64,000 nucleotides of DNA, taken from positions 576,001 through 640,000 of the forward strand of contig NZ_JAQNDL010000001.1 in the NCBI RefSeq assembly GCF_028368995.1. The letters are read 5' to 3'. The translations under genes and the position numbers were made by a program. The notes below the pieces were generated by a model that saw nothing but the letters and a program-made list of their open reading frames with translations, did no database searches and was not told the origin of the DNA. How positions within the stretch are numbered: the stretch's first letter is position 1; each line of letters starts with the position of its first letter. This document shows positions 1 to 64,000 of the stretch, piece after piece. The stretch comes from Nannocystis bainbridge. GTDB taxonomy: Bacteria; Myxococcota_A; Polyangia; Nannocystales; Nannocystaceae.

Positions 1-479
1 TCGAGGCCCCACTGCTTGCGCGTGTAGTTGCGGAAGAACTTGGTGTAGAGCTCGCGGCCGACCCGGCTGACGATCACGTCCTCGGAGGTGCGCACGCACT
101 CGACCCGCTCGGCGCGCTCGGCGAAGAACTGCTCGAGCTCGCTGGAGGACAGGCGCAGGCCGTACAGGCGATTGACGGTGTCGAGGTTGATCGGGACCGG
201 GACGAGCTGGCCGTCGACGCTGGCGAGGACCCGGTGCTCGTAGGCCCGCCACTCGGTGAACCGGCCCAGATAGTCGAACACCTCGCTCGAGTTGGTGTGG
301 AAGATGTGCGGCCCGTACTTGTGGACCAGGATGCCGCTGTCGTCGTAATGATCGTAGGCGTTGCCGGCGATGTGTGGGCGCCGGTCGACGACGAGGACGC
401 GCTTGCCCGCGTCGGCGGCCAGGCGCTCCGCGAGCACGCTGCCAGCGAAGCCGGCGCCGACGATCAGATAGTCGAACAT
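1..479 (-). CDS. glf: UDP-galactopyranose mutase (3' part runs off the window)
   Basis: Manual translation from ATG at 479: MFDYLIVGAGFAGSVLAERLA...HIAGNAYD...HKYGPHIFHTN; Rossmann GxGxxG plus the UGM HxYGPHIFH motif. Absent from the ORF track. Confidence 0.93.
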   Translation of the reverse strand, partial: MFDYLIVGAGFAGSVLAERLAADAGKRVLVVDRRPHIAGNAYDHYDDSGILVHKYGPHIFHTNSSEVFDYLGRFTEWRAYEHRVLASVDGQLVPVPINLDTVNRLYGLRLSSSELEQFFAERAERVECVRTSEDVIVSRVGRELYTKFFRNYTRKQWGL

Positions 480-1669
480 GCCCCGCCCCTCGTGACACCG
501 GACAGGTCGCCGCGCACGGCGGCGCCGATCAGCGACTCCATCTGCGCCCAGGTGTCGTCCCACGAGCCGCGCGCCAGGAATTCGTCGACCCGCTGCAGCC
601 ACTCGCCGCGCCGCGGCCGTTGCAACGCGCGATCGATCGCGGCGACGAACGCGGCCGGCTCGTCGGCGATGTCGACGAGGCCTTCGCGGCCGTACGGGTC
701 GACGACGTCGCGGATCGAGGTCGCCACCACCGGCCGCCCCGCCGCCAGGTACTCGGGCGTCTTGGTCGGGCTGATGTAGCGCGTCGAATCGTTGCGTGAA
801 AACGGCATGATCGCCGCGTCCCACCCGGCCAGGTAGGCCGGCAGCTCGGCGTACGGCTTCTGCCCGAGGTAATGGATGTTGGGCCGCTTCGGCAGGCTCG
901 ACGCCTCGATCTTGGCCACCGGCCCGATCATCACGAACTCGAGGCCCGGGCGCAGGTCGGCCGCCGCCGCCAGCAGATCGAGGTCGATGCGCTCGTCGAT
1001 GACGCCGCAGTAGCCGATCCGCGGCCGTCGCAGCTCCCGCTGGTCGGGCGGCTCGGGCTGGGGCGCGCGCGCCCGGCGAAAGTGGCTCACGTCGATGCTG
1101 CTCGGGAACAGATACGCGGTCGGCCGCACCACCTGCTTGGCCTCGTGGAGGCTGCGCCCGCCGGTGAACACGAGGTCGGCGCTGCGCAACAGGTCGCGCT
1201 CGCGCTCCCGCAGGGCCGGCGGCGCGCCCCAGAAGTTCGAGAGCTCGTCCATGCAATCGTACACGGTGGCGGCGGGGGCGAGGTGCCGGGTGAAGCCGAG
1301 CGCCATCGGCGTGTAGTACCAGAGGACATATTGACGCAGGCGATCGGCGACGATCAGATCGTCGATCAGGCAGCGCAACAGCATCTCGCTCTCGTCCTCG
1401 TCGACCTCGCGCGGCAGGTGGGGCACGATCACGTTCACGCCGCAGTCCCGCCGGCTGCGCTCGATCCGCGGCTGCGCGCCGCCGCGGTGCGGCTCCTCGA
1501 TGAAATACACCGGCCGGGCCCGGGCGCAGCGCGACAGCAGGTGCTGCGGGCGTTGATAGACGAAGTCCCAGCGGAGGTGCGACAGGCACACGAGGGCGTA
1601 GTCCGCGGCGGCCCGTGAGAGGCCCTGCGACCATCGATTCGGGACCTGCTCCTGATCGAGGTGATTCAT
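464..1669 (-). CDS. GT-B glycosyltransferase of the type found next to glf
   Basis: SHLRWDFVYQRPQHL, YDCMDELS, SPTKTPEYLAAG motifs; ATG at 1669 overlaps the galK stop (ATGA). Confidence 0.85.
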   Translation of the reverse strand: MNHLDQEQVPNRWSQGLSRAAADYALVCLSHLRWDFVYQRPQHLLSRCARARPVYFIEEPHRGGAQPRIERSRRDCGVNVIVPHLPREVDEDESEMLLRCLIDDLIVADRLRQYVLWYYTPMALGFTRHLAPAATVYDCMDELSNFWGAPPALRERERDLLRSADLVFTGGRSLHEAKQVVRPTAYLFPSSIDVSHFRRARAPQPEPPDQRELRRPRIGYCGVIDERIDLDLLAAAADLRPGLEFVMIGPVAKIEASSLPKRPNIHYLGQKPYAELPAYLAGWDAAIMPFSRNDSTRYISPTKTPEYLAAGRPVVATSIRDVVDPYGREGLVDIADEPAAFVAAIDRALQRPRRGEWLQRVDEFLARGSWDDTWAQMESLIGAAVRGDLSGVTRGGACSTI

Positions 1670-2796
1670 GATTCGAGGTTCATGGGACGGTTCGCCGGTC
1701 GATGCAACCACGGCAGTACGATCATTGGCGCGTGCGGGGCCATCGCCGAGTACGCGGCGACGACGTCGAGCGCGACGGCGGCGGTGCTGGCCCGATTGGT
1801 GAGGATGATCATCGCCCCGCCGAAGCCCCCGCCGGTGATGCGGGCGCCCAGGACGGCAGGGTGGCGATGGGCCAGCTCGACGAGCAGGTCGATCGCCGGG
1901 ACCGAGACCTCGAAGTCGTCGCGCAGCGATCGGTGCGACGCGTCGAAGATCCGCCCCAGCGCGGGCAGGTCCCCGCCCGTCAGCGCCGTGGTCGCGGCGA
2001 GCACCCGCAGGTTCTCGTGCACGACATGGCGGGCGCGGCGCCGCAGCGGCTCGGGCAGCTCGTCGATGCGCGGGTCGCCGGCCTCGACGTCGCGCAGCTG
2101 CGGGACCCCGAGCAAGGCCGCGGCCCGATCACACTCGGCGCGGCGCGTCCGATAGTCGCCGGTCGCGTGATCGTGGGCGACGCCCGAATCGATCACGACC
2201 AGCCCGAGGTCTGGCGGCAGGGCGATGCGCTCGACGACCCGCGAGCGGGTGTCGACGAACAAAGCGGAGCCCTCGTCGCCCTTGCTGCAGACCAGCGGAT
2301 CCATGATGCCGACCGGCGCGCCGACGAATTCGGTCTCGGCGCGGTGGGCCAGCGCGGCCAGCAGGTCGTCGTCGTAGGTCAGCGAGAAGGCGCGCCGGAG
2401 GCCGCGCAGCAGCGCCACCTCGAGGGCGGCGCTGGACGACAGGCCGCCGCCGACGGGCACGTCGGAGTCGACGTAGAGATCGAAGCCGGAGAGGGACCGA
2501 TCCGTCGCCGCGAGGGTGGCGGTGATCGCCTGCACGTAGTCGATCCATTCGCCGGAGCGGCGCTCGGCGCCGAGCTCGTACTCGCGGATGCCGGGCCGCT
2601 GGGCGCTGGTGGCCCGCACGCGCCGATCGGGCCGGAGCGCCAATTGCACGTAGGTCCGCTGCGGCAAGGCCGTCGGCAGCACATAGCCGCCGTTGTAATC
2701 GGTGTGGTCGCCGATCAGGTTGACGCGGCCCGGCGCGCTGGCGCCGAGATCGCTGGGGCGACCGAAGAGCTCGGTGAAGGCGTCGCGCTCAGTCAT
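1666..2796 (-). CDS. galK: Galactokinase
   Basis: APGRVNLIGDHTDYN, PVGGGLSSSAA and GARITGGGFGG GHMP-kinase motifs. Confidence 0.93.
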   Translation of the reverse strand: MTERDAFTELFGRPSDLGASAPGRVNLIGDHTDYNGGYVLPTALPQRTYVQLALRPDRRVRATSAQRPGIREYELGAERRSGEWIDYVQAITATLAATDRSLSGFDLYVDSDVPVGGGLSSSAALEVALLRGLRRAFSLTYDDDLLAALAHRAETEFVGAPVGIMDPLVCSKGDEGSALFVDTRSRVVERIALPPDLGLVVIDSGVAHDHATGDYRTRRAECDRAAALLGVPQLRDVEAGDPRIDELPEPLRRRARHVVHENLRVLAATTALTGGDLPALGRIFDASHRSLRDDFEVSVPAIDLLVELAHRHPAVLGARITGGGFGGAMIILTNRASTAAVALDVVAAYSAMAPHAPMIVLPWLHRPANRPMNLES

Positions 2797-3871
2797 CGAT
2801 CTTCACCTCGACGGCGCGCAGCTCGGCGGCCTTCTGCTCCGGCAAGGTCTCGGCGGTGAACACCCCCGCCCCGACCTCCGTGCCCGCCAGGTACTTGAGC
2901 CGCCCGGGCATGCGATACGGCGGGTAGAACTCGATGCGCAGGTGGGCCTCGGGGTGCGTCTGGCCGTCGCTCGGGGCCTGGTAGCAGGCCATCACGTACG
3001 GGAAGCTGCGCGCCCACAGGCCGTCGTACTTGAGCAGCGTGGTCTTGAGCGCGCGCGCCAGGTCCTTGCGGGTCTCGCCGTCGAGCGCGGGCAAGGAGGG
3101 GCACGCGACCCTGGGCGTGACCCACACCTCGTAGGCATAGCGGGCGCACACGGGCACGAACGCGACGGCGCGTGGGCCGTGGTAGAGGAGGCGCTCGGCG
3201 GCGGCGATCTCGGCGTGCACGAGCTCGAGCGCGAGGTTGCGGCCGCAGCGGGCGAAGTACTGCTCCTGGTTGGCGAGCATGCGCGCGGGGATCGGCGGGA
3301 CGAACGGATAGGCGTAGATCTGGCCGTGCGGGTGATGCAGGGTGACGCCGACCTCGACGCCGCGGTTCTCGAACGGGAACACGTAGGCGATGTCGTCGCG
3401 CCGCCCGAGCGCGGCGGTGCGGTCGGCCCAGACCTCGAGGATCAGCTCGATCTGCGCCAGCGGCAGGGTGCCCAGCGATTGCGTGGGGTCGCGCGAGAAC
3501 ACCACGACCTCGCAAGCGCCGATCCCGGGGCCGGTGTCGACGATCGTCTTCGGCGGCGCGGGGGCGGTGGCCGCCAGCGCGGGATAGAGGTTGTCGAACA
3601 CTGCGACGTCCCACGGGCAGCCGGGGACCTCGGTCGGATGCGCCGGGTCGGAGGTCGGCAGCAGCGGGTTGTACTCGGGCGGCGGCAAGAACGTGCGGGT
3701 CTGGCGATGGGCGGCGTAGACGACCCACTCGCCGCGCAGCGGGTGCCAGCGCAGGTGGGAGCCGCCCTCGCCGCCGCGCGGACCCTCGAGCCGGCATTCG
3801 TCCGGCACCGCCGAATGGCCATAGAGGTGGAGCTCGCGCCCGTCCGGCTTGACGAAGCTGCGCTTGAACAC
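2789..3871 (-). CDS. galT: Galactose-1-phosphate uridylyltransferase
   Basis: [22 protein letters not shown] catalytic motif; overlaps the galK start. Confidence 0.92.
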
Positions 3872-3872
3872 G

Positions 3873-5711
3873 CTACACCTCCTGCCCCTGGCGCCCGTGG
3901 TCGTCGTGCGGGGTCGGCGGCCCGAGGCCGTTCAGCGCGGCGATCCGCTCGATCGGGAGCTTCGGCGTGCGGTCGGCGTACAGCAGGCCGTTGGCCTCCT
4001 GATAGGTGTCGGCGAACTGCGTATAACAATAGCCGGCGAGGATGTCCTGGGCGCGGACCACCGAGAACAGCGCGTGCAGCCGGCGCTCGAGGTCGGCCGC
4101 GTCGTCGCTGCGGCTGTAGCCCCAGGTGCTGCGGCGGTCAGGCGAGCAGGCGATGCCGCCGAACTCCGACAGGACCACCGGATGGTTGAACTCCTGGAAG
4201 TTGCCGAGCACCAGCTCGCGGCCGCCGAAGCGCTCGCGCTCGCACAGGTTGTGGCGCACGTTGGGCGCCTGGTAGCGCGACAGCATGCGCTCCGGGTCGA
4301 CCTCGTAGTCGTGGATGCCGACGATGTCCGTGGCGACGCTCTCCCACCCGTCGTTGCCGACGACCGGGCGGTTGGGGTCGAGGGTCTTCGTCAGGTGGTA
4401 CAGGGCGGTGACGTAGTGCCGCTCGGACGGGTTGTCCGGCAGGTTGGGGACCCCCCACGACTCGTTGAAGGGGACCCACGCGACGACGCACGGGTGGCTG
4501 CTGTCGCGCTCCAGCACCTGCATCCACTCCTGGGTGAGCGCCTGCACCGAGCGGCGGGTGAAGCGATAGGCGCTCGGCATCTCCTCCCATACGAGCAGGC
4601 CCAGGCGATCGGCCCAATAGAGGTAGCGCGGGTCCTCGATCTTCTGGTGCTTGCGGACCGCGTTGAAGCCCATGGCCAGCGCGAGCTCGACGTCGCGGCG
4701 CAAGGCCGCCTCGTCCGGGGCGGTGAGCCCGGTCTCCGGCCAATAACCCTGGTCGAGCACCATGCGCAGGCGGATCGGGCGGCCGTTGAGCAAGATCTGG
4801 TCGCGGTGCACGCCGATCGTGCGCAGCGCGGTGTAGCTGCGCACGGCGTCGACGACGGCGCCGCCGGGGCCGATCAGATCGACCTCCGCCTCGATGAGGT
4901 TGGGCGCCTCCGGGCACCACAGCAGCTCGTTGCGCGCGTCGTCGATGCCGGGATCCGACAGCGGGATCCGGCGGTGGATCTCGTGGTGCTGGCACTGGTA
5001 GCGATCCTCGACGAGCAGACAGTCGCCCGAGAACAGCCGCAGGCGCAGGCTGTAATCCGGGCTGACGACGCCGACGATCGTGCTGCTGAAGCCGATCTCC
5101 CAGCGGAACAGGTTCGAGGTCCAGCGCAGGTGCGCCAGGTGGACGGCGGGGACCCGCTCGATCCACACCGATTGCCAGATCCCCGTGGTGCGCTGATACC
5201 AGATCGAGTGCGGCACCTCCTGCCAGTCCTGCTTGCCGCGCGGCTTGGCGAGGTCGTGCGGATCGTCGAGGGCGCACACGACGACCTCGATCGGCTTCCT
5301 GGCGCCGCCGAGCCGGGTCACCTCGACCGAGAACGGGGTGTAGCCGCCGACGTGGGTCGCGACCTCGGCGCCGTCGATCCACACCGTGGCAGCGTAGTCG
5401 ACCGCGCCGAAGCGGAGAAACAGCAGCTCGCCGGCGGCCGCGGCCGGGAGGGTCACCTTGCGGCGGTACCAGCAGGCGGCGTAATAGCCGTGCTCACCGA
5501 CGCCGCTGCGCTCGGTCTCCGGAGCGAACGGGACCTGGATCGTTCGGTTCCAGGCGACCTCCCGCGGGTGCCGCCAGCGCGCCTCACGATCGAGCGCGAA
5601 GTCCCAGGCGCCGTCGAGGCTGGCCCAGGTGTCGTCGCCCCGGCGCAGCATCGGCCGCAGATAGCCGGGGCGCGACGGGGCCACGGCGCTGTTGGAAGAG
5701 GGTCGGGTCAT
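3873..5711 (-). CDS. Glycoside hydrolase family 2
   Basis: FGAVDY, HVGGYTPF, GIWQSVW, LDQGYWP, WVPFNESWG (acid/base) and SEFGG (nucleophile). Confidence 0.88.
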   Translation of the reverse strand: MTRPSSNSAVAPSRPGYLRPMLRRGDDTWASLDGAWDFALDREARWRHPREVAWNRTIQVPFAPETERSGVGEHGYYAACWYRRKVTLPAAAAGELLFLRFGAVDYAATVWIDGAEVATHVGGYTPFSVEVTRLGGARKPIEVVVCALDDPHDLAKPRGKQDWQEVPHSIWYQRTTGIWQSVWIERVPAVHLAHLRWTSNLFRWEIGFSSTIVGVVSPDYSLRLRLFSGDCLLVEDRYQCQHHEIHRRIPLSDPGIDDARNELLWCPEAPNLIEAEVDLIGPGGAVVDAVRSYTALRTIGVHRDQILLNGRPIRLRMVLDQGYWPETGLTAPDEAALRRDVELALAMGFNAVRKHQKIEDPRYLYWADRLGLLVWEEMPSAYRFTRRSVQALTQEWMQVLERDSSHPCVVAWVPFNESWGVPNLPDNPSERHYVTALYHLTKTLDPNRPVVGNDGWESVATDIVGIHDYEVDPERMLSRYQAPNVRHNLCERERFGGRELVLGNFQEFNHPVVLSEFGGIACSPDRRSTWGYSRSDDAADLERRLHALFSVVRAQDILAGYCYTQFADTYQEANGLLYADRTPKLPIERIAALNGLGPPTPHDDHGRQGQEV

Positions 5712-5736
5712 ACGCGCCGCTGGGTTGTCGCCGCTG

Positions 5737-7008
5737 TCAATCGCCGTCCGGCCGGCCCAGCGCGCCGGGGTGGCGCTCGCACACCACGGCCAGCGCGGCC
5801 TCGGCGGCGCGCAGGGTGCGATCGATGTCGTCGTCGGTATGGGCGGCGCTGACGAACCAGAGGTGACGCGGGTGCAGCAAGATCCCGCGCTGGACCATCT
5901 CGGTGTAAAAAGTCGCCGCGACGGCGTCGCGCACCCGCAGATCGGCGTGGGTGAACCGCAGGAACGGCATCGGCGGCAGCGGCTCGCCGTAGGCCAGAGC
6001 CGGCACGCCGGCGCGGTCGACGGCCGCCTGCAGGCCGGCGATGAGGCGCTCGCCTAGCCGCCACACGTGATCGGTGACGGCGTAGCGATCGAGCACATCG
6101 AGGGTGGCGAGCGCCGCCGCGATGCCGGTGGTCTCGCCGTGGTAGGTCGCCGACATGTGGAGCTCGGCGCCGTGCCGCATGACCTCGCGCCGCCCGACCA
6201 CCGCGGCGACCGGCCAGCCGTTGCCGAGCGCCTTGCTGAGCGTGGTGAGGTCGGGCACGACGCCGGCCCACTGCTGAAACGAGCCCGGGCGGATGCGCAG
6301 GCCGGTCTTGATCTCGTCGAGGATGAAGACGGCCCCGTGCTCACGCGCGTGCTCGGCGAACAGCCGCGCGAGCTCGGGCCGCGACGCGGGCATCATCTCC
6401 GGCGCGAGGATCACCGCCGCGACCTCGCCCGGGTGCGCGCGCAGCAGCTCGCGCAGCGACTCGGGCTCGTCGGGGCGGAACTCGAGCACCTGCCTCTCGA
6501 GCCCGTCGGGCACGAAATCGGCGAGCGGCAGGCACCAATCGTGCCACCCGTGATAACCACAGCGGGCCACGCGACGCCGACCGGTGGCCCGTCGCGCCAG
6601 CCGCAGCGCCGCCGTGGTCGCGTCGGAGCCGGTCTTGAAGAACGCCCCCATGTCGGCGCCAGGCAGGCGCGCGACCAGCCGCTCGACGAAGCGCAGGTGC
6701 AGCGGGTGATTCAGGGTCAGCAGGTTGCCGCGCCGCGCCTGCTCGAAGGCCGCGCGGTCGACCTCCTCGTGGGCGTAGCCGAGCAGCAGCGGGCCGAAGG
6801 CCATCACGTAGTCGATGTATTCGTGGCCGTCGACGTCCCACACGCGACAGCCGGCGCCGCGCGCGAAGTACATCGGCGAATCGGCGGGGGTCACGAGCGG
6901 CCGCCCGGAGAGGTGATAGCCGCCGGGGATCAGCGTGCGCGCGCGCTGCAGCAGCTCCTGCGAGGCGAGGAACGAACGCGCCGGCGGTGTGAGGCCCTGC
7001 TGGTCCAC
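5737..7008 (-). CDS. Class III PLP-dependent aminotransferase (GSA-aminomutase-like fold)
   Basis: WDVDGHEYID, KTGSDA, GYHGWHD, DEIKTGLR, LSKALGNG (PLP lysine). Confidence 0.85.
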   Translation of the reverse strand: MDQQGLTPPARSFLASQELLQRARTLIPGGYHLSGRPLVTPADSPMYFARGAGCRVWDVDGHEYIDYVMAFGPLLLGYAHEEVDRAAFEQARRGNLLTLNHPLHLRFVERLVARLPGADMGAFFKTGSDATTAALRLARRATGRRRVARCGYHGWHDWCLPLADFVPDGLERQVLEFRPDEPESLRELLRAHPGEVAAVILAPEMMPASRPELARLFAEHAREHGAVFILDEIKTGLRIRPGSFQQWAGVVPDLTTLSKALGNGWPVAAVVGRREVMRHGAELHMSATYHGETTGIAAALATLDVLDRYAVTDHVWRLGERLIAGLQAAVDRAGVPALAYGEPLPPMPFLRFTHADLRVRDAVAATFYTEMVQRGILLHPRHLWFVSAAHTDDDIDRTLRAAEAALAVVCERHPGALGRPDGD

Positions 7009-7238
7009 GCCCGGGGTGTGCCGCGGAGCGCGGTTCCGTCCACCCGCGGCGGCGTAGACGGGCGAATGCGCGGTCCCTGGCCGGGATGTGCGGCGGACCC
7101 CTCCGGACTTGCGGGCCCGCCGCCGCCTCGCGGGTGCTGTGATTCGCGGGCGAGCGCTCGAGCGACGCCCAGCGGCCCGGGCCGCTCGTGCGATTCACCC
7201 GCCGCGGCCGCGCCGGCGGCCACACCTCTGTGCGGCGC

Positions 7239-8318
7239 TCAGAAGCGAATCATCAGCCCGTCCGTCGTCACCGCGATCCGCCGCTGGCCGACCGCGCGAC
7301 GACGCAGCCCGTAGTGGGCCGCCACCACCCCGAGCACGGCGAACGGCAGCGCCACGGCGAAGCCGATCAGGCTGCTCGTGCGCGCGTGCCTGGCCGCGTC
7401 CTCGCGCTCGAAGCGGGTCGGGTACGGCCGCTTGCCCGACTCGATCGCGTCGCCGCGGGCGATGAAGAAGAAACCGACGCCGAGCCCCGCCAGGGCCCCC
7501 ACCCCCGCCGCGCCGGCGACCGCGAGGTAACGACCGCTGGATTGCTGGACCTCGCGGCGCCACCCGTCCTCGCGCGCCTCGTCGGCCTCGCCGAGCTTGA
7601 CCTGCCGGGCGGCGCTGGCGGCCACGCCCTGCTGCGCGCGCTCGAGGTCGGCCTCGGCCGCGTCCACCGCCTGCGCCGCGGCGGTCGCCTCGCCGCGCAG
7701 CTTCACCACGGCGGGATCGATCGAGCTGTCCTTTTGGCCAGGTGTGGGCTTTGTCCCCGCCGGCACCGGGACCCACGGATCGGCGAGGCCCTCGTCGCGC
7801 AGCGCCGCCTCGACCGTGTCCCTGGCCGCCGCGCGCGGCTGGTCGCGCAAGGCTGTCTCGTGGTGCGTGCGGCGCAGCTTCAGCGCCGCCTTGCGGCACG
7901 GCTCGAGCCCGGCGAGCGCGGCGTCACGCGCAGGCTCGGACACGTAGGCGCCGAGCAGGCGCCGCAGCGCGGTCAGGCGCCCTGGTGCGAGGGTGCAGCC
8001 GACCGCGCCTGCGCGGGCCTCGGCGATCGCCGCCGTGTAGCGCTCGCCGTCGCCCTGCTGCGTCTCGGCGTCGGCGTCGGCCTCGCTCTCGGCGGCCCGC
8101 AACGCCTTTGCCGCCGCGACCTCGGCCTCCCTGGCCTTTTGGACAGCTTCGTGGGCCTGCCACTCGGCGGCCCGCAGCGCGCGGCCGGTCGCCTCCTCCT
8201 CGGCGTGCGCCTGCACGTCCTTGCCGGGCGGCGCCGGGGGGGCGAGGCGACACGCGCCGGCCGCGAGGGCCAGCGCCACCAGATGGGCTGAAATCGTGAG
8301 ACGTCGAGGGCGAGGCAT
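7239..8318 (-). CDS. Hypothetical lipoprotein with Ala-rich coiled coil and two C-terminal hydrophobic segments
   Basis: ATG at 8318 gives a signal peptide with lipobox LAAGAC; hydrophobic stretches YLAVAGAAGVGALAGLGVGFFFIA and LIGFAVALPFAVLGVVAA. Confidence 0.6.
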   Translation of the reverse strand: MPRPRRLTISAHLVALALAAGACRLAPPAPPGKDVQAHAEEEATGRALRAAEWQAHEAVQKAREAEVAAAKALRAAESEADADAETQQGDGERYTAAIAEARAGAVGCTLAPGRLTALRRLLGAYVSEPARDAALAGLEPCRKAALKLRRTHHETALRDQPRAAARDTVEAALRDEGLADPWVPVPAGTKPTPGQKDSSIDPAVVKLRGEATAAAQAVDAAEADLERAQQGVAASAARQVKLGEADEAREDGWRREVQQSSGRYLAVAGAAGVGALAGLGVGFFFIARGDAIESGKRPYPTRFEREDAARHARTSSLIGFAVALPFAVLGVVAAHYGLRRRAVGQRRIAVTTDGLMIRF

Positions 8319-8439
8319 TCGCGGCGGCCGGAGTATTGCCCACTCCGGGGCCCCCCTCAAGCCGCGGGCCGCGTACGCCGGGGCCCGTGTCCCCTGCCCC
8401 GGCGCTCTGCGACGCGACGCGCCTCGCGTCGCGCCCACC

Positions 8440-9435
8440 TCACAGCGCCAGCAGGCCGCGCGCCGCGTCGAGCGCCAGCGGCTGGGCCCCGTAGCTGGCC
8501 GCGCCGACGCCCCAGCGCGCGAAGCCGGCGGGCTCCGGCGCCTCGTCGGTGGCTGCGCCATGGCTCCACCAGCCGGTCACGCTCAATCGCTTGCCGCGCG
8601 CGTACGGCGACACCGGCGTGACCGCGTGCACGGTCTCCGCCGCGACGTTGAACACGATCAGCGTGTTGAATGACGGCACCACCTGCGCGCCGCTCGGGCC
8701 CCACACGAACTGACCGCCCGAGGCCGCGTCCCAGTCGCGGGCGAGGTGCCACACGAACGCGACGGCGCGCGCCAGCTTGTGATCGGCGTGCGGCGCCGCG
8801 AAGTCGCCGGCGACGTAGCGCGTCGCCCCGAGCTCGAGCGGACCGCCGCAGTCGCGGCCCGACAGCGCCGCCGCGAGCTCGCGGCTGGCGGCGGCGCCGA
8901 ACAGCGCGCGGCTGGCCGCGATCGTCGGGCCGGCGGGGTCGGCCTCGTCGAGCACGTGGTGTCGATAATGCGGCGAGCTGCCGAACGCCTCGACGGCGCG
9001 CCAGCGGACGGCGGCGTCGAGGGCCGCGCCGACCCGCTCGGCGAGGTCGCGGCGCAGCGCGTCGCGGATGACCACGGCCCGCCCGGCGGCCAGCTGGGCG
9101 GCGATGTCGTCCTTGCGCGCCAGCGCGGCCGGGTCGAGCGCTTCGACCAGCGACGTCGGCCACGCCGCGGGCGCGACCGCGGGCGTGCGTTCGTCGACCA
9201 GCAACCCCTCGGCGACCAGGCCGGCGACCGTCGCCGCCAGCTCGGCAGGCGAGCCGAACTCGGCGAGCGTCGCGTGGGCCGCGGCGATCGTGCGCGGGCA
9301 GGCGAACGCGGCCAGCGTCTGGAACACCCGCGGCGCCAGCGAGAAGGCGCGCCGACCGACGAGCGCGACGACCGTCGCGTCAGGCCCGGGGCGAAACACG
9401 CACGCGGGCGCGAGGACATAGGACGACTCCGGCAT
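8440..9435 (-). CDS. Fe(II)/2-oxoglutarate oxygenase (prolyl-hydroxylase-like) with an N-terminal RRE/winged-helix-like domain
   Basis: YxxGDFxxPHAD ... W(D)xxxGG ... PxFNTLxxF ... VHAV ... RLSVTGW. The first ~85 aa show a strands-then-helices pattern ending LVAEGLLV. Confidence 0.8.
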   Translation of the reverse strand: MPESSYVLAPACVFRPGPDATVVALVGRRAFSLAPRVFQTLAAFACPRTIAAAHATLAEFGSPAELAATVAGLVAEGLLVDERTPAVAPAAWPTSLVEALDPAALARKDDIAAQLAAGRAVVIRDALRRDLAERVGAALDAAVRWRAVEAFGSSPHYRHHVLDEADPAGPTIAASRALFGAAASRELAAALSGRDCGGPLELGATRYVAGDFAAPHADHKLARAVAFVWHLARDWDAASGGQFVWGPSGAQVVPSFNTLIVFNVAAETVHAVTPVSPYARGKRLSVTGWWSHGAATDEAPEPAGFARWGVGAASYGAQPLALDAARGLLAL

Positions 9436-9525
9436 TGGCACCACCACTCAGCGCTCGTACCCGCGGCCGCGCCGTCGCGTCAAGCCGCAGCGCGCTCGAC
9501 CCGTCGCGGGCGAAATGAAGCATGT

Positions 9526-9542
9526 AAAAATCACGGATTTTT
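9526..9542. promoter_or_regulatory. AT-rich perfect inverted repeat AAAAATC-ACG-GATTTTT in a divergent intergenic region (candidate operator)
   Basis: 7-3-7 palindrome in otherwise very GC-rich DNA, between the oxygenase and precursor genes. Confidence 0.4.
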
Positions 9543-9737
9543 CGCTGCGACATCGCCGAGCACGCCCTGTCATCCCGACAGAGGCGCACGCACGGCATGT
9601 CCCGCCGCCACGCATTATCGAACATCCACGCGCACGATCGCCCGGGACCCGGGGACGAGGTGCCACGAATACGGAGCGTGTCCTTGTATTTCGACACAGG
9701 CAGCTCCGCGGACCCGAACACACAGGAGAGAAGCGAC

Positions 9738-9899
9738 ATGAAGGAGACGATTCAAGAGGTCGAGGGCGTGAAGGAGATCGATCCGGCCCACATCCACGAC
9801 CTGTTCCAGCTCGAGACCCTGGCCCCGCCGAGCGAGGCCAACGGCATGAGCTGCTGCGTGATCATCTGCCGGACCTGGACCCCGGGCCAGGCGGGCTGA
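9738..9899 (+). CDS. Putative RiPP precursor peptide, 53 aa (MKETIQEVEGVKEIDPAHIHDLFQLETLAPPSEANGMSCCVIICRTWTPGQAG)
   Basis: AGGAG SD at 9724-9728; GC3-biased codons; acidic leader plus Cys-rich C-terminus; directly upstream of modifying-enzyme genes. Confidence 0.82.
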   Translation: MKETIQEVEGVKEIDPAHIHDLFQLETLAPPSEANGMSCCVIICRTWTPGQAG

Positions 9900-9925
9900 A
9901 CCAGGGCGCCCGCCACCACCACGCC

Positions 9926-10732
9926 ATGACGATTCCACCGGACAACTTGTCGGAGTATCGCGACCACGGCGCGACGGTGCTGCGCGGCGTCATCCCGGCG
10001 AGCTGGCAAGCCCGCCTGGAGGCGGCGATCGACCGGGTGCTCGCCGCGCCCGGCTCGATCGCCGTCGACTACACCCCGCCGGACCGACCCGGTCGCTTCT
10101 ATAACGATTTCTTCTTGTGGCTGCGCGAGCCCGAGTTCGCCGCGTTCGTGCGCGAGTCGCCGCTGCCCGCGCTGGCCGCGGAGCTGCTCGGCGCGGCGAA
10201 GGTCGGGTTCTTCTTCGACCAGCTGTTCGTCAAGGAGCCGCGCACCCAGGAGAGCATGCCGTGGCATCAAGACCTGCCGTACTGGCCGGTCGCGAGCGAC
10301 GCGCTGGTGACGATGTGGGTGCCGCTCGACGTCGTCACCCGCGAGAGCGGCGCGGTGGTCTACGCCCGCGGCTCGCACCGCTGGGGTCGCGTCGCCAAGC
10401 GCTGGCGGTTCGCCCGCGACGGCGCGACGGCCCCGCCCGAGACGGAGGAGATCCGCGAGGCGTCGTTCATGTACTGGGACCTGCGGCCCGGCGACGTGCT
10501 GGTCCACCACCCGCTGACGGTGCACGCGTCGGGCGGCAACGCGACGCCGGGGACCCGCCGCCGCGCGCTCGCGCTGCGCTACTTCGCCGACGGTTGCGTG
10601 TACCAGCCGCGCGAGGGCGACATCCTGCAGAACCCGCGCGTGCGCGAGCTGCTGCCTGACCTCGCCCTCGTCGCCGGCGAGCCGCTACGCGGCCCGGAAT
10701 TTCCGATCGTGTGGCCCCCGGAGGTCGCGTGA
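9926..10732 (+). CDS. Phytanoyl-CoA dioxygenase (PhyH)-family Fe/2OG dioxygenase
   Basis: DQLFVKEP, WHQD, WVPLD, GSHRW, PGDVLVHH..TVHASGGN, RRALALRY. True start ATG 9926; the ORF track over-extends it. Confidence 0.88.
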   Translation: MTIPPDNLSEYRDHGATVLRGVIPASWQARLEAAIDRVLAAPGSIAVDYTPPDRPGRFYNDFFLWLREPEFAAFVRESPLPALAAELLGAAKVGFFFDQLFVKEPRTQESMPWHQDLPYWPVASDALVTMWVPLDVVTRESGAVVYARGSHRWGRVAKRWRFARDGATAPPETEEIREASFMYWDLRPGDVLVHHPLTVHASGGNATPGTRRRALALRYFADGCVYQPREGDILQNPRVRELLPDLALVAGEPLRGPEFPIVWPPEVA

Positions 10733-11556
10733 CGCCGCCGCCGCTGGTCGGCTTCGCCTATCGCCGGCAGTATCGCGCCGCGCTGTGCGAGGCGGCGCGC
10801 GGGCCCGACGTGCTCGAGCTGATGGCCGAGTCCTTCGACCCGCGCCTGCCCGGCCGGATCGACGACGTGCGAGCGCTGCGCGAGCGCTACGCGCTGATCG
10901 GGCACAGCGTCGGGCTGTCGATCGGCTCGGTCGAGCGCCCGCCGCAGGCCTACCTCGACGGGCTGGCGCGCTTCGTCGAGTTGGTCCAGCCGCGGGTCTA
11001 CAGCGACCACTTCGCCGTCACCTACGCCGGCGGGCGCGACCTCGGGCACCTGACGCCGATCTGGTACGGCGAGCAGGCGCTCGAGGTCGTCGTGAACAAC
11101 CTTACCGCGGCGCGGCGCTTGCTCGGCGTGCCGATCTGCCTCGAGCTCATCGCCGAGCCGTTCTCACTGCCCGGCGCGCAGTGGGACCAGGCCCGCTTCG
11201 CCGCCGAGGTGTGGCGCGCGTGCGGCTGCGGGATCCACCTCGACGTCACCAACGTCTTCATCAACGCCCGCAACTCGGGTCAGTGCCCGCGGGCCTCGAT
11301 CGCCGCGCTGCCGGCCGAGGCGGTGCAGATGATCCACGCCGTCGGCTTCGGCCGCTACGAGCACGGCGAGCTGGCCGACACCCACGACCAGGACATCCAG
11401 CAGGAGCTGTGGGACCTGCTCGCGTACACCTTCACGCGCGTGCGCCCGACCACCGCCGTCATCGAGCGCGACGCCAACTTCCCGCCGTACGAAGCGCTGC
11501 TGGCCGAGGTCGATCGCATGCGCTCGCTCGCCACGCCCCTGGAGGTCGCCTCGTGA
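10729..11556 (+). CDS. DUF692 / multinuclear non-heme iron-dependent oxidative enzyme (MNIO; MbnB/TglH/ChrH family)
   Basis: GHSVGLSIGS, SDH, LELI, LDVTN, IHAVG, DTH, IERDANFPP: the iron-ligand pattern of DUF692. GTG start overlaps the upstream stop (GTGA). Confidence 0.9.
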   Translation: MTPPPLVGFAYRRQYRAALCEAARGPDVLELMAESFDPRLPGRIDDVRALRERYALIGHSVGLSIGSVERPPQAYLDGLARFVELVQPRVYSDHFAVTYAGGRDLGHLTPIWYGEQALEVVVNNLTAARRLLGVPICLELIAEPFSLPGAQWDQARFAAEVWRACGCGIHLDVTNVFINARNSGQCPRASIAALPAEAVQMIHAVGFGRYEHGELADTHDQDIQQELWDLLAYTFTRVRPTTAVIERDANFPPYEALLAEVDRMRSLATPLEVAS

Positions 11557-13691
11557 CACCGCTGACCCTCTGCATGATCGTCAAGTTCCCGCCGATCCAG
11601 GGCGGCGTCAGCCAGCAGAGCTACTGGCTGGCGCACAACTTCGCGCGCGCCGGTCACCGCATCCACGTCGTCACCAACGCGCTCGAGGCCGCGTCCGACT
11701 ATCGCATGTTCCTGCCGGCGGCCGAGCGCCCGCACCTCGAGGGCGAGTACCCCGGCGGCGGGTTCGTCCGCCTGCACGCGAGCGACGAGGCCGGGCTCGA
11801 GGGCAACTACATCCCGTACGCCAACCCGTACGTCAGCAAGCTGGCGGCGCTGGCCCGCGACGTGGTCCGCGAGCACGCCTGCGATCTGATCTGGGCCGCG
11901 TACCTCGAGCCCTACGGGGTCGCGGCGGCGCTGGCGTCGAAGCTCACCGGGGTGCCCTACGCGGTCCGCCACGCCGGCAGCGACATCGCCGGGCTGGCGC
12001 AGCTGCCGGCGCGCCAGAACCTCTACCTCGACGTGCTCCGCCACGCGAGCCTGGTGGTCACCGCGCCGTTCCTGCGGCCGACGCTGGAGCGCGTCGGGGT
12101 CGCGCACGCGCACATGTTCGCGGTGCCGCTCGCCGCATACGCCAGCGCGGGCTTCGAGCCCGACGGGCCGAAGCTCGACGTCGAGGCATTGCTCGACGAG
12201 GCCGCGGGCGAGCGCGGGCCGTGGCCCCGGCCGGCCCGGCGCTTCGACCCCGCGCTGCCGACGTTCGGCATCTACGGCAAGGTCAGCGGCTACAAGGGCA
12301 TGTTCGAGGTCGTCGCCGCGCTCGGCGAGCTCGCGGCCCAAGGTCGCCGCTTCAATCTTTTGACGTTGGTCGGCGCGCGCGGGCCGGCGGTCACGGCCCT
12401 GCAGCAGGCGGTCGCGCAGGCCGGCATCGCCGAGTCGACGTACGCGCTGCCGTTCTTGCCGCACTGGATGGTGCCGCGGTTCATCCGCACGTGCACCGCC
12501 GTGTGTTTTTTGGAGAACCGGTTCCCGATCGCCATCCACACGCCGCAGGTCGGGTTCGAGATCCTCGCGTGCGGCCGCTGCCTGATCGTGTCCGAGGAGG
12601 TGCGATCGAAGACGCAGCGGCGCGCCGATCTGGTCGACGGGGTGCACGCGCTCGTGATCGACGATCCGGCCGACGCGGCGCAGGTGCGGCGGGCGCTGGC
12701 GCGGGTGCTCGACGACCCCGCCGAGGTGCGGGCGATCGGCGCGCGCGGGCGAGAGTTCGTGACCGGGCGGTTCGCCGCGCCGGACGTGTCGGCGGTGGTG
12801 AAGCGGCTGCGCCGCGTGATCGAGGAGGCAAACCCGATGTCCCTGGAGGGCCTGCAGCGGACCCTGAGCGAGCTCTACGCCGATCCGTCGCTGCGCGCCG
12901 CGCTGGCGGCGGGCGAGGAGGCTGGCCTGCACGGCCGCGACCTCGACGACCGCGAGCGCGCGGCGGTGCTGGAGCTGGGCCGGCGGCTGATGCCGCAGGT
13001 CGAGCGCTTCGGGCAGATGCTCGTGCACAAGCGGCTCGAGTATTTCCTCGAGCTGTTCGCCGCGACCGCGCCGCACCTGCGGGCGCACGAGCCGGCGCTG
13101 TTGGCTGCGTTCGCGCGCGAGTTCGATTTCCGCTGGCGCGCGCCGGCCGAGGACGTCGCGTACTTCGGCGAGTTCCTGCGCCGCCTGCTGGTCGCGCCGT
13201 GGCCGGCCCACGTGCGCGAGCTGGTGCGCTACGACGAATGCATGTGGCGGGCCGAGACGACCGACGACGACGCCGCGCCCGCGTTCGAGCGCCTGCTCGA
13301 GATGCAGATCACCGAGCCGCCCGGCCTCGGCGCGGCGCCGCTGAGCGCCGAGGACCGCGTCGCGCTCGCGCCCGGGGTGATCGTCGAGCGCTTCGCTCAC
13401 CCGGTGCACCGCCTGGCCGCGGAGGGCCCCGAGGCGCGGTTCGAGCCGGCCGCGACGGTGATCGTGTTCACGCCCCGGCGCGGAGCGACCGCCGCCCGCG
13501 CCCACGTGATGAACGAGGAGCTCGTCCGCCTGGCCACAGCCGCGGGCGACGGCCATCCGGTGGCGGCGCTGCTCGACGAGGCCGCGGCGCGTCACGCGGA
13601 GCGCCCGGCCGAGGCGGTGCGGCAAGCCGCCCTGCGCGCGCTGCAACGGCTCGGCGAGCGTCACGTGCTCGTGCGCGCGCCGCTGCGGTGA
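11553..13691 (+). CDS. GT4-like glycosyltransferase fused to a C-terminal MNIO-partner-like (DUF2063/RRE-type) domain
   Basis: GTG at 11553 overlaps the MNIO stop. N-terminal part: KFPPIQGGVS, HAGSDI, GKVSGYKG, EILACG. From ATG 12837: MSLEGLQRTLSELYADP...KR... ending in a winged-helix-like segment. Confidence 0.8.
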   Translation: MTPLTLCMIVKFPPIQGGVSQQSYWLAHNFARAGHRIHVVTNALEAASDYRMFLPAAERPHLEGEYPGGGFVRLHASDEAGLEGNYIPYANPYVSKLAALARDVVREHACDLIWAAYLEPYGVAAALASKLTGVPYAVRHAGSDIAGLAQLPARQNLYLDVLRHASLVVTAPFLRPTLERVGVAHAHMFAVPLAAYASAGFEPDGPKLDVEALLDEAAGERGPWPRPARRFDPALPTFGIYGKVSGYKGMFEVVAALGELAAQGRRFNLLTLVGARGPAVTALQQAVAQAGIAESTYALPFLPHWMVPRFIRTCTAVCFLENRFPIAIHTPQVGFEILACGRCLIVSEEVRSKTQRRADLVDGVHALVIDDPADAAQVRRALARVLDDPAEVRAIGARGREFVTGRFAAPDVSAVVKRLRRVIEEANPMSLEGLQRTLSELYADPSLRAALAAGEEAGLHGRDLDDRERAAVLELGRRLMPQVERFGQMLVHKRLEYFLELFAATAPHLRAHEPALLAAFAREFDFRWRAPAEDVAYFGEFLRRLLVAPWPAHVRELVRYDECMWRAETTDDDAAPAFERLLEMQITEPPGLGAAPLSAEDRVALAPGVIVERFAHPVHRLAAEGPEARFEPAATVIVFTPRRGATAARAHVMNEELVRLATAAGDGHPVAALLDEAAARHAERPAEAVRQAALRALQRLGERHVLVRAPLR

Positions 13692-13880
13692 CTGCCATGA
13701 TCGCCCGAGTCACTCGGCGAGCACCACATCGTGCGCCGTTGCAGTGACTGCCGTGATCGTCCGTATCACTCGGCGAGCGTCACGGGATCGTGCGCGCCGC
13801 TGCTGTGACTGCCGTGATCGTCCGTATCACTCGGCGAGCGTCACGTGATCGTGCGCGCGCCGCTGCAGTGACTGCTGTGA
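13650..13880. repeat. Four imperfect ~60-bp tandem repeats; the first is the 3' end of the GT gene
   Basis: Units beginning CTCGGCGAGC at 13650, 13713, 13769 and 13830. Confidence 0.85.
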
Positions 13881-13918
13881 TTCGCTGCGAGCCCGGTCGA
13901 CTACGATCGGGCGCTCGA

Positions 13919-16507
13919 TCAGGGCAAAATCTCGACGTACCCATCCGTCCCGTGCACGCGGATCCGCTGCCCGTCGCGGATCCGCCGGGTCGCCTGGTCC
14001 ACGCCGACGACGGCCGGCAGGCCGTACTCGCGGGCGATCACGGCCCCATGCGTCATCAAGCCCCCCACCTCCGTCACCAGCCCGGCGATGGCGACGAACA
14101 GCGGCGTCCAGCTCGGGTCGGTGTACGCGGTGACGAGGATGTCGCCCGCCTCGAGATCGGCCCGCGCCATGTCGAGCACGACGCGGGCCCGCCCCTCGAT
14201 CGTGCCGGCGGACACCGGCAAGCCGACCAGCGCGCCGGCCGGCAATCCGTCGGATCGGTACGCCCCGGCGACGACCTCGCCGTCCGAGGTGAGCACGCGC
14301 GGCGGCGTGAGCGAATGATAGGACTCGAAGGCTTCTCTGCGCTGGCGGAGCAGCGCCGCGTCGACGTGATGCGTGCGCACGACGTCGAGGAGCTCCGGCA
14401 ACGTGAGGTAGTCGATGTCGTCCAGCGCCCGCAGCACGCCGGCCTGCACCAGGCGCCCGGCTTCTTCCACCAGCGCCTGCTTGTAGACGAAGAAGCGGCA
14501 GATCATGCCGTACTTCGGGTACTCCCGGTAGCCGATGAAGGTGCGCACGCGATCGATCTGCCGCCGGGTCTCCTCGGCCTTGCGCTCCCCGTCCGGCAGG
14601 GCCCGCAGGCGCTCCTGCAGCTCCTGCGATCGCTTCAGCGCCTCCTGCCGCCCTCGCTCGAAGCGCCGCGCGCCGGCGCCCGGCCCCAGGTTCTTGATGT
14701 TGCCCAGGAGCACCGGCACGAGCATGCCGGGGCGTTCGCTCCACCGCGGCCGCGTGATGTCGATCTCGCCGGCGCAGCGCATGCCGTACGCGTCGAGGTA
14801 GGCGACGATGGCGTCCCGCGCCTCCGGCCCGCCCGGGAGCGTGGCCAGCCCGGCCAGGAAATCGTCGTGCTCGACGCGCTGGAGAAACGCCACCACCTCC
14901 GGATACGGGCGAATGACGTCGGCGACGTCGAGCAGCGCCAGCCCCATCTCCGAGGTGACGTTGTCGGCGACGGACTGCGTGAGGATGTCGGCGGCGCTCT
15001 TCTCGCCAAGCCACGCGTGAAGCTGCTCGTTGAGCCACCAGGTGGCCTCGAACGCGGCCATGAGCACGCGATGGCCCTGCGGATCGAACAACCGCCGCTT
15101 CAGCTCGGGGATGTCGGCGAGGATGCACTCGAGCAGCGCCGCGCCGGTCTTGCCGTGGATGTCGCGCTTCAGGGCGGCGATGGAGGCCTGGTTGCGCTCG
15201 ATCAACCCGGCGACGATGGCGGGGTCGGTGTCGATCGGGGCCGGCGCGCCACCAGCCGGCGCCGCGGCGGGCGGTGGGTCCGGGAGCGCGCGGATGAAAT
15301 CACCGCGCTCCCAGATCGACCGCAGGGCGTCGCGGATCCGCGGGTCGGAGCGGCCGAAGACCTCGAGGAGCTTGGCCCGGCTCGTCGGCGCGGCGAGGCC
15401 CCGCGTGACCTCGACGAACAACCTCCCGCCCGCCTCGTGCATGGGCCCGGCCGCAGCGAGGCGAAACAGCGAAAGCCCCAGCGGCTTCATCGGGTCGGTC
15501 ATCATCTGCTGGTGGCCGACCGAGACGTAGACGTGGTTGTCGCCGTCGCCCGCCTCGGGGATGGGAAACAGGGTGGTGATCGGCCGGCTCTGCACGATCG
15601 AAAATTCGTCGTCGACCAGGCACCACTCGATGTCCTGCGGGCGGCCAAAATGCGCCTCGATCTGCCGGCCGAGCTGCGCGAGCCGTAGCACCTGCGCGTC
15701 GGTCAGCGCCGGCTGCCGCTGCCGCTCGGGCGCGACCGCCTGCGCCTGCGTCCCGCCGACCGGCGCGGCGACGACGGCGAACTGCTTGCAGGCGATCGTC
15801 CTGGTGACGATATCGCCGCCCAACACCTTGAAGATGTCCGGGTTCACCAGGCCGGAGACCTGGGCCTCGCCGAGGCCGAAGCTGGCCTCGACGGAGACGA
15901 CCTTGCGGTGCGACGTGACGGGGTCGGCCGTGAACAGGACGCCGGCGGCCTGCGGGAAGACCATGCGCTGCACGACCACGGCCATGCCGACCTTGCGGTG
16001 ATCGAAGCCGTTGCGCTGGCGGTAGACCACGGCCCGCTCGCTGAACAGCGAGGCCCAGCAGCGACGGACGTGCGCCACGATCGCCGCCGGCCCGACGATG
16101 TTGAGGTACGTGTCCTGCTGGCCGGCGAAGGAGGCCGTCGGCAGGTCCTCCGCGGTCGCGCTCGAGCGGACGGCGTACGCCTCGCGCTCGCCGAGCCGAA
16201 CCACCGCGCCGGTGATCGCGGTTGCCAGCTCGTCCGGGATGGTGATGGCTTCCACGATCGCGTGGATCTCCGCCGCGAGCGCCCGAATCGCCGCGCGATC
16301 GTCCGGCTGCAAGCGCGCCAGCCGGGCCAGTGACTCGGCGATCGAGGGCGCCACGACCCGCTGAAACGCCGCCGTCGTCACGCAGAAGCCGGCGGGCACG
16401 CGCACGCCTTCGAGCCGCGACAGCTCCCCCAGATGCGCGCCCTTGCCGCCGACAACCGCGACCTGCGTCCGATCGATCTCCTCGAAATTCACCACGTAGT
16501 GGCCCAT
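13919..16507 (-). CDS. rph: Rifamycin-inactivating phosphotransferase (PEP-synthase-like, 862 aa)
   Basis: GGKG, VRSSATAEDL, QDIEW, QSRPITTL ATP-grasp; SVGHQQMMTD, YGMRCAGEIDIT, GYREYPKY central domain; C-terminal GGLMTHGAVIAREYG phospho-His swivel. ATG 16507 preceded by AGGGAG. Confidence 0.85.
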   Translation of the reverse strand: MGHYVVNFEEIDRTQVAVVGGKGAHLGELSRLEGVRVPAGFCVTTAAFQRVVAPSIAESLARLARLQPDDRAAIRALAAEIHAIVEAITIPDELATAITGAVVRLGEREAYAVRSSATAEDLPTASFAGQQDTYLNIVGPAAIVAHVRRCWASLFSERAVVYRQRNGFDHRKVGMAVVVQRMVFPQAAGVLFTADPVTSHRKVVSVEASFGLGEAQVSGLVNPDIFKVLGGDIVTRTIACKQFAVVAAPVGGTQAQAVAPERQRQPALTDAQVLRLAQLGRQIEAHFGRPQDIEWCLVDDEFSIVQSRPITTLFPIPEAGDGDNHVYVSVGHQQMMTDPMKPLGLSLFRLAAAGPMHEAGGRLFVEVTRGLAAPTSRAKLLEVFGRSDPRIRDALRSIWERGDFIRALPDPPPAAAPAGGAPAPIDTDPAIVAGLIERNQASIAALKRDIHGKTGAALLECILADIPELKRRLFDPQGHRVLMAAFEATWWLNEQLHAWLGEKSAADILTQSVADNVTSEMGLALLDVADVIRPYPEVVAFLQRVEHDDFLAGLATLPGGPEARDAIVAYLDAYGMRCAGEIDITRPRWSERPGMLVPVLLGNIKNLGPGAGARRFERGRQEALKRSQELQERLRALPDGERKAEETRRQIDRVRTFIGYREYPKYGMICRFFVYKQALVEEAGRLVQAGVLRALDDIDYLTLPELLDVVRTHHVDAALLRQRREAFESYHSLTPPRVLTSDGEVVAGAYRSDGLPAGALVGLPVSAGTIEGRARVVLDMARADLEAGDILVTAYTDPSWTPLFVAIAGLVTEVGGLMTHGAVIAREYGLPAVVGVDQATRRIRDGQRIRVHGTDGYVEILP

Positions 16508-16718
16508 CCGCGCACTCCCTTCGCAAAAGGAGCGAGAGCATAACGCGGCTAGCGAGGCAGTCCACCCCCATTCGCGCTGGCGCTTTGTGACAGTGCGAAG
16601 ATCGGCGGAGGCCCGAAAGGGCGCCCCGGCGCGGCCACGAAGCGCTACACTTGCGGTGGAAGAAGCGAGGAGAGGCGAGTTCGGGCCGCTCGACCCGCGT
16701 CGCCTCGCCGGCTCCCGA

Positions 16719-17384
16719 TCAGCTCGCGGCATTCGCCGGCGGCGCGTCGAATCGATAGGGGGTGCGCTGCGCCGAAGGTCGCGCGGCGAACTCCTGCGCG
16801 AACCGGACCAGCGCGGGGTACGGCTGCAGCGGCAGCGTGGCCCGGAACGTCAGGTGATCGACGAGGCAGTACAGCGAGGCCTCGAACAGGCTCAGCTCGC
16901 GCGACGCGGGCAACGACTCCAGCACCCGCGCGAGGTGCTCGTCGAGCCAGGCGAGCGCGCCCGCGAAGCCCTCGCGCGCCTTGACGAAGTAGAGGTTGTC
17001 GGCCGGCAGCTGCGCGACCACGGTGCCGAAGATCAGCTGCACCTGCGCGGCCATGGCGTGCCGCACCAGCTCGTGGGCGTTGCGCGCCAGATCGCTGCCC
17101 AGCTGCTCCGGCCAGACGACGCGCCGCGGCGGGTCCGCGAGCTCGGCGAGGGCCCGGCAGATGTTCTCGGCCCCGAACACCGGCGAGCCGCCGCGTCGCA
17201 AGATCGGCAGCTTCAGGGCCGGGTTGCCGGCGTAGATCGCCGGATCGGTCTCGGTCATGTCGTGGACCGGCACGAGCTCGAACGACACGCCGAGCTCGTG
17301 GGCGAAGATCAGGGCCAGTCGTGTGAAATGCGAGCTGCTCCGGCCGACGATCTGAACGCGATCCGCGGTGTCATGATGTCCCAT
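16719..17384 (-). CDS. Glutathione S-transferase-like protein
   Basis: GRSSSHFTR, NPALKLPIL, ENICRAL N-terminal GST pattern; helical C-terminal domain. Confidence 0.75.
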   Translation of the reverse strand: MGHHDTADRVQIVGRSSSHFTRLALIFAHELGVSFELVPVHDMTETDPAIYAGNPALKLPILRRGGSPVFGAENICRALAELADPPRRVVWPEQLGSDLARNAHELVRHAMAAQVQLIFGTVVAQLPADNLYFVKAREGFAGALAWLDEHLARVLESLPASRELSLFEASLYCLVDHLTFRATLPLQPYPALVRFAQEFAARPSAQRTPYRFDAPPANAAS

Positions 17385-17565
17385 GTCGAGGCGCCTCCGC
17401 TGCGGCCTCGAGAATGACAGGTCCCGCGCGCAGCAGCGAAGAAAGCGAGCGCCGCTGCCCGAGCGCCCACGGGCGCCTACGGGCGCCCACGCGGTTGGCC
17501 GGCGTCGCCTGCTGCGGCTGCGCCTGATTCACGTCGTCCCGACAGGATGTTAGGACATCGATCCG

Positions 17566-17811
17566 ATGATCGATGTCGTCATGCCTCAGTTGGGAGAGTC
17601 CGTGTCCGAGGGCACGGTCACGCAGTGGTTCGTACGCGAAGGCGATGTCGTGACCCGCGACCAGACGCTCCTGGAGGTCGGGACCTCGAAGGCCGACGTC
17701 GAGATCCCGTCGCCGTCGAACGGCGTCGTCGTATCCATCGACGCCGCGGTCGGGGCCGTGGTCCCCAAGCAAGGGCTGCTGTGCCGCATCGACGAGACCG
17801 CCAGCGGCTGA
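17566..17811 (+). CDS. Stand-alone lipoyl/biotinyl carrier domain protein
   Basis: MPQLGESVSEGTV..W...EGD.V...LLEVGTSKADVEIPSP: E2 lipoyl-domain pattern with the Lys retained. Confidence 0.8.
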   Translation: MIDVVMPQLGESVSEGTVTQWFVREGDVVTRDQTLLEVGTSKADVEIPSPSNGVVVSIDAAVGAVVPKQGLLCRIDETASG

Positions 17812-17821
17812 CAGCGAGCCC

Positions 17822-18184
17822 TCAGCCGGGCGCGAACTCGAACGGATAGCTGGCCTTGAACGTGCCCTCGTCGGGGCGGACGAACAGCCAGCTGCGCACC
17901 GCCGCGGCCACGCAGGCCTCGACCTTCGGGTCGGCCAGGGTCGAGTCCACGGCTTCGCTGTTGAGGACGTGGCCGTCGCTGCCGATCTCGAAGTTCACCG
18001 TCAGCTTGCCGGCCAGCGCCGGCTTGCGGGCCAGGCCCTCGTTGTAACAGGTGCGGACCTCCGGCATGTGGGCGCGCACGACTCGGCGGATCAGGGTCTG
18101 GTAGAGCGAGCCGTCGTCGGCGCGCGCCGGGCCGGCCGCGGTCACGATCGTGGTGAGCATCAGAAGCGAAATCATCGTGCGCAT
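17822..18184 (-). CDS. Secreted AgmX/PglI C-terminal (TonB_C-like) domain protein
   Basis: Signal peptide, then IRRVVRAH..EVRTCYNEGL..KP.LAGK...F.I..DG.V...ACV.....W.F...YPF.F. Confidence 0.78.
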   Translation of the reverse strand: MRTMISLLMLTTIVTAAGPARADDGSLYQTLIRRVVRAHMPEVRTCYNEGLARKPALAGKLTVNFEIGSDGHVLNSEAVDSTLADPKVEACVAAAVRSWLFVRPDEGTFKASYPFEFAPG

Positions 18185-18531
18185 GGGGTCGCGTCTCCTT
18201 GGTTCTCCCCGTTCCACGGGCCCGCCACGCCGAGGTTCCCGGCCCCGCGAACTTTTTTTCGATCTTCGTCCGAACGGGCTCCGGGGCGCCGACAGACTGC
18301 GATCGCCGCGCCTGTCGGGGTCGGCGCCGACGCGGTCGCGCTCGCCGGGCCTGGCCGGGACGGCGCTCGCACGCGCGAGCCCAGGTCGGCGTCGGCGACC
18401 GCCTCGCCCCGGAGAGTCTCCTGTCGGCAGTTCCCCCCGTGCTCCCACGGCCCGAGGCGAATCCCGGCCACTCGCCTGCAAGCGCGTCCGTCCGCGAAGC
18501 CGGTCCCCCGCCCTCGGCGTTATGCTCGGAC

Positions 18532-19040
18532 ATGCTCGAGCCCCCCTGCGCTGCGCTCCCGGCCTCGACCTTCCCGCAGCGGTGGCTGCTGGCCTATCTG
18601 CTGCTCTACGTCGCCCCCTTCCCGCTGAACTACATCCCCGGCCTCGACATGCTGGTGGCGGTCCCCGGCGTCGCGTGGCAGGCCGTGGTGACATGGGTCG
18701 GCGCGGTGGTGTTCGCGGTCGAGGCGGTCCCCCGCGCCACCGGCAGCGGGGACACCATGTTCGACTACGTGCAATTGGTCTGCCTCGCCGTGATCGCCAT
18801 TCCGCTGGCCGCGGCCTGGCCGGCCCGGCTGGGCCGCGGCGTCGCCTGGGACCGCCTGCTCGACCGCACCCGCGCCTATCTGCGGCTCTACCTCGGCTGC
18901 TACCTCCTGGTCTACGGCCTCTGCAAGGCCATCCCGACCCAGTTCCCGCCGCCCGGCCCCGATCGGCTGATCGTCCCCTATGGTGATTCATCGCCGATGG
19001 GCCTGCTATGGACATTCATGGGCCAGAGCCCCGCGTACGT
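18532..19040 (+). pseudogene. 5' fragment of a DoxX-like membrane protein, truncated after ...LLWTFMGQSPAY
   Basis: TGSGDT, YG..K..P.QFP.P, YGDSSPMGLLWTFMG motifs; the frame then runs into Arg-rich junk. Confidence 0.6.
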
Positions 19041-19207
19041 CGCCGATGGGCGTCGGCCTCGACGACGACTGCAACGACTGGAGCGGCGGCCCCTTCCAGG
19101 CGGAGGTCGGCGAGTGCAGCGTCAAGGACGGCCGCTGGACCCTCGGCTGCGGCCTGCACTCGTGCAACCTGACCGCGCACCTCTACTGCGTCGAGCAGGG
19201 CCTGTGA
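19041..19207 (+). pseudogene. Orphan 3' fragment of a Cys-rich DUF1554-like myxobacterial secreted protein
   Basis: In a different frame: DDDCNDWS...RWT..C...SCNLTAHLYCVEQGL*, with coding-like GC3 and no convincing start. Confidence 0.5.
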
Positions 19208-19277
19208 CGCCCGGCTGCGGGCGATCGGTCCCGCGGTGAAGCGCGCCCCTGCGGACGCGCGAGCGGTGACGCGCCCG

Positions 19278-19603
19278 CAGACTTGCGGATGCGCTGCCGT
19301 CACGTCGCGCGAGCGGCCGGCGGGCGCAGCGGCAGCGCGCTCACAGATTTGCGGACGCGCCGCCCTCCCGTCCCGCGAGCGGCCGGCGTCCGCCGCAACA
19401 GCCCTCACAGATTGCGGACGCGCTGCCCTCCCGTCCTGCTAGCGGCCGGGGTCCGCAGCGACAGCGCGCCCGTCGAGTCACGGACGCGCCGCCTCCCGTC
19501 CCGCGAGCGGCCGGCGTCCGCAGCGACAGCGCGCTCACAGATTTACGTACGCGCGGCCCTCACGTCGCGCGAGCGGCCGGCGTGCGCAGCGGCGGCGGCG
19601 GCA
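19278..19603. repeat. Five imperfect ~65-bp tandem repeats; the last overlaps the reductase stop codon
   Basis: Units (CAGATT..GGACGCGC..CGTC.CGCGAGCGGCCGGCG..CGCAGCG) starting near 19278, 19344, 19408, 19474 and 19538. Confidence 0.85.
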
Positions 19604-20561
19604 TCTCGGCGGTCAGGAACGCGTCGGCGCTGATGTCCTTGAGCCCGGCGCCGCGCAGGAAGCTCTGCTTCTTCAACGCAGTGACCCGGTCGGGGCTGCC
19701 GCACAGGAACACCCGCCAGCCCTTCAGGTTCGGGAACAGCCGCTGCGTCACCTGGGCCAGGTCGCCGACCTCGATCTCGCCGCCTGTCTCTCCGGACATG
19801 GCGCATCGGACATAGCTGAAAGCTCCTGTCCCATCGGACATGCCCTTGAGCTCGTCCACCAGGTAGAACCCGTCCGGGTCGCGGGCCCCGTGGACCAGCG
19901 AGATCGGCCCGGTGTGGCCGCGGCGGCGGGCGTCGTGGACGATCGCGCGCAGCGGCGCCAGGCCGGTGCCGGTGCCGACCAGCAGCATCGGCTGCTCGGG
20001 CCGGCCCTCGGTGTAGAAGCACGTTCCGGCCGGGCCGCGCAGGCCGACGCGGGTCCCGGGGGCCGCCGCCGCCAGCCAGCGGCTGACCCGGCCCAACCTG
20101 TGCACGCGCACGTGCAGCTCGAGCGCGCGCCCGTCGGCCGGCGAGCTCGCCAGCGAGTAGGCGCGGACATGGTCGCCCTGGATCAGCTGCACGTATTGAC
20201 CTGGCCGATAGGACAGGTCCTCGTCGGGCTCGAGGCGGACCCGCACGATCGCCGGGCCGATCGGCGCGACCTCGGCGATCGTCGCCCCGATCGCCGGCGG
20301 CGGGCCCTCCTCGATCACCAGCTCGCCGGTCGGGCGGGCCATGCACGACAGGAACCACCCCTGCTCGCGCAGCGCCGGGGCCAGGCCCTGCTGCGCCGCG
20401 GCCCCGGGGTCGCCCGCGACCGCGCGCAGCATGCAGGCCTGGCAGGCCCCGGCGCGGCACGAAGAAGGGACCGCGACGCCGCCGCGGAGCAGGCCCTCGA
20501 GCGCCGTCTCACCTGGCTCGAGGGCCAGGTCGAGGTTACCGCGACGGATCCGCCCGGTCAT
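19560..20561 (-). CDS. [2Fe-2S] ferredoxin / FAD / NAD(P)H oxidoreductase
   Basis: SCRAGACQAC...LSC, RAYSLAS, GTGTGLAP, FLCG motifs. Confidence 0.9.
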   Translation of the reverse strand: MTGRIRRGNLDLALEPGETALEGLLRGGVAVPSSCRAGACQACMLRAVAGDPGAAAQQGLAPALREQGWFLSCMARPTGELVIEEGPPPAIGATIAEVAPIGPAIVRVRLEPDEDLSYRPGQYVQLIQGDHVRAYSLASSPADGRALELHVRVHRLGRVSRWLAAAAPGTRVGLRGPAGTCFYTEGRPEQPMLLVGTGTGLAPLRAIVHDARRRGHTGPISLVHGARDPDGFYLVDELKGMSDGTGAFSYVRCAMSGETGGEIEVGDLAQVTQRLFPNLKGWRVFLCGSPDRVTALKKQSFLRGAGLKDISADAFLTAEMPPPPLRTPAARAT

Positions 20562-20564
20562 GGC

Positions 20565-20942
20565 TCACACCGCCGGATCGCGGCCGAGGACGTCGTTGCG
20601 GACCGACTCGGCGATCGCGCCGACGCGGGCGATCTTCGCGTCGTCGACCCCGAGCTCCTTGAGCGTGCCGGCGAGGTGACCGACGACCGCGTCGAAGTGG
20701 CTGTCGTCGATGCCCTCGGCCACCAGGTGGGCGTGCGCGCGGCGCATGTCGCGGCCCGAGTAGTGCGCCGGCCCGCCGGTCACCATGGTCAGGAACGCCT
20801 TCTGCTTGGCCGCCTGGCGCTCCATGTCGACGTCGTCGAAGAAGGGGGCCAACCTCTCGTCAGCCATGACCTTGCGGTAGAAAATATCGACCGCGGCGTC
20901 CATCGCCACAGCCCCACCAATCTCGTCGTAAAGGCTCGTCAT
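20565..20942 (-). CDS. Group I truncated hemoglobin
   Basis: SLYDEIGG, FYRKV..D..LAPFF, Q..FL....GGP..YSGRDM..AH, HFDAV; ATG at 20942. Confidence 0.92.
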   Translation of the reverse strand: MTSLYDEIGGAVAMDAAVDIFYRKVMADERLAPFFDDVDMERQAAKQKAFLTMVTGGPAHYSGRDMRRAHAHLVAEGIDDSHFDAVVGHLAGTLKELGVDDAKIARVGAIAESVRNDVLGRDPAV

Positions 20943-20975
20943 CGCTCTCTTGCTCCCTCCGGCAGCGCGCCGGAA

Positions 20976-20998
20976 AAGTTGTATTCTTGGTACGTATT
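20976..20998. promoter_or_regulatory. Candidate NsrR operator
   Basis: AAGTTGTATTC-T-TGGTACGTATT resembles the 11-1-11 NsrR consensus AAGATGYATTT-N-AAATRCATCTT; lies between the divergent nsrR and globin genes. Confidence 0.6.
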
Positions 20999-21024
20999 TT
21001 CTGTCCCCGAGGCCAGCGCAAATC

Positions 21025-21504
21025 ATGCAGCTCACCCAGTTCACCGACTACGCTTTGCGCACGCTCCTCTACCTGGCGGTGCACCGGGACCGACTGGTGC
21101 CGGTCGCCGAGATCAGTGCCGCCTACGGGATCTCGAACCACCACCTGGTCAAAGTCGCGCACCAGCTCGCGCGCCTCGGCCACGTCGAGTCGGCGCGCGG
21201 TCGCGGCGGCGGCCTGCGGCTCGCGCGCGACCCGGCCGACGTGACCGTGGGTGAGGTGGTCCGCGCCACCGAGCCGCATTTCCACGTGGTCGAGTGCTTC
21301 GACGCCGACCACAACGCGTGCCCCATCGTGCCGGCATGCGGCCTCATGCGCACGCTGGCGCAGGCGCGTGAGCGCTTCCTCGAGGTCCTCGACAGCCAGC
21401 GGCTGGCCGACCTCGTGCAGGACCCGGTCCGCGTCGACAAGCTGGTCACCATCTGGAAGCGCACCGGCAGCGCCACGCGCCGCCAATTGGCCTCCCCGGA
21501 GTGA
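21025..21504 (+). CDS. nsrR: Rrf2-family regulator, NsrR-like
   Basis: MQLTQFTDYALRTL, NHHLVKV, RGRGGG, and three Cys (ECF..NAC..AC) for an Fe-S cluster. Confidence 0.85.
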   Translation: MQLTQFTDYALRTLLYLAVHRDRLVPVAEISAAYGISNHHLVKVAHQLARLGHVESARGRGGGLRLARDPADVTVGEVVRATEPHFHVVECFDADHNACPIVPACGLMRTLAQARERFLEVLDSQRLADLVQDPVRVDKLVTIWKRTGSATRRQLASPE

Positions 21505-21524
21505 TGGGTCTATATCCGGGCGCC

Positions 21525-22760
21525 ATGACCCGCACGCTCGCCACCGCCGCCGAAGCCCCCGTCCTGCCGCGGATCCTGCTGCGCGACGGCGAGGCGGTGA
21601 CGGCCCCGGTCCCGGCCGCGCCGGCGCGCACGGGGGCGGCGGCGGCGACGGAGCGGCCCCTGCGGGTGGTGATCGCCGGCGGCGGCACCGGCGGGCACTT
21701 GTTCCCCGGCATCGCCCTCGCCGAGGAGATCCGGGCCCGCGGCGGCGAGGTCCATTTCGTCGGCACCGCCCGCGGCATCGAGGCCCGCGCGGTGCCCGAG
21801 AGCGGGTATGCGCTCGAGCTGATCGACGTCGCCGGCATCAAGGGCCGCGGCCTCGCGGGCCTGGTGCGCGGGCTGCTGCGCCTGCCGCGGGCCTGGCTGC
21901 AGAGCCTCCGCCTGCTCCGCCGCCTGCGCCCCGACGTGGTCGTCGGCGTCGGCGGCTACGCCTCGGGCCCGGTGGTCGCGACCGCGTCGATGCTGCGGAT
22001 CCCGACCGCCATCCTCGAGCAGAACAGCATCCCCGGGATCACCAACCGGATCCTGTCTCGCCTGGTGCGCAAGGTGTTCTGCACCTTCCCCGACGTCCGC
22101 GGCCGCTTCCCCGCGCCCAAGGTCGTGCTGGCCGGCAACCCGATCCGCCGCCAGATCCTCGGCCAGCTCGTCGCCGCCGGCGAGACCACCGCCGCCGCCG
22201 CCGCGGCCACGCCGCACGGCCCGCGCCTGTTCGTGTTCGGCGGCTCGCAGGGCGCCCGGGCCATCAACGACGCCGTCCTGGCCGCCCTGCCCGGCCTGCT
22301 GGAGCGGCTGCCGAACCTCGAGATCTGGCACCAGACCGGCAAGGGCGACGAGGCGCGGGTACGCGACGGCTACGCCGCGCTCGGCCTCGGCGAGCCGCGC
22401 GCGCGCGTGGCCGCCTTCCTCAAGGACATGGCCGCGCCCTACGCCTGGTGCGACCTGGTGCTGTGCCGCGCCGGCGCCACCTCGCTGTCGGAGCTCACCG
22501 CGGTCGGCAAGCCCGCGGTGCTGGTGCCCTTCCCGCACGCGACCGACAACCATCAGGAGTGGAACGCCCGCGCGCTGGTCGACGCCGGCGGCGCGCTGCT
22601 GATGCGCGAGTCGGAGTGGACGCCCGAGGCGCTGACCGGCGCGCTCGCCGGTCTGCTCGCGGCGCCGGAGCGCCTCTACGACATGAGCAACGCCATGCGC
22701 ACCGCGGCCCGGCCCGAGGCGGCGCGCACGATCGTCGACGCCATGAGCGCGTGGCGGTGA
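21525..22760 (+). CDS. murG: Lipid I N-acetylglucosaminyltransferase
   Basis: GGGTGGH, GGYAS, EQN, GNPIR, GGSQGA, RAGATS, DNHQ..NA. Start uncertain. Confidence 0.92.
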   Translation: MTRTLATAAEAPVLPRILLRDGEAVTAPVPAAPARTGAAAATERPLRVVIAGGGTGGHLFPGIALAEEIRARGGEVHFVGTARGIEARAVPESGYALELIDVAGIKGRGLAGLVRGLLRLPRAWLQSLRLLRRLRPDVVVGVGGYASGPVVATASMLRIPTAILEQNSIPGITNRILSRLVRKVFCTFPDVRGRFPAPKVVLAGNPIRRQILGQLVAAGETTAAAAAATPHGPRLFVFGGSQGARAINDAVLAALPGLLERLPNLEIWHQTGKGDEARVRDGYAALGLGEPRARVAAFLKDMAAPYAWCDLVLCRAGATSLSELTAVGKPAVLVPFPHATDNHQEWNARALVDAGGALLMRESEWTPEALTGALAGLLAAPERLYDMSNAMRTAARPEAARTIVDAMSAWR

Positions 22761-22826
22761 GTGCCCAAACTCTCGCCTGCGGGGCCTGAGGGCCCGGGGA
22801 GCGCGCGGCTACTATGCGCTCCGCCG

Positions 22827-25730
<2,904 letters not shown>

Positions 25731-25880
25731 CGCGGAGCGCCGCGCAGGCGCCCCTCGTCTGCGCCCGCGACCGATCGCCGCTGCGGCCCCGCGACCTCCG
25801 TGCCTCCCGGCGCGGAGGTCGTTCGCGTCTCTGCTTCGCGCGTTGACCGTCGCGCAGCAGGACGGTAAGCCTGGCCCGTC

Positions 25881-27038
25881 GTGCTCACCGACTTCCAGAT
25901 CAAGAACTTCAAGTCTCTCCGCGACCTCCGGCTCGAGCCGGGCCGCGTGACGGTGCTGGTCGGCGACAACGGGTCCGGCAAGAGCAACATCCTCGAGGCG
26001 ATCGCGTTCGCCGGCGCCGCGCTGGCCGACAAGCTCGACCACGAGTTCCTCGCCAGCCGGGGCATCCGCGCCGCCGATCCGCGATGGATGCGGGCGGCCT
26101 TCGGCGCCGACGACGACACCAAGATCGAGGTCCGCGTGGCTCACGGCGCCGAGCGGGTCGGCTTTCACGTCGAGACCTCGGCGTCGCGCCGCAGCTTCTG
26201 GAAGCTGGTCGTGACCGAGCGGAGCATGCGCTCGCCCAAGGAGACGCTGCTGCTCGACAGCTTCCGCGCGGCCTTCAAGTCGGTGATTCAGGACGAGGAC
26301 GAGCGAATCAGCGACGCGGAGCTGGCGGAGTTCGTCGACGGCCGCCTGGCCCAGATCTTCCTCCTCAACTTCGAGCCGCTGAAGTCGTTCCTGATCTACG
26401 CGCCGGAGACGGCGGCGCTGCGCAGCTTCGCCCAGGAGGGCCAGATCCTGCCGCTCGGGGTCCGCGGCGAGGGCCTGTTCTCGCTGCTGAAGACGCTGGC
26501 CGCCGACGCGCCGCGCCTGGCCGAGCTGAAGGAGCTGCTGCACCTGGTCGACTGGTTCGCCGACCTCGAGGTCGGCGCCGCGCTGGCGCCGTACGAGCGG
26601 ACCCTGCAGCTCCGCGACCGCTATCTCGCCGCCGGCAACCCGCTGGCGGCGTTCGATCAGCGCAGCGCCAATGGCGGGTTCCTGTTCCTGCTGTTCGCCT
26701 TCGCCGTGGTCCTCAGCCCCGACACGCCGAAGCTGTTCGCCATCGACGACATCGACGCGGCCCTCGATCCGCGCCTGCGCGCCGAGCTGATCCGGCAGCT
26801 CCTGGCGCTCGCGGCCCGCCACGGCAAGCAGATCGTGGTGACCACCCACGACCCCGCGATCGTCGAGTCGCTCGACCTGCACGACCCCGACTTGCGGCTC
26901 TACACGGTGCAGCGCGACGCGCAGGGGCACACGCAGGTGACGCGGGTCCGCGCGGCCCAGCCGGCCGAGGCCCCGCCGACGCACGAGCTGTCGGAGGCGT
27001 TCCGCCGCGTGGTCCTCGAAGTGCCACCGAGCGCCTGA
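25881..27038 (+). CDS. ABC-type/AAA_21-like ATPase
   Basis: NFKS, GDNGSGKSN Walker A, FAIDDID Walker B, TTH H-loop; no membrane segment. Confidence 0.8.
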   Translation: MLTDFQIKNFKSLRDLRLEPGRVTVLVGDNGSGKSNILEAIAFAGAALADKLDHEFLASRGIRAADPRWMRAAFGADDDTKIEVRVAHGAERVGFHVETSASRRSFWKLVVTERSMRSPKETLLLDSFRAAFKSVIQDEDERISDAELAEFVDGRLAQIFLLNFEPLKSFLIYAPETAALRSFAQEGQILPLGVRGEGLFSLLKTLAADAPRLAELKELLHLVDWFADLEVGAALAPYERTLQLRDRYLAAGNPLAAFDQRSANGGFLFLLFAFAVVLSPDTPKLFAIDDIDAALDPRLRAELIRQLLALAARHGKQIVVTTHDPAIVESLDLHDPDLRLYTVQRDAQGHTQVTRVRAAQPAEAPPTHELSEAFRRVVLEVPPSA

Positions 27039-27163
27039 GGCAGCGCATGCACGAGACCCCGAGCTCCGTGGCCGCGCGCGCGAGCGCCAGTCGCCGGTGG
27101 CGTGCTGCACAGGCTGCGAGCGACGCGACCTCCGGCCGCGCGGCCCGGCACATAATCGCCGGG

Positions 27164-29104
27164 ATGCGCCGTAGCCTCGCGTCCCTGCCCTTCGTCGCCG
27201 TCCTCGAGCTCGCCTGCGCCCACGGCCCTCGTTCGCCGGCCTCGCCCCGGGCCCTCCTCGTGGCCGGCGAGGCCGCGCGCAGCGGGCCCGCGCTGGCGAT
27301 CCACGACGTGCCGCCGGCGGTGTTCGTCGACGCCAAGCGGGCGCAGAAGCTCGCGGCCGTGCTGCCGAAGATCCACGACGTCGTCGCCGGCATCGTCGCC
27401 GACGATCGCCTCATCGGCCTGGCCGTCGGCGTCGTCGTCGACGGCCAGCTGGTGTTCGGCGAGGGCTTCGGCGTGCGCAACGTCGACGAGGGCGGCGCGG
27501 TCGACATCCACACCGCCTTCCGGATCGGCTCGATCACCAAGGTGTTCTCCGGCATGACCGCGCTGCGCCTGGGCGACGAGGGATTGCTCGACCTCGACGC
27601 GCCCGCGGCGAACGTGCTGCCCGAGCTGGCCACCCTCGTCTATCCCAGCGCCGACGCGCGGCCGATGACGGTCCGCGACATCCTCACCCACACGGCCGGC
27701 CTGCCGCGCGACCCCGACCTGCCGCTGAGCGGCGGCGGCCAGCCGCACACCCGCGACGCGGTGATGCAGGCGATCGACGGGCTGTCGCTGGTGCGCCCGC
27801 CGGGCATCGGCTCCGAGTACTCGAACCTCGGCTTCGTGCTGCTCGGCCACGTGCTCGCCGCGGCCGGCGGCGAGCCGTTCGGCGACGTCATCCGCGACCT
27901 CGTGCTGCAGCCGCTCGGCATGCACGAGACGGTGTGGCAGGCGAGCGACCTCCCGGCCGGGCAGCGCACGCGCGGGCACGCGGTCGTCGACGGCAAGGTC
28001 GTCGCCACCACCTCGGGCGGTCACAGTGCGCTGAGCGCCGCCGGCGGGCTGTGGTCGACCGTGGCCGACATGGCCCGCTTCGTCGCCTTCCAGCTCGACG
28101 CCTGGCCGCCGCGCGGCGACGCCGAGAGCGGCCCGCTCGCGCGCTCGACCGTGCGCGAGGCCCAGCGGCTCCGCGCGCTCCGCAGCTTCCGCGCGCGCAC
28201 CACCGCCGACGAGGCCGCGGCCGGCGGCATCGAGGGCGGCGCCTCGGGCGTGGGCTTCCCGTGGAGCGTCGGCCACAACTGCGAGGCCGCGTACGTGGTC
28301 GGCCACAACGGCGCGCTCGAGGGCTACTTCGCGACGATCCGACTGTTCCCGCACGCGGGCGTCGGCGTCATCGTGCTCGCCAACGCGGGCTGGACGGACA
28401 CCGACGGGATCGCGGTCCAGATCCAGCGCGTACTGGCCGCGGGCGGGGTGCTGGCGAACCGCGCGCCGCAAGCCCTGCCGGCGCTGGGCGAGGCGGCGCA
28501 GCGGATCGTCGATCTGTTCCCGGCGTGGGACCCGGCGAAGTTCGGCGAGTGGAGCACGCACGGCTGGACGGCCGCCGGCAACGCCAAGCTGCTGGCCGCC
28601 GAGATGACGTGGCTGCACGCGGGCCTCGGCGCCTGCACGCTCGGCGGGCTCAAGCGCGCGACGAGCCCGTGGTCGGGCGTGTACCGGGCGAAATGCGAGC
28701 ACGGCGACGCCGAGCTGACGGTCAACCTGACCAGCGCGAAGACGCCGAAGATCGCCAGCGTCACGCTGGCGTGGCTGGCCGGCACGCCGGCGCCCGAGCT
28801 GCAAGCGCTGGCCGAGGCCGCGGCGCCGCAGCTGGCCCAGTTCGACGAGGCCGGCTTCCTGACCAGCTTCTCGCCCGGCTTCCGCCGCTCGACGCTGCGC
28901 CACACGATCGCCGACACCCAGTTCGAGCACGGCACCTGCGTGCTCGACAAGCCGCTCGAGGTCCGCGGCCCGCGCGAGGCGACCTACGCCCTCAAGTGCG
29001 ACAAGGGCACCGCGAAGCTGTCGCTGACGATCGACCGCGGGCAGCCGGCGCAGATCGTGTCGTTCAGCGTGGCGTCGACCGGCGCGCTGCCGACCTGCCG
29101 CTGA
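27164..29104 (+). CDS. Serine hydrolase, beta-lactamase/class C-like lipoprotein with C-terminal extension
   Basis: FRIGSITK (SxxK), LTHTAG, YSN, HNG; N-terminal LELAC. Confidence 0.85.
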   Translation: MRRSLASLPFVAVLELACAHGPRSPASPRALLVAGEAARSGPALAIHDVPPAVFVDAKRAQKLAAVLPKIHDVVAGIVADDRLIGLAVGVVVDGQLVFGEGFGVRNVDEGGAVDIHTAFRIGSITKVFSGMTALRLGDEGLLDLDAPAANVLPELATLVYPSADARPMTVRDILTHTAGLPRDPDLPLSGGGQPHTRDAVMQAIDGLSLVRPPGIGSEYSNLGFVLLGHVLAAAGGEPFGDVIRDLVLQPLGMHETVWQASDLPAGQRTRGHAVVDGKVVATTSGGHSALSAAGGLWSTVADMARFVAFQLDAWPPRGDAESGPLARSTVREAQRLRALRSFRARTTADEAAAGGIEGGASGVGFPWSVGHNCEAAYVVGHNGALEGYFATIRLFPHAGVGVIVLANAGWTDTDGIAVQIQRVLAAGGVLANRAPQALPALGEAAQRIVDLFPAWDPAKFGEWSTHGWTAAGNAKLLAAEMTWLHAGLGACTLGGLKRATSPWSGVYRAKCEHGDAELTVNLTSAKTPKIASVTLAWLAGTPAPELQALAEAAAPQLAQFDEAGFLTSFSPGFRRSTLRHTIADTQFEHGTCVLDKPLEVRGPREATYALKCDKGTAKLSLTIDRGQPAQIVSFSVASTGALPTCR

Positions 29105-29223
29105 GCGGCCCATCGCGCGTGCTCGCGTTCGCGGACGGCGACGATCGCCGGATGCGAGCATTCGCGGGACGCCGAACGCTCACCGGAGCGAAATCAAGGG
29201 TGCTCACATTCGCGGACGCCCGC

Positions 29224-29381
29224 CGCTCGCCGGAGCGAGATCAGGGTGCGGGCAATCGCGGACGCCGAACCCTCCCCCGCTCGCCGATGACCGTCGCTCG
29301 CGCTCGCGAAGCGCTCGCCGGAGCGAGATCAGGGTGCGGGCAATCGCGGACGCCGAACCCTCCCCCGCTCGCCGATGACCG
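29224..29381. repeat. 70-bp exact direct repeat (29224-29293, 29312-29381) with degenerate partial copies upstream
   Basis: CGCTCGCCGGAGCGAGATCAGGGTGCGGGCAATCGCGGACGCCGAACCCTCCCCCGCTCGCCGATGACCG occurs twice, between convergent genes. Confidence 0.88.
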
Positions 29382-29527
29382 ACGCTCGCCACTCGTCGGA
29401 GCTCACAGGCCTTCACCTTCGCGGACGCGACCGGCGCTGCTGCCCACATTCGTTCGCGCGCCTGAAACGGCGAAGCGCCGGCGCGCCGTGAGGCACGCCG
29501 ACGCTCCTGCGGATTCACCGGGCGAGA

Positions 29528-30460
29528 TCAGTTGCAGGTCGGGGCGACCTGGCCGTCGGAGCCGGTGTTGATATACGCGTCGGACACGTAGCCCGTGCCG
29601 ATGAAGTCCCACAGCTTGGTGGTGCCGAACGTGCCGGTCACCGAGGTGCCGTTCTTCTGGCAGGTGATCGTCACCTTGGCGCCGTTGGCGACCGAGCCGA
29701 CCGCCGTCCCGCTGGTGCTCGGGGTCGAGCGCACGGTCAGCGGCAGGCCGCTGGTGGAGACCGTGCCGGTGACGCCGCCGCTGCCGCCGCCGCTGCACTT
29801 GTTCTTGCTGGTGTAGTTCTTGGTGCCGAAGAACAGCGCGGTCGAGCCGTTGAACACCGGCTTCTGCGCGGTCCCGTTCAGGCGCTGCTCGTAGTGGAGG
29901 TGCGGGCCCGACGAGCCGCCGGTGCTGCCCACGGTGCCGATCTTCTGGCCCTGGCTGACGCTCTGGCCGACCGTCACGCTCTGCGAGTTGAGGTGGGCGT
30001 AGCGGGTGCGGTAGCCGCCGCCGTGATCGATCTCGACCCACTTGCCGTAGCTCGTGGCGCCCTCGTTGGCCACGCGGCTGACCTTGCCCGCCGCGGCCGC
30101 CACCACCGGATCGTTTACGTCGTCGGTGCGGTTGAAGTCGACCGAGTTGACCGGGCTGTGATTGGTGCGGGTCTGGCCGGCCCACACCTGGCCGCACGGG
30201 AACGGCAGCTGGAACGCCGGCGCCAGGCTGACCTCGGTCTGCGCGGCGAGGTCCTCGAGCGCGTCGAACTCGGCGGCCTCCTCACCGGCGGGCGGGCCCG
30301 CGTCCCACCACTCCTCGTCGCCGAAGAAGCCGGCCGGATCGAGCTCGGCCTCCTCGGCGGTCATGTCCTCGATACAGCCGCCGAGAGCGACGGACAGGGT
30401 GCCAGCGAGCGCCAGCGAGAAGAGGTTGCGATGGGCGAACACGGAGGCGAGTCGGGTCAT
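29528..30460 (-). CDS. M23-family metallopeptidase with C-terminal SH3b-like domain, lipoprotein
   Basis: H..VDF, YAHL, GSTG.SSGPHLHYE; LTVRSTPST...GYVSDAYI; lipobox LGGC. Confidence 0.88.
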   Translation of the reverse strand: MTRLASVFAHRNLFSLALAGTLSVALGGCIEDMTAEEAELDPAGFFGDEEWWDAGPPAGEEAAEFDALEDLAAQTEVSLAPAFQLPFPCGQVWAGQTRTNHSPVNSVDFNRTDDVNDPVVAAAAGKVSRVANEGATSYGKWVEIDHGGGYRTRYAHLNSQSVTVGQSVSQGQKIGTVGSTGGSSGPHLHYEQRLNGTAQKPVFNGSTALFFGTKNYTSKNKCSGGGSGGVTGTVSTSGLPLTVRSTPSTSGTAVGSVANGAKVTITCQKNGTSVTGTFGTTKLWDFIGTGYVSDAYINTGSDGQVAPTCN

Positions 30461-30665
30461 GTCGGGGTCCTTCGCGGGCGAGACAAAGAGGGCGAACGTG
30501 GAGTCGGTCTCCACACGCAGAGCCGCCGGTCCAGCGGCTCCGAACGTCGTCCTGTCGAGTAACCCGGCCCCGATTTTCGATCACCGAAGTCGACCGCGCC
30601 GCAAACACCGCGAGCGCTCGCAGGCGCGCCCACGCGTGCGCCCCGCGAACCTCGCTGCGCTCGAC

Positions 30666-31994
30666 TCAGCGCCTGCTCGCCGTCGTCGCGCGCCGACGAC
30701 GGCGCCCCCACAGACCGCAGCCGAACAGCCCGAGCACGCCGATGCCGTCGGGCCACGCACCAGCGGGCTCGGCGTCGCAGCCGAACGGCTCGCCCGGCCC
30801 CGCGTCCCCGGGCTCGCACACGCCGGCGACGCACGCACCGCTCGCGCACTCGTCGGCGACGACGCACGCCGCTCCCGACGCGACCTGTCCGAAAGGATAG
30901 AGCTCGACGGCGGCCAGCGGACTCGTGATCGAGCCGACCGTGCCGCCGACGATCAGGACCCCGTGACCGGGCACGAAGGTGGCCGTGTGGAGCCACCGCG
31001 GCGTCGTCATCGGCGGCAACGGGGTCCACGTGTCGGTCGCCGGGTCGTAGACCTCGACGCTCGCCAGCACGCCGCCGAGCCCGCGACCGCCGGCCACCAG
31101 CACCCTGCCCGAGGGCAAGCGCGTGGCCGTGTGATCGAAGCGCGGCTCGCTCATGGTCGCCGCGGCGGCCCAGGTGTCGCCGACCGGATCGTAGCGCTCG
31201 GCCGTCGCGGTGACGCGGAACGGATCGGGCACGAGGGTGATGTCGATGCTGCCGCCGCCGCTCACCAGCACCTCGCCGGTGGTCAGCAGCGTGGCGGCAT
31301 GACGCTCGCGCGGGGTCGCCATCGCGGCCGCGGCGATCCACGCGTCGGTCGCCGGATCGTAGCGCTCGGCGGTCGCCAGCGGCTCCTTGATCTCCGCGTC
31401 CCAGGCGACCAGGTAGCCCCATTTCCAGCCGCCCGCGGCCAGCACCCGGCCGTCGGCCAGAGTCGTCGCCGTGGGGCTGCTGCGCGCGCCCACGAGCGAG
31501 CGCGGGCTGGCCACGGTGCCGGCGGCGACGTCGTAGCGCAGCGAGGTCTTCGGCGTGTCGAGGCCGCCGACGATCAGCACGTCGCCGTCGGGGAGCAGGC
31601 TGAGCGCCGTCTCCTCGCGGTAGGTCCCGGCCAGCGCCGGCACGTCGAGCCAGACGTCGGAGGCCGGGTCGTAGATGACGCCGACGAGGGCGTCGAGCGC
31701 CAGCCAGCGACCGTCGGCGAGGCGCACGGCGACGGCGTCCCACAAGGCCGCCGGGGCGGTCGTCAGCGGCGACCAGACGTCGGCCGCGGCGTCGAAGCGG
31801 AACACGGACTCGGCCGCGCCGGCGGGAGCGTGGCCCCCGGTGACGACGACGCCGAGACCGGGGAAGAACTCGGCGACGTGCTGCGCCCGCGCGGGGCTGA
31901 GCGGGGCCCGCGATACAGGCCCGGCCGCTGTGGCGGTGGACACGGTGCATACGAACAATGACGATAGTGCGGAGGCGAAGGCGATACTTTTCAT
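30666..31994 (-). CDS. Secreted Kelch-repeat protein with Cys-rich region and MYXO-CTERM-like tail
   Basis: Repeated HTAT.L..G.VLV.GG / E.YDP..D.W; tail GC...hydrophobic...RRRRR. Confidence 0.82.
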   Translation of the reverse strand: MKSIAFASALSSLFVCTVSTATAAGPVSRAPLSPARAQHVAEFFPGLGVVVTGGHAPAGAAESVFRFDAAADVWSPLTTAPAALWDAVAVRLADGRWLALDALVGVIYDPASDVWLDVPALAGTYREETALSLLPDGDVLIVGGLDTPKTSLRYDVAAGTVASPRSLVGARSSPTATTLADGRVLAAGGWKWGYLVAWDAEIKEPLATAERYDPATDAWIAAAAMATPRERHAATLLTTGEVLVSGGGSIDITLVPDPFRVTATAERYDPVGDTWAAAATMSEPRFDHTATRLPSGRVLVAGGRGLGGVLASVEVYDPATDTWTPLPPMTTPRWLHTATFVPGHGVLIVGGTVGSITSPLAAVELYPFGQVASGAACVVADECASGACVAGVCEPGDAGPGEPFGCDAEPAGAWPDGIGVLGLFGCGLWGRRRRRATTASRR

Positions 31995-32303
31995 TATGGG
32001 CCCGCCCCTGTAATTGGAACGAGGCGCCGGCAAATCAACACAGTCGCGCGCTGCAGCCGACGCGGCGCACGCCCACGCCCGATCGTGCGACGCAGCACGC
32101 CCATGTGGCGCGCGGGCGTATTCGCGCAGTCAGCGCGCTCGGGCCCTGCGAGACGAAGGCGGTCGTGGGGCCACGAACGCCATTCATGCCGGTTGCGAAT
32201 GGCATGAGGCCGGACGGCCCCTCCCGTCGATCGGCGGGCTCGCCCCGGTCCTCTCGCAGAGCCGCGCTTGACAGCCGCGCGGCGGGCTCGCTACCAGAGG
32301 AGC

Positions 32304-33431
32304 ATGCGTCCTGTCCGTCCCGCTCGCAGCCCTCGCCCCGGGAGCTCGCGCGAGCGAGCGACGCCCTGCCCCCGTCTCGTCGCGCTCTCGCTGGGCCTCG
32401 TCGCCGCGCTGCCAGCCTGCTCGACCGCCCAGGACCGGAGCCCGGAGGCCCGGCCGGTGCCGGTCGCCGAGGCGCCGAAGCAGCCGGTCGCCGAGGCGCC
32501 GAAGCAGCCGCCGATGGCAAGCTTCGCGCGCATGCTGCCCGGCTCTTGGCGCGTGACCAACCCGAACGGCACGAGTCAGACCGACACCTGGTACCCGGGC
32601 CCCGGCGACCTCTCGCTGCGCGTCGAGACCGACGGCACCGACGGGTCCGGCTCTCCGTGGCGCGAGCTGGTGGTGCTGTTCTGGCACCCGGGACGCGCGC
32701 AGGTCCGACTGCTGGGATTCAACCCCTACGCGCGCAGCGTGGCCGAGGGCCATATCACGTTCGCGGGCGACAGCGCGGAGGCCGAAATCGTCATGCATCA
32801 GACCCCGGGTCGCCGCGATCTGGTCCAGCGCTGGAGCTTCGCCGGCCCCGACAATTACCGCGAGGCGCTGCTCGAGCGCAGAGGCGCGGGTGGGCTCGGC
32901 CTGCTCGCCGAGTGGGACTACTTCCGCGTCCCCACACCCGCCGCGATCGTGCGCACCGATCCGCCGCCGACCGCGTCGGAGCGCCTGCAGGACCTTGTCG
33001 CCCTCGTGGGCCCGACCTGGCAGGCCAGGGGCGAATGGGCCGGCGGCGGGGCCTTCGACCTGCAGACGAGCTTCACGTGGATCCCCTACGCCGACGTGAT
33101 CCACGCCCGCACGACCGCAAGGACCGAAAGCGGTGAATCGAAGCACCTGCTCGACGCCTATCTCTATCATCACACCGGCGCCGATCAGCTGCGCTGCCTC
33201 GCGCTGTCGGACCGTGGCGGCGTGTACGAGGGCGACGTGACGGTGCACGCGGGCGGCGCCCTGCAGCTCGACCTGAAGGGCCACGAGGACGACCGCGCCA
33301 CCCTGCACGCCGTGCGCCTCGAGTTCGAGCCGGACGGGGCGCTGCGCCAGCGCGTGTGGTCGCTCGCCGGCGACGACCGCACGCTCGTGCTCGACGCGCG
33401 CCACGAGCGGCGCGAACGCCAAGCGGAATGA
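32304..33431 (+). CDS. Hypothetical lipoprotein with two similar beta-rich domains
   Basis: GAGGAG SD; LPAC lipobox; PVAEAPKQ twice; internal similarity (G.W...FWHPG..QVR / G.TW...YHHTG..QLR). Confidence 0.65.
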   Translation: MRPVRPARSPRPGSSRERATPCPRLVALSLGLVAALPACSTAQDRSPEARPVPVAEAPKQPVAEAPKQPPMASFARMLPGSWRVTNPNGTSQTDTWYPGPGDLSLRVETDGTDGSGSPWRELVVLFWHPGRAQVRLLGFNPYARSVAEGHITFAGDSAEAEIVMHQTPGRRDLVQRWSFAGPDNYREALLERRGAGGLGLLAEWDYFRVPTPAAIVRTDPPPTASERLQDLVALVGPTWQARGEWAGGGAFDLQTSFTWIPYADVIHARTTARTESGESKHLLDAYLYHHTGADQLRCLALSDRGGVYEGDVTVHAGGALQLDLKGHEDDRATLHAVRLEFEPDGALRQRVWSLAGDDRTLVLDARHERRERQAE

Positions 33432-33580
33432 CGGTCACGCCCGGCTTCGCCCGTCGCGCGCATCACGAGCGCCCGGCGCACATTCACCGCTCGCCTCTTG
33501 TGCTCGACGCGCACCGCGAGCGGCGCGAACGCAAAGCAGAGTGACCTGCCCGCTCGGCGTCACCCGCCCGCGCGCATCAC
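33376..33580. repeat. Diverged duplication of the lipoprotein gene 3' end (~110-bp period)
   Basis: The gene ends LVLDARHERRERQAE*; the copy at ~33497-33544 reads LVLDAHRERRERKAE*. Confidence 0.8.
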
Positions 33581-33605
33581 CGGCGATCGGCGCCGGCGCG
33601 CGGCC

Positions 33606-35972
33606 TCAGAAGCGGCCCTCGAGCGACACCAGGAACCGGTTCTCGGGCGACGGGATGCGGGCGAGCGTGCTCGGGCGCTTGTCGAGCCAGAAGTACAGGT
33701 CGTAGCGGACCTGGACCATGAACCGCTTCTTGATCAGGTACGAGACGTCGACGTAGTTCCACAGCGACTGCTCGAGCAGCGTGTTGCTCGAGGTGTCCAT
33801 CGACAGCCAGCGGATGCGAGCGCGGATCCGCAGCGCATCGATCGGCCGGGTGTTGATCGTCAGCCACGCCTGCGAGTCGCGGCGGTACTTGGCGCGCTCG
33901 GCCGGCGCGACGTTCTCGTAGGTGTCGGGGATGAAGCCGGGGACGTCGGGGTCGACCTTGAGCGGGTCGCCGACGTAGCGCTGCTGAAAGCGGGGCACGA
34001 TCTTGACCCGCTTGTGCGGCATGAACGCCATCTGCAGGTTGAACTTGAGCTGCTCGCCGGCGCAACGGACCGGCTCGCCGTTGACGTTGGTGTAGACCAG
34101 CCCCTCGTCGCTGTAGACATCGCCGTCGAGGTCGTCGCCCGCGACCAGGTCGGACACCCCGACGTCGCCGCCGTAGCAGTATTGATGGCCGGTCTTGCGC
34201 ATGTCCTTGTCGCGGTACTCGACCCACACGGCCGGCAAGAACCACCGGGTGATCAGGTAGTCGCCGCGCAGGTAGGCGTGCATGCCCGGCGCCTTGGTCG
34301 AGGGCGACACCCACGCGTTGACGTAGGTGCGGATGTTCGAGGCCTTGTTCGGCCTGCCGGTGTAGCGGATGCGGGCGCCGGCCTCGTCGCGCGCGCGCTG
34401 GCCCTCGTACACGTCGGGCGACGCCAGCGGGCGCGCGTACGGGTTGGCGAAGTCCCGGTCGTAGTAGCGGACGATGGTCTCGATCTCGTGCCGGCCGAAG
34501 GTCGCGGTGTGGCGGAGGATCGCCGCCCAGCCGCCGCCGCCCTTGCTGTCGCCGACGCCGACCGCGTCGGCGCGCTTCATCGAGTCGAAGCTGCGGCTGA
34601 CCTCGATGCCGAGGTCGCTCCAGCGGTGGCCCCACGCGCCGTTGAGGCCGATGGCCCCGAACGGCCCGCCGAACGGGGTGCGGGCCCACTCCTGGAAGTC
34701 GTAGTCCTTGCCGCCGGTCAGCCACTTGATCGCGGTGCCGTAGCCGGTGGCGCCGACCCATGAGCGGCGGTTGAAGAAGTAGCTGACGTTGCCGCCGCTG
34801 GTGACCTCGCGGAACATCCGCGGCAAGGTCTGGTAGCCGAACTCCGAGGTCGGCGCGAACGGGTCGGGCTGGCGCTTGTAGAGCGCCGGGGCGTCGCAGC
34901 GCGGATCGTCGCTGCGCGGGTCGGAGCACTTGTCCGGGTCGTACAGCTTGTATTGATAGACGCTGCGCGCCTGCACCGAGGTCCACGCGTAGGCCTGCAT
35001 CCACCCGTTGCCGAGCTTGAGCTTCTTGATGCCGGCGGCGATGCCCTGCAGCGTCTCCTGCCAGCGGAAATCGGGGGTGACGTAGGTGCTGCCGAGGTCG
35101 CCGTCGCACGGCGAGTCGGGCAGCTCGCCGGCCGACTCCTTGCAAAGCCGGGTCAGGCGGACCGGCCGCGGGTAGATCGTGTTGTCGCGGTAGATGCCGT
35201 TCGGCGTGTAGTTGCGGGTGTTGTCGAAGGTCAGGCGCTGGCCGAAGCCGATGCGGTAGGTGCCGAGCAGGACGTTGTAATTGTCGTCCTCCCACTGCAC
35301 GTAGACCTTGGGCAGGTAGCCGCGCGGGCGCGGCTGCTCGGCCGACAGGGCGTCGCGGTTGGGGTCGTAGCGCACGTCGTCGACGCGGCTGCGGGTCAGC
35401 ACGCCGGCGACGCCGAGCCGCAGGTGGCGCAGGGTCTGGACCTGGCCGTCGAGCACCATCGCCGGCAGGCGGCGGTCGGGCGGCGACCAGGCGCTGCGCA
35501 GGCGGACCTTGCCCGAGGTCGCGGAGTAGCGGCGGTTGGGCTCGACGATGTAGATGAACGCGGCGATCGCCTCGAGCTGATCGCGGTCGAGCACGCCGGC
35601 CAGCACCAGCGCGGCCGGATCGTAGATGAAGCCGGCCTCGGTGCGGTAGCGGATGATGCCGTCGACCTGCTTGTAGGTCAGGTTCGGCAGCGTGAACAGC
35701 TCCTCGCGCGAGGCGGTGTTGAGGTTGACGCCGCGGCGCAGCAGCTCGATCAGGGTGTCGAAGGTCTCGCCGGAGATGTCGCCGGCGGTGTTGAGCTCGA
35801 GCAGGTCGTCCTCGTCGTCGACGTCGACGAAGGCCTCGTAGGGGGCCGCGGCGGCCCCGGCGGGCGCGAGCGCGGCGCACAGGCCGAGCGCGAGCGCGGG
35901 GGCGATCGCGGCGCACGGGCGGGGGCGCCGGGGTGCGCATGAAGCTGGCCGCAAGGACATGTGAGGAGTCAT
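33606..35972 (-). CDS. Secreted protein with ComEA-like helix-hairpin-helix domain and probable outer-membrane beta-barrel
   Basis: Signal peptide; VNLNTASREELFTLPNL..IIRYR...G (HhH); aromatic alternating strands; C-terminal FLVSLEGRF. Start 35972 or 35960. Confidence 0.75.
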   Translation of the reverse strand: MTPHMSLRPASCAPRRPRPCAAIAPALALGLCAALAPAGAAAAPYEAFVDVDDEDDLLELNTAGDISGETFDTLIELLRRGVNLNTASREELFTLPNLTYKQVDGIIRYRTEAGFIYDPAALVLAGVLDRDQLEAIAAFIYIVEPNRRYSATSGKVRLRSAWSPPDRRLPAMVLDGQVQTLRHLRLGVAGVLTRSRVDDVRYDPNRDALSAEQPRPRGYLPKVYVQWEDDNYNVLLGTYRIGFGQRLTFDNTRNYTPNGIYRDNTIYPRPVRLTRLCKESAGELPDSPCDGDLGSTYVTPDFRWQETLQGIAAGIKKLKLGNGWMQAYAWTSVQARSVYQYKLYDPDKCSDPRSDDPRCDAPALYKRQPDPFAPTSEFGYQTLPRMFREVTSGGNVSYFFNRRSWVGATGYGTAIKWLTGGKDYDFQEWARTPFGGPFGAIGLNGAWGHRWSDLGIEVSRSFDSMKRADAVGVGDSKGGGGWAAILRHTATFGRHEIETIVRYYDRDFANPYARPLASPDVYEGQRARDEAGARIRYTGRPNKASNIRTYVNAWVSPSTKAPGMHAYLRGDYLITRWFLPAVWVEYRDKDMRKTGHQYCYGGDVGVSDLVAGDDLDGDVYSDEGLVYTNVNGEPVRCAGEQLKFNLQMAFMPHKRVKIVPRFQQRYVGDPLKVDPDVPGFIPDTYENVAPAERAKYRRDSQAWLTINTRPIDALRIRARIRWLSMDTSSNTLLEQSLWNYVDVSYLIKKRFMVQVRYDLYFWLDKRPSTLARIPSPENRFLVSLEGRF

Positions 35973-36010
35973 CTACCGGAAGCTGGGAGTCTCGATCGCA
36001 GAAGCGCGGG

Positions 36011-36544
36011 TCACGGGCCGCAGACGTCGCTGCACATGCCCCACAGCCCGGCCTTTTGGTCCCTGGCCACGCGCTGCATGTCGCGGAATTCGCCGGCCCG
36101 GTCGGCGCCGTTGGGCGGGATGTCGAGCACGCAGCCGTAGCCGCGGGCGACCAGCAGGGCGTTGATCTCGCCGTCGGGGACCTCGACGTAGGCCAGCAGG
36201 CGGCCGTAGGCGTCGGTGCACTCGACGTCGTAGGTCAGCGCGACTTCCTGGCCGAGCACGTAGCCGGCGTTGAAGTCGCGGGCCTCGACGCCGAAGCACT
36301 CGCGCTTGCCGTTGGTGATCTCCGGGGTGTCGACCAGCAAGTAGCGGACCTTCTCGCCGCTCTCGAGCACGACGGTGTCGCCGTCGACGACCTTGGCGAC
36401 CCGGCCGACGGTCGGCCCGCACTTCGAGGTCTCGGGGTCGCCGTCGCTGGCGGTGGCCGCCGGCTCTTCGCCGTCGCAGCCACCTGTCCCGAAGGCCAGC
36501 AGCAGGACGGACGCGAGAAGGAATCCGAGCCGGATCAGGGACAT
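36011..36544 (-). CDS. Thermonuclease (SNase)-family lipoprotein
   Basis: VVDGDT, VRYLLVDTPE, DAYGRLLAYV, INALLV..GYG, A...KAGLWG; ATG at 36544. Confidence 0.9.
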   Translation of the reverse strand: MSLIRLGFLLASVLLLAFGTGGCDGEEPAATASDGDPETSKCGPTVGRVAKVVDGDTVVLESGEKVRYLLVDTPEITNGKRECFGVEARDFNAGYVLGQEVALTYDVECTDAYGRLLAYVEVPDGEINALLVARGYGCVLDIPPNGADRAGEFRDMQRVARDQKAGLWGMCSDVCGP

Positions 36545-39405
36545 GCCGGGTTCTCCTGCTTCGGGGTGCCGGGGCCGACGGCGTCGCACCACGGGTCGGC
36601 GTCGGTGTTGTCGTTGAGCGCGGGGTTGGAGACGCCGGGGTCGAGCTGGGTGGCGATGTCCTCGCCCTGGCTGGTGGCCCACTGCACGGCGTCGAGCACC
36701 AGCTCGCCGACCGCCAGCGAGATGGCGCCGGCCGAGTTGGCGAGCGAGAACCCGAACGCGGCGTCGACCGCCGGCAGGCCGCCGTTGATCGCGGGGTCGA
36801 GCTTGCGGGCCAGCAGCGCCCGGCTGCCGGCGGTGACGGCGATGCAGTTGGCGCCGCCGAGGGTCTTGGCGGCCGTCAGCTCGGCGGGCGTCGGCGCGAA
36901 CTTCGACAGCGCCTTGACGTTGTTGAGGTCGACGTCGGCGTTGGCCAGCACCTCGAACCACTCGCGGTCGGTCTCGGTGCCCGAGGGGTTGGCGAGGAAC
37001 TCGGTGATGACGAGGTCGCCGACGCCGGGCGAGTGCTTCTCGCGCATGGCGTTCAGCTCGGCGTCGAAGCAGGGGTCGACGAAGCCGCCGCCGCAGGCCG
37101 CGTTCATCGCGCCCGGGCTGCCCTTGTCGGTCGCGTTGTAGAGCGCCGCGGCGAAGCAGAGGTTGTCGGGGACGTCGTTGACGGCCACGTCGAGCGCGCC
37201 GGGGGTGATGAACTCGAGCGAGAGCTGGGTCGACGCGCCGTCGCTGGTGCTGGCGTAGGCGACGTGGTCGAGCTCGACCCCGCCGTGGCCGACGAACAGG
37301 CCGCCGTTCGAGTTGCCGAGGCTGATCTTGGTGACGAACCGCGGCGCCGGCAGGCCGCCGTTGACGGCGGGGTCGCCCGAGCGGGCGAGCAGGACCGATT
37401 CACCGGGCTTCACCTCGAGGCAGTCGCCGGCGACCGGCACGAAATCGCCGACGGTGTACGGGTCCCACACCTTGCCGATCTCGAGGCCGTTGAGGTCGAA
37501 CTCGCCGTCGGCGAACAGCTCGAACCACTCGCCCGCGGTGTCGCCGACGGACTTGGGGTTGGCCATCCACTCGCTGATCAGCAGCTCGCCGGCCTGCGGC
37601 GGGTCGATCGGGCGCGGCTGCTGGGTGTCGGGGTCGGTGCACTGGCCGGTCGGCGGCGGGCCGTTGCACACGCTGTTGTCGGCGCCGGGCGTGCCGAGGT
37701 CGGTGTTGAACGGGGCGTACGGGACGGCCGCGTCGCAGCGGGCCTCGGCCGGGTCGTTGAGCGCCGGGTCGAGCGACATCGTGAACGCGTCGATGACCGC
37801 GGGGTCGACCTGGCGGGCCACGCCGTCCTTGGGCGAGTCGTACGGCATGCTGTCGAGCTCGACCCCGCCGGCGCCGATCCACAGGTTGCCGCTGGTGTTG
37901 CTGAGCTGCAGGCTGGCGTAGCTGGCCGCCGGGGCCAGCATGTCGCCGGTGGCGCCGCTGCGGGCCAGCAGGACCAGGCCGGGGCCGACCGACTGGCACG
38001 CGCCGCCGGGGAAGGTGAAGCTGATCGACTCGGCCGACTTGCCGAGCTGGAGGCCGTTGAGGTCGAAGCTCACCGGGGTGAAGAACTCGATCCACTCGCC
38101 GGCCGGCTCGCCGATGGCGGCCGAGGTGTTGGCGTGGACCTCGGTGATGAAGATGTCCCCGGGGACAGGTGCGACCGCCTCGCGGACGGCGCCGCCGTCG
38201 TCGCACGGGTTCTTCAGGCAGATCGGGTTGGGCGCGCCGGGGGTGCCGAGGTCGCCCTCGGCGAACGACTCGTAGGCGAGGCAGAAGTTGGCCGGGTCGT
38301 CGTTGCCGGCGACGGTGGTGGCGCCGGGGTCGAGGCTCCAGGCGATGCCGTCTTTGGGGCTCGGGTAGTGGATCTCGTCGAGGATCTGGTCGCCGTAGGC
38401 GATGAACACCCCGGGGCTCGGGTTCGAGTCGCTGGCGCTGTCGTTGAGCGTCAGCTTCATGACCACGTCGGTCGCTTCCCACGCCTTTTGCGAGAACAGC
38501 ACGGTGTCGCCGGCGCCGACCTTGAAGCACTCGGGCTGCTGCAGCACCTGCGCGTTCTTCTTGTCGGCGGCGAACTTGGTGGTGTTGCTGCCGTACTGCA
38601 GGCAGTTGAGGTCGAACGCGCCGTCGGTGACCTGCAGCTCGAACCACTCGCCGACGGTCATGGTGGTGAGGCCGGCGTTGGCCATGACCTCGGTGATCAC
38701 CAGCTGGCCGGCCTGCGGGGCGATCGCGTCGCGCAGGGCGCCGCCGTCGTAGCACTGGCCGCACGACTCGGGGGCCGCCAGCGGGCAGGCGGCGTTGGGC
38801 TGGCGCGGCGAGCCGAACTCGCTGGTGAAGTAGGGCTCGCCGTCGGTCGGCGCGGTGCACCACTGCGCGAAGTCGTCGTTGGCGGTCGCGTCGGGCGTGA
38901 CCTGGCCGTCGAGGGTCGTGCTGACGCCGTCCTTGATGCGGGTCGCGTCGTAGATGACCTCGTCGACGACGACGTTGCCGCAGCGGACCGTCAGCATGCC
39001 CGAGGTGTTGGACATCGAGCCGAGGTCGGTGCCGTAGCCGTAGTCGATGTACTCGGGGCGGGTCTCGTCGGTGACGGCGCCGAAGGTCATGTAGGCGCCC
39101 GGCGGGACCTCGACGTTGCCCTGGATCAGGTGGCCCTTGGCGTCGGTGCCGTCGGCCCGGCTGTAGACCAGGCCGACGCCGCTCAGGCTGACCGCCGTGC
39201 TGCTCGGGTTGTGGACCTCGAGCCACTCGATGCCGTCGGCGTCGCTGCCCTTGGGGTCGGGCATGTACTCGGTGATCACCAGCTCGCCGCCGCGCAGGGC
39301 GGCCACGCAGCTGCCGGCGTCGGTGTCGCTGGTGGCGTTGCTGTCGCCGCAGCCGGGGGCGACGGAGACGACGAGGGCGAGGCGGGCGAGCGTGCGGCGG
39401 TTCAT
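36535..39405 (-). CDS. Lipoprotein with five lamin-tail-domain-like repeats (956 aa)
   Basis: Five G.L.I(T/S)E....N/P...EW.E units, each ending G(S/T)P...N..C; lipobox APGC; ATG at 39405. Confidence 0.8.
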   Translation of the reverse strand: MNRRTLARLALVVSVAPGCGDSNATSDTDAGSCVAALRGGELVITEYMPDPKGSDADGIEWLEVHNPSSTAVSLSGVGLVYSRADGTDAKGHLIQGNVEVPPGAYMTFGAVTDETRPEYIDYGYGTDLGSMSNTSGMLTVRCGNVVVDEVIYDATRIKDGVSTTLDGQVTPDATANDDFAQWCTAPTDGEPYFTSEFGSPRQPNAACPLAAPESCGQCYDGGALRDAIAPQAGQLVITEVMANAGLTTMTVGEWFELQVTDGAFDLNCLQYGSNTTKFAADKKNAQVLQQPECFKVGAGDTVLFSQKAWEATDVVMKLTLNDSASDSNPSPGVFIAYGDQILDEIHYPSPKDGIAWSLDPGATTVAGNDDPANFCLAYESFAEGDLGTPGAPNPICLKNPCDDGGAVREAVAPVPGDIFITEVHANTSAAIGEPAGEWIEFFTPVSFDLNGLQLGKSAESISFTFPGGACQSVGPGLVLLARSGATGDMLAPAASYASLQLSNTSGNLWIGAGGVELDSMPYDSPKDGVARQVDPAVIDAFTMSLDPALNDPAEARCDAAVPYAPFNTDLGTPGADNSVCNGPPPTGQCTDPDTQQPRPIDPPQAGELLISEWMANPKSVGDTAGEWFELFADGEFDLNGLEIGKVWDPYTVGDFVPVAGDCLEVKPGESVLLARSGDPAVNGGLPAPRFVTKISLGNSNGGLFVGHGGVELDHVAYASTSDGASTQLSLEFITPGALDVAVNDVPDNLCFAAALYNATDKGSPGAMNAACGGGFVDPCFDAELNAMREKHSPGVGDLVITEFLANPSGTETDREWFEVLANADVDLNNVKALSKFAPTPAELTAAKTLGGANCIAVTAGSRALLARKLDPAINGGLPAVDAAFGFSLANSAGAISLAVGELVLDAVQWATSQGEDIATQLDPGVSNPALNDNTDADPWCDAVGPGTPKQENPACP

Positions 39406-39437
39406 GGTCGGATCTCGGTCTCGCCCGGGCGGGCGGT

Positions 39438-40706
39438 TCAGCGGGGCGTCCTGCCCTCGCGGTCGGCGGAGCGCTCGATGATGGCGTCGGCGCGAGCGTC
39501 GGCCGCGTCCTGCTTGGCGGTGTTCGGGGAGTTCTCGGCCGGCGCTTCCGGCTCGGCCACGTCGGCGGCGCCCTCGGGCGCGGGCGAGTCTTGCGGCGCC
39601 GGCTCCGGCGCGGGCTCGGCGTCGGCCTTGGTCTCGGTCTCGTCGACCGGCGCCAGCACCTCGCGCTGGATCTGCCCCGGCATCGTCACCACGATCTGCA
39701 GCTCGTCCTGCTTCTTGTACTTGTTGAAGTACTTGGTGATGACGCCGCGGGCGACCACGAACTCGCCGCGGGCCTCGACCGCGCCGGAGCGGGCCAGGAC
39801 ATCCTTGTCGAAGAAGATCAGCGGCAGGCTGCCGGTGCGGCGGCGGCTGAGCAGGACCTTGGTCGGGCCGGCGGTCTCGCGGACGTCGCCGATGGCGCCG
39901 AGGATCACGACCTCGCGGCCGACCTTGCCCTGCAGGCGGTCGAGCGCGTCCCAGTGGGTCAGGACGATCCAGTTGGGGTGGTCGGCGGCTTGCAGCTCGA
40001 ACGCCTGGATGAAGTCGCCGCGGCGGTTCCACCACTCGAGGCGGCGGTCGTAGTCGGTGTAGTGCTGCTTGCTCGGGTCCCAGATGCCGCGCTTGGCCGC
40101 GCGGGCCTCCTCCTGGGCGGCCACGAACTCCTTGTGGAACCGGCGCGAATAGCCGTACTTGCTGAAGTACGGGCTCATGCCGGCGCGCACGCACTCGACG
40201 TTGTAGTTGTAGGTCTTGCCGTCCTTCTCGACGAACACGTACGCGAGGTAGCGGTTGTAGAAGTCGCGGATCTCCTTGGGGTGATCGCGCTCGAGCCGGA
40301 CGGTGCGCACGCCGTGGAAGAAGGCCTCGGCGTACTTCTTGGCCTCCTCGCCCATCGGCGTCGGGATCTTGACCGGGCTCTTCGTCTTGGCCTGGGCCTC
40401 GGCGAGGTAGCGCTCCCAGCCCTTGTCGAACTCCATGTACTCGGACTTGCGCTTGAAGGTCTCCTCGGTGTCGAGGCCCAGCAGGCGCATGCTGGCGTCG
40501 AGGCCGGCGACGCGGATGGTGTCGCCGTCGGTGACCTTCATCAGCGGGAACTCGCCGATCACCAGCGCGGCGTCGTTGCCCTTGGACAGGCTGGCGGCGA
40601 CGGTGGTGCGGTCGAACCGGTGGACCACCGGGTTGCAGGCCAGCGCCGCCGCGGCCGCGACGACGAGCAGCAACATATGTCCGAACGACCATGTCTTCAG
40701 GGACAT
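39438..40706 (-). CDS. Thermonuclease-family lipoprotein with C-terminal OB-fold-like region
   Basis: VTDGDTI, RLLGLDTEE, RDFYNRYLAYV, A..AKRGIW; lipobox ALAC. Confidence 0.85.
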   Translation of the reverse strand: MSLKTWSFGHMLLLVVAAAAALACNPVVHRFDRTTVAASLSKGNDAALVIGEFPLMKVTDGDTIRVAGLDASMRLLGLDTEETFKRKSEYMEFDKGWERYLAEAQAKTKSPVKIPTPMGEEAKKYAEAFFHGVRTVRLERDHPKEIRDFYNRYLAYVFVEKDGKTYNYNVECVRAGMSPYFSKYGYSRRFHKEFVAAQEEARAAKRGIWDPSKQHYTDYDRRLEWWNRRGDFIQAFELQAADHPNWIVLTHWDALDRLQGKVGREVVILGAIGDVRETAGPTKVLLSRRRTGSLPLIFFDKDVLARSGAVEARGEFVVARGVITKYFNKYKKQDELQIVVTMPGQIQREVLAPVDETETKADAEPAPEPAPQDSPAPEGAADVAEPEAPAENSPNTAKQDAADARADAIIERSADREGRTPR

Positions 40707-41341
40707 GTGGGATTGGCCTCCCCCGGGGTGCCGAAGAGGCCGATCCCGGACGACGTGGTGAAGTCGTCGACGCACCACTTGGCGCCCTCGTCGTTGTCGG
40801 CGGCGCTCGGGTCGCCGGGCCAGAAGGTGGTGCCCTGCGGCGGCTTCTTCGGGTCCTTCTGGGTCAGGTTGCGCAGGATGACGCGGTCGATCAGCTTGCC
40901 GCAGGCGTACACGTCGACGAGGCCGCCCTTCGGCAGGTCGCGCGGGTTCTCGGGGTTCGACGGGCTGTACCAGTCGACCAGGTAGCTGTAGTCGAGGTAG
41001 GCCGCGCGCTCGGGGTCGTCGCTGCCGAGCACCACGTAGGCCCCGGGCTCGACCACGAGGGCCTCGTCGCGGACCAGGAAGGCGCCGTGGGGCTTGCCGT
41101 CGTTGCGGGTGAACGCGACCCGCAGCCCGGCCAGGTCGATCGGCTCCTCGGAGGCGTTGTAGAGCTCGATCCACTGCCGGTACGAGCCCGGCTGGTTCTC
41201 GCGGAACTCGGTCAGGGCCAGGTCGCCAGCCTGTATCTTGGGACAGGTGGTCTCCAGCGGCGGTCGCACGCACGCCAGCGATGCTCCCAACATCGACGGC
41301 GCGGCGAGGCGCAACAGACGGTGCGTACGGCCCGAGAACAC
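40697..41341 (-). CDS. Single lamin-tail-domain-like lipoprotein
   Basis: SLAC lipobox; GDLALTE..., QWIELYNAS...IDLAG, GTPGEANPTCP; stop overlaps the next start. Confidence 0.78.
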   Translation of the reverse strand: MFSGRTHRLLRLAAPSMLGASLACVRPPLETTCPKIQAGDLALTEFRENQPGSYRQWIELYNASEEPIDLAGLRVAFTRNDGKPHGAFLVRDEALVVEPGAYVVLGSDDPERAAYLDYSYLVDWYSPSNPENPRDLPKGGLVDVYACGKLIDRVILRNLTQKDPKKPPQGTTFWPGDPSAADNDEGAKWCVDDFTTSSGIGLFGTPGEANPTCP

Positions 41342-41486
41342 GGCTCTCGGGAAGTCATGCTACACGCGCCCCGCGGGCGCCGGGGCCGGTGCTCCAGGAG
41401 AAAATCGGCGACGTCACGGCGACATTCTCTCGCCACGCGGGTGACGCCGGCCTGATTTCACAGTCGCCACGAACTGGGGACTGCGT

Positions 41487-41511
41487 TGAAATTTCACATA
41501 CAAATTTGTGA
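41487..41511. promoter_or_regulatory. Two adjacent AT-rich palindromes (TGAAATTTCA 41487-41496, ACAAATTTGT 41500-41509) upstream of the nuclease operon
   Basis: Perfect 10-bp palindromes sharing an AAATTT core, in a rare AT-rich patch. Confidence 0.4.
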
Positions 41512-41785
41512 GTGCAGGACCTGCGCGGGGCCGCTTTGAACGTTCGTTCAGTGCAGCCGCGAAGGCCGCAGGGGGGCGGAGATCGGCCCCGGAAGCCAAC
41601 TTACGCGATCCGCGGCGGTGTGCTGCGATTGTTGGGGGCTGTCCCGAGGACCAGGTGGTCCCCGAACGACGTCACGCGCAGTGCAATGCGTGTGATCGCC
41701 GTTACGCACGCCCTCACGCGCGCGACGAGGTCCGGGGGCCGCGCCGTGCGGGCCACCGTCACCACGCCGGGGAGCTCCGCTGGCG

Positions 41786-42379
41786 CTATGCCCCGGACCG
41801 CGACGGCAGCGGCGGGAACAGCGAGGTGCGGGCCTGATAGCAGTGGAAGCAGGCCGGCGCGTAGCTCTCGGCCCCGCCGAGCTGGATCTGCTCGCCCTCG
41901 GTGACCGCCTCGCCGCCGCCGTGGCGGAGGTTGAAGATCGCCTTGCGGTTGCAGAACTGGCAGGTGACCTTGACCTCCTCGATGCTGTCGGCCAGCTCGA
42001 GCAGGCGCCGCGAGCCCTCGAACAGCTCGGTGCGGAAATCGGTGCGCAGGCCGTAGCAGATGACCGGCGGGCCGCCGTGGGTCAGCACCCGCAGCTGCTC
42101 GATGAGCCGCGCGCTCAGGAACTGGGCCTCGTCGACGAGCACGCAGTCGACGCCCACGAATTGGGCGGGGTCGAGGACGCTGTCGCGGTCGAGGAGGATG
42201 TCGGCCGCGGCGTGCAGGCCGGCGCGGGAGGCGATCGCGCCGGCGCCGAAGCGGTCGTCGATCCGCGGCTTCAGCAGCAGCACCCGCTTGCCCTGGCTGC
42301 GGTAATTGTGGGCCACCGCCAGCAAGTTCAGGGTCTTGGCGCTGTCCATGGTGCCGTGACGGAAGTAGAGCTTGGCCAT
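41786..42379 (-). CDS. tdk: Thymidine kinase
   Basis: MAKLYFRHGTMDSAKT, SRAG, VDEAQFL, YGLRTDF, C..C and C..C zinc lasso. Confidence 0.93.
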   Translation of the reverse strand: MAKLYFRHGTMDSAKTLNLLAVAHNYRSQGKRVLLLKPRIDDRFGAGAIASRAGLHAAADILLDRDSVLDPAQFVGVDCVLVDEAQFLSARLIEQLRVLTHGGPPVICYGLRTDFRTELFEGSRRLLELADSIEEVKVTCQFCNRKAIFNLRHGGGEAVTEGEQIQLGGAESYAPACFHCYQARTSLFPPLPSRSGA

Positions 42380-42502
42380 GCGGGCGCGTGGATGGTGCCT
42401 CGCCGGGCGCCGCGCTGTAAAGCCGCCGCAAGTCGCGGCGCGCCGCGAAATGTGGCCACCACCCTCCACGGGCCTCGGGCGGGCTGCTAAAGTCGGCGGC
42501 GA

Positions 42503-43726
42503 ATGCCCCTTCAGCTCATGAGCGTCGTCGGCTTCGTCGTCCTGCTCGGCGTCGGCTACGCCCTCAGCCGCGATCGCAAGGCGGTGTCGCTGCGGGTGGT
42601 GCTGTGGGGCGTGGCGCTGCAGTGGATCATCGGCCTGCTGCTGCTCAAGCTGCCGCAGGGCGGCGAGGGCCTGGCCCACGCGGCCAGGGCGGTGCAGGCG
42701 GTGCTCGACCACGCGTTCGTCGGCTCGGGCTTCCTGTTCGGCCCGCTCGGTATGCCCAATGGCGGCGCCACCGGCATCGGCATGATCTTCGCGTTCCAGG
42801 TGCTGCCGACGATCGTGTTCGTCGCGGCGCTGTTCGCGGTGCTCTACTACCTCGGGGTCATGCAGCTGATCGTGCGCGTGCTGGCGCGGGCGATGGTCCA
42901 CGTGTTCGGCGCCAGCGGGGCCGAGTCGCTGTGCATCGCCGCCAGCATCTTCATGGGCCAGACCGAGGCGCCGCTGACGATCCGGCCGTTCCTCAGCAAG
43001 CTGACCGAGTCGGAGCTGTTCACGGTGATCGTCGCCGGCATGGCGTCGGTGTCGGGGGCGATCCTCGGCGCCTACGTGCTGTTCGGCGGGGTGCGGATCG
43101 AGCACCTGCTGACGGCGATGGCGATGACGGCCCCGATCTCGCTGGTGTACGCCAAGCTGGTGGTGCCCGAGACCGGCATCCCCGAGACGGCCGGGATGGT
43201 CCGCGACGCGCCGGTCGAGAACAACCGCAACATCCTCGAGGCGGCCGCCAGCGGCACCAGCGACGGCCTGCGCCTGGCCGCCAACGTCGGCGCGATGCTG
43301 ATCTCGTTCGTCGCCCTGGTGTCGCTGCTGAACGCGGTCGTCGGCCTGATCCCGGCGTTCGGGGCCCCGCTGTCGATCGAGCGCGTGCTCGGCTGGGGCT
43401 TCGCGCCGATCGCCGCGCTGATGGGCATCCCGTGGTCCGAGGCGACCACCGTCGGCGGGGTGCTCGGCACGCGCATGGCGGTCAACGAGATCGTGGCGTT
43501 CCAGCAGCTGCACGCGGCCGCCGGGCTCGACCCGCGCACCGTGGCGATCGCGACCTTCGCGGTGTGCGGGTTCGCCAACCTGTCGAGCATCGGCATCCAG
43601 ATCGGCGGGCTCGGGGCGCTGGTGCCCGAGCGCAAGCCCGACATCGCCCGCCTCGGCCTGCTGGCCCTGGTCACCGCCACGCTCGCCAACTTCTCCACCG
43701 CCTGCGTCGCGGGCGCGCTGCTCTGA
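42503..43726 (+). CDS. nupC: Concentrative nucleoside transporter (NupC/CNT family)
   Basis: FAFQVLPTIVF, IFMGQTEAP, NEIVAF, CGFANLSSIGIQIGG. Confidence 0.92.
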   Translation: MPLQLMSVVGFVVLLGVGYALSRDRKAVSLRVVLWGVALQWIIGLLLLKLPQGGEGLAHAARAVQAVLDHAFVGSGFLFGPLGMPNGGATGIGMIFAFQVLPTIVFVAALFAVLYYLGVMQLIVRVLARAMVHVFGASGAESLCIAASIFMGQTEAPLTIRPFLSKLTESELFTVIVAGMASVSGAILGAYVLFGGVRIEHLLTAMAMTAPISLVYAKLVVPETGIPETAGMVRDAPVENNRNILEAAASGTSDGLRLAANVGAMLISFVALVSLLNAVVGLIPAFGAPLSIERVLGWGFAPIAALMGIPWSEATTVGGVLGTRMAVNEIVAFQQLHAAAGLDPRTVAIATFAVCGFANLSSIGIQIGGLGALVPERKPDIARLGLLALVTATLANFSTACVAGALL

Positions 43727-43769
43727 GCCCCGCGCCTCGATCGGGCGAGCAAGCCAGGAACCACAAGAC

Positions 43770-44741
43770 ATGTCCACCGAACTGGTACCGATCCTCGACA
43801 TCCGCCGCTTCGACCGCTCGGACGACCCGCGCGAGCGAGAAGGGTTCGTCCGCGCGCTCAACCACGCCTACCGCGAGATCGGCTTCGTGGCGGTGTCGAA
43901 CCACGGCATCCCCGACGCGGTCATCGCCGACGCCTACCGCGTGATCAAGGAGTTCTTCGAGCTGCCGATCGAGCAGAAGCTGGCCTACCGGGTCGGCAAG
44001 GGCGGCGCCCGCGGCTACACGCCGTTCGGGGTCGAGCACGCCAAGGACAGCCCGGCGGTCGACCTCAAGGAGTTCTGGCACGTCGGCCGCGAGCACGTGG
44101 CGGGCGCGGCGTGGACCAGCCACTACCCTCCCAACATCTGGCCGACCGAGGTCGCCGGGTTCCGCGAGGCGACGTGGGCGCTGTACCAGCAGCTCGAGGC
44201 GCTCGGCGACCGGGTCCTGCGCGCGGTCGCCCTCGGCCTCGGCCTCGACGAGCGCTACTTCGAGGACAAGACCGACCACGGCAACTCGATCCTGCGCCCG
44301 ATCCACTACCCGCCGCTCGCGCCCGGCCGCGGCGACCCCGGCAGCGTCCGCTCCGGCCAGCACGAGGACATCAACCTCATCACCCTGCTCATCGGCTCCG
44401 GCGAGCCCGGGCTCGAGGTGCTGAGCCGCGCCGGCCAGTGGGTGCCGGTGACGACCATCCCCGAGGCGATCGTGGTCAACGTCGGCGACATGCTGCAGCG
44501 CCTCACCAACGACGTGCTGCGCTCGACCACCCACCGCGTGGTCAACCCGCCCTCGCCCTACGCCGAGGTGCCGCGCTACTCGATCCCGTTCTTCCTCCAC
44601 CCCAACTCGGAGTTCTCGATCGAGTCGCTGTCGACCTGCGTCACGCCCGACAACCCGAACCACTACCCGGAGCCGATCACGGCCGACCAGTACCTGACGC
44701 AGCGGCTGATCGAGATCGGGCTGCTCAAGCCGCAGGCGTGA
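43770..44741 (+). CDS. Isopenicillin-N-synthase-like Fe/2OG oxygenase
   Basis: GF..V.NHGI, RGY, DLKE, HED, NVGDML, THRV, RYSIPFF. Confidence 0.88.
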   Translation: MSTELVPILDIRRFDRSDDPREREGFVRALNHAYREIGFVAVSNHGIPDAVIADAYRVIKEFFELPIEQKLAYRVGKGGARGYTPFGVEHAKDSPAVDLKEFWHVGREHVAGAAWTSHYPPNIWPTEVAGFREATWALYQQLEALGDRVLRAVALGLGLDERYFEDKTDHGNSILRPIHYPPLAPGRGDPGSVRSGQHEDINLITLLIGSGEPGLEVLSRAGQWVPVTTIPEAIVVNVGDMLQRLTNDVLRSTTHRVVNPPSPYAEVPRYSIPFFLHPNSEFSIESLSTCVTPDNPNHYPEPITADQYLTQRLIEIGLLKPQA

Positions 44742-44767
44742 GCGCTTCGGCGGCGCGCACAGTGACC

Positions 44768-44837
44768 TGGCGCCCGGGACATGTCTGAAGCGACAGGCTC
44801 TTCGGGACCTGCCGCATCGGACATGTCCGCCGGGACA
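44768..44837. repeat. Five phased 14-bp units of the TGTCC-N4-GGACA motif
   Basis: TGGCG-cccg-GGACA, TGTCT-gaag-CGACA, GGCTC-ttcg-GGACC, TGCCG-catc-GGACA, TGTCC-gccg-GGACA, contiguous. Confidence 0.75.
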
Positions 44838-44844
44838 GCCCGAC

Positions 44845-45696
44845 TCAGCCGTCCTGCTGGGCGAGGTGTTTGGCCAGGGTCCTCATCACGACCGAGACGC
44901 GGGCGTCCTTGCGCAGGTCGGGGTGGGTCAAGATCCACGCCGGGCGGGTCAGCGGGGCCGTGCTGGCGCGGAACTGCTTGAGCTCGACGAGCTCGGGGTG
45001 CTCGGCGGCCAGGCGCGCGGGCATGAGGTTGAGGCCGACGCCGGCGGCGGTCAGGTCGACGAGCAGGCGCCGCGACGGGGTGGCGAAGGCGATGCGGTCC
45101 TTCGGCACGTGCTCGCGCTCCCACTGGCCGAGCCAGGTGGTGTGGAGCGGGGCGCCGAGCACCAGCCAGCGCGCGTGCTCGGGCTCGGCGGCCAGCGCCC
45201 GCGCGCCGTAGACGCCGAAATGGACCGGGAACAGCTTGCGCCCGACCAGGGTGTTCGGCGGGTCGGCGAGCAGGCCGAGGCCGATCTCGGCCTGGCCCTT
45301 GCGCAGGCTCAGGCCGGCGTCGGAGATGTGCACGTCGACCCGCAGCAGCGGGAAGGCGGCCGCGAGCGCGGCGATCGGCGCGACCAGCAGCGGGCCGAAG
45401 CCGTCGATGGTGGTGACCGTGATGGTGCCGCGCACCTCCTCGCGGCGGTCGCGGGCGCGGCGGGTGATGCCGGCGAGCGTGGCGCTGGTGCTGCGAGCCA
45501 GCGCCGCGAGCTCGCGCCCGGCCGGGGTGATGCCGCGGGTGCGCTCGAGGCAGGCGAACCCGACGGCCTGCTCGAGCGCGGCGATCCGGCGGTAGACGGT
45601 CGAGGCGGCGACGCCGAGGTCGCGGCCGGCCGCCGTCGCCGAGCCGAGGCGCTCGAACGCCTCGAGGAACCGCAGGTCGTCGAGCGAGGTGAGCAT
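44845..45696 (-). CDS. LysR-family transcriptional regulator
   Basis: N-terminal HTH (DDLRFL...GSATAAG..LGV..STVYRRI..LE); C-terminal HPDLR..RV. Confidence 0.85.
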   Translation of the reverse strand: MLTSLDDLRFLEAFERLGSATAAGRDLGVAASTVYRRIAALEQAVGFACLERTRGITPAGRELAALARSTSATLAGITRRARDRREEVRGTITVTTIDGFGPLLVAPIAALAAAFPLLRVDVHISDAGLSLRKGQAEIGLGLLADPPNTLVGRKLFPVHFGVYGARALAAEPEHARWLVLGAPLHTTWLGQWEREHVPKDRIAFATPSRRLLVDLTAAGVGLNLMPARLAAEHPELVELKQFRASTAPLTRPAWILTHPDLRKDARVSVVMRTLAKHLAQQDG

Positions 45697-45709
45697 CCGA
45701 CGCGGCGGC

Positions 45710-46009
45710 TCAGCTCTTGAAGAAGCGCAGCATGCTCTCGATCCAGCCTGGCTTTCCGGTCAGCTGCTCGAGCTCGCCGTCGTCGAGGAACACGCCGTTG
45801 CAGGCGAAGCACTTGTCGACCTTGACGTTGCGGAACTGGACCTCGGCGAGCTCGCTGCCGCACTTGGGGCAGCGCATCCAGTGCAGCCGCTTCTGGCTCT
45901 CGCGCTCGTCCGTCGAGATCTGGGACTGACGGATCTGGACCGCCTCGCGCCGGCGCACCAGGTCCTCGCGCTGCTGCTTCTCCTGCTCGCTCAGAGTTCC
46001 GCTGCTCAT
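45710..46009 (-). CDS. zf-TFIIB-type zinc-ribbon protein
   Basis: MRCPKC...VDKCFACNGVFLDDGELE. Confidence 0.85.
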   Translation of the reverse strand: MSSGTLSEQEKQQREDLVRRREAVQIRQSQISTDERESQKRLHWMRCPKCGSELAEVQFRNVKVDKCFACNGVFLDDGELEQLTGKPGWIESMLRFFKS

Positions 46010-46043
46010 CGCGCCCTCCCCGGGCCCCAGCGGCGGCGACCGC

Positions 46044-48455
46044 TCAGGGCGACTTCTTCCCGACCGGCAACAGGTCCCCCGGATCTTCGGGCGGGGGGGT
46101 GTTCTTGCCGGTGTTGTCGTGCTTGGCGAGGTAGTTGCGGGCGGTCTGGTTGCCCGGCTCGACCTCGACGAGCTTGCGGTAGTACTCGACGGCGACGCCG
46201 TGCTTGCCCGCCAGCTCGGCCGCGCGCGCGGCCCCGGCGATCGCCTCGCGGTTGGCGGGCGCCTGGCTGACGGCGCGCTTGAACCACGAGAGCGCGGAGT
46301 CGTGGGTGTTCTTGGCCAGGAAGCCGGTGCCGAGGCACAGGCACAGGTCGAGGTTGCGCGAGCCGCCGAGCTTGTCGTGGGCCTGCAGCAGCAGCTTGAT
46401 GCCGCCGTCGGGGTCGCCGCCGCGGACCTTGTCGCAGCCGGTGGTGATGAGCGTGCTGGTGGCCTCGCCCTCGGGCGACGGCGTGGGGCGCACGATCGGG
46501 CGCGAGCCGGGCTCGCCCGCGGGCTGGATCGGGTCCTCGGGCGGGGCGCCGGCGCCGGCCGGATCGCCGGGCGTCGGCTCCGGCGGCGGCTCGGGCGGCG
46601 GCGGCAAGGTCTCGCCCTTCTCGGCGGCGCTGCGGTCGAGCGCGGCCCGCAGGGCGACCGCGGCCTGCATGTCGCCGACGCGGCCGAGCACGCCGTCGAG
46701 CACCTTGCGGGCGCCCTCGTCGTCGCCGCCGCGCCACAGCGCCAGCGCCAGCAGCGACTGGTGGAGCGCGCTCGGGTTGGGCACGCCCTGCAGCGAGGTG
46801 ATGAGGCCGCTCGGGATCGGGGCCGTGGGGTCGCGCCACAGCGAGGCGCCGACGACCAGCACGCGCAGCTCCGGCGCGGCGCCCTCGGGCGGGGCGTCGA
46901 GCTTGCCCTGGGCCAGGGCCAGCAGCGCCTGCACGCGCGCGGCCTGGGCCGGGTCGGCGCTGGCGCTGGCGGCCTCGACGAGCGCGCCGGCGTCGGCCAG
47001 GTCGGCGTCGACGGCCTGCGGCAGGGCGCGGTCGGCCGGCTCGAGCATGATGGCGATCTGGGCCGACAGCACGCGCAGCAGCATGACCTCGGCCTGCGTC
47101 AGCTTGGCCGCGGCGACGATCGCCGGGTCGCGCTCGGGGTCGTCGACGACGCGCTCGAGGTCGGTGATGGCCTGCCGCGTCTTGGCCAGGCCGAGCGTGC
47201 GGATGGCGTTGCGGGCCGCCGCGAACTCGCTCGGCTCCTGCGCCGGCGGCCGGCCCTCGCCCTTGACGGCCACCACCGGATCGCCGCCGAGGTTGAGCAG
47301 GCGCTCGCGGATGCCGGGCACGCCGAACACGAGGCCGAGCGCGACCAGCACGCCGCAGAGCGCGTAGACGCCGGCCGAGCCCTTGTTCGGGCTCTCGACC
47401 TTGACGATGACGACGTCGGGCGCGCGCGGGCCGTCGGCGATCATCGAGGGACCCTGCGAGTCGAGGATCGGGTTGGAGCTCAGCGTCGAGGTCGGCGGGA
47501 CCGAGATGGCGGCGCCGGCGACGGCGGCGCTGACGGCCGCCGAGGTGGCCGAGCGCTCCTCGCCGACCGGGCGCCGCTCGGACGCCTCGAGCTCCGACGA
47601 GCGCTCGCCGAGCCTGGCTGAAAGTTCAGGTGCGGGCCGCGACGACTCCGAGCCGGACCGCGGCGACTTCTCGCGCGCGGCGCGTTCGCTGGCCCGCTGG
47701 CCCTCGACCCGCTGGACCGCCGCGGCCACGCTCTGGGCCGCGCGCCGGGCCAGGTCGGACACCAGGATCGGCTGGCTGCGCTCGCGGGTGTCGACGTCGC
47801 GCGGGCTGTCCTCGTCCTCGACGCGCGGCATGCTGTCGCTGCTGACCGCCTTGGTGACGGCGTCGAGCATCGACGACACGTTGCCGGTGCGCCGCTGCGA
47901 GCGGGTGGCCCGCGGCGGCGGCGACGGGGTGTCGAACTGCGGCGGCGCCGGCAGCGGGCCGTCGTCGTCGAGCAGCTGCAGCGCCGGCTCGGGCATCTCG
48001 CCGCCGAGGTCGAAGCGGTGGGTCTCTTCGCGGCGCACCGGCGCGGGCTCGTCGACGCCGGTGCCGAAGGTCGGCGGCGGGCCGAGCTCCATCGCCGAGG
48101 GCGCCTCGATCGCGCGGAACATCCGCGACAGGCCCTCTTTGCCGATGAACAGCGGCGAGAACTCCGGGATCTCGCCCAGCTTGAGCCAGAACTGGCCGGT
48201 GTGGGAGATCTGGTCGTCGGGGCGCAGGCGGCCGTCTTCGACCTGCTCGACGATCTCGCGCAGCGTGGGCAGCTCGAACAGGTGCTTCTCGACCGTCGCC
48301 ATGCGCCACGGGCCGCCGCCGGCCTCGGGCTCCGGCTCGGGCTCGGCGTGGAACATGTGACTGCACACCGAGCACCGCAGCGTCACGCCCTCGGGACCGA
48401 CCTGGCTCGGGTCCAGGTCGAACTCGGTGCTGCATTTCGTGCAACGGATAATCAA
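46044..48455 (-). CDS. Zinc-ribbon (MJ0042-type) / GYF-like membrane protein with C-terminal TPRs
   Basis: IRCTKC...LRCSVCSHMF; W.KLGEIPEF; one TM segment; TPR-like C-terminus; TTG start. Confidence 0.75.
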   Translation of the reverse strand: MIIRCTKCSTEFDLDPSQVGPEGVTLRCSVCSHMFHAEPEPEPEAGGGPWRMATVEKHLFELPTLREIVEQVEDGRLRPDDQISHTGQFWLKLGEIPEFSPLFIGKEGLSRMFRAIEAPSAMELGPPPTFGTGVDEPAPVRREETHRFDLGGEMPEPALQLLDDDGPLPAPPQFDTPSPPPRATRSQRRTGNVSSMLDAVTKAVSSDSMPRVEDEDSPRDVDTRERSQPILVSDLARRAAQSVAAAVQRVEGQRASERAAREKSPRSGSESSRPAPELSARLGERSSELEASERRPVGEERSATSAAVSAAVAGAAISVPPTSTLSSNPILDSQGPSMIADGPRAPDVVIVKVESPNKGSAGVYALCGVLVALGLVFGVPGIRERLLNLGGDPVVAVKGEGRPPAQEPSEFAAARNAIRTLGLAKTRQAITDLERVVDDPERDPAIVAAAKLTQAEVMLLRVLSAQIAIMLEPADRALPQAVDADLADAGALVEAASASADPAQAARVQALLALAQGKLDAPPEGAAPELRVLVVGASLWRDPTAPIPSGLITSLQGVPNPSALHQSLLALALWRGGDDEGARKVLDGVLGRVGDMQAAVALRAALDRSAAEKGETLPPPPEPPPEPTPGDPAGAGAPPEDPIQPAGEPGSRPIVRPTPSPEGEATSTLITTGCDKVRGGDPDGGIKLLLQAHDKLGGSRNLDLCLCLGTGFLAKNTHDSALSWFKRAVSQAPANREAIAGAARAAELAGKHGVAVEYYRKLVEVEPGNQTARNYLAKHDNTGKNTPPPEDPGDLLPVGKKSP

Positions 48456-48508
48456 GGGCTAGCTCGCTGGCGGCACCATAGCACAAAGCAGAAGGGGGCG
48501 GACAGCTG

Positions 48509-48736
48509 TCAGCCGGCGCCCGAACCCGGCGCCACCGACATCACCAGCGAGGCCACCACCGCCACGAGGGACAGCCCGAGGAACGCGGCGAACAGCTTCA
48601 TCGGCAGCGGCGGACGGTACTGCGGCTCGAGCCCGGCTTCGGCCTTGCAACGCGGGCACTGGAGCTCGCCGCCGTCGCCGTCCGTCCCGGCAGGCGCCGT
48701 GATCACGTAGTGGCAGCGGGAGCAGTGGTACTGCAT
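48509..48736 (-). CDS. Small zinc-ribbon membrane protein
   Basis: CSRC...CPRC followed by a hydrophobic helix. Confidence 0.65.
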   Translation of the reverse strand: MQYHCSRCHYVITAPAGTDGDGGELQCPRCKAEAGLEPQYRPPLPMKLFAAFLGLSLVAVVASLVMSVAPGSGAG

Positions 48737-48904
48737 GGCTCATGGGGTACTCTGGGCCCGCTGTCGTGTCAACCACGGCACGCCTCCCCTGCAGCCCCGA
48801 GCCGCCGGCGGCACGCCGTTCCCGACCGGCTGGCGCTCCCCCGCTCCCCTCCCCGCTCCCCACCCCCACGCTCCCGACCCACGCTCCCCCCACGAACGGG
48901 AACC

Positions 48905-49636
48905 ATGCAAACCCCGGCGAAGGTGCTCCTGATCGAAGACGATGTCCGCCTGGCCGAGCGCACGGCGGAATACCTCCAGGGCCACGAGCTCGCCGTCGAG
49001 GTCGCCGGCGACGGCGAGACCGGGCTCGCTCGCGCCCTCAGCGGCGAGCACGACGTGATCCTGCTCGATCTCATGCTCCCGCGCCTCGACGGCCTCGAGG
49101 TCTGCCGGCGCCTGCGACAGCGATCGGCGCTGCCGGTCATCATGCTGTCGGCGCGCAGCGAGGAGATCGACCGCATCCTCGGCCTCGAGCTCGGCGCCGA
49201 CGACTACCTGCCCAAGCCGTACAGCCCGCGCGAGCTGGTGGCCCGGATCCGGGCGGTGCTGCGGCGGGCGGTGCCGTCGCCGGAGGGGCCGGCCAGCACG
49301 CTGCGCTGCGGCCCGCTGGTGGTCGACCGCGCCCGCCGCCGGGTCGAGGTCGCCGGCGGCGCGTGCGACCTGACGGCCCATCAGTTCGACCTCCTGTGGC
49401 TGCTGCTCGAGGCCCGCGGCCAGGTGCTCTCGCGCGAGCAGCTGTACCAACGTCTGCGCGCGCTGAGGGGCCAGCCGCCCGGCACCTACGACCCCTCCGT
49501 CGACCGCAGCATCGACGTCCAGCTCAGCAAGATCCGCGGCACCCTGGCCGCCGCCGACCCTCACGCCGCGGGCCTCATCCGCACCGTGCGCGGCGTCGGC
49601 TACGTGCTCGACGACTCGCCCGAGGGCCCCGCGTGA
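48905..49636 (+). CDS. OmpR-family response regulator
   Basis: LIEDD, LDLMLP, GADDYLPKP, IRTVRGVGY. Confidence 0.93.
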   Translation: MQTPAKVLLIEDDVRLAERTAEYLQGHELAVEVAGDGETGLARALSGEHDVILLDLMLPRLDGLEVCRRLRQRSALPVIMLSARSEEIDRILGLELGADDYLPKPYSPRELVARIRAVLRRAVPSPEGPASTLRCGPLVVDRARRRVEVAGGACDLTAHQFDLLWLLLEARGQVLSREQLYQRLRALRGQPPGTYDPSVDRSIDVQLSKIRGTLAAADPHAAGLIRTVRGVGYVLDDSPEGPA

Positions 49637-51045
49637 GCGAGCCGGCCCTGCGGCCCCGCCTGGCCGGCCTGTCCCGCTGGCGCCGCGGCCTGTTCGGCCG
49701 CGTGTTCTTGACCTTCTTCGCCGCCGTACTGGCGTTCGTGGCGCTGGCCTCGATCGTCCAGTTCGCCACCCGCGAGCGCCACGACGCCGGGTGGGTCGAG
49801 ACCACCGACGCCGCGGTCGAGGCCCACAAGCCGGCGCTGCTGGCCGCGCTGGCCGGCGACGGCGACCTCGAGGCCACGGTCGCGACCCTGGCCCGCGCGC
49901 TCGAGCTGCGCCTGGCCCTGCGCGACCTGGACGGCGCCCACCTCGCCGGCGACCGAAGCACGCCGCCGCTGCGCCCGCTGCGGCCGCGCCAGCGCAGTCG
50001 GCTCGAGCGCGGCGCGCCGGTGATGCTGCGCGAGAAGTCGGGCGAGCCGCAGCTGGCGTTCGCTATCGGCGACCGGGCGGTGCTGATCGCCGACACCGGC
50101 GATCACGCCAGCCGGCGCAACCGCAACCTCGCGCTCGGCGTGCTCGGCCTGGTCGGGCTGCTCGGCGCCTCGGCGTGGCTGCTGGCGCGCTCGCTGACGC
50201 GGCGGCTGGCGCTGCTCGAGGACGGCGCGGGCCGCATCGCTCGCGGCGAGCTCGGGCACCGCGTGAAGGTCGACCCACGCGGCGACGAGATCGATCGCCT
50301 GGGCCAGGAGATGAACGACATGGCCTATCAGCTCGGCGAGCTGCTCCGCGGCCAGCGCTCGCTGCTGACCAATGTCTCGCACGAGCTCAAGACCCCGATC
50401 GCCCGCCTGCGCGTGCTCGCCGAGCTGCTGACGGAGCGCGCCGAGACGCTGCCCGAGCACCCGGCGAGCGTGCGGATCCGCCAGGGCGCGCTCGAGCTCG
50501 AGCAGGACCTGAGCGAGCTGGCCACGCTCGTGCAAGACCTGCTGACCTCGGGCCGGCTCGAGCTGTCGGGCCCGCACGCCTCGCCGGTGCAGCGCACGCC
50601 GATCGACCTGGCGCCGTTCCTGGCCCGCCTCGGCGCGCCGGTCGCCGCCGAGGTCGAGGTGACGCCGCCCGAGCTGACGCTGGTCGGCGACCCGCTGCTG
50701 CTCGACCGCCTGATCACCAACCTGCTGAGCAACGCCCGCCGCGCCTGTCCGCAAGGACATGTGTGGCTCACGGCCAACAGCGGCGGCGAAGGCGTCACGA
50801 TCGCGGTCGAGGACGAGGGTTCGGGGATCCCGCCGGCCGAGCGGGCGCGCGTGTTCGAGGCGTTCTACCGCCTCGACGACGCCCGCGCGCGCGACCACGG
50901 CGGCGCCGGCCTCGGACTCTACTTGTGCGCGCAGATCGCTCGCGCCCACGGCGGCACGATCGCCGCCGAGGGCCGCGCGCACGGCTCCGGCGCCCGCCTG
51001 GTGGTCCGCTTGCCGCTCGCTGGCCCGCCCGCGGCCGTGCTATAG
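49633..51045 (+). CDS. HAMP-domain sensor histidine kinase
   Basis: Two TM segments, HAMP, SHELKTP, NLLSNA, DEGSG, GAGLGL; GTGA overlap with the regulator. Confidence 0.92.
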   Translation: MSEPALRPRLAGLSRWRRGLFGRVFLTFFAAVLAFVALASIVQFATRERHDAGWVETTDAAVEAHKPALLAALAGDGDLEATVATLARALELRLALRDLDGAHLAGDRSTPPLRPLRPRQRSRLERGAPVMLREKSGEPQLAFAIGDRAVLIADTGDHASRRNRNLALGVLGLVGLLGASAWLLARSLTRRLALLEDGAGRIARGELGHRVKVDPRGDEIDRLGQEMNDMAYQLGELLRGQRSLLTNVSHELKTPIARLRVLAELLTERAETLPEHPASVRIRQGALELEQDLSELATLVQDLLTSGRLELSGPHASPVQRTPIDLAPFLARLGAPVAAEVEVTPPELTLVGDPLLLDRLITNLLSNARRACPQGHVWLTANSGGEGVTIAVEDEGSGIPPAERARVFEAFYRLDDARARDHGGAGLGLYLCAQIARAHGGTIAAEGRAHGSGARLVVRLPLAGPPAAVL

Positions 51046-51052
51046 GCGCCGC

Positions 51053-51700
51053 GTGGACAGCTACAAGCAGCGCTTCATCGACCTCCTCGTGCGCCACGAG
51101 GTGCTCCGCTTCGGCGACTTCACGCTGAAGTCGGGGCGCCGCTCGCCCTACTTCATCAACGCCGGCCAGCTGCGCACCGGGGCCGCGATCGCCGGCCTCG
51201 GCGAGGCCTACGCCGAGTGCCTGCAGCGCGAGGGCCTGCAGTGCGACCTGCTGTTCGGGCCGTCGTACAAGGGCGTGCCGCTGGCGGTGGCGACCGCGAT
51301 CGCGCAGGCGCGGGCCGGCAGCGACGTCGCGTTCTGCTTCGACCGCAAGGAGGCCAAGGACCACGGCGAGGGCGGCGTGTTCGTCGGCACCGCCCCGTGG
51401 GACGGCGCCCGCGTGGTCGTCGTCGACGACGTGATCACCTCCGGCAAGTCGATCCACGAGGCCGCCGAGCTGCTGCGCAAGGCCGCGGCGGTGACCGTGG
51501 CCGGGGTCGTGGTCGCCGTCGATCGCATGGAGCGCGGCCGCGGCTCCGTCAGCACCCTGCAGGAGCTGCAGGCCGAGCTCGGCGCGCCCGTGCGGGCGAT
51601 CGTCACCATTCGCGAGATCGCCGCTTACCTCCACCCGCGGGTGATCGACGACGCGCGCCTGCGCGCCATCGAGGGCTACCTCGCCGAGCACGGCGCGTAG
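51053..51700 (+). CDS. pyrE: Orotate phosphoribosyltransferase
   Basis: FTLKSGRRSPYF, FDRKEAKDHGEGG, VVDDVITSG. Confidence 0.95.
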   Translation: MDSYKQRFIDLLVRHEVLRFGDFTLKSGRRSPYFINAGQLRTGAAIAGLGEAYAECLQREGLQCDLLFGPSYKGVPLAVATAIAQARAGSDVAFCFDRKEAKDHGEGGVFVGTAPWDGARVVVVDDVITSGKSIHEAAELLRKAAAVTVAGVVVAVDRMERGRGSVSTLQELQAELGAPVRAIVTIREIAAYLHPRVIDDARLRAIEGYLAEHGA

Positions 51701-51715
51701 TGCTACGGTGAGGCC

Positions 51716-52261
51716 GTGCGTCGCTGCGGGATCCAGGCTGTCCTTTGCGCCCTGTCCCTCGGCGCATGTCCTGAAGACCAGGCCCAGGACCCGCTCGACC
51801 CGGAGCTGCTGATCGCGCTGAGCGAGGCCGGCGGCGACGGCCGCGGCGAGGCGCACAGCGGCCGCTACGTCACCACCGGCGAGGTGCTCGAGTGCGACTG
51901 CCCGACGCGCATGGGCGTCGACCTGTGCGGCGGCGGCTCGGCCCAGCTGATCGGCATCGACGGCCCGGCCAAGGTCGTGCAGATCGATGGGTGGCTGACC
52001 TTCCAGCCCGAGGTCGCGGCGCTGCCGTGGGCGCTGTCCGGCGCGATCGACCGCGACCGCGGCTTCGCCCTCGGCGGCATCTCGGGGCTGGCCATCGGCC
52101 TGTTCACGGTCGGCCTCTACGCCCGCTTCGACGGCGAGTTCACGGCCGAGGGCGGCCTGCGCGGGGAACTCGCCCATCGCCTGCTCGGCGAGCTCCCCGA
52201 CGGCCGCATCGACTGCCGCACCACCTACGCAGTGACGGGCGCGCGCACACCCGACGCCTGA
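51716..52261 (+). CDS. Hypothetical lipoprotein
   Basis: LGAC lipobox; coding-like GC3. Confidence 0.6.
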   Translation: MRRCGIQAVLCALSLGACPEDQAQDPLDPELLIALSEAGGDGRGEAHSGRYVTTGEVLECDCPTRMGVDLCGGGSAQLIGIDGPAKVVQIDGWLTFQPEVAALPWALSGAIDRDRGFALGGISGLAIGLFTVGLYARFDGEFTAEGGLRGELAHRLLGELPDGRIDCRTTYAVTGARTPDA

Positions 52262-52416
52262 GCGCCGCAGTCGCGCAGGCATCGGAGCGCCGTCACGCAG
52301 ACGCTGCGTCGCCGCCGTGCCTCGAGGCGCCGACTCGTGAAGCGGGCCACCGCGATCCGGCAGAAGCCGGTGCGGTTGCCCGAGGGCCGGCCGTCCTGCG
52401 GCCGCCCGATCGCGGC

Positions 52417-52914
52417 TCACACCCGCGGGCCCTTGCGCTCGCCCCGGTCGCCCCGGCCGTCGCGGCCGCCGTCACGCCCGCCGCGGAAGTGGCCCTTGCC
52501 CTTGCCTTCCTTGTGCTTGGCCTTGAACTCCGCCATCTTGGCCCGCTGCGCCGGGGTCAGGACCGCGTCGATCTTGGCCTTCATCGCCTCGCGCTCGCTC
52601 TTGGCGACGGTCTCGTGGGCCGCCAGCTGCTCGCGCAGCGTCTTGACCTTGGCCGCGTCGAACGAGGGCTTGGCGTACTCGGCGGCGATCTGCTGATTCA
52701 GGTCGCGCATGGCCGAGCGCTCGGCCTTGATGGTCGGCTTGTGGCTGTCGCGGATCTGCGTCAGCTGCGTCTGCTGGGCCGCCGAGCATTCGAGCTTCTC
52801 GCACATCTTCGCGCCGCGGTCGCCGTGGTGCTTGCCCGCCTCGGCGTCGCCCGCCGCGAACATGGTCAGGCCAAACACAGTCGTCATCACCAGCTTCGAA
52901 ATCGTGGTCAGCAT
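52417..52914 (-). CDS. Spy/CpxP-family periplasmic chaperone
   Basis: Signal peptide, helical body, VLTPAQR (LTxxQ). Confidence 0.82.
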   Translation of the reverse strand: MLTTISKLVMTTVFGLTMFAAGDAEAGKHHGDRGAKMCEKLECSAAQQTQLTQIRDSHKPTIKAERSAMRDLNQQIAAEYAKPSFDAAKVKTLREQLAAHETVAKSEREAMKAKIDAVLTPAQRAKMAEFKAKHKEGKGKGHFRGGRDGGRDGRGDRGERKGPRV

Positions 52915-53241
52915 CGTGGTTCCTTTCGTCTCGGCTGGTTCGACGCGGCCCCGGCTTCGCTATGCGCCCCGTCGCGCAAAGCGGGGGCCACGGGGACGTA
53001 AAGCGAGCGTAACCGGAGGGCATCGGCGCTCTCCGCGGCGCTGCGGACCGCGCCGGAGCGTACGGCTCATCCATAAAAGACCCGGCGGTAACCCGAGCCG
53101 GGGTCATGGCGCTGGAGGCGTGACGACATCGGCGCGCTCGCCGTCCCATCGCACACCTGCCCTTTCAGACAGGCGCCCACGCCGCCGCCTGCGCTTTCGG
53201 GCAGGCCGCGCGTCGGCCCGCCTGCCCGTTCGGGCCGGCGC

Positions 53242-55260
53242 CTACTCCGCCTCGCCCGGCGGGTGGAACACGTAGTTGTGCTGGGCCTGGCGGGCCGCGC
53301 GGGGGAACTCGAGCCGCAGCACCACCTTGCGCAGGCAGTCCGACAGCGGGCTCGGTGCCATGCGCAGCTTCAGCACCTTGCCGCCGCGGCCGACCAGCGC
53401 GACGACTTCGACGTCGCCCGGCCCGTGCTCGTCGTAGCACTGGCGGACCCGCGGCGAGCGGTTGGTCCGCAGCAGGACCTTGCGGAAATCGCCTGCGCTC
53501 AGCTGATCGGCGCCGCCGTTGCCGGGCGCCGCGTCGTCGATCGCCTCGCCGGCCGAATCGACCGCCACCAGATCCTCCTCGGGGGCCGGCGTCGGCGTCG
53601 GCGCGGCCGGCTCGGGCTGGGCCACCCGCGCCAGCGTGGATGCCTCTTGGGACATGTCCGAACGGCCAGCCGTCGGCGTCGCCGGCGACTCTGGTTTCGG
53701 CGGGTGGTTGATCGCCGGCGGCGTGCCCGGCTTGTCGGCGGTGGCCCAGGCCTGCAGGCGCCAGCCGATCAGCGCGCACAGCCCCGCGATCACCAGCAAC
53801 CCGAGGGCCAGCTGGGTGTTGTTGCGGCTGGCGGGCGCCGGGCCGGCCCAGGTCGGCTCGACGCGGGTCGCCGGCGTCGTCATCGACGCGGTCACCGGGG
53901 CGCTGGGGGCCGTCGTCGAGGCGCTGAACGACAGCGACGGCCGCTCGCTCGCGTTCGGCGGCGGGATGATGAACGCCCGCGGGTCGCTCAACGAGGCCTG
54001 GGGCTCGCTGGCGGGCTCGGGCGCGGGCGCGGGCGGCGACGCGGCCGCGGCCGCGGCCGACAGCGGCGATGCGGCCACCGGCGGCGCCGTCGGCGGGCGC
54101 AGCGGCGGCTTGGTCGCCGGCCGGCTCGCCGACCTGGCGGGCCGACTGTCGGGCTTGCTGGCCGGCTTCGCCTCGGCGCGGCTCTCTTGCTTGCTCGCCG
54201 GCTTGCTGGCCCGCACCGGCGTCGCGGCCGCCTCGGGCTCGAGCTCCTCGACCAGCGCCGAGAGCGACGTGAGCGACGAGGCCGACAGCCCCTCGGGCTC
54301 GTCGTCCCTGACGTCGGGCAGCTCGGGCTCGACCTCGTACGACAGCACCGCCAGGTTCGGCGGCGGCTCGATGCGATGCAGGCCGGTGTCGATCGTGACC
54401 TGCCCCTTCGACGGTCGGTACGGCAGGTCGGCGCTCTCGAACACCTGGTCCCACGCCGAATCGATGGCGCCCTCGGCGTGCTGCGCCGCGTCGGCGACCC
54501 CTGGCCGTAGCGCATCGATCTCGGCGGCGCGCAGCTGCTGCGCCCACTCGGCCGCGCTCGGCCGCGAATGCCCGCGGACAACCTGCGCGATCGGGGCCAG
54601 CCACGGCGCCTCGGCCTCGCCCTTGCCGACCACCTCGAGCAGCACCGCCGCCAGCATCGACACGTCGGCCGACACGGCCGGCTCGGCGCCGGACAGGTGC
54701 GACGGCGCCTGCACGTCGAGGTCGACCAGCTTGACCCCGGCGTGGCTCCACACCAGGTTGCCCGGCGAAATCGCCCCGTGCGGGGCCCCGAGCGCGTGCA
54801 GCGTGGCCAGGCCCTCGGCCAGCTCGGCCGCCAGCTTGAGCAGGCCGGCGCCCTCGAAGCGTGGGTCGTTCTCGGCGTGGTAGAGGTTCTTGCCCTCCGC
54901 GTGCTCCATCACGGCGTACCACAGGCCGCCCATGGTGCCCTCGGCGAGAACCGCGGCGACGCACGGGTGGCGCACGCCGAGGCGCCTGCGGGCCCGCTCG
55001 GCGATCCGTCCGACCACCTCGCGCTGCTCCGGCGCCGCCAACACCTTGACCACCACCTGCTGGTTGCTGGCCTGGTCGCGGCCCGAGTAGACGCAGCCGA
55101 GGTCGCCGGAGCCGAGCAGCTCGGTCAGCACGTAGCGGCCGCCCAGCACGTGGCCGCGCAGGTCGCCGAGCACCTCGACCTCGGACGGCTTGCCGCCCTG
55201 CCCGACCGGCCCGCCGAGCATCTCCGGCAGCGGATCCTCGTCGAGCGGGATCGAGTGCAT
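53242..55260 (-). CDS. Ser/Thr kinase-like (probable pseudokinase) membrane protein
   Basis: RY.L...LGSG..G.VY, VVKVL, VMEH..G; HGA and DLD replace HRD and DFG; TM segment; C-terminal CY...C..LEFP domain. Start uncertain. Confidence 0.7.
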   Translation of the reverse strand: MHSIPLDEDPLPEMLGGPVGQGGKPSEVEVLGDLRGHVLGGRYVLTELLGSGDLGCVYSGRDQASNQQVVVKVLAAPEQREVVGRIAERARRRLGVRHPCVAAVLAEGTMGGLWYAVMEHAEGKNLYHAENDPRFEGAGLLKLAAELAEGLATLHALGAPHGAISPGNLVWSHAGVKLVDLDVQAPSHLSGAEPAVSADVSMLAAVLLEVVGKGEAEAPWLAPIAQVVRGHSRPSAAEWAQQLRAAEIDALRPGVADAAQHAEGAIDSAWDQVFESADLPYRPSKGQVTIDTGLHRIEPPPNLAVLSYEVEPELPDVRDDEPEGLSASSLTSLSALVEELEPEAAATPVRASKPASKQESRAEAKPASKPDSRPARSASRPATKPPLRPPTAPPVAASPLSAAAAAASPPAPAPEPASEPQASLSDPRAFIIPPPNASERPSLSFSASTTAPSAPVTASMTTPATRVEPTWAGPAPASRNNTQLALGLLVIAGLCALIGWRLQAWATADKPGTPPAINHPPKPESPATPTAGRSDMSQEASTLARVAQPEPAAPTPTPAPEEDLVAVDSAGEAIDDAAPGNGGADQLSAGDFRKVLLRTNRSPRVRQCYDEHGPGDVEVVALVGRGGKVLKLRMAPSPLSDCLRKVVLRLEFPRAARQAQHNYVFHPPGEAE

Positions 55261-55426
55261 CGTCCAGCTGCGTGGCCGACGCGGCTTGGGCCTGGAGTCG
55301 GGAGGACTTGCCGGTACAACCATGAGCGGGGGTGGCGAAAGCGTGCAACGGTTGGCGCCCGCGGTCAACGGCCTGCCCGCGGGCCGGGGTCCGCTCTTGC
55401 GCTCGCGCGGCCGCCCGCCGCCCCCA

Positions 55427-56713
<1,287 letters not shown>

Positions 56714-56798
56714 GTGCAGTCCTTTCGTTCGCCGCTCACGATCGCAGGCGCGCGATCAATCGGGCGTCAGGACAGCAGGAGCCGCGATCAAGAGCCGA

Positions 56799-57551
56799 TC
56801 AAGGCCGTGCCTGCGCCTGTGACCCGGATTCGTGCGCCTGCACCGCCGCCTCGACTTCGACGTGTCCGCGCAGGTACGCGACGTAGACGATCACGGGCAC
56901 CGTGTAGCGGAACGCCGGACCGGCCAGCTCCCACAGGCGAATCGCCTGATAGATCGGCCCTCCGGCGCGGCGCAGCACCAGCTTGAGGCCCGCGCGCAGC
57001 AAACTTTGCCGCACCTGCACCACCGCCGCCTCGCGCAGCTTGTCGGTCGCCACGTGCGCCGCGCGGCCCGGCAGCAGCGCCTTGCGCTCCGGCTGCGTGT
57101 GGGTCTGGAAGTCGTGAAGCACCGAGAGGTCCGGGACCCCCTCGGCGTAGGTCTCGCCGGCGTGGAACCCGTCGATCAGCACCTGCTGAATGTCGGTCGG
57201 CAGGGCGTCGAAGTTGGCGTCGAGGGCGTAGTGGACCACGCGGTGCTCGAGCGCCGGGAGCCCGCCCTCGGCTGGCTCTTCGGACAGGCGCAGCTCGGCC
57301 AGCGCGTCGCACACGATCTGCAAGTACGACTGTTTACCGGGCCCGGTGCGCCCGAGAACGCTGTGCGAGCCGAGCCGCGAGATCCGCTCGATCACCGCCG
57401 CGACCCGGTCGTCGCGCGTCGATCGGGGGTCGCGGAGCCGGCGGTCGACCCACAACAGGCCGGACGGCGGCCGGCCCAGGAACTCGATCAGCACGGCCAG
57501 CTCCGCTTCGCTGCAGGCCATCAGCACGGGCGTCAGATGTTCGTCGACCAT
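56799..57551 (-). CDS. YaaW/UPF0174-like protein
   Basis: L..CSEAEL..L, RLGSHS...Y..I..D, LAGPAFRYTVP...VAYLR. Confidence 0.65.
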   Translation of the reverse strand: MVDEHLTPVLMACSEAELAVLIEFLGRPPSGLLWVDRRLRDPRSTRDDRVAAVIERISRLGSHSVLGRTGPGKQSYLQIVCDALAELRLSEEPAEGGLPALEHRVVHYALDANFDALPTDIQQVLIDGFHAGETYAEGVPDLSVLHDFQTHTQPERKALLPGRAAHVATDKLREAAVVQVRQSLLRAGLKLVLRRAGGPIYQAIRLWELAGPAFRYTVPVIVYVAYLRGHVEVEAAVQAHESGSQAQARP

Positions 57552-57681
57552 GGTCGCCCGCAGGGTACTCCTCGCGCGGCCCGCCGGCCATCGCCTGCGC
57601 ACCACGGGCCCTGGCCCCCCCGGCGCGAGCACGCGCTCTCAGCCATTGAGACGGCCGGGCCGGTCGGGCAAGATCGGCGCG

Positions 57682-60627
57682 GTGGAGGTCGAGCCGACGC
57701 CCTCGCAGGACACCTCGGTGACCGGCGAGATCACCGGGGAGGGTGAGCTCCCGCAGGCCCCTGGCGCGTCGGTCGACGACCTGTCCCCAGGGACATGTGT
57801 CGGCCGCTACATCATCCTCGGTCGCCTCGGCGCCGGCGCCATGGGCGTCGTCTACGCCGCCTTCGACCCCGAGCTCGACCGCAAGATCGCCCTCAAGCTG
57901 CTGAACTCCGGCGGCAGCGCCCGGCTCGACGCCCGCGCCCGCCTGCTGCGCGAGGCCAAGTCGCTGGCCCGCCTGTCGCACCCGAACGTGGTCGGCGTCC
58001 ACGACGTCGGCACCTACGGCGACCACATCTTCCTCGCCATGGAGTTCGTCCCCGGGCGCACGCTCACCGCCTGGCTCAAAGAACAGCCGCGGCGCTGGCC
58101 CCAGGTGCTGGAGGTCATGCGCTGCGCCGGCGAGGGCCTGGCCGCCGCCCACGCCGCCGGCCTGGTCCACCGCGACTTCAAGCCCGACAACATCCTCATC
58201 GGCGACGACGGCCGCGCTCGCGTCCTCGACTTCGGCCTCGCGCGCGCCTCCGGCGAGGCGCCCGAGAACCTCTCGAACGACAGCGAGGCGCTCGCCGCCA
58301 TCGCCTCCGCCTCGACCTCCGGCGCCCACCGCTCGCGCGCCCACGCAGCCGAGCTCGCCCTCGTCACCCGCACCGGCGCGCTGATCGGCACGCCCGCGTA
58401 CATGTCCCCCGAGCAGCACCTCGGCCGCCCCGCCGACGCGCTCAGCGATCAGTTCTCGTTCTCGATCGCCCTCTACCAGGCGCTCTACGGCGTGCGCCCG
58501 TTCAGCGGCGCGCGCCTGTCGTCCCTCGCCTATCAGATCATGAAGGGCAAGGTCGAGGCCCCGCCCGCCGGCTCGCAGGTCCCGGGCTGGCTGCGCAAGG
58601 TGGTCGTCCGCGGCCTCGCGCTCGACGCCGAGGACCGCTGGCCGTCGATGCGCGCCATGCTGACCGCCCTCGCCCGCGAGCGCGGCCTCGGTAGGCCCGG
58701 CGCCTGGCTGCTCGGCGGCCTCGCCGGCCTCGGCTTCGGCCTGGCGCTGTGGCTCACCCGCGACCCCGCCGTCAGCCCGTGCCAGGGCAGCGCGCAGCGG
58801 CTCGCGGGGATCTGGGACGCGGCCCGCGTCGCCGAGATCCAGCAGGCCTTCCTCGCCTCGGGGGCGCCCTACGCCGCCGACGCCTGGCAGAGCGTCGACA
58901 AGGCGCTCTCGGCCTACGCCCAGCGATGGGTCGCGGCCCACCACGACGCCTGCGCCGCGACGCACATCTACGGCGAGCAGTCGGAGCGCATCCTCGACCT
59001 CCGCACCCGCTGCCTGAACCGCCACCTCGGCCGCTTCAAGGCCCTCAGCGACGGCCTCGCCCGCGCCGGCGCCGGCACCATCGAGCACGCCCCCGAGGCC
59101 GCCTCGCTGCTCGGCGACCTCTCGACCTGCGCCGACGCCGAGGCGCTCGACAGCGTGGTCCCGGCCCCCGAAGATCCCGCCAAGGTCGCCGACGTCGAGG
59201 CCCGCCTGGCCGACGCCGGGGCCCAGGAGCTGGCCGGCGACTACACGCGAGCCTTCGAGCTGGCGCTGCTGGCCGTCAACGAGGCGACCGCCCTCGCCTA
59301 TGCGCCGCTCGAGGCCGAGGCGCTGCGGGTGCGCGCGCGGATCCAGCGGCGCCTGGCTCGCCACGACATGAGCGCCGAGTCGCTCACCGCCGCCATCGCC
59401 GCCGCCGCCCGCGGCCGCGACGATCACACCGCCGCGACCGCCTGGACCGACCTCGTCTACCACGTCGGCACCCACAAGCCCGACGCCGTCCGCCTCGACG
59501 CCCACCGCCTCGCCGCCGAGGCCGCGATCGTGCGCGCCGGCGACGACGCCTCGCTGCGGGCCCGCCTCGACCTCGGCGTCGCCAACGGCCTGCGCCTGCT
59601 CGGCCGCTACGACGAGGCCCTCGCCCCGGCCCAGCGCGCGCTCGCGCTGTACGAGCGCGACGACCCCGGCAACGCCCACAACCTCGCCGACGCGCTGCAC
59701 AGCCTCGCGCTGATCCACCAGCGCCGAAACCACGTGGCCGACGCCCAGCGGGCCTTCGACCGCGCCATCGCGGCCCACGAGCGCGCCTACGGCCGGGCCC
59801 ACCCGGTCACCGCCAGCGTCCTCAGTCACGCCGCCGTGCTCGCGCTCGAGCAGGGCGACCTCGATCGCGCCGACGCGCTCGCGCGCGAGGCCCACGACGT
59901 GCGCCAGCGGAGCTTGCCCCGAGGCAACGTCGCCCTCGCCGAGTCGGCCCGGATCCTCGCCGAGATCGCGGCCCTGCGCGGCGACCTGGATGGCGCCCAG
60001 GCCCGCTACGACGAGGCGCTGGCGATCTACCGCGACCAGCCCGACGTCGACGCCATGCACCGGGCCACCCTGCACAACGACCTCGCCATCCTGGCCGACC
60101 AGCGCGGCGACCTGCCCGGCGCGCGCCAGCACTACCGGGACGCGCTCGAGCTGTACCGCCAGCGCTTCGGCTTCGAGCACGTGTACGCGCGGATCGTCGA
60201 GCGCAACCTCGTCGAGGTCGCGCTGTGGCTCGGCGATCCGGCGGCCGCGTTGACGCTGGCCGATCGGCTGATCGCCAGCGCCCCGCGCGAGCCGCCGATC
60301 GAGCCGCCGGTGCCCTACGTGCTGGCCTTGCGGGCCCAGGCCCTGCTCGCGCTCGGCCGCGACGCCGAGGCGCGCGAGGCCGCCGAGCGCGCCGTCGCCG
60401 ACCTCGACGCGCACCTCGGCGGCGCCCCGGACGCCGAAGAGGCGGCGATCGTGCGCGCCACCCTGGCCCGCGTGCTCCCGACCGGCGGCGACGACGGCAA
60501 GCGGCGGCTGGCGCTGATGCTGCTCGCCGAGCCCGAGCTGCGCCGCGCCGCCGAGGCCAAGAAGACCGCCGCCGCGCGAGCGCTGGCCGCCGTGCACGAC
60601 CTGGCCTCGCCGCCCTCGCGACCTTGA
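57682..60627 (+). CDS. Ser/Thr protein kinase with TM segment and TPR repeats
   Basis: GAGAMGVVY, ALK, HRDFKPDN, DFGLA, GTPAYMSPEQ; kinesin-light-chain-like TPRs. Start approximate. Confidence 0.92.
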   Translation: MEVEPTPSQDTSVTGEITGEGELPQAPGASVDDLSPGTCVGRYIILGRLGAGAMGVVYAAFDPELDRKIALKLLNSGGSARLDARARLLREAKSLARLSHPNVVGVHDVGTYGDHIFLAMEFVPGRTLTAWLKEQPRRWPQVLEVMRCAGEGLAAAHAAGLVHRDFKPDNILIGDDGRARVLDFGLARASGEAPENLSNDSEALAAIASASTSGAHRSRAHAAELALVTRTGALIGTPAYMSPEQHLGRPADALSDQFSFSIALYQALYGVRPFSGARLSSLAYQIMKGKVEAPPAGSQVPGWLRKVVVRGLALDAEDRWPSMRAMLTALARERGLGRPGAWLLGGLAGLGFGLALWLTRDPAVSPCQGSAQRLAGIWDAARVAEIQQAFLASGAPYAADAWQSVDKALSAYAQRWVAAHHDACAATHIYGEQSERILDLRTRCLNRHLGRFKALSDGLARAGAGTIEHAPEAASLLGDLSTCADAEALDSVVPAPEDPAKVADVEARLADAGAQELAGDYTRAFELALLAVNEATALAYAPLEAEALRVRARIQRRLARHDMSAESLTAAIAAAARGRDDHTAATAWTDLVYHVGTHKPDAVRLDAHRLAAEAAIVRAGDDASLRARLDLGVANGLRLLGRYDEALAPAQRALALYERDDPGNAHNLADALHSLALIHQRRNHVADAQRAFDRAIAAHERAYGRAHPVTASVLSHAAVLALEQGDLDRADALAREAHDVRQRSLPRGNVALAESARILAEIAALRGDLDGAQARYDEALAIYRDQPDVDAMHRATLHNDLAILADQRGDLPGARQHYRDALELYRQRFGFEHVYARIVERNLVEVALWLGDPAAALTLADRLIASAPREPPIEPPVPYVLALRAQALLALGRDAEAREAAERAVADLDAHLGGAPDAEEAAIVRATLARVLPTGGDDGKRRLALMLLAEPELRRAAEAKKTAAARALAAVHDLASPPSRP

Positions 60628-60849
60628 CCTGTCCCGAGCGACCTCCCCGAAAGGACAGGTCGGATCGGCCAGTCGATGACGTCGGCGAGTGCGGTTCGCG
60701 GCCCCTCGCCCCCAAAACACGCGCATGGAGGCAATGACGGATCGGTCGTTCGCTTCTCACGCGTCGCCCGCGGGGGTAAGTTCGACCGACCTACGAACCG
60801 GCTTGCTTACGGACTCCCGGCCGTCTTTCCCGGCCTGATCGGCACCGCC

Positions 60850-62550
60850 ATGCACAAATTCGACCTCCGCTCCTCCCTCGCGCTCGTCGGCGGCTTCGGC
60901 CTCCTCGTCGCCTGCCCCCCCGGCGGCGGCACCACCACCGAGACCGACACCGACACGTCCAGCAGCGAGACGAGCACGACCGAGCTGCCCGGCACCAGCG
61001 TGGCGCCGACCACCGATCCGACCACGACCACCGGGACCACCGTCCCGACCACGACCGAGACCACCACCGCGGCGACGACGACCACGACCACCACGACCAC
61101 CACCGGCGAGCCCGACGGGGCCCTGTGCGTCGCGCTGGGCGGCCAGGACGGGATCGCCGCGCTGGTCGCCGCCGCGGTCCAGGGCGTGCTGCTCGACGAC
61201 AAGATCAACGCCTATTTCCTCAACAGCGACGTCGACGGCGGCAACCTCGGAACCTGCCTCGAGAAGCAGCTCGGCGCGCTCGCCGGGTGCGACGGCGTCG
61301 AATACGACTGCCAGGACATGCAGGCCGCCCACGCCGGCCTCGGCATCTCGGCCCTCGATTTCGCCGACTTCGCCGCCGACTTCGCCGTCGCCCTCGACAC
61401 CCACCAGGCCAGCCACCCCGAGCTCGGCGACGACGACAAGGACACCATCCTGTCCGCGCTGGCGGCGATGGAGGCCGACATCGTCGAGGACCCCGACGGC
61501 GACCAGACCCTCTACCAGCGGCTCGGCCGCAAGCCGGCGCTGCGGGCCCTCGTCGGCGTCTCGGGCGAGGCCGGCTCGTTCCTCGACAACGTCGCCCTCG
61601 ACCCGGCGATCAACGGCTTCTTCGGCGCCGCCGACCACGCCCGCCTCAACACCTGCCTCACGCGCCAGCTCGGCGGCATCGACGGCCCGAGCAAGTACGG
61701 CCTCGAGGTCGACGCCCCCGCGCCCGCCGACCCGGGCGTCGCCGCCGCCAACCCCTGCAAATCGATGGCCGAGGCGCACGAGGGCCTGACCGACGCCAAG
61801 GACATGGGCGGCATCGACATCATGGACTTCGGCGCCCTGCTGGGCGACCTCGTCGCCGCCATGAACACCTTCATGGTCCCCCAGCCCGACCAGGACGTGC
61901 TGCTCGGCGTGCTCGGCTCGATGTGCGAGGACATCGTCATGCTGTCGGCCAAGAACGACTGCCCGACGGCGCAGAAGCTCGAGGTCGTCGAGGCGACCGC
62001 GATCGGCGGCATGGTGATCGACGAGATCTACGACGGGTCGTTCGCCACCATGTGGTGCCACGAGATCGAGGTCCCCGACGACCCGATCAACTTCGTGCGC
62101 GGCGTCGAGCTCAAGCTCGGCATCAACCACAACTGGGTCGGCGACCTCACCGTCAAGCTGATCAGCCCCGAGGACAAGGTCCTCACCCTGGTCAGCCGCC
62201 CCGGCCTGCTCGAGATGAACGACGACGGCGGCGGCTGCTGCGGCGACAGCGCCAACCTCTCGAAGGACTTCCCGCTCACGTTCAAGGACGGGGCCCTCCA
62301 CGCCGCCGAGGACCTCGGCAAGGCGCTCGCCAACACCAACCAGGTGGTCTGCAAGGACGACGGCATCAACCCGTGCGAGTGGGCGCCCAGCCCCGGCTCG
62401 GGCCCGGGCATGAGCTTCGCCGACTTCTTCGGCGACACCGCGACCGGCACCTGGCGCCTGTGCGTCGCCGACTCCAACATCAACGACGCCGGCCTGGTCG
62501 ACTCGATCGCGCTCGCCGTCCAGCGCGTCAAGTACGACCCGATGCCCTGA
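60850..62550 (+). CDS. Lipoprotein with Thr-rich linker, two truncated-hemoglobin-like domains and a proprotein-convertase P-domain
   Basis: LVAC lipobox; LGG..GI...D.KIN.YF...M.AAH.GL and LYQRLG...D.AIN.FF...M.EAH.GL; HNWVGDL.V.L.SP ... GTW.L.V.D....G. Confidence 0.72.
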   Translation: MHKFDLRSSLALVGGFGLLVACPPGGGTTTETDTDTSSSETSTTELPGTSVAPTTDPTTTTGTTVPTTTETTTAATTTTTTTTTTGEPDGALCVALGGQDGIAALVAAAVQGVLLDDKINAYFLNSDVDGGNLGTCLEKQLGALAGCDGVEYDCQDMQAAHAGLGISALDFADFAADFAVALDTHQASHPELGDDDKDTILSALAAMEADIVEDPDGDQTLYQRLGRKPALRALVGVSGEAGSFLDNVALDPAINGFFGAADHARLNTCLTRQLGGIDGPSKYGLEVDAPAPADPGVAAANPCKSMAEAHEGLTDAKDMGGIDIMDFGALLGDLVAAMNTFMVPQPDQDVLLGVLGSMCEDIVMLSAKNDCPTAQKLEVVEATAIGGMVIDEIYDGSFATMWCHEIEVPDDPINFVRGVELKLGINHNWVGDLTVKLISPEDKVLTLVSRPGLLEMNDDGGGCCGDSANLSKDFPLTFKDGALHAAEDLGKALANTNQVVCKDDGINPCEWAPSPGSGPGMSFADFFGDTATGTWRLCVADSNINDAGLVDSIALAVQRVKYDPMP

Positions 62551-62586
62551 GCTCCGGGCCGGCGCCCGCTGGGCGCGCCGTCACGA

Positions 62587-62740
62587 TCGCGCGAGGGACA
62601 TGTCCCCATGGACATGTCCCTCGTTCTCGCTCGCTATGGACATGTCCCGATGGACATGTCCCTCACGACCGGGCTGCCTGGACATGTCGCAGAGGACATG
62701 TCCCTCGCGACCGGGCCGTCAGGACATGTCCCGACGGCCC
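62587..62740. repeat. Array of about eleven 14-bp units (TGTCC-N4-GGACA lattice, 42-bp super-period)
   Basis: GGACATGTC[C/G] at 62596, 62610, 62638, 62652, 62680, 62694 and 62722 (spacings 14, 28, 14, 28, 14, 28). Confidence 0.9.
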
Positions 62741-62747
62741 GACGCGG

Positions 62748-64000
62748 TCACTCGCCCGCCAGCACCTCGCGCGCCCGCTCGCCGGCCGAGGAGAACGGCC
62801 CGCGGGCGATCTCCTGCAGCAGCGCCTGGGCCTCGCGCGCCGGCATGTGGCCCTCGACGGCGTTCAGCGCGGCCCAGTAGGCGCTCTCGTTGCGGTCGAC
62901 GGCCAGGCGCTGGCGCAGGAATCCGACCGCCTCGGGCAGCGCCATGAACCGGGTCGCCCCGCGCAGCGCGTCGGCCCGGACGGCGTCGTCAGGGTCGTTG
63001 ACGGCGGCGTGCAGGAACAGCGGCGCGAGCTCCGGGTGGTCCTCCATGTTGCAGCCCTGCCACGCCATCGAGCGCCGCACCGCGGAGGAACGGTCCGACA
63101 GCAGCGTGGTCACAAGCTGGGTCAGGCGCGGGTCCTCGGGCAGCCAGTGCAGGCGCTCGGTCAGCTCCTTGCGCACGTCGGCGCTCGGGTTGCCCTGCGC
63201 GTGCTGCAGGTAAGTGCCGAACACGAGGTCGACGCCGCCGTAGTTGTGAGACAGGGCGATCGCCGACAGGCACTGCGCCTGGACCTCGGGCGACGGGTCC
63301 TGCGCGGCCCAGTTGGCCACGAACTGCATGACGTCGAGCTGCTCGACGAGGCTCGCGGTGGCCCCGAACGCGGCCGCCCGCACCGAGACGTCGTCGTCCT
63401 GGCACAGCTGCAAGATCAGCTCGCGCCGCCCCTCGAGGTCGGCGTCGGCGTCGAGGTACAGCGAGGTAGCGAGCCGCGCCCGCACCTCCGGCGCCGGGTG
63501 CCGCGCGAGCTTCTGCACCAGCGGCAGCCCGCCCTCCTCGGCGAACTTGGCCGCCACCACCACGACCTCCTCCATCAGATGCGAGGGCAGGTCGCGCCCG
63601 GCCAGCCCCTCGAGCGCCCGGATGTGCTCCGGCTTGGCCCGGTCGTCGAGCACCGTGCCCCACGCCGCCAGCGCGGCCCGCCGCACCGAGTCCTCGCGGT
63701 GGTTCTCGACCAGCTTGAGCAGGAAGGCGTGGATCCCGGTGAAGTTGTTGTCGCGGTCGTACGCCTCGCCCTGCAGGTCGCTCAGCGCGTTCTCCAGCTC
63801 GTCGGTGTCGCGCGAGGTGAGCCCGGGGAACCGCTCGAGCACCACGTTCTCGCCGTCACCCATGCCGAGCAGCGACTTGACGGTGCCGAGCACGCCGCGG
63901 CCGCCGCCGAGCACGGTGAGCGGGGCCTCGGCCGAAGGGTCCTTGACGCTGGGGATGTCGGCGGAGGCGACGACCTTGTAGGTGGCCTCGGGCTTGGCAT
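62748..64000 (-). CDS. HEAT-repeat protein (5' end probably beyond the window)
   Basis: Repeated D....VR..A helical units; the frame stays open toward the window edge. Confidence 0.75.
   Translation of the reverse strand, partial: AKPEATYKVVASADIPSVKDPSAEAPLTVLGGGRGVLGTVKSLLGMGDGENVVLERFPGLTSRDTDELENALSDLQGEAYDRDNNFTGIHAFLLKLVENHREDSVRRAALAAWGTVLDDRAKPEHIRALEGLAGRDLPSHLMEEVVVVAAKFAEEGGLPLVQKLARHPAPEVRARLATSLYLDADADLEGRRELILQLCQDDDVSVRAAAFGATASLVEQLDVMQFVANWAAQDPSPEVQAQCLSAIALSHNYGGVDLVFGTYLQHAQGNPSADVRKELTERLHWLPEDPRLTQLVTTLLSDRSSAVRRSMAWQGCNMEDHPELAPLFLHAAVNDPDDAVRADALRGATRFMALPEAVGFLRQRLAVDRNESAYWAALNAVEGHMPAREAQALLQEIARGPFSSAGERAREVLAGE

Follow-up and report, generated by a model that had tools for sequence, protein, structure and literature searches.

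TGTCC-N4-GGACA, an interspersed palindromic repeat phased at 14 bp in Nannocystis-type myxobacteria

Copies of the motif in the window

The window, a 64-kb stretch of Nannocystis bainbridge DNA, contains copies of the gapped palindrome TGTCC-N4-GGACA both between and inside genes. The sites are as follows.

62587..62740: the window's largest array, in the spacer shared by the convergent genes 60676-62550(+) and 62748-63998(-)
60630..60671: three degenerate units arrayed from the stop of a kinase-TPR gene (60625-60627) to the 60676 gene, in a spacer of 48 nt
57782..57795: perfect copy in the Ser/Thr kinase-TPR gene, about 12 codons from its probable start (GTG 57745)
53641..53668: within kinase gene 53242-55368(-), GGACATGTCC at 53650 and neighbouring half-sites in register with it
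51739..51780: three TGTCC half-sites spaced by 14 nt shortly after a stop at 51700; GGACA halves degenerate
50746..50759: perfect copy inside histidine kinase gene 48742-51045(+), in the N-box/G1-box interval, encoding CPQGH
44768..44837: array between convergent genes 43770-44741(+) and 44845-45696(-)
40678..40710: three-unit array at the junction of two minus-strand lamin-tail-domain genes, spanning the stop of 40697-41341 just upstream of the probable start of 36535-40677
38154..38167: perfect copy inside lamin-tail-domain gene 36535-40677(-), read in the codon-compatible frame xxT GTC Cnn nnG GAC Axx
36485..36498: copy with one mismatch, 36 nt past the stop of 36535-40677(-)
23453..23480: two in-register GGACA half-sites, one of them a one-mismatch 14-mer, inside gcvP 22761-25730(+)
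19785..19840: in-register run of four 14-bp slots inside ferredoxin/FAD/NAD reductase CDS 19560-20561(-), with a perfect copy at 19827, a one-mismatch copy at 19785 and many A/T-ending codons
7727..35959: scattered one-mismatch CDS copies starting at 7727, 8132, 20202, 21002, 24214, 30886 and 35946

All seven perfect copies claimed by the initial annotation were found (starts 19827, 38154, 44824, 50746, 57782, 62601 and 62643), compared with a mean of 0.03 in 100 dinucleotide-preserving shuffles, none of which reached seven. Twelve of its 13 imperfect copies had exactly one mismatch in the ten specified bases, but that at 41232 was not within one mismatch and apparently has two; a further one-mismatch copy, absent from that list, was found at 62685. 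Synonymous codons were then shuffled in 36 CDSs of the window (54,072 bases). Four perfect copies were seen in these CDSs against a mean of 0.077 (0 of 300 shuffles reached 4), and 15 copies with at most one mismatch were seen against 1.56 ± 1.26 (maximum 6 in 100 shuffles). The enrichment persisted under both the dinucleotide and the codon null, and the latter supports the proposal that a nucleic-acid-level signal is kept against codon bias. The reading frame and A/T-ending codons of gcvP at 23453-23480 matched their earlier description, with five such codons in a gene whose GC3 is 0.97. A few of the scattered one-mismatch CDS copies (7727..35959) may be due to chance, as the codon null predicts about 1.6 CDS copies within one mismatch. 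The half-site pentamers alone were mildly enriched in the window (68 and 55 seen versus 34-56 expected).

The spacing of the half-sites in the window was strict. The arrangement TGTCC-Nx-GGACA occurred with x=4 (7 cases), x=18 (5) and x=23 (1) and with no other x; the whole-window count of N3 and N5 spacers was zero, compared with seven for N4. The arrangement GGACA-Nx-TGTCC was found with x=0 (8), x=14 (4) and x=28 (3), plus one case at x=6, and half-sites in the same direction were separated by N9 (10), N23 (7) and, once, N20. These counts bear out the 14-bp register that had been proposed, and the phasing holds inside CDSs too, although 14 is not a multiple of 3. Abutting 14-bp units create the 10-bp palindrome GGACATGTCC, of which eight perfect copies were present in the window versus 0.1 in order-3 Markov simulations. 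The array at 62587..62740 is a 42-bp tandem repeat of 3.3 copies (TRF: period 42, 81% matches), each copy having the form GGACATGTCC-N4-GGACATGTCC-N18, with 10-mers starting at 62596, 62610, 62638, 62652, 62680 (one mismatch), 62694 and 62722. The array at 44768..44837 holds GGACATGTCT at 44777, GGACATGTCC 42 bp further on at 44819 and, starting at 44824, the perfect 14-mer.

Distribution among lineages and relative to genes

The doubled 10-mer (doublet) was scanned for in 185,579 species, represented by one genome each. Of 78 loci detected, 75 were in Nannocystis (64), a Nannocystaceae MAG (9) and a Myxococcales MAG (2); at least 10 related genomes carry the motif. Perfect doublets were few, at 3-13 per genome record, whereas more than 1000 single 14-mers per genome are expected by extrapolation. 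The unseeded flanks of the 75 related loci (269,980 bases), all within 2 kb of a doublet and so not a random genome sample, contained 30 N4 copies, about one per 9 kb, and no N3 or N5 version. One-mismatch copies in 358,280 bases numbered 113 for N4 versus 4-24 for other spacers. TGTCC-N4-GGACA is thus enriched over chance by hundreds-fold in the window and in Nannocystis relatives, and it is best read as a genus-specific interspersed repeat of Nannocystis-type myxobacteria, set on a 14-bp lattice. That the motif arises by chance or from the composition of a genome with 72% G+C has a negligible probability; this reading is refuted by the near-zero dinucleotide and codon nulls, the strictness of N4 and the recurrence in at least 10 related genomes.

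Literature searches turned up no published account of the TGTCC-N4-GGACA repeat, in agreement with the initial annotation, which knew of none. Its suggestion of a parS- or matS-type site does not fit the copies, which number about one per 9 kb and are scattered over the contigs of at least 10 genomes. Its analogy with HIP1 of cyanobacteria is still fair: HIP1 is likewise an abundant, lineage-specific palindrome, found in coding and non-coding DNA and kept against codon usage, with no agreed function. However, HIP1 is ungapped and much denser, and we know of no phased arrays or 3'-end concentration of HIP1.

The position of the copies relative to genes was determined with crude, GC3-based gene calls, in which starts are uncertain. 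After masking of the seeded doublets, the density of copies within one mismatch was 4.56/kb for convergent spacers (9 of 17 with copies), 0.99/kb for tandem spacers (5 of 48) and 0.23/kb for CDSs, and no copy was found in the 22 divergent spacers; the motif excess in convergent spacers was 20-fold. Among the 75 doublets, 46 followed the stop codon of a gene oriented toward them by no more than 30 nt, compared with 1.5 of 75 for random positions (maximum 5 in 300 trials), and the median distance was 13 nt for the 56 doublets within 100 nt of a stop. Nineteen of the 75 were more than 100 nt from any called stop, and at least one of these (L055) lay inside a real kinase-TPR CDS, between domains. 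The 82 ORFs adjoining doublets had unrelated functions. Intergenic copies are therefore concentrated where genes end, most strongly in convergent spacers. The initial interpretation was right about a phased, spacer-specific signal at the nucleic-acid level, but it missed this positional signal, the strongest one.

Conservation of the core and origin of the copies

Five unseeded sites common to related loci showed mismatches at 0 of 50 core positions, 5 of 20 spacer positions and about 15 of 100 flank positions. In orthologous intergenic doublets (for example L018/L020/L066) both 10-mers were kept, while the loop and flanks diverged; the pair L022/L074 showed a change from A-T to G-C at +/-1. 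No compensatory double changes were found in the stem core. A degenerate lattice extended outside the doublets (G in 67% at -8, C in 57% at +8).

Copies in CDS interiors numbered 16 in 201 kb of such sequence, and 15 of 23 CDS copies were in the frame xxT GTC Cnn nnG GAC Axx. As judged from protein alignments, the two CDS copies examined (19785..19840 and 50746..50759) arose by substitution and not by insertion. The protein stretch at 19785..19840 had only a one-residue gap relative to the solved homologue 5ogx, and this run is therefore not an inserted element; 50746..50759 aligned to CpxA, also with a one-residue gap only.

The repeats of the REP/BIME/REPIN group in proteobacteria include REPs of 20-40 nt, which are extragenic and tied to a transposase gene, and the group is reported to affect termination and mRNA stability. 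They share with the Nannocystis motif an interspersed hairpin palindrome of species-specific sequence, located next to the 3' ends of genes and in convergent spacers. The high density of the Nannocystis motif at such sites, its predicted doublet hairpins and the many extrapolated copies per genome would also suit a mobile element spread by a REP-associated tyrosine transposase. However, the 14-nt unit is far below REP length and is frequent inside CDSs, where the two copies examined appear to have arisen in place; a transposase domain was found in none of 40 window, 82 doublet-adjacent and 8 further ORFs, and the spacers were seldom direct copies of each other (2-3 of 75). Such an element is a very improbable source of the repeat.

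Known uptake sequences are oriented, ungapped 9-12-mers. By analogy with them, the word might mark self DNA, for example for a competence receptor, or be driven by recombination, accumulating where it is tolerated, with pairs co-opted as terminators. The frame bias of the CDS copies, their formation by substitution, the excess in spacers, the paired copies at gene ends and the restriction of the word to one lineage are all consistent with this kind of molecular drive. A gapped palindrome on a 14-bp lattice, however, is not predicted by uptake, and the density of perfect copies, about one per 9 kb, is roughly ten-fold below that in Neisseria or Haemophilus, so that we consider uptake-like drive unlikely. 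About half of uptake sequences are reported to lie in predicted terminators, with more than 90% of inverted repeats there, and their CDS copies are frame-biased (bioRxiv 10.1101/2025.10.24.684340). As described in that source, DUS (Neisseriaceae) and USS (Pasteurellaceae) are short lineage-specific words enriched in genes and spacers, with frame-biased CDS copies made by substitution and inverted pairs forming terminator hairpins at gene ends, all of which recalls the Nannocystis motif. They differ in being oriented, ungapped and without a lattice, and the Nannocystis motif is less dense; a receptor and an uptake role are known or predicted for DUS/USS, whereas the likeness of the Nannocystis motif to them is one of distribution.

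Hairpin potential and candidate function

The two arrays between convergent genes were predicted to fold strongly. The RNA of 62551-62747 had an MFE of -120.1 kcal/mol (z -7.81), a stability that none of 200 shuffles reached, and the first doublet of this array was predicted to form a 15-bp stem with its flanks. Each strand of the region 44742-44844 was predicted to form a single long hairpin (z -3.75 and -4.23). Local hairpins were also predicted for the perfect copies at 50746..50759 (-21.4 kcal/mol, z -4.59) and 57782..57795 (-22.6 kcal/mol, z -3.70), while the array at 60630..60671 only marginally exceeded its shuffles (z -1.76). No hairpin beyond chance was predicted at 53641..53668 (z 0.08), 51701-51790 (z 0.02) or 40660-40720(-) (z 0.56), the half-sites of the last two being in register yet unable to pair, and none beyond the motif's own 5-bp stem at 38154..38167 (z 0.72).

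Among the 75 related doublets, the flanks at +/-1 were complementary in 63% of loci versus 30% in controls (control maximum 48%), and those at +/-2 in 49% versus 30%. The left N4 and the reverse-complemented right N4 agreed at 1.80 of 4 positions, compared with 1.12 ± 0.10, and 0 of 2000 shuffles gave as high a value. The loops were nearly unconstrained (54 distinct tetramers). A T-run was absent after the hairpins, at least three T being present in +1..+5 of just 13 of the 75 doublets. Isolated 14-mers are the majority form; the 41 analyzed showed no extra flank complementarity and had an MFE of -14.5 versus -14.3 ± 0.5 in controls. A lone 5-bp stem is too weak for termination. One-mismatch CDS variants in the sense orientation comprised 5 of wobble type and 15 of the opposite type; G-U-compatible changes were thus not favoured, and the CDS copies lend no support to a sense-RNA hairpin.

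The location of copies at 3' ends and the predicted extended hairpins after stops suggest, for the intergenic copies at least, a terminator-like or 3'-end function. We tentatively prefer to regard the motif as a sequence-defined palindromic word that may be read by a putative factor and act as a bidirectional terminator-like hairpin, a reading that we consider plausible as a whole but hold short of even confidence. Weighing against it are the missing T-run, the 3'-end arrays of the window that fold no better than shuffles, the predominance of isolated 14-mers, the wobble pattern of the CDS variants, the rarity of perfect doublets and the 19 doublets away from called stops. Its observed part is the placement of intergenic copies just downstream of stops, especially those of convergent genes. 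There, two or more units of observed complementarity are predicted to pair into a hairpin of 10-15 bp with a 4-nt loop, in which co-varying flanks would lengthen the stem. Because the stem is its own reverse complement, transcripts from either direction would carry the same hairpin, which, judged from position and fold, could serve as a bidirectional terminator or protect 3' ends. We infer a sequence-specific factor because the stem lacks compensatory changes, is fixed between species and recurs in CDSs by substitution. The simplest candidate would be a protein dimer that reads the 5-4-5 palindrome, either in duplex DNA or in the stem of the hairpin, and its recognition of the word, or drive linked to recognition, would maintain copies inside genes.

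Alternatively, in line with the idea of the initial annotation, the motif might be purely a binding lattice on duplex DNA: an abundant dimer of the nucleoid-associated or global-regulator type might bind each 14-bp palindrome and polymerise cooperatively along abutting sites, the hairpin being incidental. A well-defined 5-4-5 palindrome whose 4-bp centre is free and whose N4 spacing is strict would suit such a protein, as would the alternating orientation (direct N2 pairs were absent from the window and related flanks), the register held in CDSs and in non-folding arrays, the degenerate lattice beyond the doublets, the core without compensatory changes and the CDS copies without wobble asymmetry. 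The 42-bp repeat and the 44777/44819 spacing would correspond to four helical turns. However, a duplex-DNA lattice has no need for the mutually complementary doublet spacers that were found, and by itself it leaves unexplained the 20-fold convergent excess with none in divergent spacers and the median of 13 nt after stops; no candidate protein was found. We therefore give it a lesser, though real, chance. A precedent is CdbA of Myxococcus xanthus, a sequence-specific nucleoid-associated protein with a GC-rich site, half-sites 4 bp apart, moderate specificity and 569 peaks, about 35% of them intergenic in a genome less than 10% intergenic (PMC7156744). The CdbA site, as described there, is a direct repeat within 18 bp (PMC7156744), whereas the Nannocystis motif is strictly an inverted repeat and follows a 14-bp lattice.

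Returning to the terminator-like word, the motif resembles, by analogy, both inverted DNA uptake sequences and TRIT ('Tuberculosis Rho-independent terminator') of Mycobacterium, whose 147 copies per genome have their centres about 8 nt upstream of the stop (Gardner et al. 2011, PMC3152330). According to that report, TRIT is a hairpin of conserved sequence and structure, palindromic and hence mostly bidirectional, scattered through the genomes of one genus in tight association with stop codons, and its authors likewise inferred an unknown factor reading the conserved stem (PMC3152330). The two belong to different phyla, and their sequences are apparently unrelated. Against the 147 copies of TRIT (PMC3152330), Nannocystis has 3-13 perfect doublets per genome record and, by extrapolation, more than 1000 14-mers. 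The 14-bp lattice, the self-complementary 10-mer and the copies deep in CDSs are features of the Nannocystis motif.

Repeat unit, spacing and lineage range

All seven perfect copies of the gapped palindrome TGTCC-N4-GGACA reported in the initial annotation were present in the window, where dinucleotide-preserving shuffles gave an expectation of 0.03 (0 of 100 shuffles reached seven). Twelve of its 13 imperfect copies carry one mismatch; the copy at 41232 lies outside the set with at most one mismatch and has two by our reading, and an extra one-mismatch copy at 62685 had been overlooked. Every spacer length from N0 to N30 was scanned in the window. TGTCC-Nx-GGACA was confined to spacers of 4 (7), 18 (5) and 23 nt (1). 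GGACA-Nx-TGTCC occurred with spacers of 0 (8), 14 (4) and 28 nt (3) plus one of 6 nt, and direct half-site pairs occurred at N9 (10) and N23 (7) plus one at N20. This is a strict lattice, which bears out the proposed 14-bp register; N3 and N5 spacers, whose being as frequent as N4 had been named as grounds for dropping the motif, were both absent from the window. Abutting 14-bp units therefore create the 10-bp palindrome GGACATGTCC; the window contains 8 perfect copies of it, whereas order-3 Markov simulations gave 0.1. The idea that the motif is held against codon bias agreed with a synonymous-codon shuffle of 36 window CDSs, which gave 0.077 perfect copies against 4 observed (0 of 300 shuffles reached 4) and 1.56 +/- 1.26 copies with at most one mismatch against 15 observed. 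The G+C content of the window is 70-74%, and its gene set appears myxobacterial, with Ser/Thr kinases with TPR repeats and lamin-tail-domain, Kelch, zinc-ribbon-TPR and HEAT proteins.

One genome per species (185,579 species) was scanned with the doublet GGACATGTCC-N4-GGACATGTCC. The scan returned 78 loci (L numbers), against a chance expectation of about 0.5 in 596 Gb by our estimate, and 64 of them were in Nannocystis records, namely N. punicea (10), N. pusilla (11), sp. RBIL2 (13), N. exedens (6), N. radixulma (5) and three MAGs with 8, 8 and 3. The remainder comprised 9 in one Nannocystaceae MAG, 2 in one Myxococcales MAG and 3 in unrelated taxa: L010 in a Gammaproteobacteria MAG, L015 in Diplocloster agilis and L065 in a Terriglobales MAG (doublet at 2001-2024 in these three). 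These three look like ordinary chance terminator-type hairpins; a short T-run follows the doublet in L010 and an A-run precedes it in L015. None of the 78 loci overlaps the window, the only similarity (67-81%) being to kinase and histidine-kinase genes, so the scan matches do not include the genome from which the window comes.

The flanks of the 75 clade loci, less 150 nt on each side of the seeded doublet, gave 269,980 bases of unseeded sequence. This sequence contained 30 copies of the 14-mer at N4 and none at N3 or N5; the density of about 1 per 9 kb equals that of the window and refers to sequence within 2 kb of a doublet. Isolated 14-mers (27) outnumbered isolated 10-mers (6), so the basic unit is the 14-bp gapped palindrome. 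In 358,280 bases, one-mismatch copies numbered 113 at N4 versus 4-24 at other spacers; their changes cluster at the middle base of the half-site, and position 2 (G) and position 4 (C) of TGTCC are almost invariant. A site of the parS or matS type, as had been suggested, would be expected in a few to tens of copies in one region. The density found across the window and 270 kb of flanks, from loci distributed along entire contigs in at least 10 genomes, does not agree with this, and such a site was rejected on copy number and spread.

Copies at gene ends and inside genes

The density of copies was strongly dependent on gene context.

Density of copies with zero or one mismatch, seeded doublets masked; genes are our crude GC3-based calls, with uncertain starts
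CDS: 0.23 per kb
Convergent spacers: 4.56 per kb; copy in 9/17 spacers
Tandem spacers: 0.99 per kb; copy in 5/48 spacers
Divergent spacers: 0 per kb; copy in 0/22 spacers

Most doublets lie close behind stop codons. For 46 of the 75, a gene reading toward the doublet had its stop no more than 30 nt before it, and for 56 no more than 60 nt, with a median distance of 13 nt (n=56 doublets within 100 nt), whereas random positions in the same loci gave 1.5/75 near stops (maximum 5 in 300 trials). Such stops flanked the doublet on both sides in 22/75 cases, and in 19/75 no stop was called within 100 nt. In the window, all intergenic copies and arrays likewise follow stop codons (36485, 40678-40710, 44768-44837, 51739-51780, 60630-60671 and 62587-62740). 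The motif has features of an operator or other site for a dimeric DNA-binding protein: its half-sites are palindromic and at fixed spacing, its core is sequence-specific and its centre is free. The functions of the 82 ORFs that end next to doublets are unrelated to each other, and the operator of a regulon was rejected on this ground.

A tandem repeat of another family takes up the same kind of position at 13650-13881. Its 61-bp unit (3.8 copies, 82% matches) fills the spacer between the convergent genes 10785-13691(+) and 13919-16732(-) and folds into several hairpins; the family is distinct from the palindrome arrays.

Copies were also found inside genes, including four of the seven perfect copies of the window. 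The interior of CDSs (201 kb, doublets masked) contained 16 perfect copies at N4 versus 0-2 at other spacers, and in-register partners (N0, N14, N9 and N23) persisted although 14 bp is not a whole number of codons. The frame xxT GTC Cnn nnG GAC Axx was preferred (15/23 copies, by crude gene calls). In the reductase gene, the stretch with four in-register slots (19785-19840) aligns to the solved homologue 5ogx with a one-residue gap only, and a histidine-kinase copy aligns to CpxA likewise with at most a one-residue gap. Both copies arose by substitution in variable protein segments and not by insertion, and mobile insertion was rejected for these two genes. One perfect doublet, L055, lies inside a real gene, between its kinase and TPR domains.

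These data bear on an origin from REP/REPIN elements or their transposases. REP/REPIN are confined to extragenic DNA and their copies arise by element insertion, whereas the Nannocystis motif has CDS copies, one perfect doublet in a kinase-TPR CDS, and two examined CDS copies without insertion. No ORF among 40 in the window, 82 next to doublets and 8 others had a transposase domain. Such an origin fails on the CDS copies and on the absence of insertion, and we regard it as very improbable.

In locus L017 of N. punicea, two perfect 14-mers (2267 and 2321) lie in two identical 54-bp direct repeats of a long ORF, so that duplication of a coding repeat can multiply the copy within it.

Core letters and predicted hairpins

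GGACATGTCC is self-complementary, and a pair of copies with 4 nt between them can therefore form a 10-bp stem on either strand. The positions next to the doublet were complementary at +/-1 in 63% versus 30% of controls (control maximum 48%), and at +/-2 in 49% versus 30%. Agreement between the left N4 and the reverse-complemented right N4 was 1.80 of 4 positions versus 1.12 +/- 0.10, with 0/2000 shuffles scoring as high, and the left N4 showed no resemblance to a direct copy of the loop in the 75 doublets. The loop sequence varies freely, with 54 different tetramers among the 75 loci. Taken together, the flanks, N4 spacers and loops are evidence for a genuine extended inverted repeat with the loop at its centre. 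Beyond the doublets the lattice continues in degenerate form (G 67% at -8, C 57% at +8). Over 2-3 nt, A was enriched on the 5' side of doublets and T on the 3' side; a real T-run after doublets was not seen.

Folding predictions differed among the window arrays. The large array at 62587-62740, a 42-bp tandem repeat of 3.3 copies, gave -120.1 kcal/mol (z -7.81), and the array near 44.8 kb (44768-44837) was predicted to form a single long hairpin on both strands. The predicted folds of 40660-40720(-) and 51701-51790 were no better than shuffles. The hairpin is also predicted to extend beyond the stem of the 14-mers at 50746 and 57782; that every isolated 14-mer is the tip of a longer hairpin was rejected, because 41 isolated 14-mers showed no excess over swapped-flank controls. 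An Rfam scan of the window at gathering thresholds gave 0 matches to any family, and membership of a known RNA family was rejected on that result. The arrays were rejected as slippage relics, since the loop equalled a neighbouring spacer in only 2-3/75 doublets and there was no overall direct-repeat similarity. Three consecutive units in L002 and L041 (around 2001-2045) have identical spacers (tcac/tcac and atcg/atcg, respectively), so recent 14-bp slippage expansion occurs in some arrays but is not the rule.

Pairing-preserving double changes were not enriched in the core, which is therefore read as letters and not as a stem alone; a structure-only hairpin was rejected on the same result. Among sense-oriented one-mismatch CDS variants, a G-U-compatible bias was absent (5 versus 15 opposite), in a comparison confounded by codon bias. 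Orthologous intergenic doublets (e.g., L018/L020/L066) kept both 10-mers while their loops and flanks diverged, and the orthologues L022/L074 showed an A-T to G-C swap at +/-1; these pairs were picked as perfect doublets, so that the comparison is biased. A fairer comparison took unseeded sites perfect in one locus and examined them in the related locus. Five unique sites were conserved, with mismatches at 0/50 core, 5/20 spacer and about 15/100 flank positions. One site was missing from its orthologue, and two had no counterpart in more remote kinase homologues.

The distribution of intergenic copies, their location behind stop codons and the co-varying flanks point to a candidate bidirectional terminator-like or 3'-end hairpin. 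A sequence-specific reader or a drive is suggested by the invariant letters, the constancy across species and the CDS copies that arose in place. The two combined are our best explanation, which we hold tentatively, at a little under even chances. A pure DNA-binding lattice would account for the 14-bp register and for the arrays that do not fold, but would leave the complementary spacers and the contrast between convergent and divergent spacers unexplained, and we consider it somewhat unlikely.

The terminator-like hairpin with its reader might take the form of a dedicated Nannocystis 'terminator word' recognized by a putative lineage-specific dimeric factor, which seems to us quite unlikely. 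The factor would read TGTCC-N4-GGACA on duplex DNA or in the self-complementary hairpin stem and, at gene ends, would impose termination of transcription in both directions or set up a boundary, and the same recognition would retain the thousand-odd copies inside genes. If true, a bacterium would terminate transcription in a factor-dependent, sequence-coded way, or else the motif would be the first uptake-type self-DNA tag outside Neisseriaceae/Pasteurellaceae.

Known systems and other repeats

Canonical terminators are few in myxobacteria and in high-G+C bacteria. For how transcripts end in high-G+C bacteria, a fixed, genus-wide word present in 9/17 sampled convergent spacers offers a concrete handle. 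Canonical terminators are few in mycobacteria (PMC3993855). The closest analogues, as far as the cited passages go, are TRIT of Mycobacterium and inverted uptake sequences in terminators (bioRxiv 10.1101/2025.10.24.684340). TRIT is described in parts of PMC3152330 as a genus-restricted, palindromic, sequence-conserved hairpin at stop codons for which the authors proposed an unknown factor. Its likeness to the Nannocystis motif, a conserved-sequence hairpin at stop codons that is bidirectional and genus-restricted, extends to the doublets and arrays only, with their predicted hairpins. The CdbA motif is a direct repeat in the relevant passages of PMC7156744, unlike the Nannocystis palindrome, and a CdbA site was rejected for this reason.

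An uptake-like drive would match the overall distribution, since DUS/USS are also short words enriched in CDSs and spacers, frame-biased in CDSs, and found as inverted pairs in terminators. However, DUS/USS are oriented, ungapped 9-12-mers, and a gapped palindrome with a free N4 and a 14-bp lattice does not fit; we rate such a drive as improbable.

The initial annotation knew of no description of TGTCC-N4-GGACA, and no earlier one was found in the literature; subscription journals lay mostly outside the search, so that an older one is possible. The 20 literature matches listed (of 47) for GGACATGTCC were all eukaryotic or viral, many of them on the p53 response element. GGACATGTCC fits the p53 half-site consensus, and the doublet (window 62596-62619 and all doublet loci) fits the response element, so many of the listed matches are p53 papers. 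We take this fit as a coincidence. The motif is a rare addition to the hyper-abundant lineage-specific words (uptake sequences, HIP1, REP and TRIT), with a 14-bp lattice that persists inside genes, and it could serve as a signature of Nannocystis-type DNA in metagenomes and as a landmark for annotating gene ends.

The window holds further repeats and genes. Upstream of the reductase gene is a 66-bp tandem repeat (19270-19591, 4.9 copies) in which every unit has an inverted repeat of about 12 bp around a GGAC/GTCC core; this tandem repeat is possibly a distant cousin of the main motif. The reductase (ferredoxin/FAD/NAD) belongs to a compact cluster at 19560-21504 with a bacterial-like globin and a divergently transcribed Rrf2-family regulator, and the Pfam domains of this cluster suggest a nitric-oxide or oxidative-stress module. 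Nested tandem repeats of 46 bp (4.6 copies) and 88 bp (1.9 copies, 98% matches) occupy a spacer at 29153-29389, and no ORF with a Pfam match was found at 27.0-29.5 kb. At 53242-56713, a kinase-like gene with a partial kinase-domain match only lies directly downstream of a sigma-70-family gene of 428 residues with a long N-terminal extension, both on the minus strand.

Follow-up and report, generated by a model that had tools for sequence, protein, structure and literature searches.

The locus at 8440–13691 of the 64-kb window (the whole stretch of DNA analysed) from the soil myxobacterium Nannocystis bainbridge is, in our judgement, reasonably likely to be a RiPP biosynthetic cluster working by the pathway proposed below. 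It combines an MNIO (DUF692) enzyme, a GT4 glycosyltransferase that carries its own MNIO-partner domain, a Cys-containing precursor and two Fe/2OG oxygenases. Gene content, folds, intact ligand sets and comparative linkage underlie this reading, which the original prediction had put forward and which is supported by a gene block kept in three other Nannocystaceae genomes and by the pairing of glycosyltransferase (GT) and MNIO at 65 of 78 loci. The cluster is real and probably functional; its chemistry is predicted. Sequence comparison places it in a large family that spans several phyla, as a reduced branch in the Nannocystaceae.

An ORF check recovered all five predicted genes at their expected positions. 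A 53-residue precursor (9738–9899, + strand; AGGAGAG 5′ of its ATG) is followed, after a 26-bp gap (9900–9925), by genes for a 268-residue PhyH-family dioxygenase (9926–10732, +), a 275-residue MNIO starting from GTG (10729–11556, +) and a 712-residue GT fusion (11553–13691, +). The last three are joined by GTGA stop/start overlaps (10729–10732 and 11553–11556), each with GGAGG 5–7 nt 5′. A 335-residue 2OG-Fe(II) oxygenase is encoded divergently (8440–9447, − strand). The region between it and the precursor operon (9448–9737, no strand assigned) is presumably a promoter region, judged by position; there is no sigma-70-like site in 9300–14000, a consensus that may not suit myxobacterial promoters. 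The anticipated Pfam families PF05114, PF05721, PF13640 and PF00534 were all matched by the respective proteins. The five ORFs are taken as coding because their GC3 is 0.86–0.96 and they are conserved in four genomes (the surrounding region has 72–74% GC). Flanking ORFs encode an aminotransferase, a PEP-utilising enzyme and a GST-sized product; as anticipated, neither a protease nor an exporter family was found among them, and AsnB-like and ABC queries had no match in the first 24 kb of the window.

The MNIO matches PF05114 at 4.9e-64 (216.6 bits, cut-off 25). Its predicted H/H/E/D/N/H/D/H/E ligand pattern is complete and invariant in 41 aligned MNIOs: H59, H94, E139, D172, N175, H203, D217, H219 and E246, counted from the GTG at 10729. 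All nine line up with MbnB in a PDB alignment, where the MbnB variant 7tcw differs at the H219-aligned position. Scores against NCBIfam equivalog models (bits/cut-off) are 180.9/310 for BufB, 147.8/360 for HvfB, 77.5/400 for ApyH, 45.7/325 for MbnB and 28/600 for ChrH. The reaction is not confidently transferable, since the protein falls below every curated cut-off. We rejected assignment as a BufB or HvfB equivalog (bufferin maturase) on these scores, and as MbnB on its TIGR04159 score and because MbnC is only a remote fold match of the partner domain (Foldseek rank 20, E 0.93). A bufferin-type cluster was likewise rejected: the precursor has no Sec signal peptide and the partner no DUF2063 match at E ≤ 1. 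In a tree, the MNIO sits in a clade of GT-linked MNIOs.

MNIO enzymes had been said to need a partner protein. HMM, fold and complex model place it in the C-terminal 286 residues of the GT fusion (residues 427–712; 12831–13691, +), so that the predicted "GT4 fusion" resolves into a GT4 glycosyltransferase joined to a TglI/NGO1945-like MNIO partner with a terminal PqqD-type RRE. An HMM of free-standing partners matches this tail with 104.9 bits (2.1e-32), whereas the tails of the shorter GTs give no match to it; the fusion tail is nearer to the free-standing proteins. Its AF2 model (pLDDT 89.5) comprises a helical, DUF2063-like part by fold (about 12837–13301, +) and the RRE (about 13356–13676, +), identified by a profile match to PqqD 5sxy at 1.9e-5. 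The best Foldseek matches are 8hi7_A and 8hci_A (TM 0.63/0.66), which we take from chain length to be TglI, followed by NGO1945 (3dee, TM 0.55/0.76). Pfam DUF2063 has no match in the domain at E ≤ 1. Modelled together, MNIO and partner domain score 0.89, against 0.51 for the best control; among reference cases, 58 of 80 solved complexes reached that mark, as did 2 of 110 mismatched pairs. Runs share at least 96% of contacts, with partner pLDDT at least 84. The model supports binding of the MNIO by the fusion tail as a prediction, although similarity to the TglHI and MbnBC complexes already solved may have shaped the score.

The same pairing recurs widely. Surveying pattern matches in one-genome-per-species contigs, we found GT relatives encoded at 233 of 240 matches and kept 78 loci. 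The 65 of these with an MNIO span Actinomycetota, Myxococcota, Acidobacteriota, Chloroflexota and Pseudomonadota. A free-standing partner is present at 56; eight of the other nine have the full partner domain fused to the GT, as in N. bainbridge. MNIOs from fused-partner loci cluster in the tree, the N. bainbridge clade being sister to the MNIOs of loci L035 and L026 (SH-aLRT 99). In a phylum sample of 400 other genomes, with two candidates scored per genome, the fusion had no match at E ≤ 1e-10. The expected neighbourhood of the MNIO held in part: the GT is kept across phyla, whereas PhyH and the divergent oxygenase occur only in Nannocystaceae (3 of 78 loci). Comparison across loci marks these two enzymes as lineage-specific additions and not features of the whole GT–MNIO family. 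The searchable full-text literature bears out the claim that no MNIO pathway with a glycosyltransferase has been characterized: each described MNIO pathway found there has a free partner protein and none has a glycosyltransferase.

Both oxygenases were assigned as predicted. PhyH matches PF05721 at 2.5e-34 over profile positions 1–212 of 213, and its translation contains the HxD...H triad (WHQD and TVHAS). Its nearest solved sequence is MysH (9c9n, 3.2e-40); orthologues at the three Nannocystaceae loci share 67–90% identity, and the other 75 GT loci have no PhyH. The divergent enzyme is prolyl-hydroxylase-like, matching PF13661 at 1.9e-13 and PF13640 at 7.8e-12 (51.2 and 46.4 bits, cut-off 27; residues 208–294), with an HxD...H...R motif (PHADH, TVHAV and RLSVTGW). 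It has a single PDB sequence match, OGFOD1 (4nhx, 8.4e-6), and only seven relatives at E ≤ 1e-5. The first ~100 residues of this protein might constitute an RRE-like domain for binding peptides, as weakly indicated by hhalign (56% probability, E 1e-4) and by a score of 0.91 for an Atlas look-alike cluster of PqqD–2OG fusions; Pfam PqqD has no match in this protein at E ≤ 1.

In the three Nannocystaceae relatives, all five genes are kept together as one block, set between unrelated flanks. Identity to N. bainbridge is 84–92% in N. pusilla Na p29 and 52–70% in Nannocystis RBIL2 and Nannocystaceae ST9. The relatives carry two precursors and a methyltransferase, whereas N. bainbridge has one precursor and no methyltransferase; by this comparison it is a reduced copy that has lost the second precursor and the methyltransferase. 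The methyltransferase is frameshifted in Na p29, and in RBIL2 an out-of-frame deletion across MNIO and GT breaks both genes. All three Nannocystis copies therefore depart from the ST9 layout, and decay within the genus is conceivable. The cluster is also patchy there (3 of 10 other genomes match, one with a fragment only), and a four-copy tandem repeat (unit 56–63 nt) begins within the last 42 nt of the GT fusion gene. Taken together, these features could mean that the cluster is a decaying remnant, giving no product or a truncated one in the N. bainbridge strain. We regard this as unlikely: all five ORFs are open and full length with the GC3 given above, catalytic residues are intact in the GT4 domain and MNIO, Shine–Dalgarno sites and stop/start overlaps are kept, and the clean loss of the methyltransferase has left PhyH and MNIO coupled.

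The GT4 domain (residues 1–426; 11553–12830, +) matches PF00534 at 7.1e-8 (32.6 bits, cut-off 26.4) and is modelled by AF2 with pLDDT 89.6 as a two-Rossmann GT-B fold. Foldseek ranks BshA first (6d9t, E 1.3e-16, TMt 0.73), with GlgM, PimB′, MshA and LmbT among further top matches; BshA, MshA and PimB′ match at E 1e-14 to 1e-16. BshA and MshA act in thiol-cofactor synthesis. These top neighbours use small acceptors, and solved peptide-glycosylating enzymes are absent among the Foldseek matches listed, so the domain might act on a small molecule or serve as a non-catalytic scaffold for the partner domain instead of glycosylating the peptide. The usual spacing of the EX7E motif seems altered as well (invariant E321, H329 and E336). 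We nevertheless consider this quite unlikely, given that the GT is covalently joined to a predicted peptide-binding, RRE-type tail in about 70 of 81 relatives and that sugar-cofactor pathway genes are absent from the cluster. Eight residues do not vary across 45 sequences: K11, G17, G18, K243, K248, E321, H329 and E336. The G17/G18 loop, K243/K248 and E321/H329/E336 are, judged by motif, candidate donor-binding residues, and their invariance disfavours a dead scaffold.

The precursor, MKETIQEVEGVKEIDPAHIHDLFQLETLAPPSEANGMSCCVIICRTWTPGQAG, combines an acidic leader that contains LFQLETL with a three-Cys core; its acidic N terminus has no hydrophobic stretch. Seven copies in four genomes share a 23-residue block, LFQLETL(A/S)PP(S/G)EANGMSCCVI(I/L)C, between variable N termini and C-terminal tails. 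At 27 of the 78 GT loci, the enzyme genes are preceded by small Cys-rich ORFs whose leader carries an (L/F)(E/Q)(F/L)(E/D) motif, and all 47 such matches from a search of both strands share the strand of the GT. Their cores have 4–8 Cys in CxxC-like repeats, against three in N. bainbridge. A precursor HMM built without Nannocystaceae seeds misses the N. bainbridge peptide even at E ≤ 10; what suggests kinship between them is limited to a short motif, their position and their Cys content. That the enzymes act instead on a peptide or protein encoded elsewhere, as this miss and the lack of any Pfam or NCBIfam match to the 53-residue ORF might suggest, is very improbable given the place of this ORF just ahead of PhyH in each of the four genomes (often in two copies), the strong conservation of a block ending in a Cys motif, and the Cys-rich ORFs beside the enzyme genes at the 27 other loci.

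In the pathway we favour, the 53-residue peptide would be the substrate. The RRE at the end of the fusion would bind its leader, probably at LFQLETL, and the helical part of the partner domain would dock on the MNIO, mirroring TglI on TglH; one scaffold could therefore present the core SCCVIIC... to two catalysts. Using O2, the MNIO would convert one or more Cys; analogy to BufB, HvfB and MbnB, the nearest relatives with a name, suggests a 5-thiooxazole or oxazolone–thioamide as the product. The GT4 domain would move a sugar from a nucleotide sugar onto the peptide, while the MysH-like PhyH and the prolyl-hydroxylase-like oxygenase would add lineage-specific hydroxylations, so the product would be oxidised, hydroxylated and glycosylated, as originally predicted. 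We infer the modified residues, the sugar used, the order of steps, leader removal and export; genes for leader removal and export are absent next to the cluster. A bolder reading, which we find rather doubtful, would see an undescribed cross-phylum RiPP class: within its Cys-rich core, Cys would be converted by the MNIO to a heterocycle bearing a thiol (such as 5-thiooxazole), after which a GT4, brought in by a paralogue of the MNIO partner, would attach a sugar to that sulfur or to a residue beside it. Partner and GT would have merged in the Nannocystaceae, Streptomyces lactacystinicus, Bryobacteraceae and Ktedonobacteria forms, so that a single leader-binding scaffold would work successively with two unrelated catalysts.

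MNIO enzymes are yielding unusual peptide chemistry at a fast-growing rate, and here a GT4 enzyme with a partner-like tail travels with them at at least 65 loci in five phyla. In one lineage the fusion replaces the free partner, offering a clean system for asking how a single recognition domain passes its peptide on to two catalysts, and the cluster allows one to ask whether MNIO-made heterocycles can be glycosylated. Since the Nannocystaceae form adds two Fe/2OG oxygenases, its product would be new, and myxobacteria have a proven record of bioactive compounds. With every statement on that product inferred, the locus has limited value.

Among known systems, TglHI (3-thiaglutamate/pearlin; PDB 8hi7) likewise combines an MNIO with a partner built of a helical and an RRE-like domain. 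TglI is the best structural match of our partner domain but a separate protein, whereas the N. bainbridge partner is fused to a glycosyltransferase; TglH matches our MNIO only weakly (1.5e-11). The target of the TglHI pathway is a Cys added to a scaffold peptide. Bufferin enzymes (BufB/BufC, HvfB/HvfC) are the nearest curated MNIO models and share with our reading a Cys target and a DUF2063+RRE partner architecture; they differ in that the N. bainbridge precursor has no Sec signal peptide and its partner no Pfam DUF2063 match. Methanobactin MbnBC has the same nine-ligand core and, together with a partner protein, oxidatively converts Cys of a ribosomal peptide into heterocycles, but copper-uptake genes are absent near the N. 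bainbridge cluster. In glycocins, a ribosomal Cys peptide is glycosylated by a dedicated enzyme; those enzymes (SunS/ThuS-type, giving S-glycosylated peptides) are GT2 and are not known to work with an MNIO, in contrast to the BshA/MshA-type GT4 fold found here. Passages of PMC12452194 class TglI-kind partners without a Pfam DUF2063 signature, with precursors without signal peptides, as 'PME-type 2', and those of its main text on bufferin clusters mention no GT, PhyH or P4H-like enzyme. RRE–glycosyltransferase fusions appear as uncharacterized RRE-Finder candidates in passages of PMC7470986 and PMC12710340; the family in the latter is PF00535 (GT2), and those passages draw no link to MNIOs. 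The N. bainbridge enzyme, by comparison, is a GT4, and the domain fused to it is a whole MNIO partner, not an RRE alone.

The five ORFs of the cluster lie where the original prediction had put them and belong to the families it named, as judged by an ORF map and Pfam scan. A 2OG oxygenase (8440–9447, minus strand; 2OG-FeII_Oxy_4 and _3) is transcribed divergently from a 53-aa precursor ORF (9738–9899), which has an AGGAG-type site upstream and, as anticipated, a 26-bp gap downstream. There follow a PhyH gene (9926–10732; PhyH 2.5e-34), an MNIO gene (10711/10729–11556; MbnB_TglH_ChrH 216.6 bits) and a glycosyltransferase (GT) fusion (11553–13691; Glycos_transf_1 32.6 bits, cut-off 26.4). The GTGA overlaps reported at 10729 and 11553 are real, each preceded by GGAGG, and the claim of a full MNIO ligand pattern is borne out by nine ligands that are invariant across 41 aligned sequences and alignable with MbnB. 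G+C content of the window is 70–76%.

The flanking genes encode an aminotransferase, a PEP-utilising enzyme and a GST-sized ORF; no protease or exporter was found among them, in agreement with the same prediction. No sigma-70-like promoter was detected in 9300–14000, using a consensus that may not fit myxobacterial promoters. Three terminator-like sites, all within the fusion gene (shuffle mean 0.9), look like chance occurrences. A tandem array spans 13650–13881, with four copies of period 56–63 nt that are 62–92% identical to the first copy as reference. Its unit starts at the 3' end of the GT-partner gene, with the final 42 nt and the stop codon, and the repeats extend into the gap ahead of the convergent PEP-utilising gene; the unit's 14-nt core was not found in the loci of the relatives. 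Upstream of the cluster lies an apparent sugar-metabolism gene run (464–7008, minus strand) with a GHMP-kinase-like start, a 612-aa glycoside-hydrolase-like ORF and a class-III aminotransferase, the sole member scanned (PF00202 2.6e-42).

The fusion protein is bipartite. Residues 1–426 are a GT4 domain, whose AF2 model (pLDDT 89.6) has BshA, GlgM, PimB' and MshA as its best solved neighbours, with LmbT at rank 30. Across 45 GT sequences, K11, G17, G18, K243, K248, E321, H329 and E336 do not vary. The whole fusion has no match to PDB sequences at E ≤ 0.01. The GT4 assignment of the original prediction thus stands, and is refined by what follows the GT: residues 427–712 are an MNIO partner domain, the kind of protein that MNIO enzymes had been said to need. 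Curated matches to this tail are weak (HvfC RRE 5.5e-4, PqqD relative 2.6e-3), and neither Pfam PqqD nor DUF2063 is found in it at E ≤ 1. An HMM built from free-standing ORFs following MNIOs in related loci matches it at 104.9 bits, and profile comparison with PqqD by sequence gives 1.9e-5. Modelled separately (AF2, pLDDT 89.5), the tail is closest, within the PDB, to chain A of the TglHI entries 8hi7 and 8hci, then to NGO1945 (3dee), then to PqqD. Chain A is taken to be TglI because it has 269 residues, against 304 for TglH.

Complex modelling of the MNIO with the tail gave a score of 0.89 (best control 0.51). Of 80 solved complexes, 58 reached that mark, as did 2 of 110 mismatched pairs. At least 96% of contacts are shared between runs, and the partner pLDDT is 84 or higher. 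The models support binding of the tail by the MNIO; the score may partly reflect likeness to TglHI and MbnBC, whose complexes have already been solved.

Relatives of the fusion at E ≤ 1e-5 number 358 among 7,996 candidates scored, mostly 600–720 aa in length, from Myxococcota, Actinomycetota, Acidobacteriota, Chloroflexota and Pseudomonadota; some carry the source name "PqqD family peptide modification chaperone". A sample of the phylum had given matches at E ≤ 1e-10 in none of 400 other genomes (two candidates scored per genome); the family came into view only with an alignment-based scan. Run on one genome per species, this yielded 240 pattern matches. Relatives are encoded at 233 of them, and the set retained comprises 78 distinct loci. 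An MNIO is present in 65 of these by HMM (64 by phmmer). Four of the 13 loci without one have a tail-less GT, and several are on 4–7 kb contigs or at contig ends.

A free-standing partner-like ORF is also present in 56 of the 65 MNIO loci. The remaining nine comprise eight whose GT bears the partner domain in full length (scores 222–332) and one with a tail-less GT. A typical GT, at about 650 aa, ends in a shorter tail that is a paralogue of the partner (hhalign 99.2%, 203 columns); free-standing partners align with the window tail along its entire length (hhalign 100%, 262 columns). One Bryobacteraceae MAG (locus L026) has both architectures back to back on one contig (2876–5905 and 6627–10231): in one, the GT-partner fusion accompanies an MNIO; in the other, the partner is free and the GT beside the MNIO has a short tail.

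A 97-row MNIO tree groups the GT-linked enzymes into a single 70-row clade (SH-aLRT 98), which also takes in two context-less proteins and, from the genome that contains the window, a long-branched paralogue. The sister group of the window group consists of MNIOs from two fused-partner loci, one in Streptomyces lactacystinicus and one in a Bryobacteraceae MAG. The 11.05-Mb host genome (G000) holds five PF05114 genes. The four outside the cluster are in loci L001, L002, L003 and L005, the last encoding the long-branched enzyme inside the GT-linked clade; the genome yielded no further GT relative.

Accessory genes vary across the family. Among the 78 loci, PhyH and the 2OG oxygenase were found only in the three from Nannocystaceae. 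Asparagine-synthetase-like genes (PF00733 plus GATase) stand beside GT-MNIO genes in 22 of the 78 (L028, L031, L036, L041, L046, L059, L076 and 15 more), often with ABC transporters, which are found in 13 of the 78; neither is present in the first 24 kb of the window. Such an enzyme makes C-terminal nitriles in another MNIO cluster, according to a recent preprint (PMC13060819). Scattered elsewhere are a lanthipeptide dehydratase, methyltransferases and flavoenzymes. One 967-aa relative of the fusion (P0007, 50% identity) has an extra PF02633 (creatininase-like) domain. It and P0160, a protein related to the divergent 2OG oxygenase at 41% identity, may share one contig, as each is from a 16,018-bp NCBI contig. 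The original reading as a RiPP cluster holds, in a refined form: within a large MNIO-GT family, the window cluster forms a branch that is lineage-specific and reduced.

A locus search with a single protein recovered two Nannocystis relatives only; among named relatives, Nannocystis pusilla Na p29 and Nannocystis sp. RBIL2 come closest. At family level, 7 of 72 other genomes match at E ≤ 1e-5, full-length in only three. Comparing six parts with six fetched loci (tblastn plus ORF maps) recovers the window's block in Na p29, RBIL2 and Nannocystaceae bacterium ST9, with differing genes outside it. ST9, of another genus, has parts 52–70% identical to the window's and the fullest layout: the oxygenase and, divergently, two precursors, PhyH, a 261-aa SAM methyltransferase (Methyltransf_25 3.9e-18), MNIO and GT-partner. 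Relative to ST9, the window is missing one precursor and the methyltransferase, of whose gene there is no trace. In Na p29 (L021, 7561–8330) the methyltransferase that lies between PhyH and MNIO is split over two reading frames, apparently by a frameshift. RBIL2 (L022, ~9030–9310) has an intact upstream methyltransferase and an out-of-frame deletion fusing MNIO residue ~102 to GT residue ~44, so that the cluster looks broken in that strain, barring assembly error. Another Nannocystis genome (G433; locus L020, 8719–10535) has a 55-residue stretch 78% identical to the end of the window RRE, adjoining a 545-aa ORF that starts MCGIIA and is amidotransferase-like in look; this may be a different RRE-dependent cluster.

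Seven precursor copies have LFQLETL(A/S)PP(S/G)EANGMSCCVI(I/L)C in common, with variable N-termini and C-terminal tails. A precursor model built from 25 hand-picked small ORFs gave 47 matches, in the window and 27 loci, all on the GT strand. These have a leader motif (for example, LEFELEQL, FEFEEL or FQLDMV) and a Cys-rich core 8–18 residues beyond. Without its three Nannocystaceae seeds, the HMM does not match the window peptide at E ≤ 10; the likeness to the wider family is therefore one of shared plan, not proven homology.

The cluster has an intact MNIO, a GT4 domain tied to a partner/RRE domain and two intact Fe/2OG oxygenases; the Cys-bearing peptide is conserved, and the MNIO-partner-GT linkage spans phyla. 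In the pathway that we propose, the RRE would bind the leader and the helical part of the tail would dock the MNIO, which would convert Cys as do BufB, HvfB and MbnB. Bufferin and methanobactin assignments were each rejected, the MNIO falling below the equivalog cut-offs; a different reaction is possible because its score is below every curated cut-off. The GT would add a sugar to the peptide; the one type of residue shared by every core is Cys or a sulfur derived from it. The MysH-like PhyH (3.2e-40) and OGFOD1-like oxygenase (8.4e-6) would hydroxylate core residues, perhaps Pro. The latter might conceivably have its own RRE; its N-terminus has no Pfam PqqD match at E ≤ 1.

Searches through the running text of freely accessible papers found none on an MNIO pathway with a glycosyltransferase, and the MNIO-GT family is undescribed in the literature searched. 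"Glycosyl" is absent from the main text of the MNIO landscape paper (PMC12452194). As far as the sections consulted go, five papers describe other MNIO systems, without a glycosyltransferase: Acetobacteraceae DUF692 (PMC8776678), Microbulbifer (PMC12538549), homocitrulline (PMC13174530), biphenomycin-like (PMC12257519) and nitrilobacillin (PMC13060819, a preprint). RRE-glycosyltransferase fusions are named as uncharacterised in passages of PMC7470986 and PMC12710340. An excerpt of the landscape paper pictures a 276-residue Plesiocystis pacifica partner, which may be the gene in our locus L018/L065, and links "PME-type 2" partners to precursors without signal peptides. In the terms of that excerpt, the window tail is a "PME-type 2" partner without a DUF2063 match.

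Follow-up and report, generated by a model that had tools for sequence, protein, structure and literature searches.

Organization of the locus

The locus lies in a 64,000-nucleotide stretch of the Nannocystis bainbridge genome (the window) and comprises four genes on the forward strand and one on the reverse strand. The first of the forward genes, at positions 9738..9899, encodes a putative precursor peptide of 53 aa (plus stop), with a leader of residues 1-36 (9738-9845) and a core of residues 37-53 (9846-9896). It is followed, in this order, by the genes for a MysH-like Fe/2OG oxygenase of the PhyH family (9926..10732; 268 aa), an MNIO (DUF692) similar to BufB and HvfB, with a GTG start (10711..11556; 281 aa), and a 712-aa fusion protein that combines a GT4-type (GT-B) glycosyltransferase domain (residues 1-428; 11553..12836) with a C-terminal domain resembling MNIO partner proteins (12837..13691). 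The three enzyme genes are coupled through start/stop overlaps, the MNIO start lying 22 nt inside the PhyH gene and the glycosyltransferase start 4 nt inside the MNIO gene. A 2OG-Fe(II) oxygenase of 335 aa is encoded divergently, on the reverse strand (8440..9447). The 290-nt intergenic region that separates it from the precursor gene (9448..9737) aligns with the sequences of Nannocystis relatives in conserved blocks; no promoter-like (sigma-70-like) or terminator-like site was found within positions 9300-10100.

All five genes are syntenic in three related loci (L024, L025 and L026), where orthologs of the 2OG oxygenase likewise flank the precursor gene. The other neighbor genes of the window are not conserved in these three loci, and the comparison revealed no conserved gene for a protease, an exporter or metal uptake within the cluster. 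For three of the more distant precursor homologs described below, co-occurrence with the enzymes was judged from contig size, the identity of which is the whole basis for placing the respective genes on one contig: P0005 with the glycosyltransferase-partner protein P0015 (both on contigs of 11,099,100), P0007 with the glycosyltransferase-partner protein P0016 and the 2OG protein P0136 (16,018), and P0010 with the 2OG protein P0134 (8,373). The association of the precursor with an MNIO, a PhyH oxygenase and a glycosyltransferase, proposed in the preliminary description of this DNA, is borne out by these comparisons, in that the same enzymes either adjoin the precursor gene or are found on contigs of equal size. 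The cluster of one related genome (G005) contains a truncated MNIO gene and that of another (G007) a split methyltransferase gene; therefore, the pathway appears to be dispensable or decaying in some strains.

The precursor gene

The frame extends from an ATG at 9738 to a TGA at 9897-9899, and its translation is MKETIQEVEGVKEIDPAHIHDLFQLETLAPPSEANGMSCCVIICRTWTPGQAG. The preliminary description had read it as a gene on the strength of a Shine-Dalgarno sequence, a typical codon bias, an acidic leader without a Sec signal, and a core holding all the cysteines, and each of these features withstood measurement. An AGGAG sequence at 9724-9728 is spaced 9 nt from the ATG; the GC content by codon position is 0.59/0.44/0.93, with GC3 values of 0.94-0.96 in the PhyH, MNIO and glycosyltransferase genes; residues 1-36 include 8 Asp+Glu against 2 Lys+Arg (pI 4.37); and all three Cys and the sole Trp reside within residues 37-53. 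By the crude measure of Kyte-Doolittle hydrophobicity in 10-residue windows, no mean over the first 35 residues exceeds 0.51, in agreement with the lack of a Sec signal. The frame is, as had been described, the 3' part of a longer ATG ORF of 100 aa (9597..9899). The gene is easily missed only in part, given that the orthologs from N. pusilla and Nannocystaceae ST9 are already annotated as hypothetical proteins by NCBI. No Pfam or NCBIfam family matched the precursor.

The size of the ORF is uninformative because the six frames of the window contain 302 ORFs that are at least 53 aa long. What sets this frame above chance is the combination of conservation, genomic context and frame-specific GC3. 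The abundance of ORFs of this length would be compatible with a spurious high-GC frame that is not translated, and another observation could point to a conserved DNA or RNA element: a 69-nt block of the core is identical at the nucleotide level in the window, both G005 copies and one G007 copy (the other G007 copy has one change), whereas identity in the flanking genes reaches only about 90%. However, the high GC3 is specific to this frame, an AGGAGA box with the right spacing is retained in all four Nannocystis copies, the indels present in ST9 (6 and 13 codons) preserve the frame, amino acid conservation extends down to 37% identity among independently predicted proteins, and no Rfam family came near threshold in positions 9300-10100. 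In addition, the four sites that distinguish the A1 ortholog of G005 from that of G007 are all third codon positions. Gene conversion between tandem copies together with strong codon bias can explain the identical block, and we regard an untranslated element as extremely improbable. Sequence comparison thus strongly supports the 53-codon frame as a real, conserved precursor peptide gene.

Conservation and anatomy of the precursor family

The precursor ORF is present in 4 of the 73 Nannocystales genomes, with two tandem copies in each of the three other genomes. Among 41 relatives, three genomes (G000, G005 and G007) matched the precursor at E-values of about 1e-21 or better, and a profile search against 1.84e9 protein representatives added five further small proteins of 51-65 aa (E from 1.7e-25 to 1.1e-9). 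The Nannocystis bainbridge genome itself encodes no further paralog, the next-best match having an E-value of 0.4. None of 182 genomes of a second Myxococcota class matched the precursor.

Several candidate matches were rejected. Those in G334 and G267 (E 7.3e-4 and 0.003) are located inside frames of 512 and 690 aa, in loci without an MNIO, PhyH, glycosyltransferase or 2OG gene, and a match in G543 (E 4.6e-4) is antisense to a 661-aa gene; these, like the matches in 16 further genomes (E 0.085-0.93), were judged to be due to chance. A scan of metagenomes with the precursor alignment produced 94 pattern matches, none of which was confirmed. Repeated matches to positions 5-33 of the leader were also recorded in two large proteins, P0008 (1163 aa; E 1.6e-5) and P0009 (2207 aa; E 1.8e-4).

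In the 11 aligned copies, F23, L25-L28, N35-G36, C39, V41, I42 and C44 are invariant. In members of the family, the N-terminus is acidic and variable, the LFxLETL...NG segment is invariant, and the short core has the form x-S-C-(C/V)-V-I-(I/L)-C, followed by a variable tail rich in W, K, T and P; tandem copies differ mainly in this tail. The putative recognition motif of the leader, L22-F-Q-L-E-T-L28 (9801..9821, forward strand), includes five of the invariant residues, F23 and L25-L28. The C-terminal residue varies among the copies (G, S, P, T or D), with Gly in 6 of the 11 and with Ser- and Pro-ending copies in N. pusilla, and no Pro is universal, the core tails of P0005 and P0007 containing none.

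The preliminary description had singled out SCCVIIC, with a CC-x3-C spacing, as the core pattern. This pattern is not conserved as a unit: position 40 is Cys in eight copies and Val in three, so that the conserved pattern is C-x4-C, formed by C39 and C44. The frame is kept in four genomes and the two cysteines are invariant in all 11 copies, which upholds the proposed conservation of the ORF and of Cys positions. Cys39 (9852-9854), Cys40 (9855-9857) and Cys44 (9867-9869), which together span 9852..9869 on the forward strand, are the presumed targets of the MNIO, a role suggested by the similarity of this enzyme to BufB and HvfB.

The MNIO

The MNIO belongs to Pfam family MbnB_TglH_ChrH (4.9e-64), and its matches in the PDB include 3bww (2.8e-21) and MbnB (9.8e-14). 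Among the named NCBIfam families, BufB (180.9 bits; cut-off 310) and HvfB (147.8 bits; cut-off 360) score best, both below the curated cut-offs, followed by ApyH (77.5 bits), MbnB (45.7 bits; cut-off 325) and ChrH (28 bits); the TglH model is absent from these five matches (E up to 0.01). Given how far the scores fall below the BufB and HvfB cut-offs, the reaction could differ from thiooxazole formation.

Accordingly, the peptide might be a true precursor on which the MNIO performs other chemistry, such as hydroxylation, cleavage of the backbone, excision of a beta-carbon or formation of a Cys-derived cross-link or macrocycle. The product might then serve not as a metallophore but, for instance, as an antibiotic or a signal. 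MNIOs are known to catalyze many reactions (PMC13733907), and the MNIO of this locus is below every curated equivalog cut-off. Furthermore, in the atlas of Antoine et al. (PMC12452194), partners outside Pfam DUF2063 and precursors without a Sec signal accompany non-bufferin groups, and the hydrophobic CVIIC core and the W/K tail of the present family are unlike the Lys-Cys or EGKCG motifs of captophorins. Against this stand the clear lead of BufB and HvfB over the other named families (at most 77.5 bits) and the identity of the two invariant core residues, both of which are Cys. A different MNIO chemistry therefore appears unlikely, albeit far from negligible.

A related possibility is a scaffold of the pearlin (TglA) type, in which a small molecule derived from an amino acid is built on the C-terminus of the peptide and then released. 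Pearlin systems, too, combine an MNIO with a signal-less peptide and a partner outside DUF2063, according to the same atlas (PMC12452194). However, the C-terminal residue is not conserved, and the residues that are invariant occupy internal positions; no peptide-aminoacyl-tRNA ligase was detected among the cluster genes with Pfam and NCBIfam, and TglH is missing from the matches of the MNIO. Such a scaffold is scarcely credible here, and a precursor that is itself modified at C39 and C44 remains the preferred reading.

The glycosyltransferase-partner fusion and docking of the leader

The glycosyltransferase domain matches Pfam Glycos_transf_1 (7.1e-8), and its AF2 model (mean pLDDT 86.6) shows the two Rossmann domains of the GT-B fold, with BshA as the match in both fold searches (Foldseek, 1.3e-16; VIA, Z 31.2, rmsd 4.4, 367 residues aligned). 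Across 24 relatives, residues G17, G18, K243, K248, E321 and E336 show no variation; we take these to be donor-site residues (the N-terminal Gly-Gly loop and conserved Lys/Glu).

In the AF2 model, the C-terminal domain consists of a helical bundle (residues 429-583) and a winged-helix RRE-like domain (about 600-710). It weakly matched NCBIfam HvfC (5.5e-4; 19.9 bits, cut-off 142) and PqqD_rel_X (0.0026), and ESM-Atlas feature matches were to DUF2063/NGO1945_C clusters (score 0.90). A PDB profile search returned PqqD alone (E 0.24), Pfam DUF2063 matched neither the whole fusion nor its C-terminal 284 aa at E-values up to 1, and both fold searches with the full fusion protein were filled by matches to the glycosyltransferase domain. 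Taken as a model-based assignment, the partner fold is probably related to the DUF2063/RRE type and would accordingly count as PME-type-2-like.

The preliminary description had called for modeling of the leader together with two RRE-like domains. For the fusion protein, the predicted complex agrees with this expectation: modeled with residues 428-712, the precursor scored 0.77 in three of three runs, against 0.02 for the best of three controls; 58 of 80 solved complexes attain the mark applied to such models, as do 2 of 110 mismatched pairs. The runs, which used custom alignments, agree in at least 58% of the contacts, with a pLDDT of at least 48 for the partner and about 50 for the precursor. 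The predicted contacts involve precursor residues 19-20, 22-28 and 30-31, and the LFQLETL motif joins the RRE as an additional strand, in contact with strand 647-657 and helix 681-703 of the fusion protein. Solved structures include many RRE-leader complexes, and the score may reflect likeness to them. The model thus predicts that the leader binds, through its invariant motif, to the RRE of the glycosyltransferase-partner fusion. The second of the two proposed RRE-like domains, at the N-terminus of the 2OG oxygenase, did not find comparable support: there is no Pfam domain in the N-terminal 94 residues of that protein, and the AF2 model, built from a 3-row alignment, has a mean pLDDT of 34, leaving the N-terminal ~190 residues without an assigned fold.

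The predicted docking also bears on whether the small protein could be an accessory of the cluster, such as a regulator, a chaperone or an immunity factor, with the true substrate encoded elsewhere. In some loci with a glycosyltransferase-partner protein and an MNIO, for example, L058, no small precursor is apparent beside the enzyme genes, as such a role would allow. By contrast, the protein has the typical anatomy of a RiPP precursor (variable N-terminus, recognition motif, short Cys core and hypervariable tail), the tandem copies diverge chiefly in the tail, the RRE contact is predicted for the very motif that is invariant in the leader, and the genome holds no other paralog. We consider an accessory role very unlikely and treat the peptide as the substrate.

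The Fe/2OG oxygenases

The PhyH-family protein (Pfam PhyH, 2.5e-34) aligned with MysH (PDB 9c9n) over residues 3-231 with an E-value of 3.2e-40. The two proteins have in common the motifs WHxDLPYWP (WHQDLPYWP vs WHNDLPYWP) and HHxLTxH (HHPLTVH vs HHFLTIH) and an H-x-D...H iron site. MysH is proposed to hydroxylate the alpha carbon of an N-linked glycine, with subsequent loss of glyoxylate (PMC10666671). The similarity to MysH thus covers about 220 residues, including the metal-binding motifs, but the substrate has to differ: because there are no MAA genes nearby, it must be a peptide at the Nannocystis locus. It is speculation that the target is a glycine, either the C-terminal Gly of 6 of the 11 copies or the invariant G36.

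The divergent 2OG oxygenase matches Pfam 2OG-FeII_Oxy_4 (1.9e-13) and Oxy_3 (7.8e-12). The catalytic domain is located at about residues 193-302, and H220-x-D222 and H274 are invariant in three orthologs. Among proteins of solved structure, its sequence is closest to two prolyl hydroxylases, OGFOD1 (8.4e-6) and PHD2 (about 0.1).

Related glycosyltransferases in metagenomes

Among 80 metagenome loci encoding a related glycosyltransferase, 45 also contain an MNIO gene on the same strand, and all eight loci with the full glycosyltransferase-partner architecture do so. The PhyH and 2OG genes are absent from all 80 loci, which implies that the glycosyltransferase has no general need for either. A search of the six-frame translations of these loci with the precursor HMM gave nothing below an E-value of 1. 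A 50-aa LFQL-like peptide of L059 and L129 was considered and rejected, being no detectable relative of the precursor by HMM (nothing below E 1). Locus L027, with an MNIO that is 39% identical, was set aside as a different, TIGR04222-like system with a Gly/Cys-rich membrane protein.

Proposed pathway

We consider it quite probable that 9738..9899 is the A gene of an operon A-PhyH-MNIO-glycosyltransferase/partner which, together with the divergent 2OG oxygenase, makes a RiPP by a mechanism that we infer as follows. The fusion protein would hold the leader and present the core to the BufB/HvfB-like MNIO, which, by analogy with its nearest named relatives, would oxidize C39 and C44 to N,S ligands of the 5-thiooxazole type. 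The fused GT4 domain would then add a sugar to the same tethered peptide, at a thiol or thiolate or at a hydroxyl introduced by an oxygenase. The MysH-like oxygenase could hydroxylate the alpha carbon of a glycine, leading to C-terminal amidation in the copies that end in Gly or, alternatively, to possible cleavage at the invariant Asn-Gly, and the prolyl-hydroxylase-like enzyme could hydroxylate Pro. The precursor lacks a Sec signal, so maturation would be cytoplasmic. In short, the two invariant cysteines are probably converted to thiooxazole-type ligands in a peptide that is then glycosylated and hydroxylated, all by chemistry that we infer, and the product is likely to be a small peptide ligand of copper or another metal.

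More tentatively, the locus could be the first recognizable member of an undescribed class of glycosylated MNIO peptides, characterized by the fusion of the partner to a GT4 enzyme and by a MysH-like oxygenase in place of a protease or an amidating enzyme; this we consider possible but rather doubtful. Cys oxidation and glycosylation would then take place on one tethered substrate, the sugar might sit on the sulfur of the newly formed thiooxazole, and hydroxylation of a glycine alpha carbon would result in either C-terminal amidation or oxidative removal of the leader at Asn-Gly. With more than half of the related glycosyltransferase loci (45 of 80) containing an adjacent MNIO gene, such a class would be broadly distributed among soil bacteria and would include several different precursor families.

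Comparison with known systems

Among the closest parallels are the captophorins (bufferins, oxazolin/HvfA and fontiphorin), copper peptides with 5-thiooxazole groups that depend on an MNIO and a PME-type-1 partner, the latter having a DUF2063 domain and an RRE. Fontiphorin was analyzed by thiol alkylation combined with HMBC NMR (PMC13097082). The Nannocystis system resembles the captophorins in that the MNIO scores best, among named families, with BufB and HvfB (albeit below their cut-offs), the partner has helical and RRE-like domains with a weak match to HvfC, and conserved Cys are the likely targets. It differs in the precursor, which has no Sec signal, only two invariant Cys and a hydrophobic C-x4-C core, with none of the Lys-Cys, Cys-Lys or DUF2282 motifs of captophorins; in the partner, which is missed by Pfam DUF2063 and is fused to a GT4 glycosyltransferase; and in the two added Fe/2OG oxygenases. 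No DoxX gene was detected among the cluster genes scanned with Pfam and NCBIfam.

With the methanobactins (MbnA/MbnB/MbnC), the system shares a short, Sec-less precursor composed of a leader and a core, an MNIO as the key enzyme, and two Cys a few residues apart that could yield two N,S chelating units. However, the Nannocystis MNIO is distant (45.7 bits with MbnB, against a cut-off of 325), and no cluster protein matched the MbnC family in Pfam or NCBIfam; in place of an MbnC-type partner, the locus encodes the glycosyltransferase fusion and the oxygenases. Methanobactin operons carry genes for a TonB receptor and a MATE exporter, neither of which was found at the Nannocystis locus.

Glycocins and other glycosylated RiPPs are similar in having a peptide-dedicated glycosyltransferase in the gene cluster, with Cys as a possible acceptor. 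The S-glycosyltransferases of the SunS/ThuS type belong to family GT2. The Nannocystis enzyme would differ from SunS and ThuS in its GT4/GT-B fold and in being fused to an RRE-bearing MNIO partner.

Plesiocystis is a genus of the Nannocystaceae. One of the PME-type-2 examples in the atlas of Antoine et al. (2025; PMC12452194) comes from this genus, and the PME-type-2 "adjamnio" families described there resemble the present system in that a signal-less peptide with a Cys motif is associated with an MNIO and a DUF2063-like partner is missed by Pfam. The motifs given for these families are different, namely, CxxC in adjamnio-7, CxxCC in adjamnio-IV and at least eight Cys in adjamnio-I (PMC12452194). 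The strings "glyco", "Nannocystis" and "PhyH" do not occur in the text and two supplements of that publication (PMC12452194), the figures, Fig. S3 and other supplements of which might show the family. In the papers searched on MNIOs with a glycosyltransferase or glycosylation, on Nannocystis MNIOs and on PhyH, the family is undescribed, and no MNIO pathway with a sugar step was found in that literature. Judged from sequence, the locus represents an undescribed branch of MNIO-modified peptides in which the partner of the enzyme is fused to a glycosyltransferase.

Few enzyme families of peptide natural products are as large, or chemically as surprising, as the MNIOs. In two published surveys, the substrates assigned to these enzymes are almost all Sec-exported, Cys-rich copper peptides. 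The Nannocystis locus offers a clean, short and signal-less predicted MNIO substrate with just two invariant Cys, and one of the added oxygenases, PhyH, is kin to a glycine N-dealkylating enzyme. The system comprises four enzymes and one 53-aa peptide, few enough for a direct test by co-expression. A new type of MNIO product and a new RRE-guided peptide glycosyltransferase could emerge from it, along with insight into the evolution of MNIO partners through fusion. Glycosyltransferase and MNIO genes are paired on many contigs from soil metagenomes, which suggests that the locus belongs to a sizeable group still to be explored.

The precursor gene and its conservation

Translation of nucleotides 9738-9899 (+) yields MKETIQEVEGVKEIDPAHIHDLFQLETLAPPSEANGMSCCVIICRTWTPGQAG, followed by a stop. 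The features ascribed to this 53-aa precursor in the preliminary description were borne out: a Shine-Dalgarno AGGAG lies at 9724-9728, 9 bases 5' of the ATG; codon bias is typical, with GC of 0.59/0.44/0.93 by codon position (GC3 is 0.94-0.96 in the three downstream genes); residues 1-36 are acidic (8 acidic vs 2 basic, pI 4.37) and carry no hydrophobic stretch of the kind expected of a Sec signal (top 10-residue Kyte-Doolittle mean, 0.51); and the three Cys and the sole Trp lie within residues 37-53. The ORF finder calls the frame as a 100-aa ORF (9597..9899), so that the 53-aa form is nested and, as had been pointed out, hidden in a longer ORF. The window holds 302 ORFs of at least 53 aa at 72.5% GC, and the length of the precursor ORF alone is unremarkable.

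Matches to the precursor with E-values down to ~1e-26 were found in two genomes of the same genus (G005 and G007), each with two tandem copies preceded by an AGGAGA box as in the window. With a profile of the copies, the precursor was detected in 4 of the 73 genomes of the order, the fourth being Nannocystaceae bacterium ST9, which has two copies. In wider genome samples (phylum, 401; class, 401; a second class, 182), matches did not rise above chance level. When 1.84 billion representative proteins were searched with a profile, five small proteins of 51-65 aa were retrieved (E 1.7e-25 to 1.1e-9), along with two large ones, P0008 (1163 aa; E 1.6e-5) and P0009 (2207 aa; E 1.8e-4), in which 4-5 repeated stretches resemble positions 5-33 of the leader in the profile.

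In an alignment of 11 rows, from which the first G007 copy was left out as differing from the first G005 copy by a single residue, the invariant columns are M1, F23, L25, E26, T27, L28, N35, G36, C39, V41, I42 and C44; sequence varies at the N-terminus and in the tail beyond C44, and indels are in frame. Between the orthologous first copies in G005 and in G007 there are four differences, every one at a third codon position. Together with the invariant columns, this pattern answers the concern, raised at the outset, that the ORF might not be conserved. The proposed CC-x3-C spacing held in part: C39 and C44 are invariant, but position 40 has Cys in 8 rows and a Val in the other 3. Judging from the alignment, the conserved unit is C-x4-C within x-S-C-(C/V)-V-I-(I/L)-C.

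The 69 bases encoding L22 to C44 (window 9801-9869) are identical in the window, both G005 copies and one G007 copy, and the other G007 copy has one change, against ~90% identity in the genes flanking the precursor. Such identity, though unusual, can be explained by gene conversion between tandem copies together with codon bias; either gene conversion or an extra constraint at the nucleotide level could be responsible. At its 5' end the single gene of the window lines up with copy 1, and its tail is copy-2-like, so that, by its sequence, it looks like the outcome of a recombination that deleted one copy.

The gene cluster

Downstream of the precursor, a PhyH-family oxygenase (9926..10732), an MNIO (10711..11556; Pfam MbnB_TglH_ChrH, 4.9e-64) and a 712-aa glycosyltransferase (GT)-partner protein (11553..13691) are encoded in reading frames that overlap or nearly abut; a 2OG-Fe(II) oxygenase (8440..9447) is encoded upstream in divergent orientation. 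The loci of N. pusilla, Nannocystis sp. RBIL2 and ST9 are syntenic for exactly this gene set, and the other window neighbours (a class-III aminotransferase, the ORF 3873..5711 and a PEP-utilising enzyme) are not conserved in those three loci. The relatives encode a class-I SAM methyltransferase between PhyH and MNIO, intact in ST9 (L025 5234-6019) and split over two frames in N. pusilla (L024 5227-6000); the window has none. In RBIL2 (L026 6001-8278), the MNIO matches residues 11-102 only and is directly followed by the GT from residue 41, a junction that reflects either a cluster-disabling deletion or an assembly error.

Outside Nannocystaceae, the same longest-contig size is reported for the precursor relative P0005 and the GT-partner relative P0015 (11,099,100), for the precursor relative P0007, the GT-partner relative P0016 and the 2OG oxygenase relative P0136 (16,018), and for the precursor relative P0010 and the 2OG oxygenase relative P0134 (8,373); these equal sizes suggest that each precursor/enzyme set lies on one contig. 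The comparisons show that the peptide is coded and conserved, that it is built of a leader and a core, and that it is linked to the cluster enzymes.

The best NCBIfam models for the MNIO are BufB (180.9 bits) and HvfB (147.8 bits), each below its own cut-off. The PhyH protein aligns with the solved MysH (3.2e-40), and the iron-site motifs are common to both. In PMC10666671, MysH is proposed to act by alpha-hydroxylation of an N-linked glycine, which then exits as glyoxylate. The divergent oxygenase most resembles two prolyl hydroxylases, OGFOD1 and PHD2, and no family was detectable by Pfam in its N-terminal half.

The GT-partner protein and leader recognition

The 712-aa protein was modelled with a mean pLDDT of 86.6. 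Residues 1-427 form a GT-B/GT4 glycosyltransferase (Foldseek BshA, 1.3e-16; Z 31.2 and rmsd 4.4 over 367 aligned residues against BshA (VIA)), in which a Gly-Gly loop and Lys and Glu residues are invariant among 24 relatives. In the predicted model, residues 429-583 form a helical bundle and residues 600-710 a unit of strands and helices resembling a winged-helix RRE. The NCBIfam matches are HvfC (5.5e-4) and a PqqD-related model (0.0026), ESM-Atlas neighbours carry DUF2063/NGO1945_C (score 0.90), and a PDB profile search with the partner domain returned PqqD at E 0.24; Pfam DUF2063 gave no match on the protein. Sequence support for an MNIO partner is weak but consistent. In the terms of Antoine et al. 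2025 (PMC12452194), the partner would be PME-type-2-like.

The final ~40 nt of the GT-partner gene, TGA stop included, are present in four tandem copies at 13650-13881 (spacing 56-63 nt, 62-92% identity to the first) that extend into the spacer ahead of the convergent PEP-utilising enzyme gene; the array is unique within the genome. The GT-partner relative P0016 (967 aa) has a C-terminal creatininase-family domain (residues 728-956, Pfam 3.7e-46); the mycofactocin peptidase MftE belongs to this family, and the domain may therefore be a fused leader peptidase.

The complex of leader and RRE-like domain called for in the preliminary description was predicted, with our own alignments, from residues 428-712 and the precursor. 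The predicted complex scored 0.77 in all three runs, vs 0.02 for the best of three controls; 58 of 80 solved complexes attain this mark, as do 2 of 110 mismatched pairs. At least 58% of contacts are common to the runs, and the precursor pLDDT is ~50. Contacts predicted with confidence map to precursor residues 19-20, 22-28 and 30-31, which cover the invariant LFQLETL motif and the prolines after it; in the RRE-like unit they face strand 647-657 and helix 681-703. The prediction supports binding of the leader motif to the partner domain; the predicted contact is the classical RRE binding mode, so that resemblance to RRE complexes already solved may account for the high score.

Wider occurrence of GT-MNIO pairs

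Proteins with the full GT-partner architecture (24 aligned, 31-88% identity) come, to judge by the names of their sources, from several phyla (Bryobacteraceae, Streptomyces, Tengunoibacter and Myxococcota), and in many further relatives the GT domain is joined to a tail annotated as PqqD. Of the 80 top-ranking metagenome loci retrieved with the 24-protein alignment, 45 encode a same-strand MNIO, including 8 of 8 with the full architecture, and only 7 of the 35 MNIO-less loci have at least 2.5 kb of sequence on both sides. Neither PhyH nor a 2OG oxygenase was found in these 80 loci, and the HMM of the window precursor family matched none of them. The GT-MNIO pairing is thus common, and the window peptide family is one narrow branch.

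The candidate precursors of these loci are unlike that of the window. A 50-aa peptide upstream of a full-length GT-partner gene in two metagenome loci (L059 1981-2133, L129 48-275; SLFQLDLV...DCP(F/W)MC) has a layout like that of the window precursor, with SLFQLDLV leader-like and DCP(F/W)MC as core, yet is missed by that HMM. In soil metagenome loci that contain a GT, conserved proteins of 117-178 aa (L070 3865-4401, L083 3741-4226, L119 3905-4282, L124 4067-4420) are encoded just 5' of MNIO genes; they end in ...WRMYPN..HP.W... and then a C-x-C-x-C-G-C motif; they are probably another precursor family. On a 39% GC contig (L058), a 64-aa Cys-rich ORF (5705-5899 (-); ...PCSNGMCSPGCKGCKNCKS) is convergent to the GT-partner gene, and no small ORF lies upstream of the MNIO. 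A different system (L027 4049-6741), similar to the TIGR04222 group, has an MNIO of 39% identity downstream of a membrane protein whose C-terminus is Ser-rich at first and Gly/Cys-rich further on.

Proposed maturation and relation to known systems

The partner domain would hold the core out to the MNIO, which would convert C39 and C44 to 5-thiooxazole-type N,S ligands, like its closest named relatives, and the fused GT4 would add a sugar to the tethered peptide. The MysH-like enzyme would hydroxylate a glycine: a C-terminal Gly occurs in 6 of the 11 copies, with one or more of these in every two-copy genome, and G36 is invariant. The P4H-like enzyme would hydroxylate a proline. Since there is no Sec signal, maturation would be cytoplasmic. 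A pair of such N,S units, four residues apart, would suit a single soft metal ion, as in methanobactin. Against this scheme count the decay in two of the four clusters, the lack of a conserved protease, exporter or uptake gene in the cluster, the absence of Pro from some precursor tails, and the scores of MNIO and partner below family cut-offs.

Among described systems, the nearest are the captophorins (bufferins, oxazolin, fontiphorin) and, from the atlas of Antoine et al. (PMC12452194), the PME-type-2 groups that lack a signal. Captophorins are defined by a PME1 partner with DUF2063 and by a Cys-rich precursor with a Sec signal; tested for these features, the locus shows neither, and the precursor is therefore not filed as a captophorin. 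It probably works in a related way. Full-text literature searches and searches in the text of that atlas turned up no description of the precursor family, the GT-partner fusion or MNIO-pathway glycosylation. We conclude that the ORF is a real precursor and represents, with its unusual combination of enzymes, a new family of MNIO peptides whose modification chemistry we infer.

Follow-up and report, generated by a model that had tools for sequence, protein, structure and literature searches.

What is made from a glycosyltransferase gene that carries a second set of translation signals inside its own reading frame? This question is raised by a locus in the 64,000-nucleotide stretch of Nannocystis bainbridge DNA analysed here (the window). 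At window:11553-13691 (+), translation gives a single ORF of 712 aa without internal stops, and together with homologue searches it identifies a GT4-partner fusion, the predicted long product. A Shine-Dalgarno (SD) sequence, GAGGAGG, lies within it at 12822..12828 (+), and 8 nt from it an in-frame ATG (12837-12839) opens a reading that gives MSLEGLQRTLSELYADP. A sequence-only reading of this DNA had already reported this frame, SD and ATG, and re-reading the sequence agrees with it. From comparison with related sequences, it is quite probable that the one gene gives two products, the GT4-partner fusion and the free partner. The fusion gene would thus encode two in-frame products: initiation at GTG 11553 would yield a 712-aa GT4 glycosyltransferase with a peptide-binding RRE tail, and initiation at the internal SD and ATG 12837 would yield a free 284-aa TglI-type partner, the required second subunit of the MNIO. 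The full explanation, in which the GT-RRE product of this two-product gene acts on the precursor of an MNIO RiPP, is favoured with fair confidence.

The gene cluster and the partner domain

A divergent 2OG-Fe(II) oxygenase gene (8440..9447, -; PF13661, E 2e-13), which is conserved next to the cluster in Nannocystaceae (L089, L092), precedes a candidate RiPP precursor of 53 aa (9738..9899, +), which is Cys-rich with a C-terminal MSCCVIIC core. By eye, no hydrophobic N-terminal stretch of the kind found in a signal peptide is seen in it, and it has homologues in L001, L089 (two) and L092 (two). The next genes encode a PhyH-type Fe/2OG dioxygenase (9926..10732, +; PF05721, E 8e-34), also present in L001, L089 and L092, and the MNIO (DUF692) enzyme (10729..11556, +; PF05114, E 5e-64). 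This MNIO falls under every NCBIfam subfamily cut-off, the best match being BufB with 181 bits against 310. The fusion starts at GTG 11553, overlapping the MNIO stop codon, with its own SD of -10.0 kcal/mol; its nearest named relative, from Nannocystis pusilla, is 88% identical. Some variation was seen around this core. A methyltransferase gene stands between the PhyH and MNIO genes in L001 (4399-5170) and L092 (7240-8010, the copy with the Pfam match); it is absent from the window (10729), which has one precursor where L089 and L092 have two. A 61-bp tandem repeat (13650-13881, 3.8 copies), not found elsewhere in the genome, overlaps the last codons and the stop of the fusion with its first copy.

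The C-terminal part had been read as an MNIO partner, and the fold comparison bears this out. A single-sequence fold of this domain was unusable (pLDDT 42); the model of residues 429-712 built from a 33-sequence alignment reaches pLDDT 90. It matches TglI over the whole length (8hci, Z 17.1, rmsd 3.3 Å, 250 aligned residues, model 1-282 on chain 2-269), followed by 3dee (NGO1945; Z 15.0) and then by matches at 7.5. Foldseek, proposed earlier as a check of these residues, also returned a TglI-type match (8hi7, E 6e-6), and a PDB sequence search did not detect TglI. The partner (12837..13691, +; 284 aa), the predicted short product, is complete: its modelled N-terminal helices (residues 1-66; 12837..13034, +) carry most of the predicted MNIO interface, and an RRE/PqqD-like domain is placed at residues ~160-284 (13314..13688, +) by profile match and fold comparison. 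The end segment once described as winged-helix-like is this RRE. The comparison with HvfC and DUF2063, also suggested earlier, was negative: NF050145 gives 22.9 against a cut-off of 142 bits, and a DUF2063 Pfam match is absent, so neither signature of a PME-type 1 or HvfC partner is found above cut-off. The ApyI model matches 8 of 33 partner relatives, below cut-off. With a helical N-terminal domain and an RRE matching 8hi7 and 3dee, encoded together with an MNIO and lacking a DUF2063 signature, the modelled partner is PME-type 2 by the definitions in the main text of PMC12452194.

A model of the complex of MNIO and partner scores 0.89 (best control 0.00), a mark reached by 116 of 157 solved pairs and 2 of 215 mismatched pairs, and this pass may only reflect likeness to TglHI, since that structure is solved. 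Between runs, 92% or more of the contacts are shared, and the partner has a pLDDT of at least 84. The predicted interface consists mostly of partner residues 1-15 and 39-66; according to the text of PMC10880893, deletion of TglI residues 1-15 abolishes TglH binding.

One product or two

It had been asked whether homologues are fused or split, and both kinds occur. Homologue search with the GT returned 358 proteins (120 listed); combined with a profile search it gave 49 proteins in which the GT domain is followed by a complete partner. Most GT members are not full fusions: in a set of 189 GT domains, 133 have no more than a partial tail, and 17 are classed as tail-less, a count that includes cuts at contig ends (L057, possibly others). 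Named fused homologues, among the matches listed, come from Nannocystis, Bryobacteraceae, Streptomyces, Tengunoibacter and Microbulbifer. Single-sequence search found no free-standing C-domain among 8000 candidates, which reflects the limited sensitivity of that search, because a profile search with the C-domain gave 966 proteins at E<=1e-10. A single-query scan of genome contigs gave 2 loci, plasmids gave 2 matches (GT only), and viral contigs gave none. The cluster occurs in 1 of 401 genomes of the phylum sample and in 6 of 73 of the order; thus, its distribution is patchy. Two larger architectures were also met, a GT-partner-creatininase triple fusion (P0007, 967 aa) and a GT followed by two partner tails, both partial (P0087, 947 aa).

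The fused and the two-gene forms exclude each other. Among 80 metagenome loci, the fused ones have an MNIO in 9 of 9 cases and a free partner gene in 0 of 9, several of these contigs being short. A free partner accompanies 42 of the 43 non-fused loci with an MNIO in view, a ratio that overstates independence since these loci are mostly of one clade; the single exception has little DNA past the MNIO. The window's genome has no other free partner of the same subfamily. Tails of the non-fused GTs are mostly homologous to the partner, and the match starts at profile position 43 or later, so that the RRE is kept and the first MNIO-binding helices are missing. In these related clusters, two genes would supply a free partner and a GT whose tail retains the RRE but no longer the MNIO-binding helices, that is, the same pair as one gene with an internal start. 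P0024, which is nested inside a fused clade and has lost the start, suggests a route between the two forms; the tree is unrooted as to its direction.

The internal ATG had been said to read like the N-terminus of a free-standing partner. Indeed, 100 of 124 free-standing relatives begin at the position of the internal start and 15 more at a Met five residues on, with the reservation that a gene called on a truncated contig could account for some of these free entries. At two loci, L070 and L037, the partner is seen free in DNA directly after its own MNIO. The anti-SD duplex at the internal start of the window (-11.8 kcal/mol) is the strongest of 42 in-frame ATG and GTG codons scored in the gene; when 400 genes of the same genome were examined, an equally strong one preceded only 0.39% of their 2597 in-frame ATGs. 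Distinct fused loci with DNA number 12 (the window, L001, L002/L092, L089 in reverse orientation, L003, L004, L005, L006=L007, L008, L071, L077 and L079), and in 11 of them an SD of -5.6 kcal/mol or stronger lies 5-8 nt upstream of the internal start. The exception, L003, lacks the internal SD (-0.9), and its GT start is also without an SD. The SD is spelled GAG GAG, AAG GAG, CAG GAG or AGG AGG, in two codon phases, and the amino acids that encode it vary accordingly (EEA, KEV, QER, QEL, RRQ, RRK). Local folding revealed no consistent reduction of mRNA structure at the internal start. As judged from these sequences, a conserved SD and start codon stand at the domain boundary, the pattern by which an N-terminal proteoform is recognised, and together with the exclusion of fused and free partners they lend support to the internal start proposed earlier.

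One locus of this series differs in another way. In the record of Nannocystis sp. RBIL2 and in G439 (L002/L092), a deletion of ~665 bp relative to L001 leaves the MNIO with its 5' third and the GT without its initial ~35 codons, and the internal SD and ATG are intact; it may be a true loss or an assembly error.

The main alternative to two products, which we consider fairly unlikely, is that only one polypeptide is made, the fusion binding the MNIO by itself, and that the SD and ATG survive as relics from adjacent genes that have fused recently and more than once. With a full partner domain, the long form could bind the MNIO on its own, and the internal SD resembles that of the free partner in L070. 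In the partner tree, roughly half of the fusions are mixed with free partners, which leaves room for several events of fusion or fission. However, the trees of GT and partner, built for 41 fusions, have 20 of 23 supported splits in common, and the window belongs to a clade of 18 members (support 1.0) that are all fused and all have Met at the start position, even though its deep members share only ~21% identity with the window in the partner domain. By these comparisons, the gene is an old fusion. The persistence of the SD through differing amino acids and less-used codons also speaks against relics, as does the failure to find, among the 80 loci, any tail-less GT directly before a free partner.

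The glycosyltransferase and its substrate

If two products are made as we propose, the role of the long one depends on its GT-B/GT4 domain (residues ~1-405; 11553..12767, +), which contains K11-x2-PIQGGVS, AGSD, K243/K248 and E321...E336. PF00534 matches residues 236-401 (E 7e-8; 32.6 bits against a gathering score of 26.4), as expected of a GT4, and PF13439 matches residues 17-166 below cut-off. The E-x7-E motif had been read as HTPQVGFE; this segment is actually H329-x6-E336. Among 189 GT domains E321 and E336 are invariant (189/189), 14 residues apart, and H329 is found in 178; in the alignment to solved GT4s, an insertion falls between E321 and E336. Thus, the canonical spacing is replaced by E321-x14-E336, a variant motif that is compatible with GT4 chemistry. 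K243 and K248 are also invariant.

It is likely, from sequence, that the GT acts on the precursor peptide. The alternative, rated as unlikely, is that two products are made but that the GT glycosylates no peptide, either using a small-molecule substrate as BshA and MshA do, or serving as a pseudo-enzyme or scaffold. The nearest solved relatives by sequence do include small-molecule GT4s of the BshA type (E 1e-4 to 1e-3), and besides the changed E-x7-E spacing the His of H-G-T-D-type motifs is not kept (H140 in 119/189). Set against this are the RRE-containing tail of most members, the invariance of K243, K248, E321 and E336, and the short Cys-rich ORFs that adjoin fused, non-fused and tail-less GTs alike; these three features in combination favour transfer to the precursor. 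The sequence-only reading had taken the fusion as the best evidence that the GT acts on a RiPP. The fusion itself is real, but it does not in itself tie glycosylation to the MNIO complex, as 133 of the 189 GTs have only partial tails without the MNIO-binding helices. Stronger evidence than the fusion comes from the RRE tail found across the family and from the Cys-rich precursors. In addition, the product of the MNIO is probably not always required, because no MNIO is in view at 12 of the 13 loci with a tail-less GT.

Under the preferred explanation, the free partner and the MNIO would bind the Cys-rich precursor through its leader and oxidise residues of the core, Cys being the probable target. 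With the same RRE, the long product would hold the precursor and glycosylate it from an NDP-sugar; the most likely acceptor is a sulfur derived from Cys, the other candidate a hydroxyl that an oxygenase has installed. On sequence grounds, S is a tentative first choice of acceptor atom, O is a plausible second, and any other atom is doubtful; S-glycosylation is ranked slightly above O-glycosylation of an installed hydroxyl because Cys is the constant feature. The cluster as a whole would probably represent a Cys-rich RiPP family with a glycosylated product. Genes of the JmjC, 2OG, PhyH or P450 types stand beside the GT in the window, L070, L071, L075, L077, L081 and L091. An obligatory hydroxylase was considered and rejected: such genes are common neighbours, yet in the largest non-fused clade none was found except a TauD on the opposite strand at tail-less L011, with 59 of 152 candidate ORFs covered in one scan.

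Several neighbourhoods of this family are worth recording. Tail-less GT4s of the same family at L011, L017 and L075, without an MNIO in view, are accompanied by short ORFs of the GCGCG or CGC type, and L075 additionally has a radical SAM enzyme and a P450. A large clade (L028, L032, L035, L046, L047, L072, L078) has precursors of ~100-125 aa ending in WRMYPN...CGCNCGC and the gene order precursor-MNIO-partner-GT, often with adjoining ABC substrate-binding genes.

Probable constraint on the internal start, and known systems

The internal start looks to be under selection, as far as sequence comparison can tell. At the start position, 42 of the 49 fusions have M; V occurs in 4 of them, L in 2, Q in 1 and Ile in none, and the Q case has an M two residues on. 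Of the 6 V and L cases, for which V and L are also ordinary substitutes of Met, DNA was seen for one, L079, where the internal start codon is GTG. The start Met is the best-conserved Met of the protein; other Met columns reach at most 21/49 or 18/39. AGGAG is encodable at residues -6 to -2 in 34 of 49 fusions, against a background of 10%. When codons were resampled with the amino acids fixed, the SD was stronger than expected over 10 loci (Fisher p 3.6e-4) and, with one locus per lineage, over 7 lineages (p 1.1e-3). The window (p 0.93), L001 (0.79) and L003 (1.0) contribute nothing to this result, and 4 loci besides the window reach individually only p 0.06-0.79. In the window GAG, the default codon for Glu, already spells the SD, and unusual codons are not needed.

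It might be argued that Met-Ser is conserved for the structure of the protein and that a charged linker helix or a pause site accounts for the purine-rich stretch. Residue 1 of the partner is at the predicted interface, linkers rich in E, K and R yield purine-rich DNA, and the window itself shows no codon bias; nevertheless, replacements confined to start-codon residues and a spacing of 5-8 nt between SD and start in 11 of 11 cases make this very improbable. Moreover, in a free form, Met preceding Ser is normally removed by methionine aminopeptidase, which also counts against a structural role. A sequencing error or lost stop codon near 12830, once proposed for re-inspection, has a negligible chance, for although a TGA in another frame (12817-12819) lies just upstream of the SD, it is missing from the equally fused L001, 49 fused homologues come from several phyla, and a soil-metagenome contig spans 12396-13395 with 6 different letters and 0 gaps.

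The separate parts of this system have precedents. As in TglI, ApyI and PME-type 2 partners, a helical N-terminal domain and an RRE are matched over the whole length, and the coding sequence comes right after the MNIO gene (PMC12452194, PMC10880893); the partner of the window differs in forming the C-terminal 40% of a glycosyltransferase and in having an internal start. Bufferin and oxazolin clusters (BufB-DUF2063, HvfBC) likewise combine an MNIO, a partner and a Cys-containing precursor. In contrast, the leader of the window's precursor is acidic, inspection by eye shows no signal peptide, and the cluster adds a GT4 and 2OG oxygenases; neither a Sec-signal precursor, as judged by eye, nor a BufB/HvfB-type MNIO above cut-off is found there. 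Glycosyltransferases inside RiPP clusters are known for glycocins, cacaoidin (Cao24, for which a GT4 is proposed to act) and NAI-112, and no MNIO or partner fusion is described for these in the text covered of PMC8068269. GT-RRE fusions are mentioned in the main text of an RRE survey for PF00535 (GT2) only (PMC12710340). Internal in-frame starts giving a separately functional C-terminal product are exemplified by the long and short forms of CcmM, SsaQ, CheA, IF2 and GALLS (text of PMC11005335); these proteins are unrelated, and the short form predicted here is, unlike theirs, a free-standing gene in sister clusters.

The word "glycosyl" has 0 occurrences in the main text of PMC12452194, a count that covers text and not the Pfam names in the image of Fig. 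5b. Nothing relevant was found in the covered part of the supplements of that paper and of PMC12710340, and the portions covered of PMC13174530 and PMC8776678 have no relevance to the combination. The search, beyond whose reach lay most subscription journals and figures, returned no description of clusters with MNIO and GT4-RRE or of internal starts in RiPP enzymes; the combination was thus not found in the literature searched and may already be listed somewhere. A broader proposal, which we regard as speculative, is that of an undescribed multi-phylum class of glycosylated MNIO RiPPs, in which the RRE guides a GT4 to S-glycosylate CxC/CC cores, either at Cys or at thiols generated by the MNIO; in one branch a single gene would supply both the GT and the obligatory MNIO partner, owing to its conserved internal start, and the two-gene form would have come about when these functions were divided between genes.

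The 358 GT matches point to a widespread MNIO RiPP family that has its own GT4 with an RRE and may hold new peptide glycochemistry. The gene also seems to offer an example, backed by evolutionary comparison, of a RiPP enzyme gene giving two proteoforms. Surveys seeking a free partner gene after the MNIO would miss fused partners, and routine codon optimisation could erase the internal SD, with loss of the free partner. Finally, five MNIO-like frames are present in the window's genome, and one of them (G000:C3:1682665-1684539) joins an MNIO and a partner-like domain in one frame, a second fusion, whose junction is without an internal SD or start and which adjoins a KSCG/EGxC-type precursor with a hydrophobic N-terminus.
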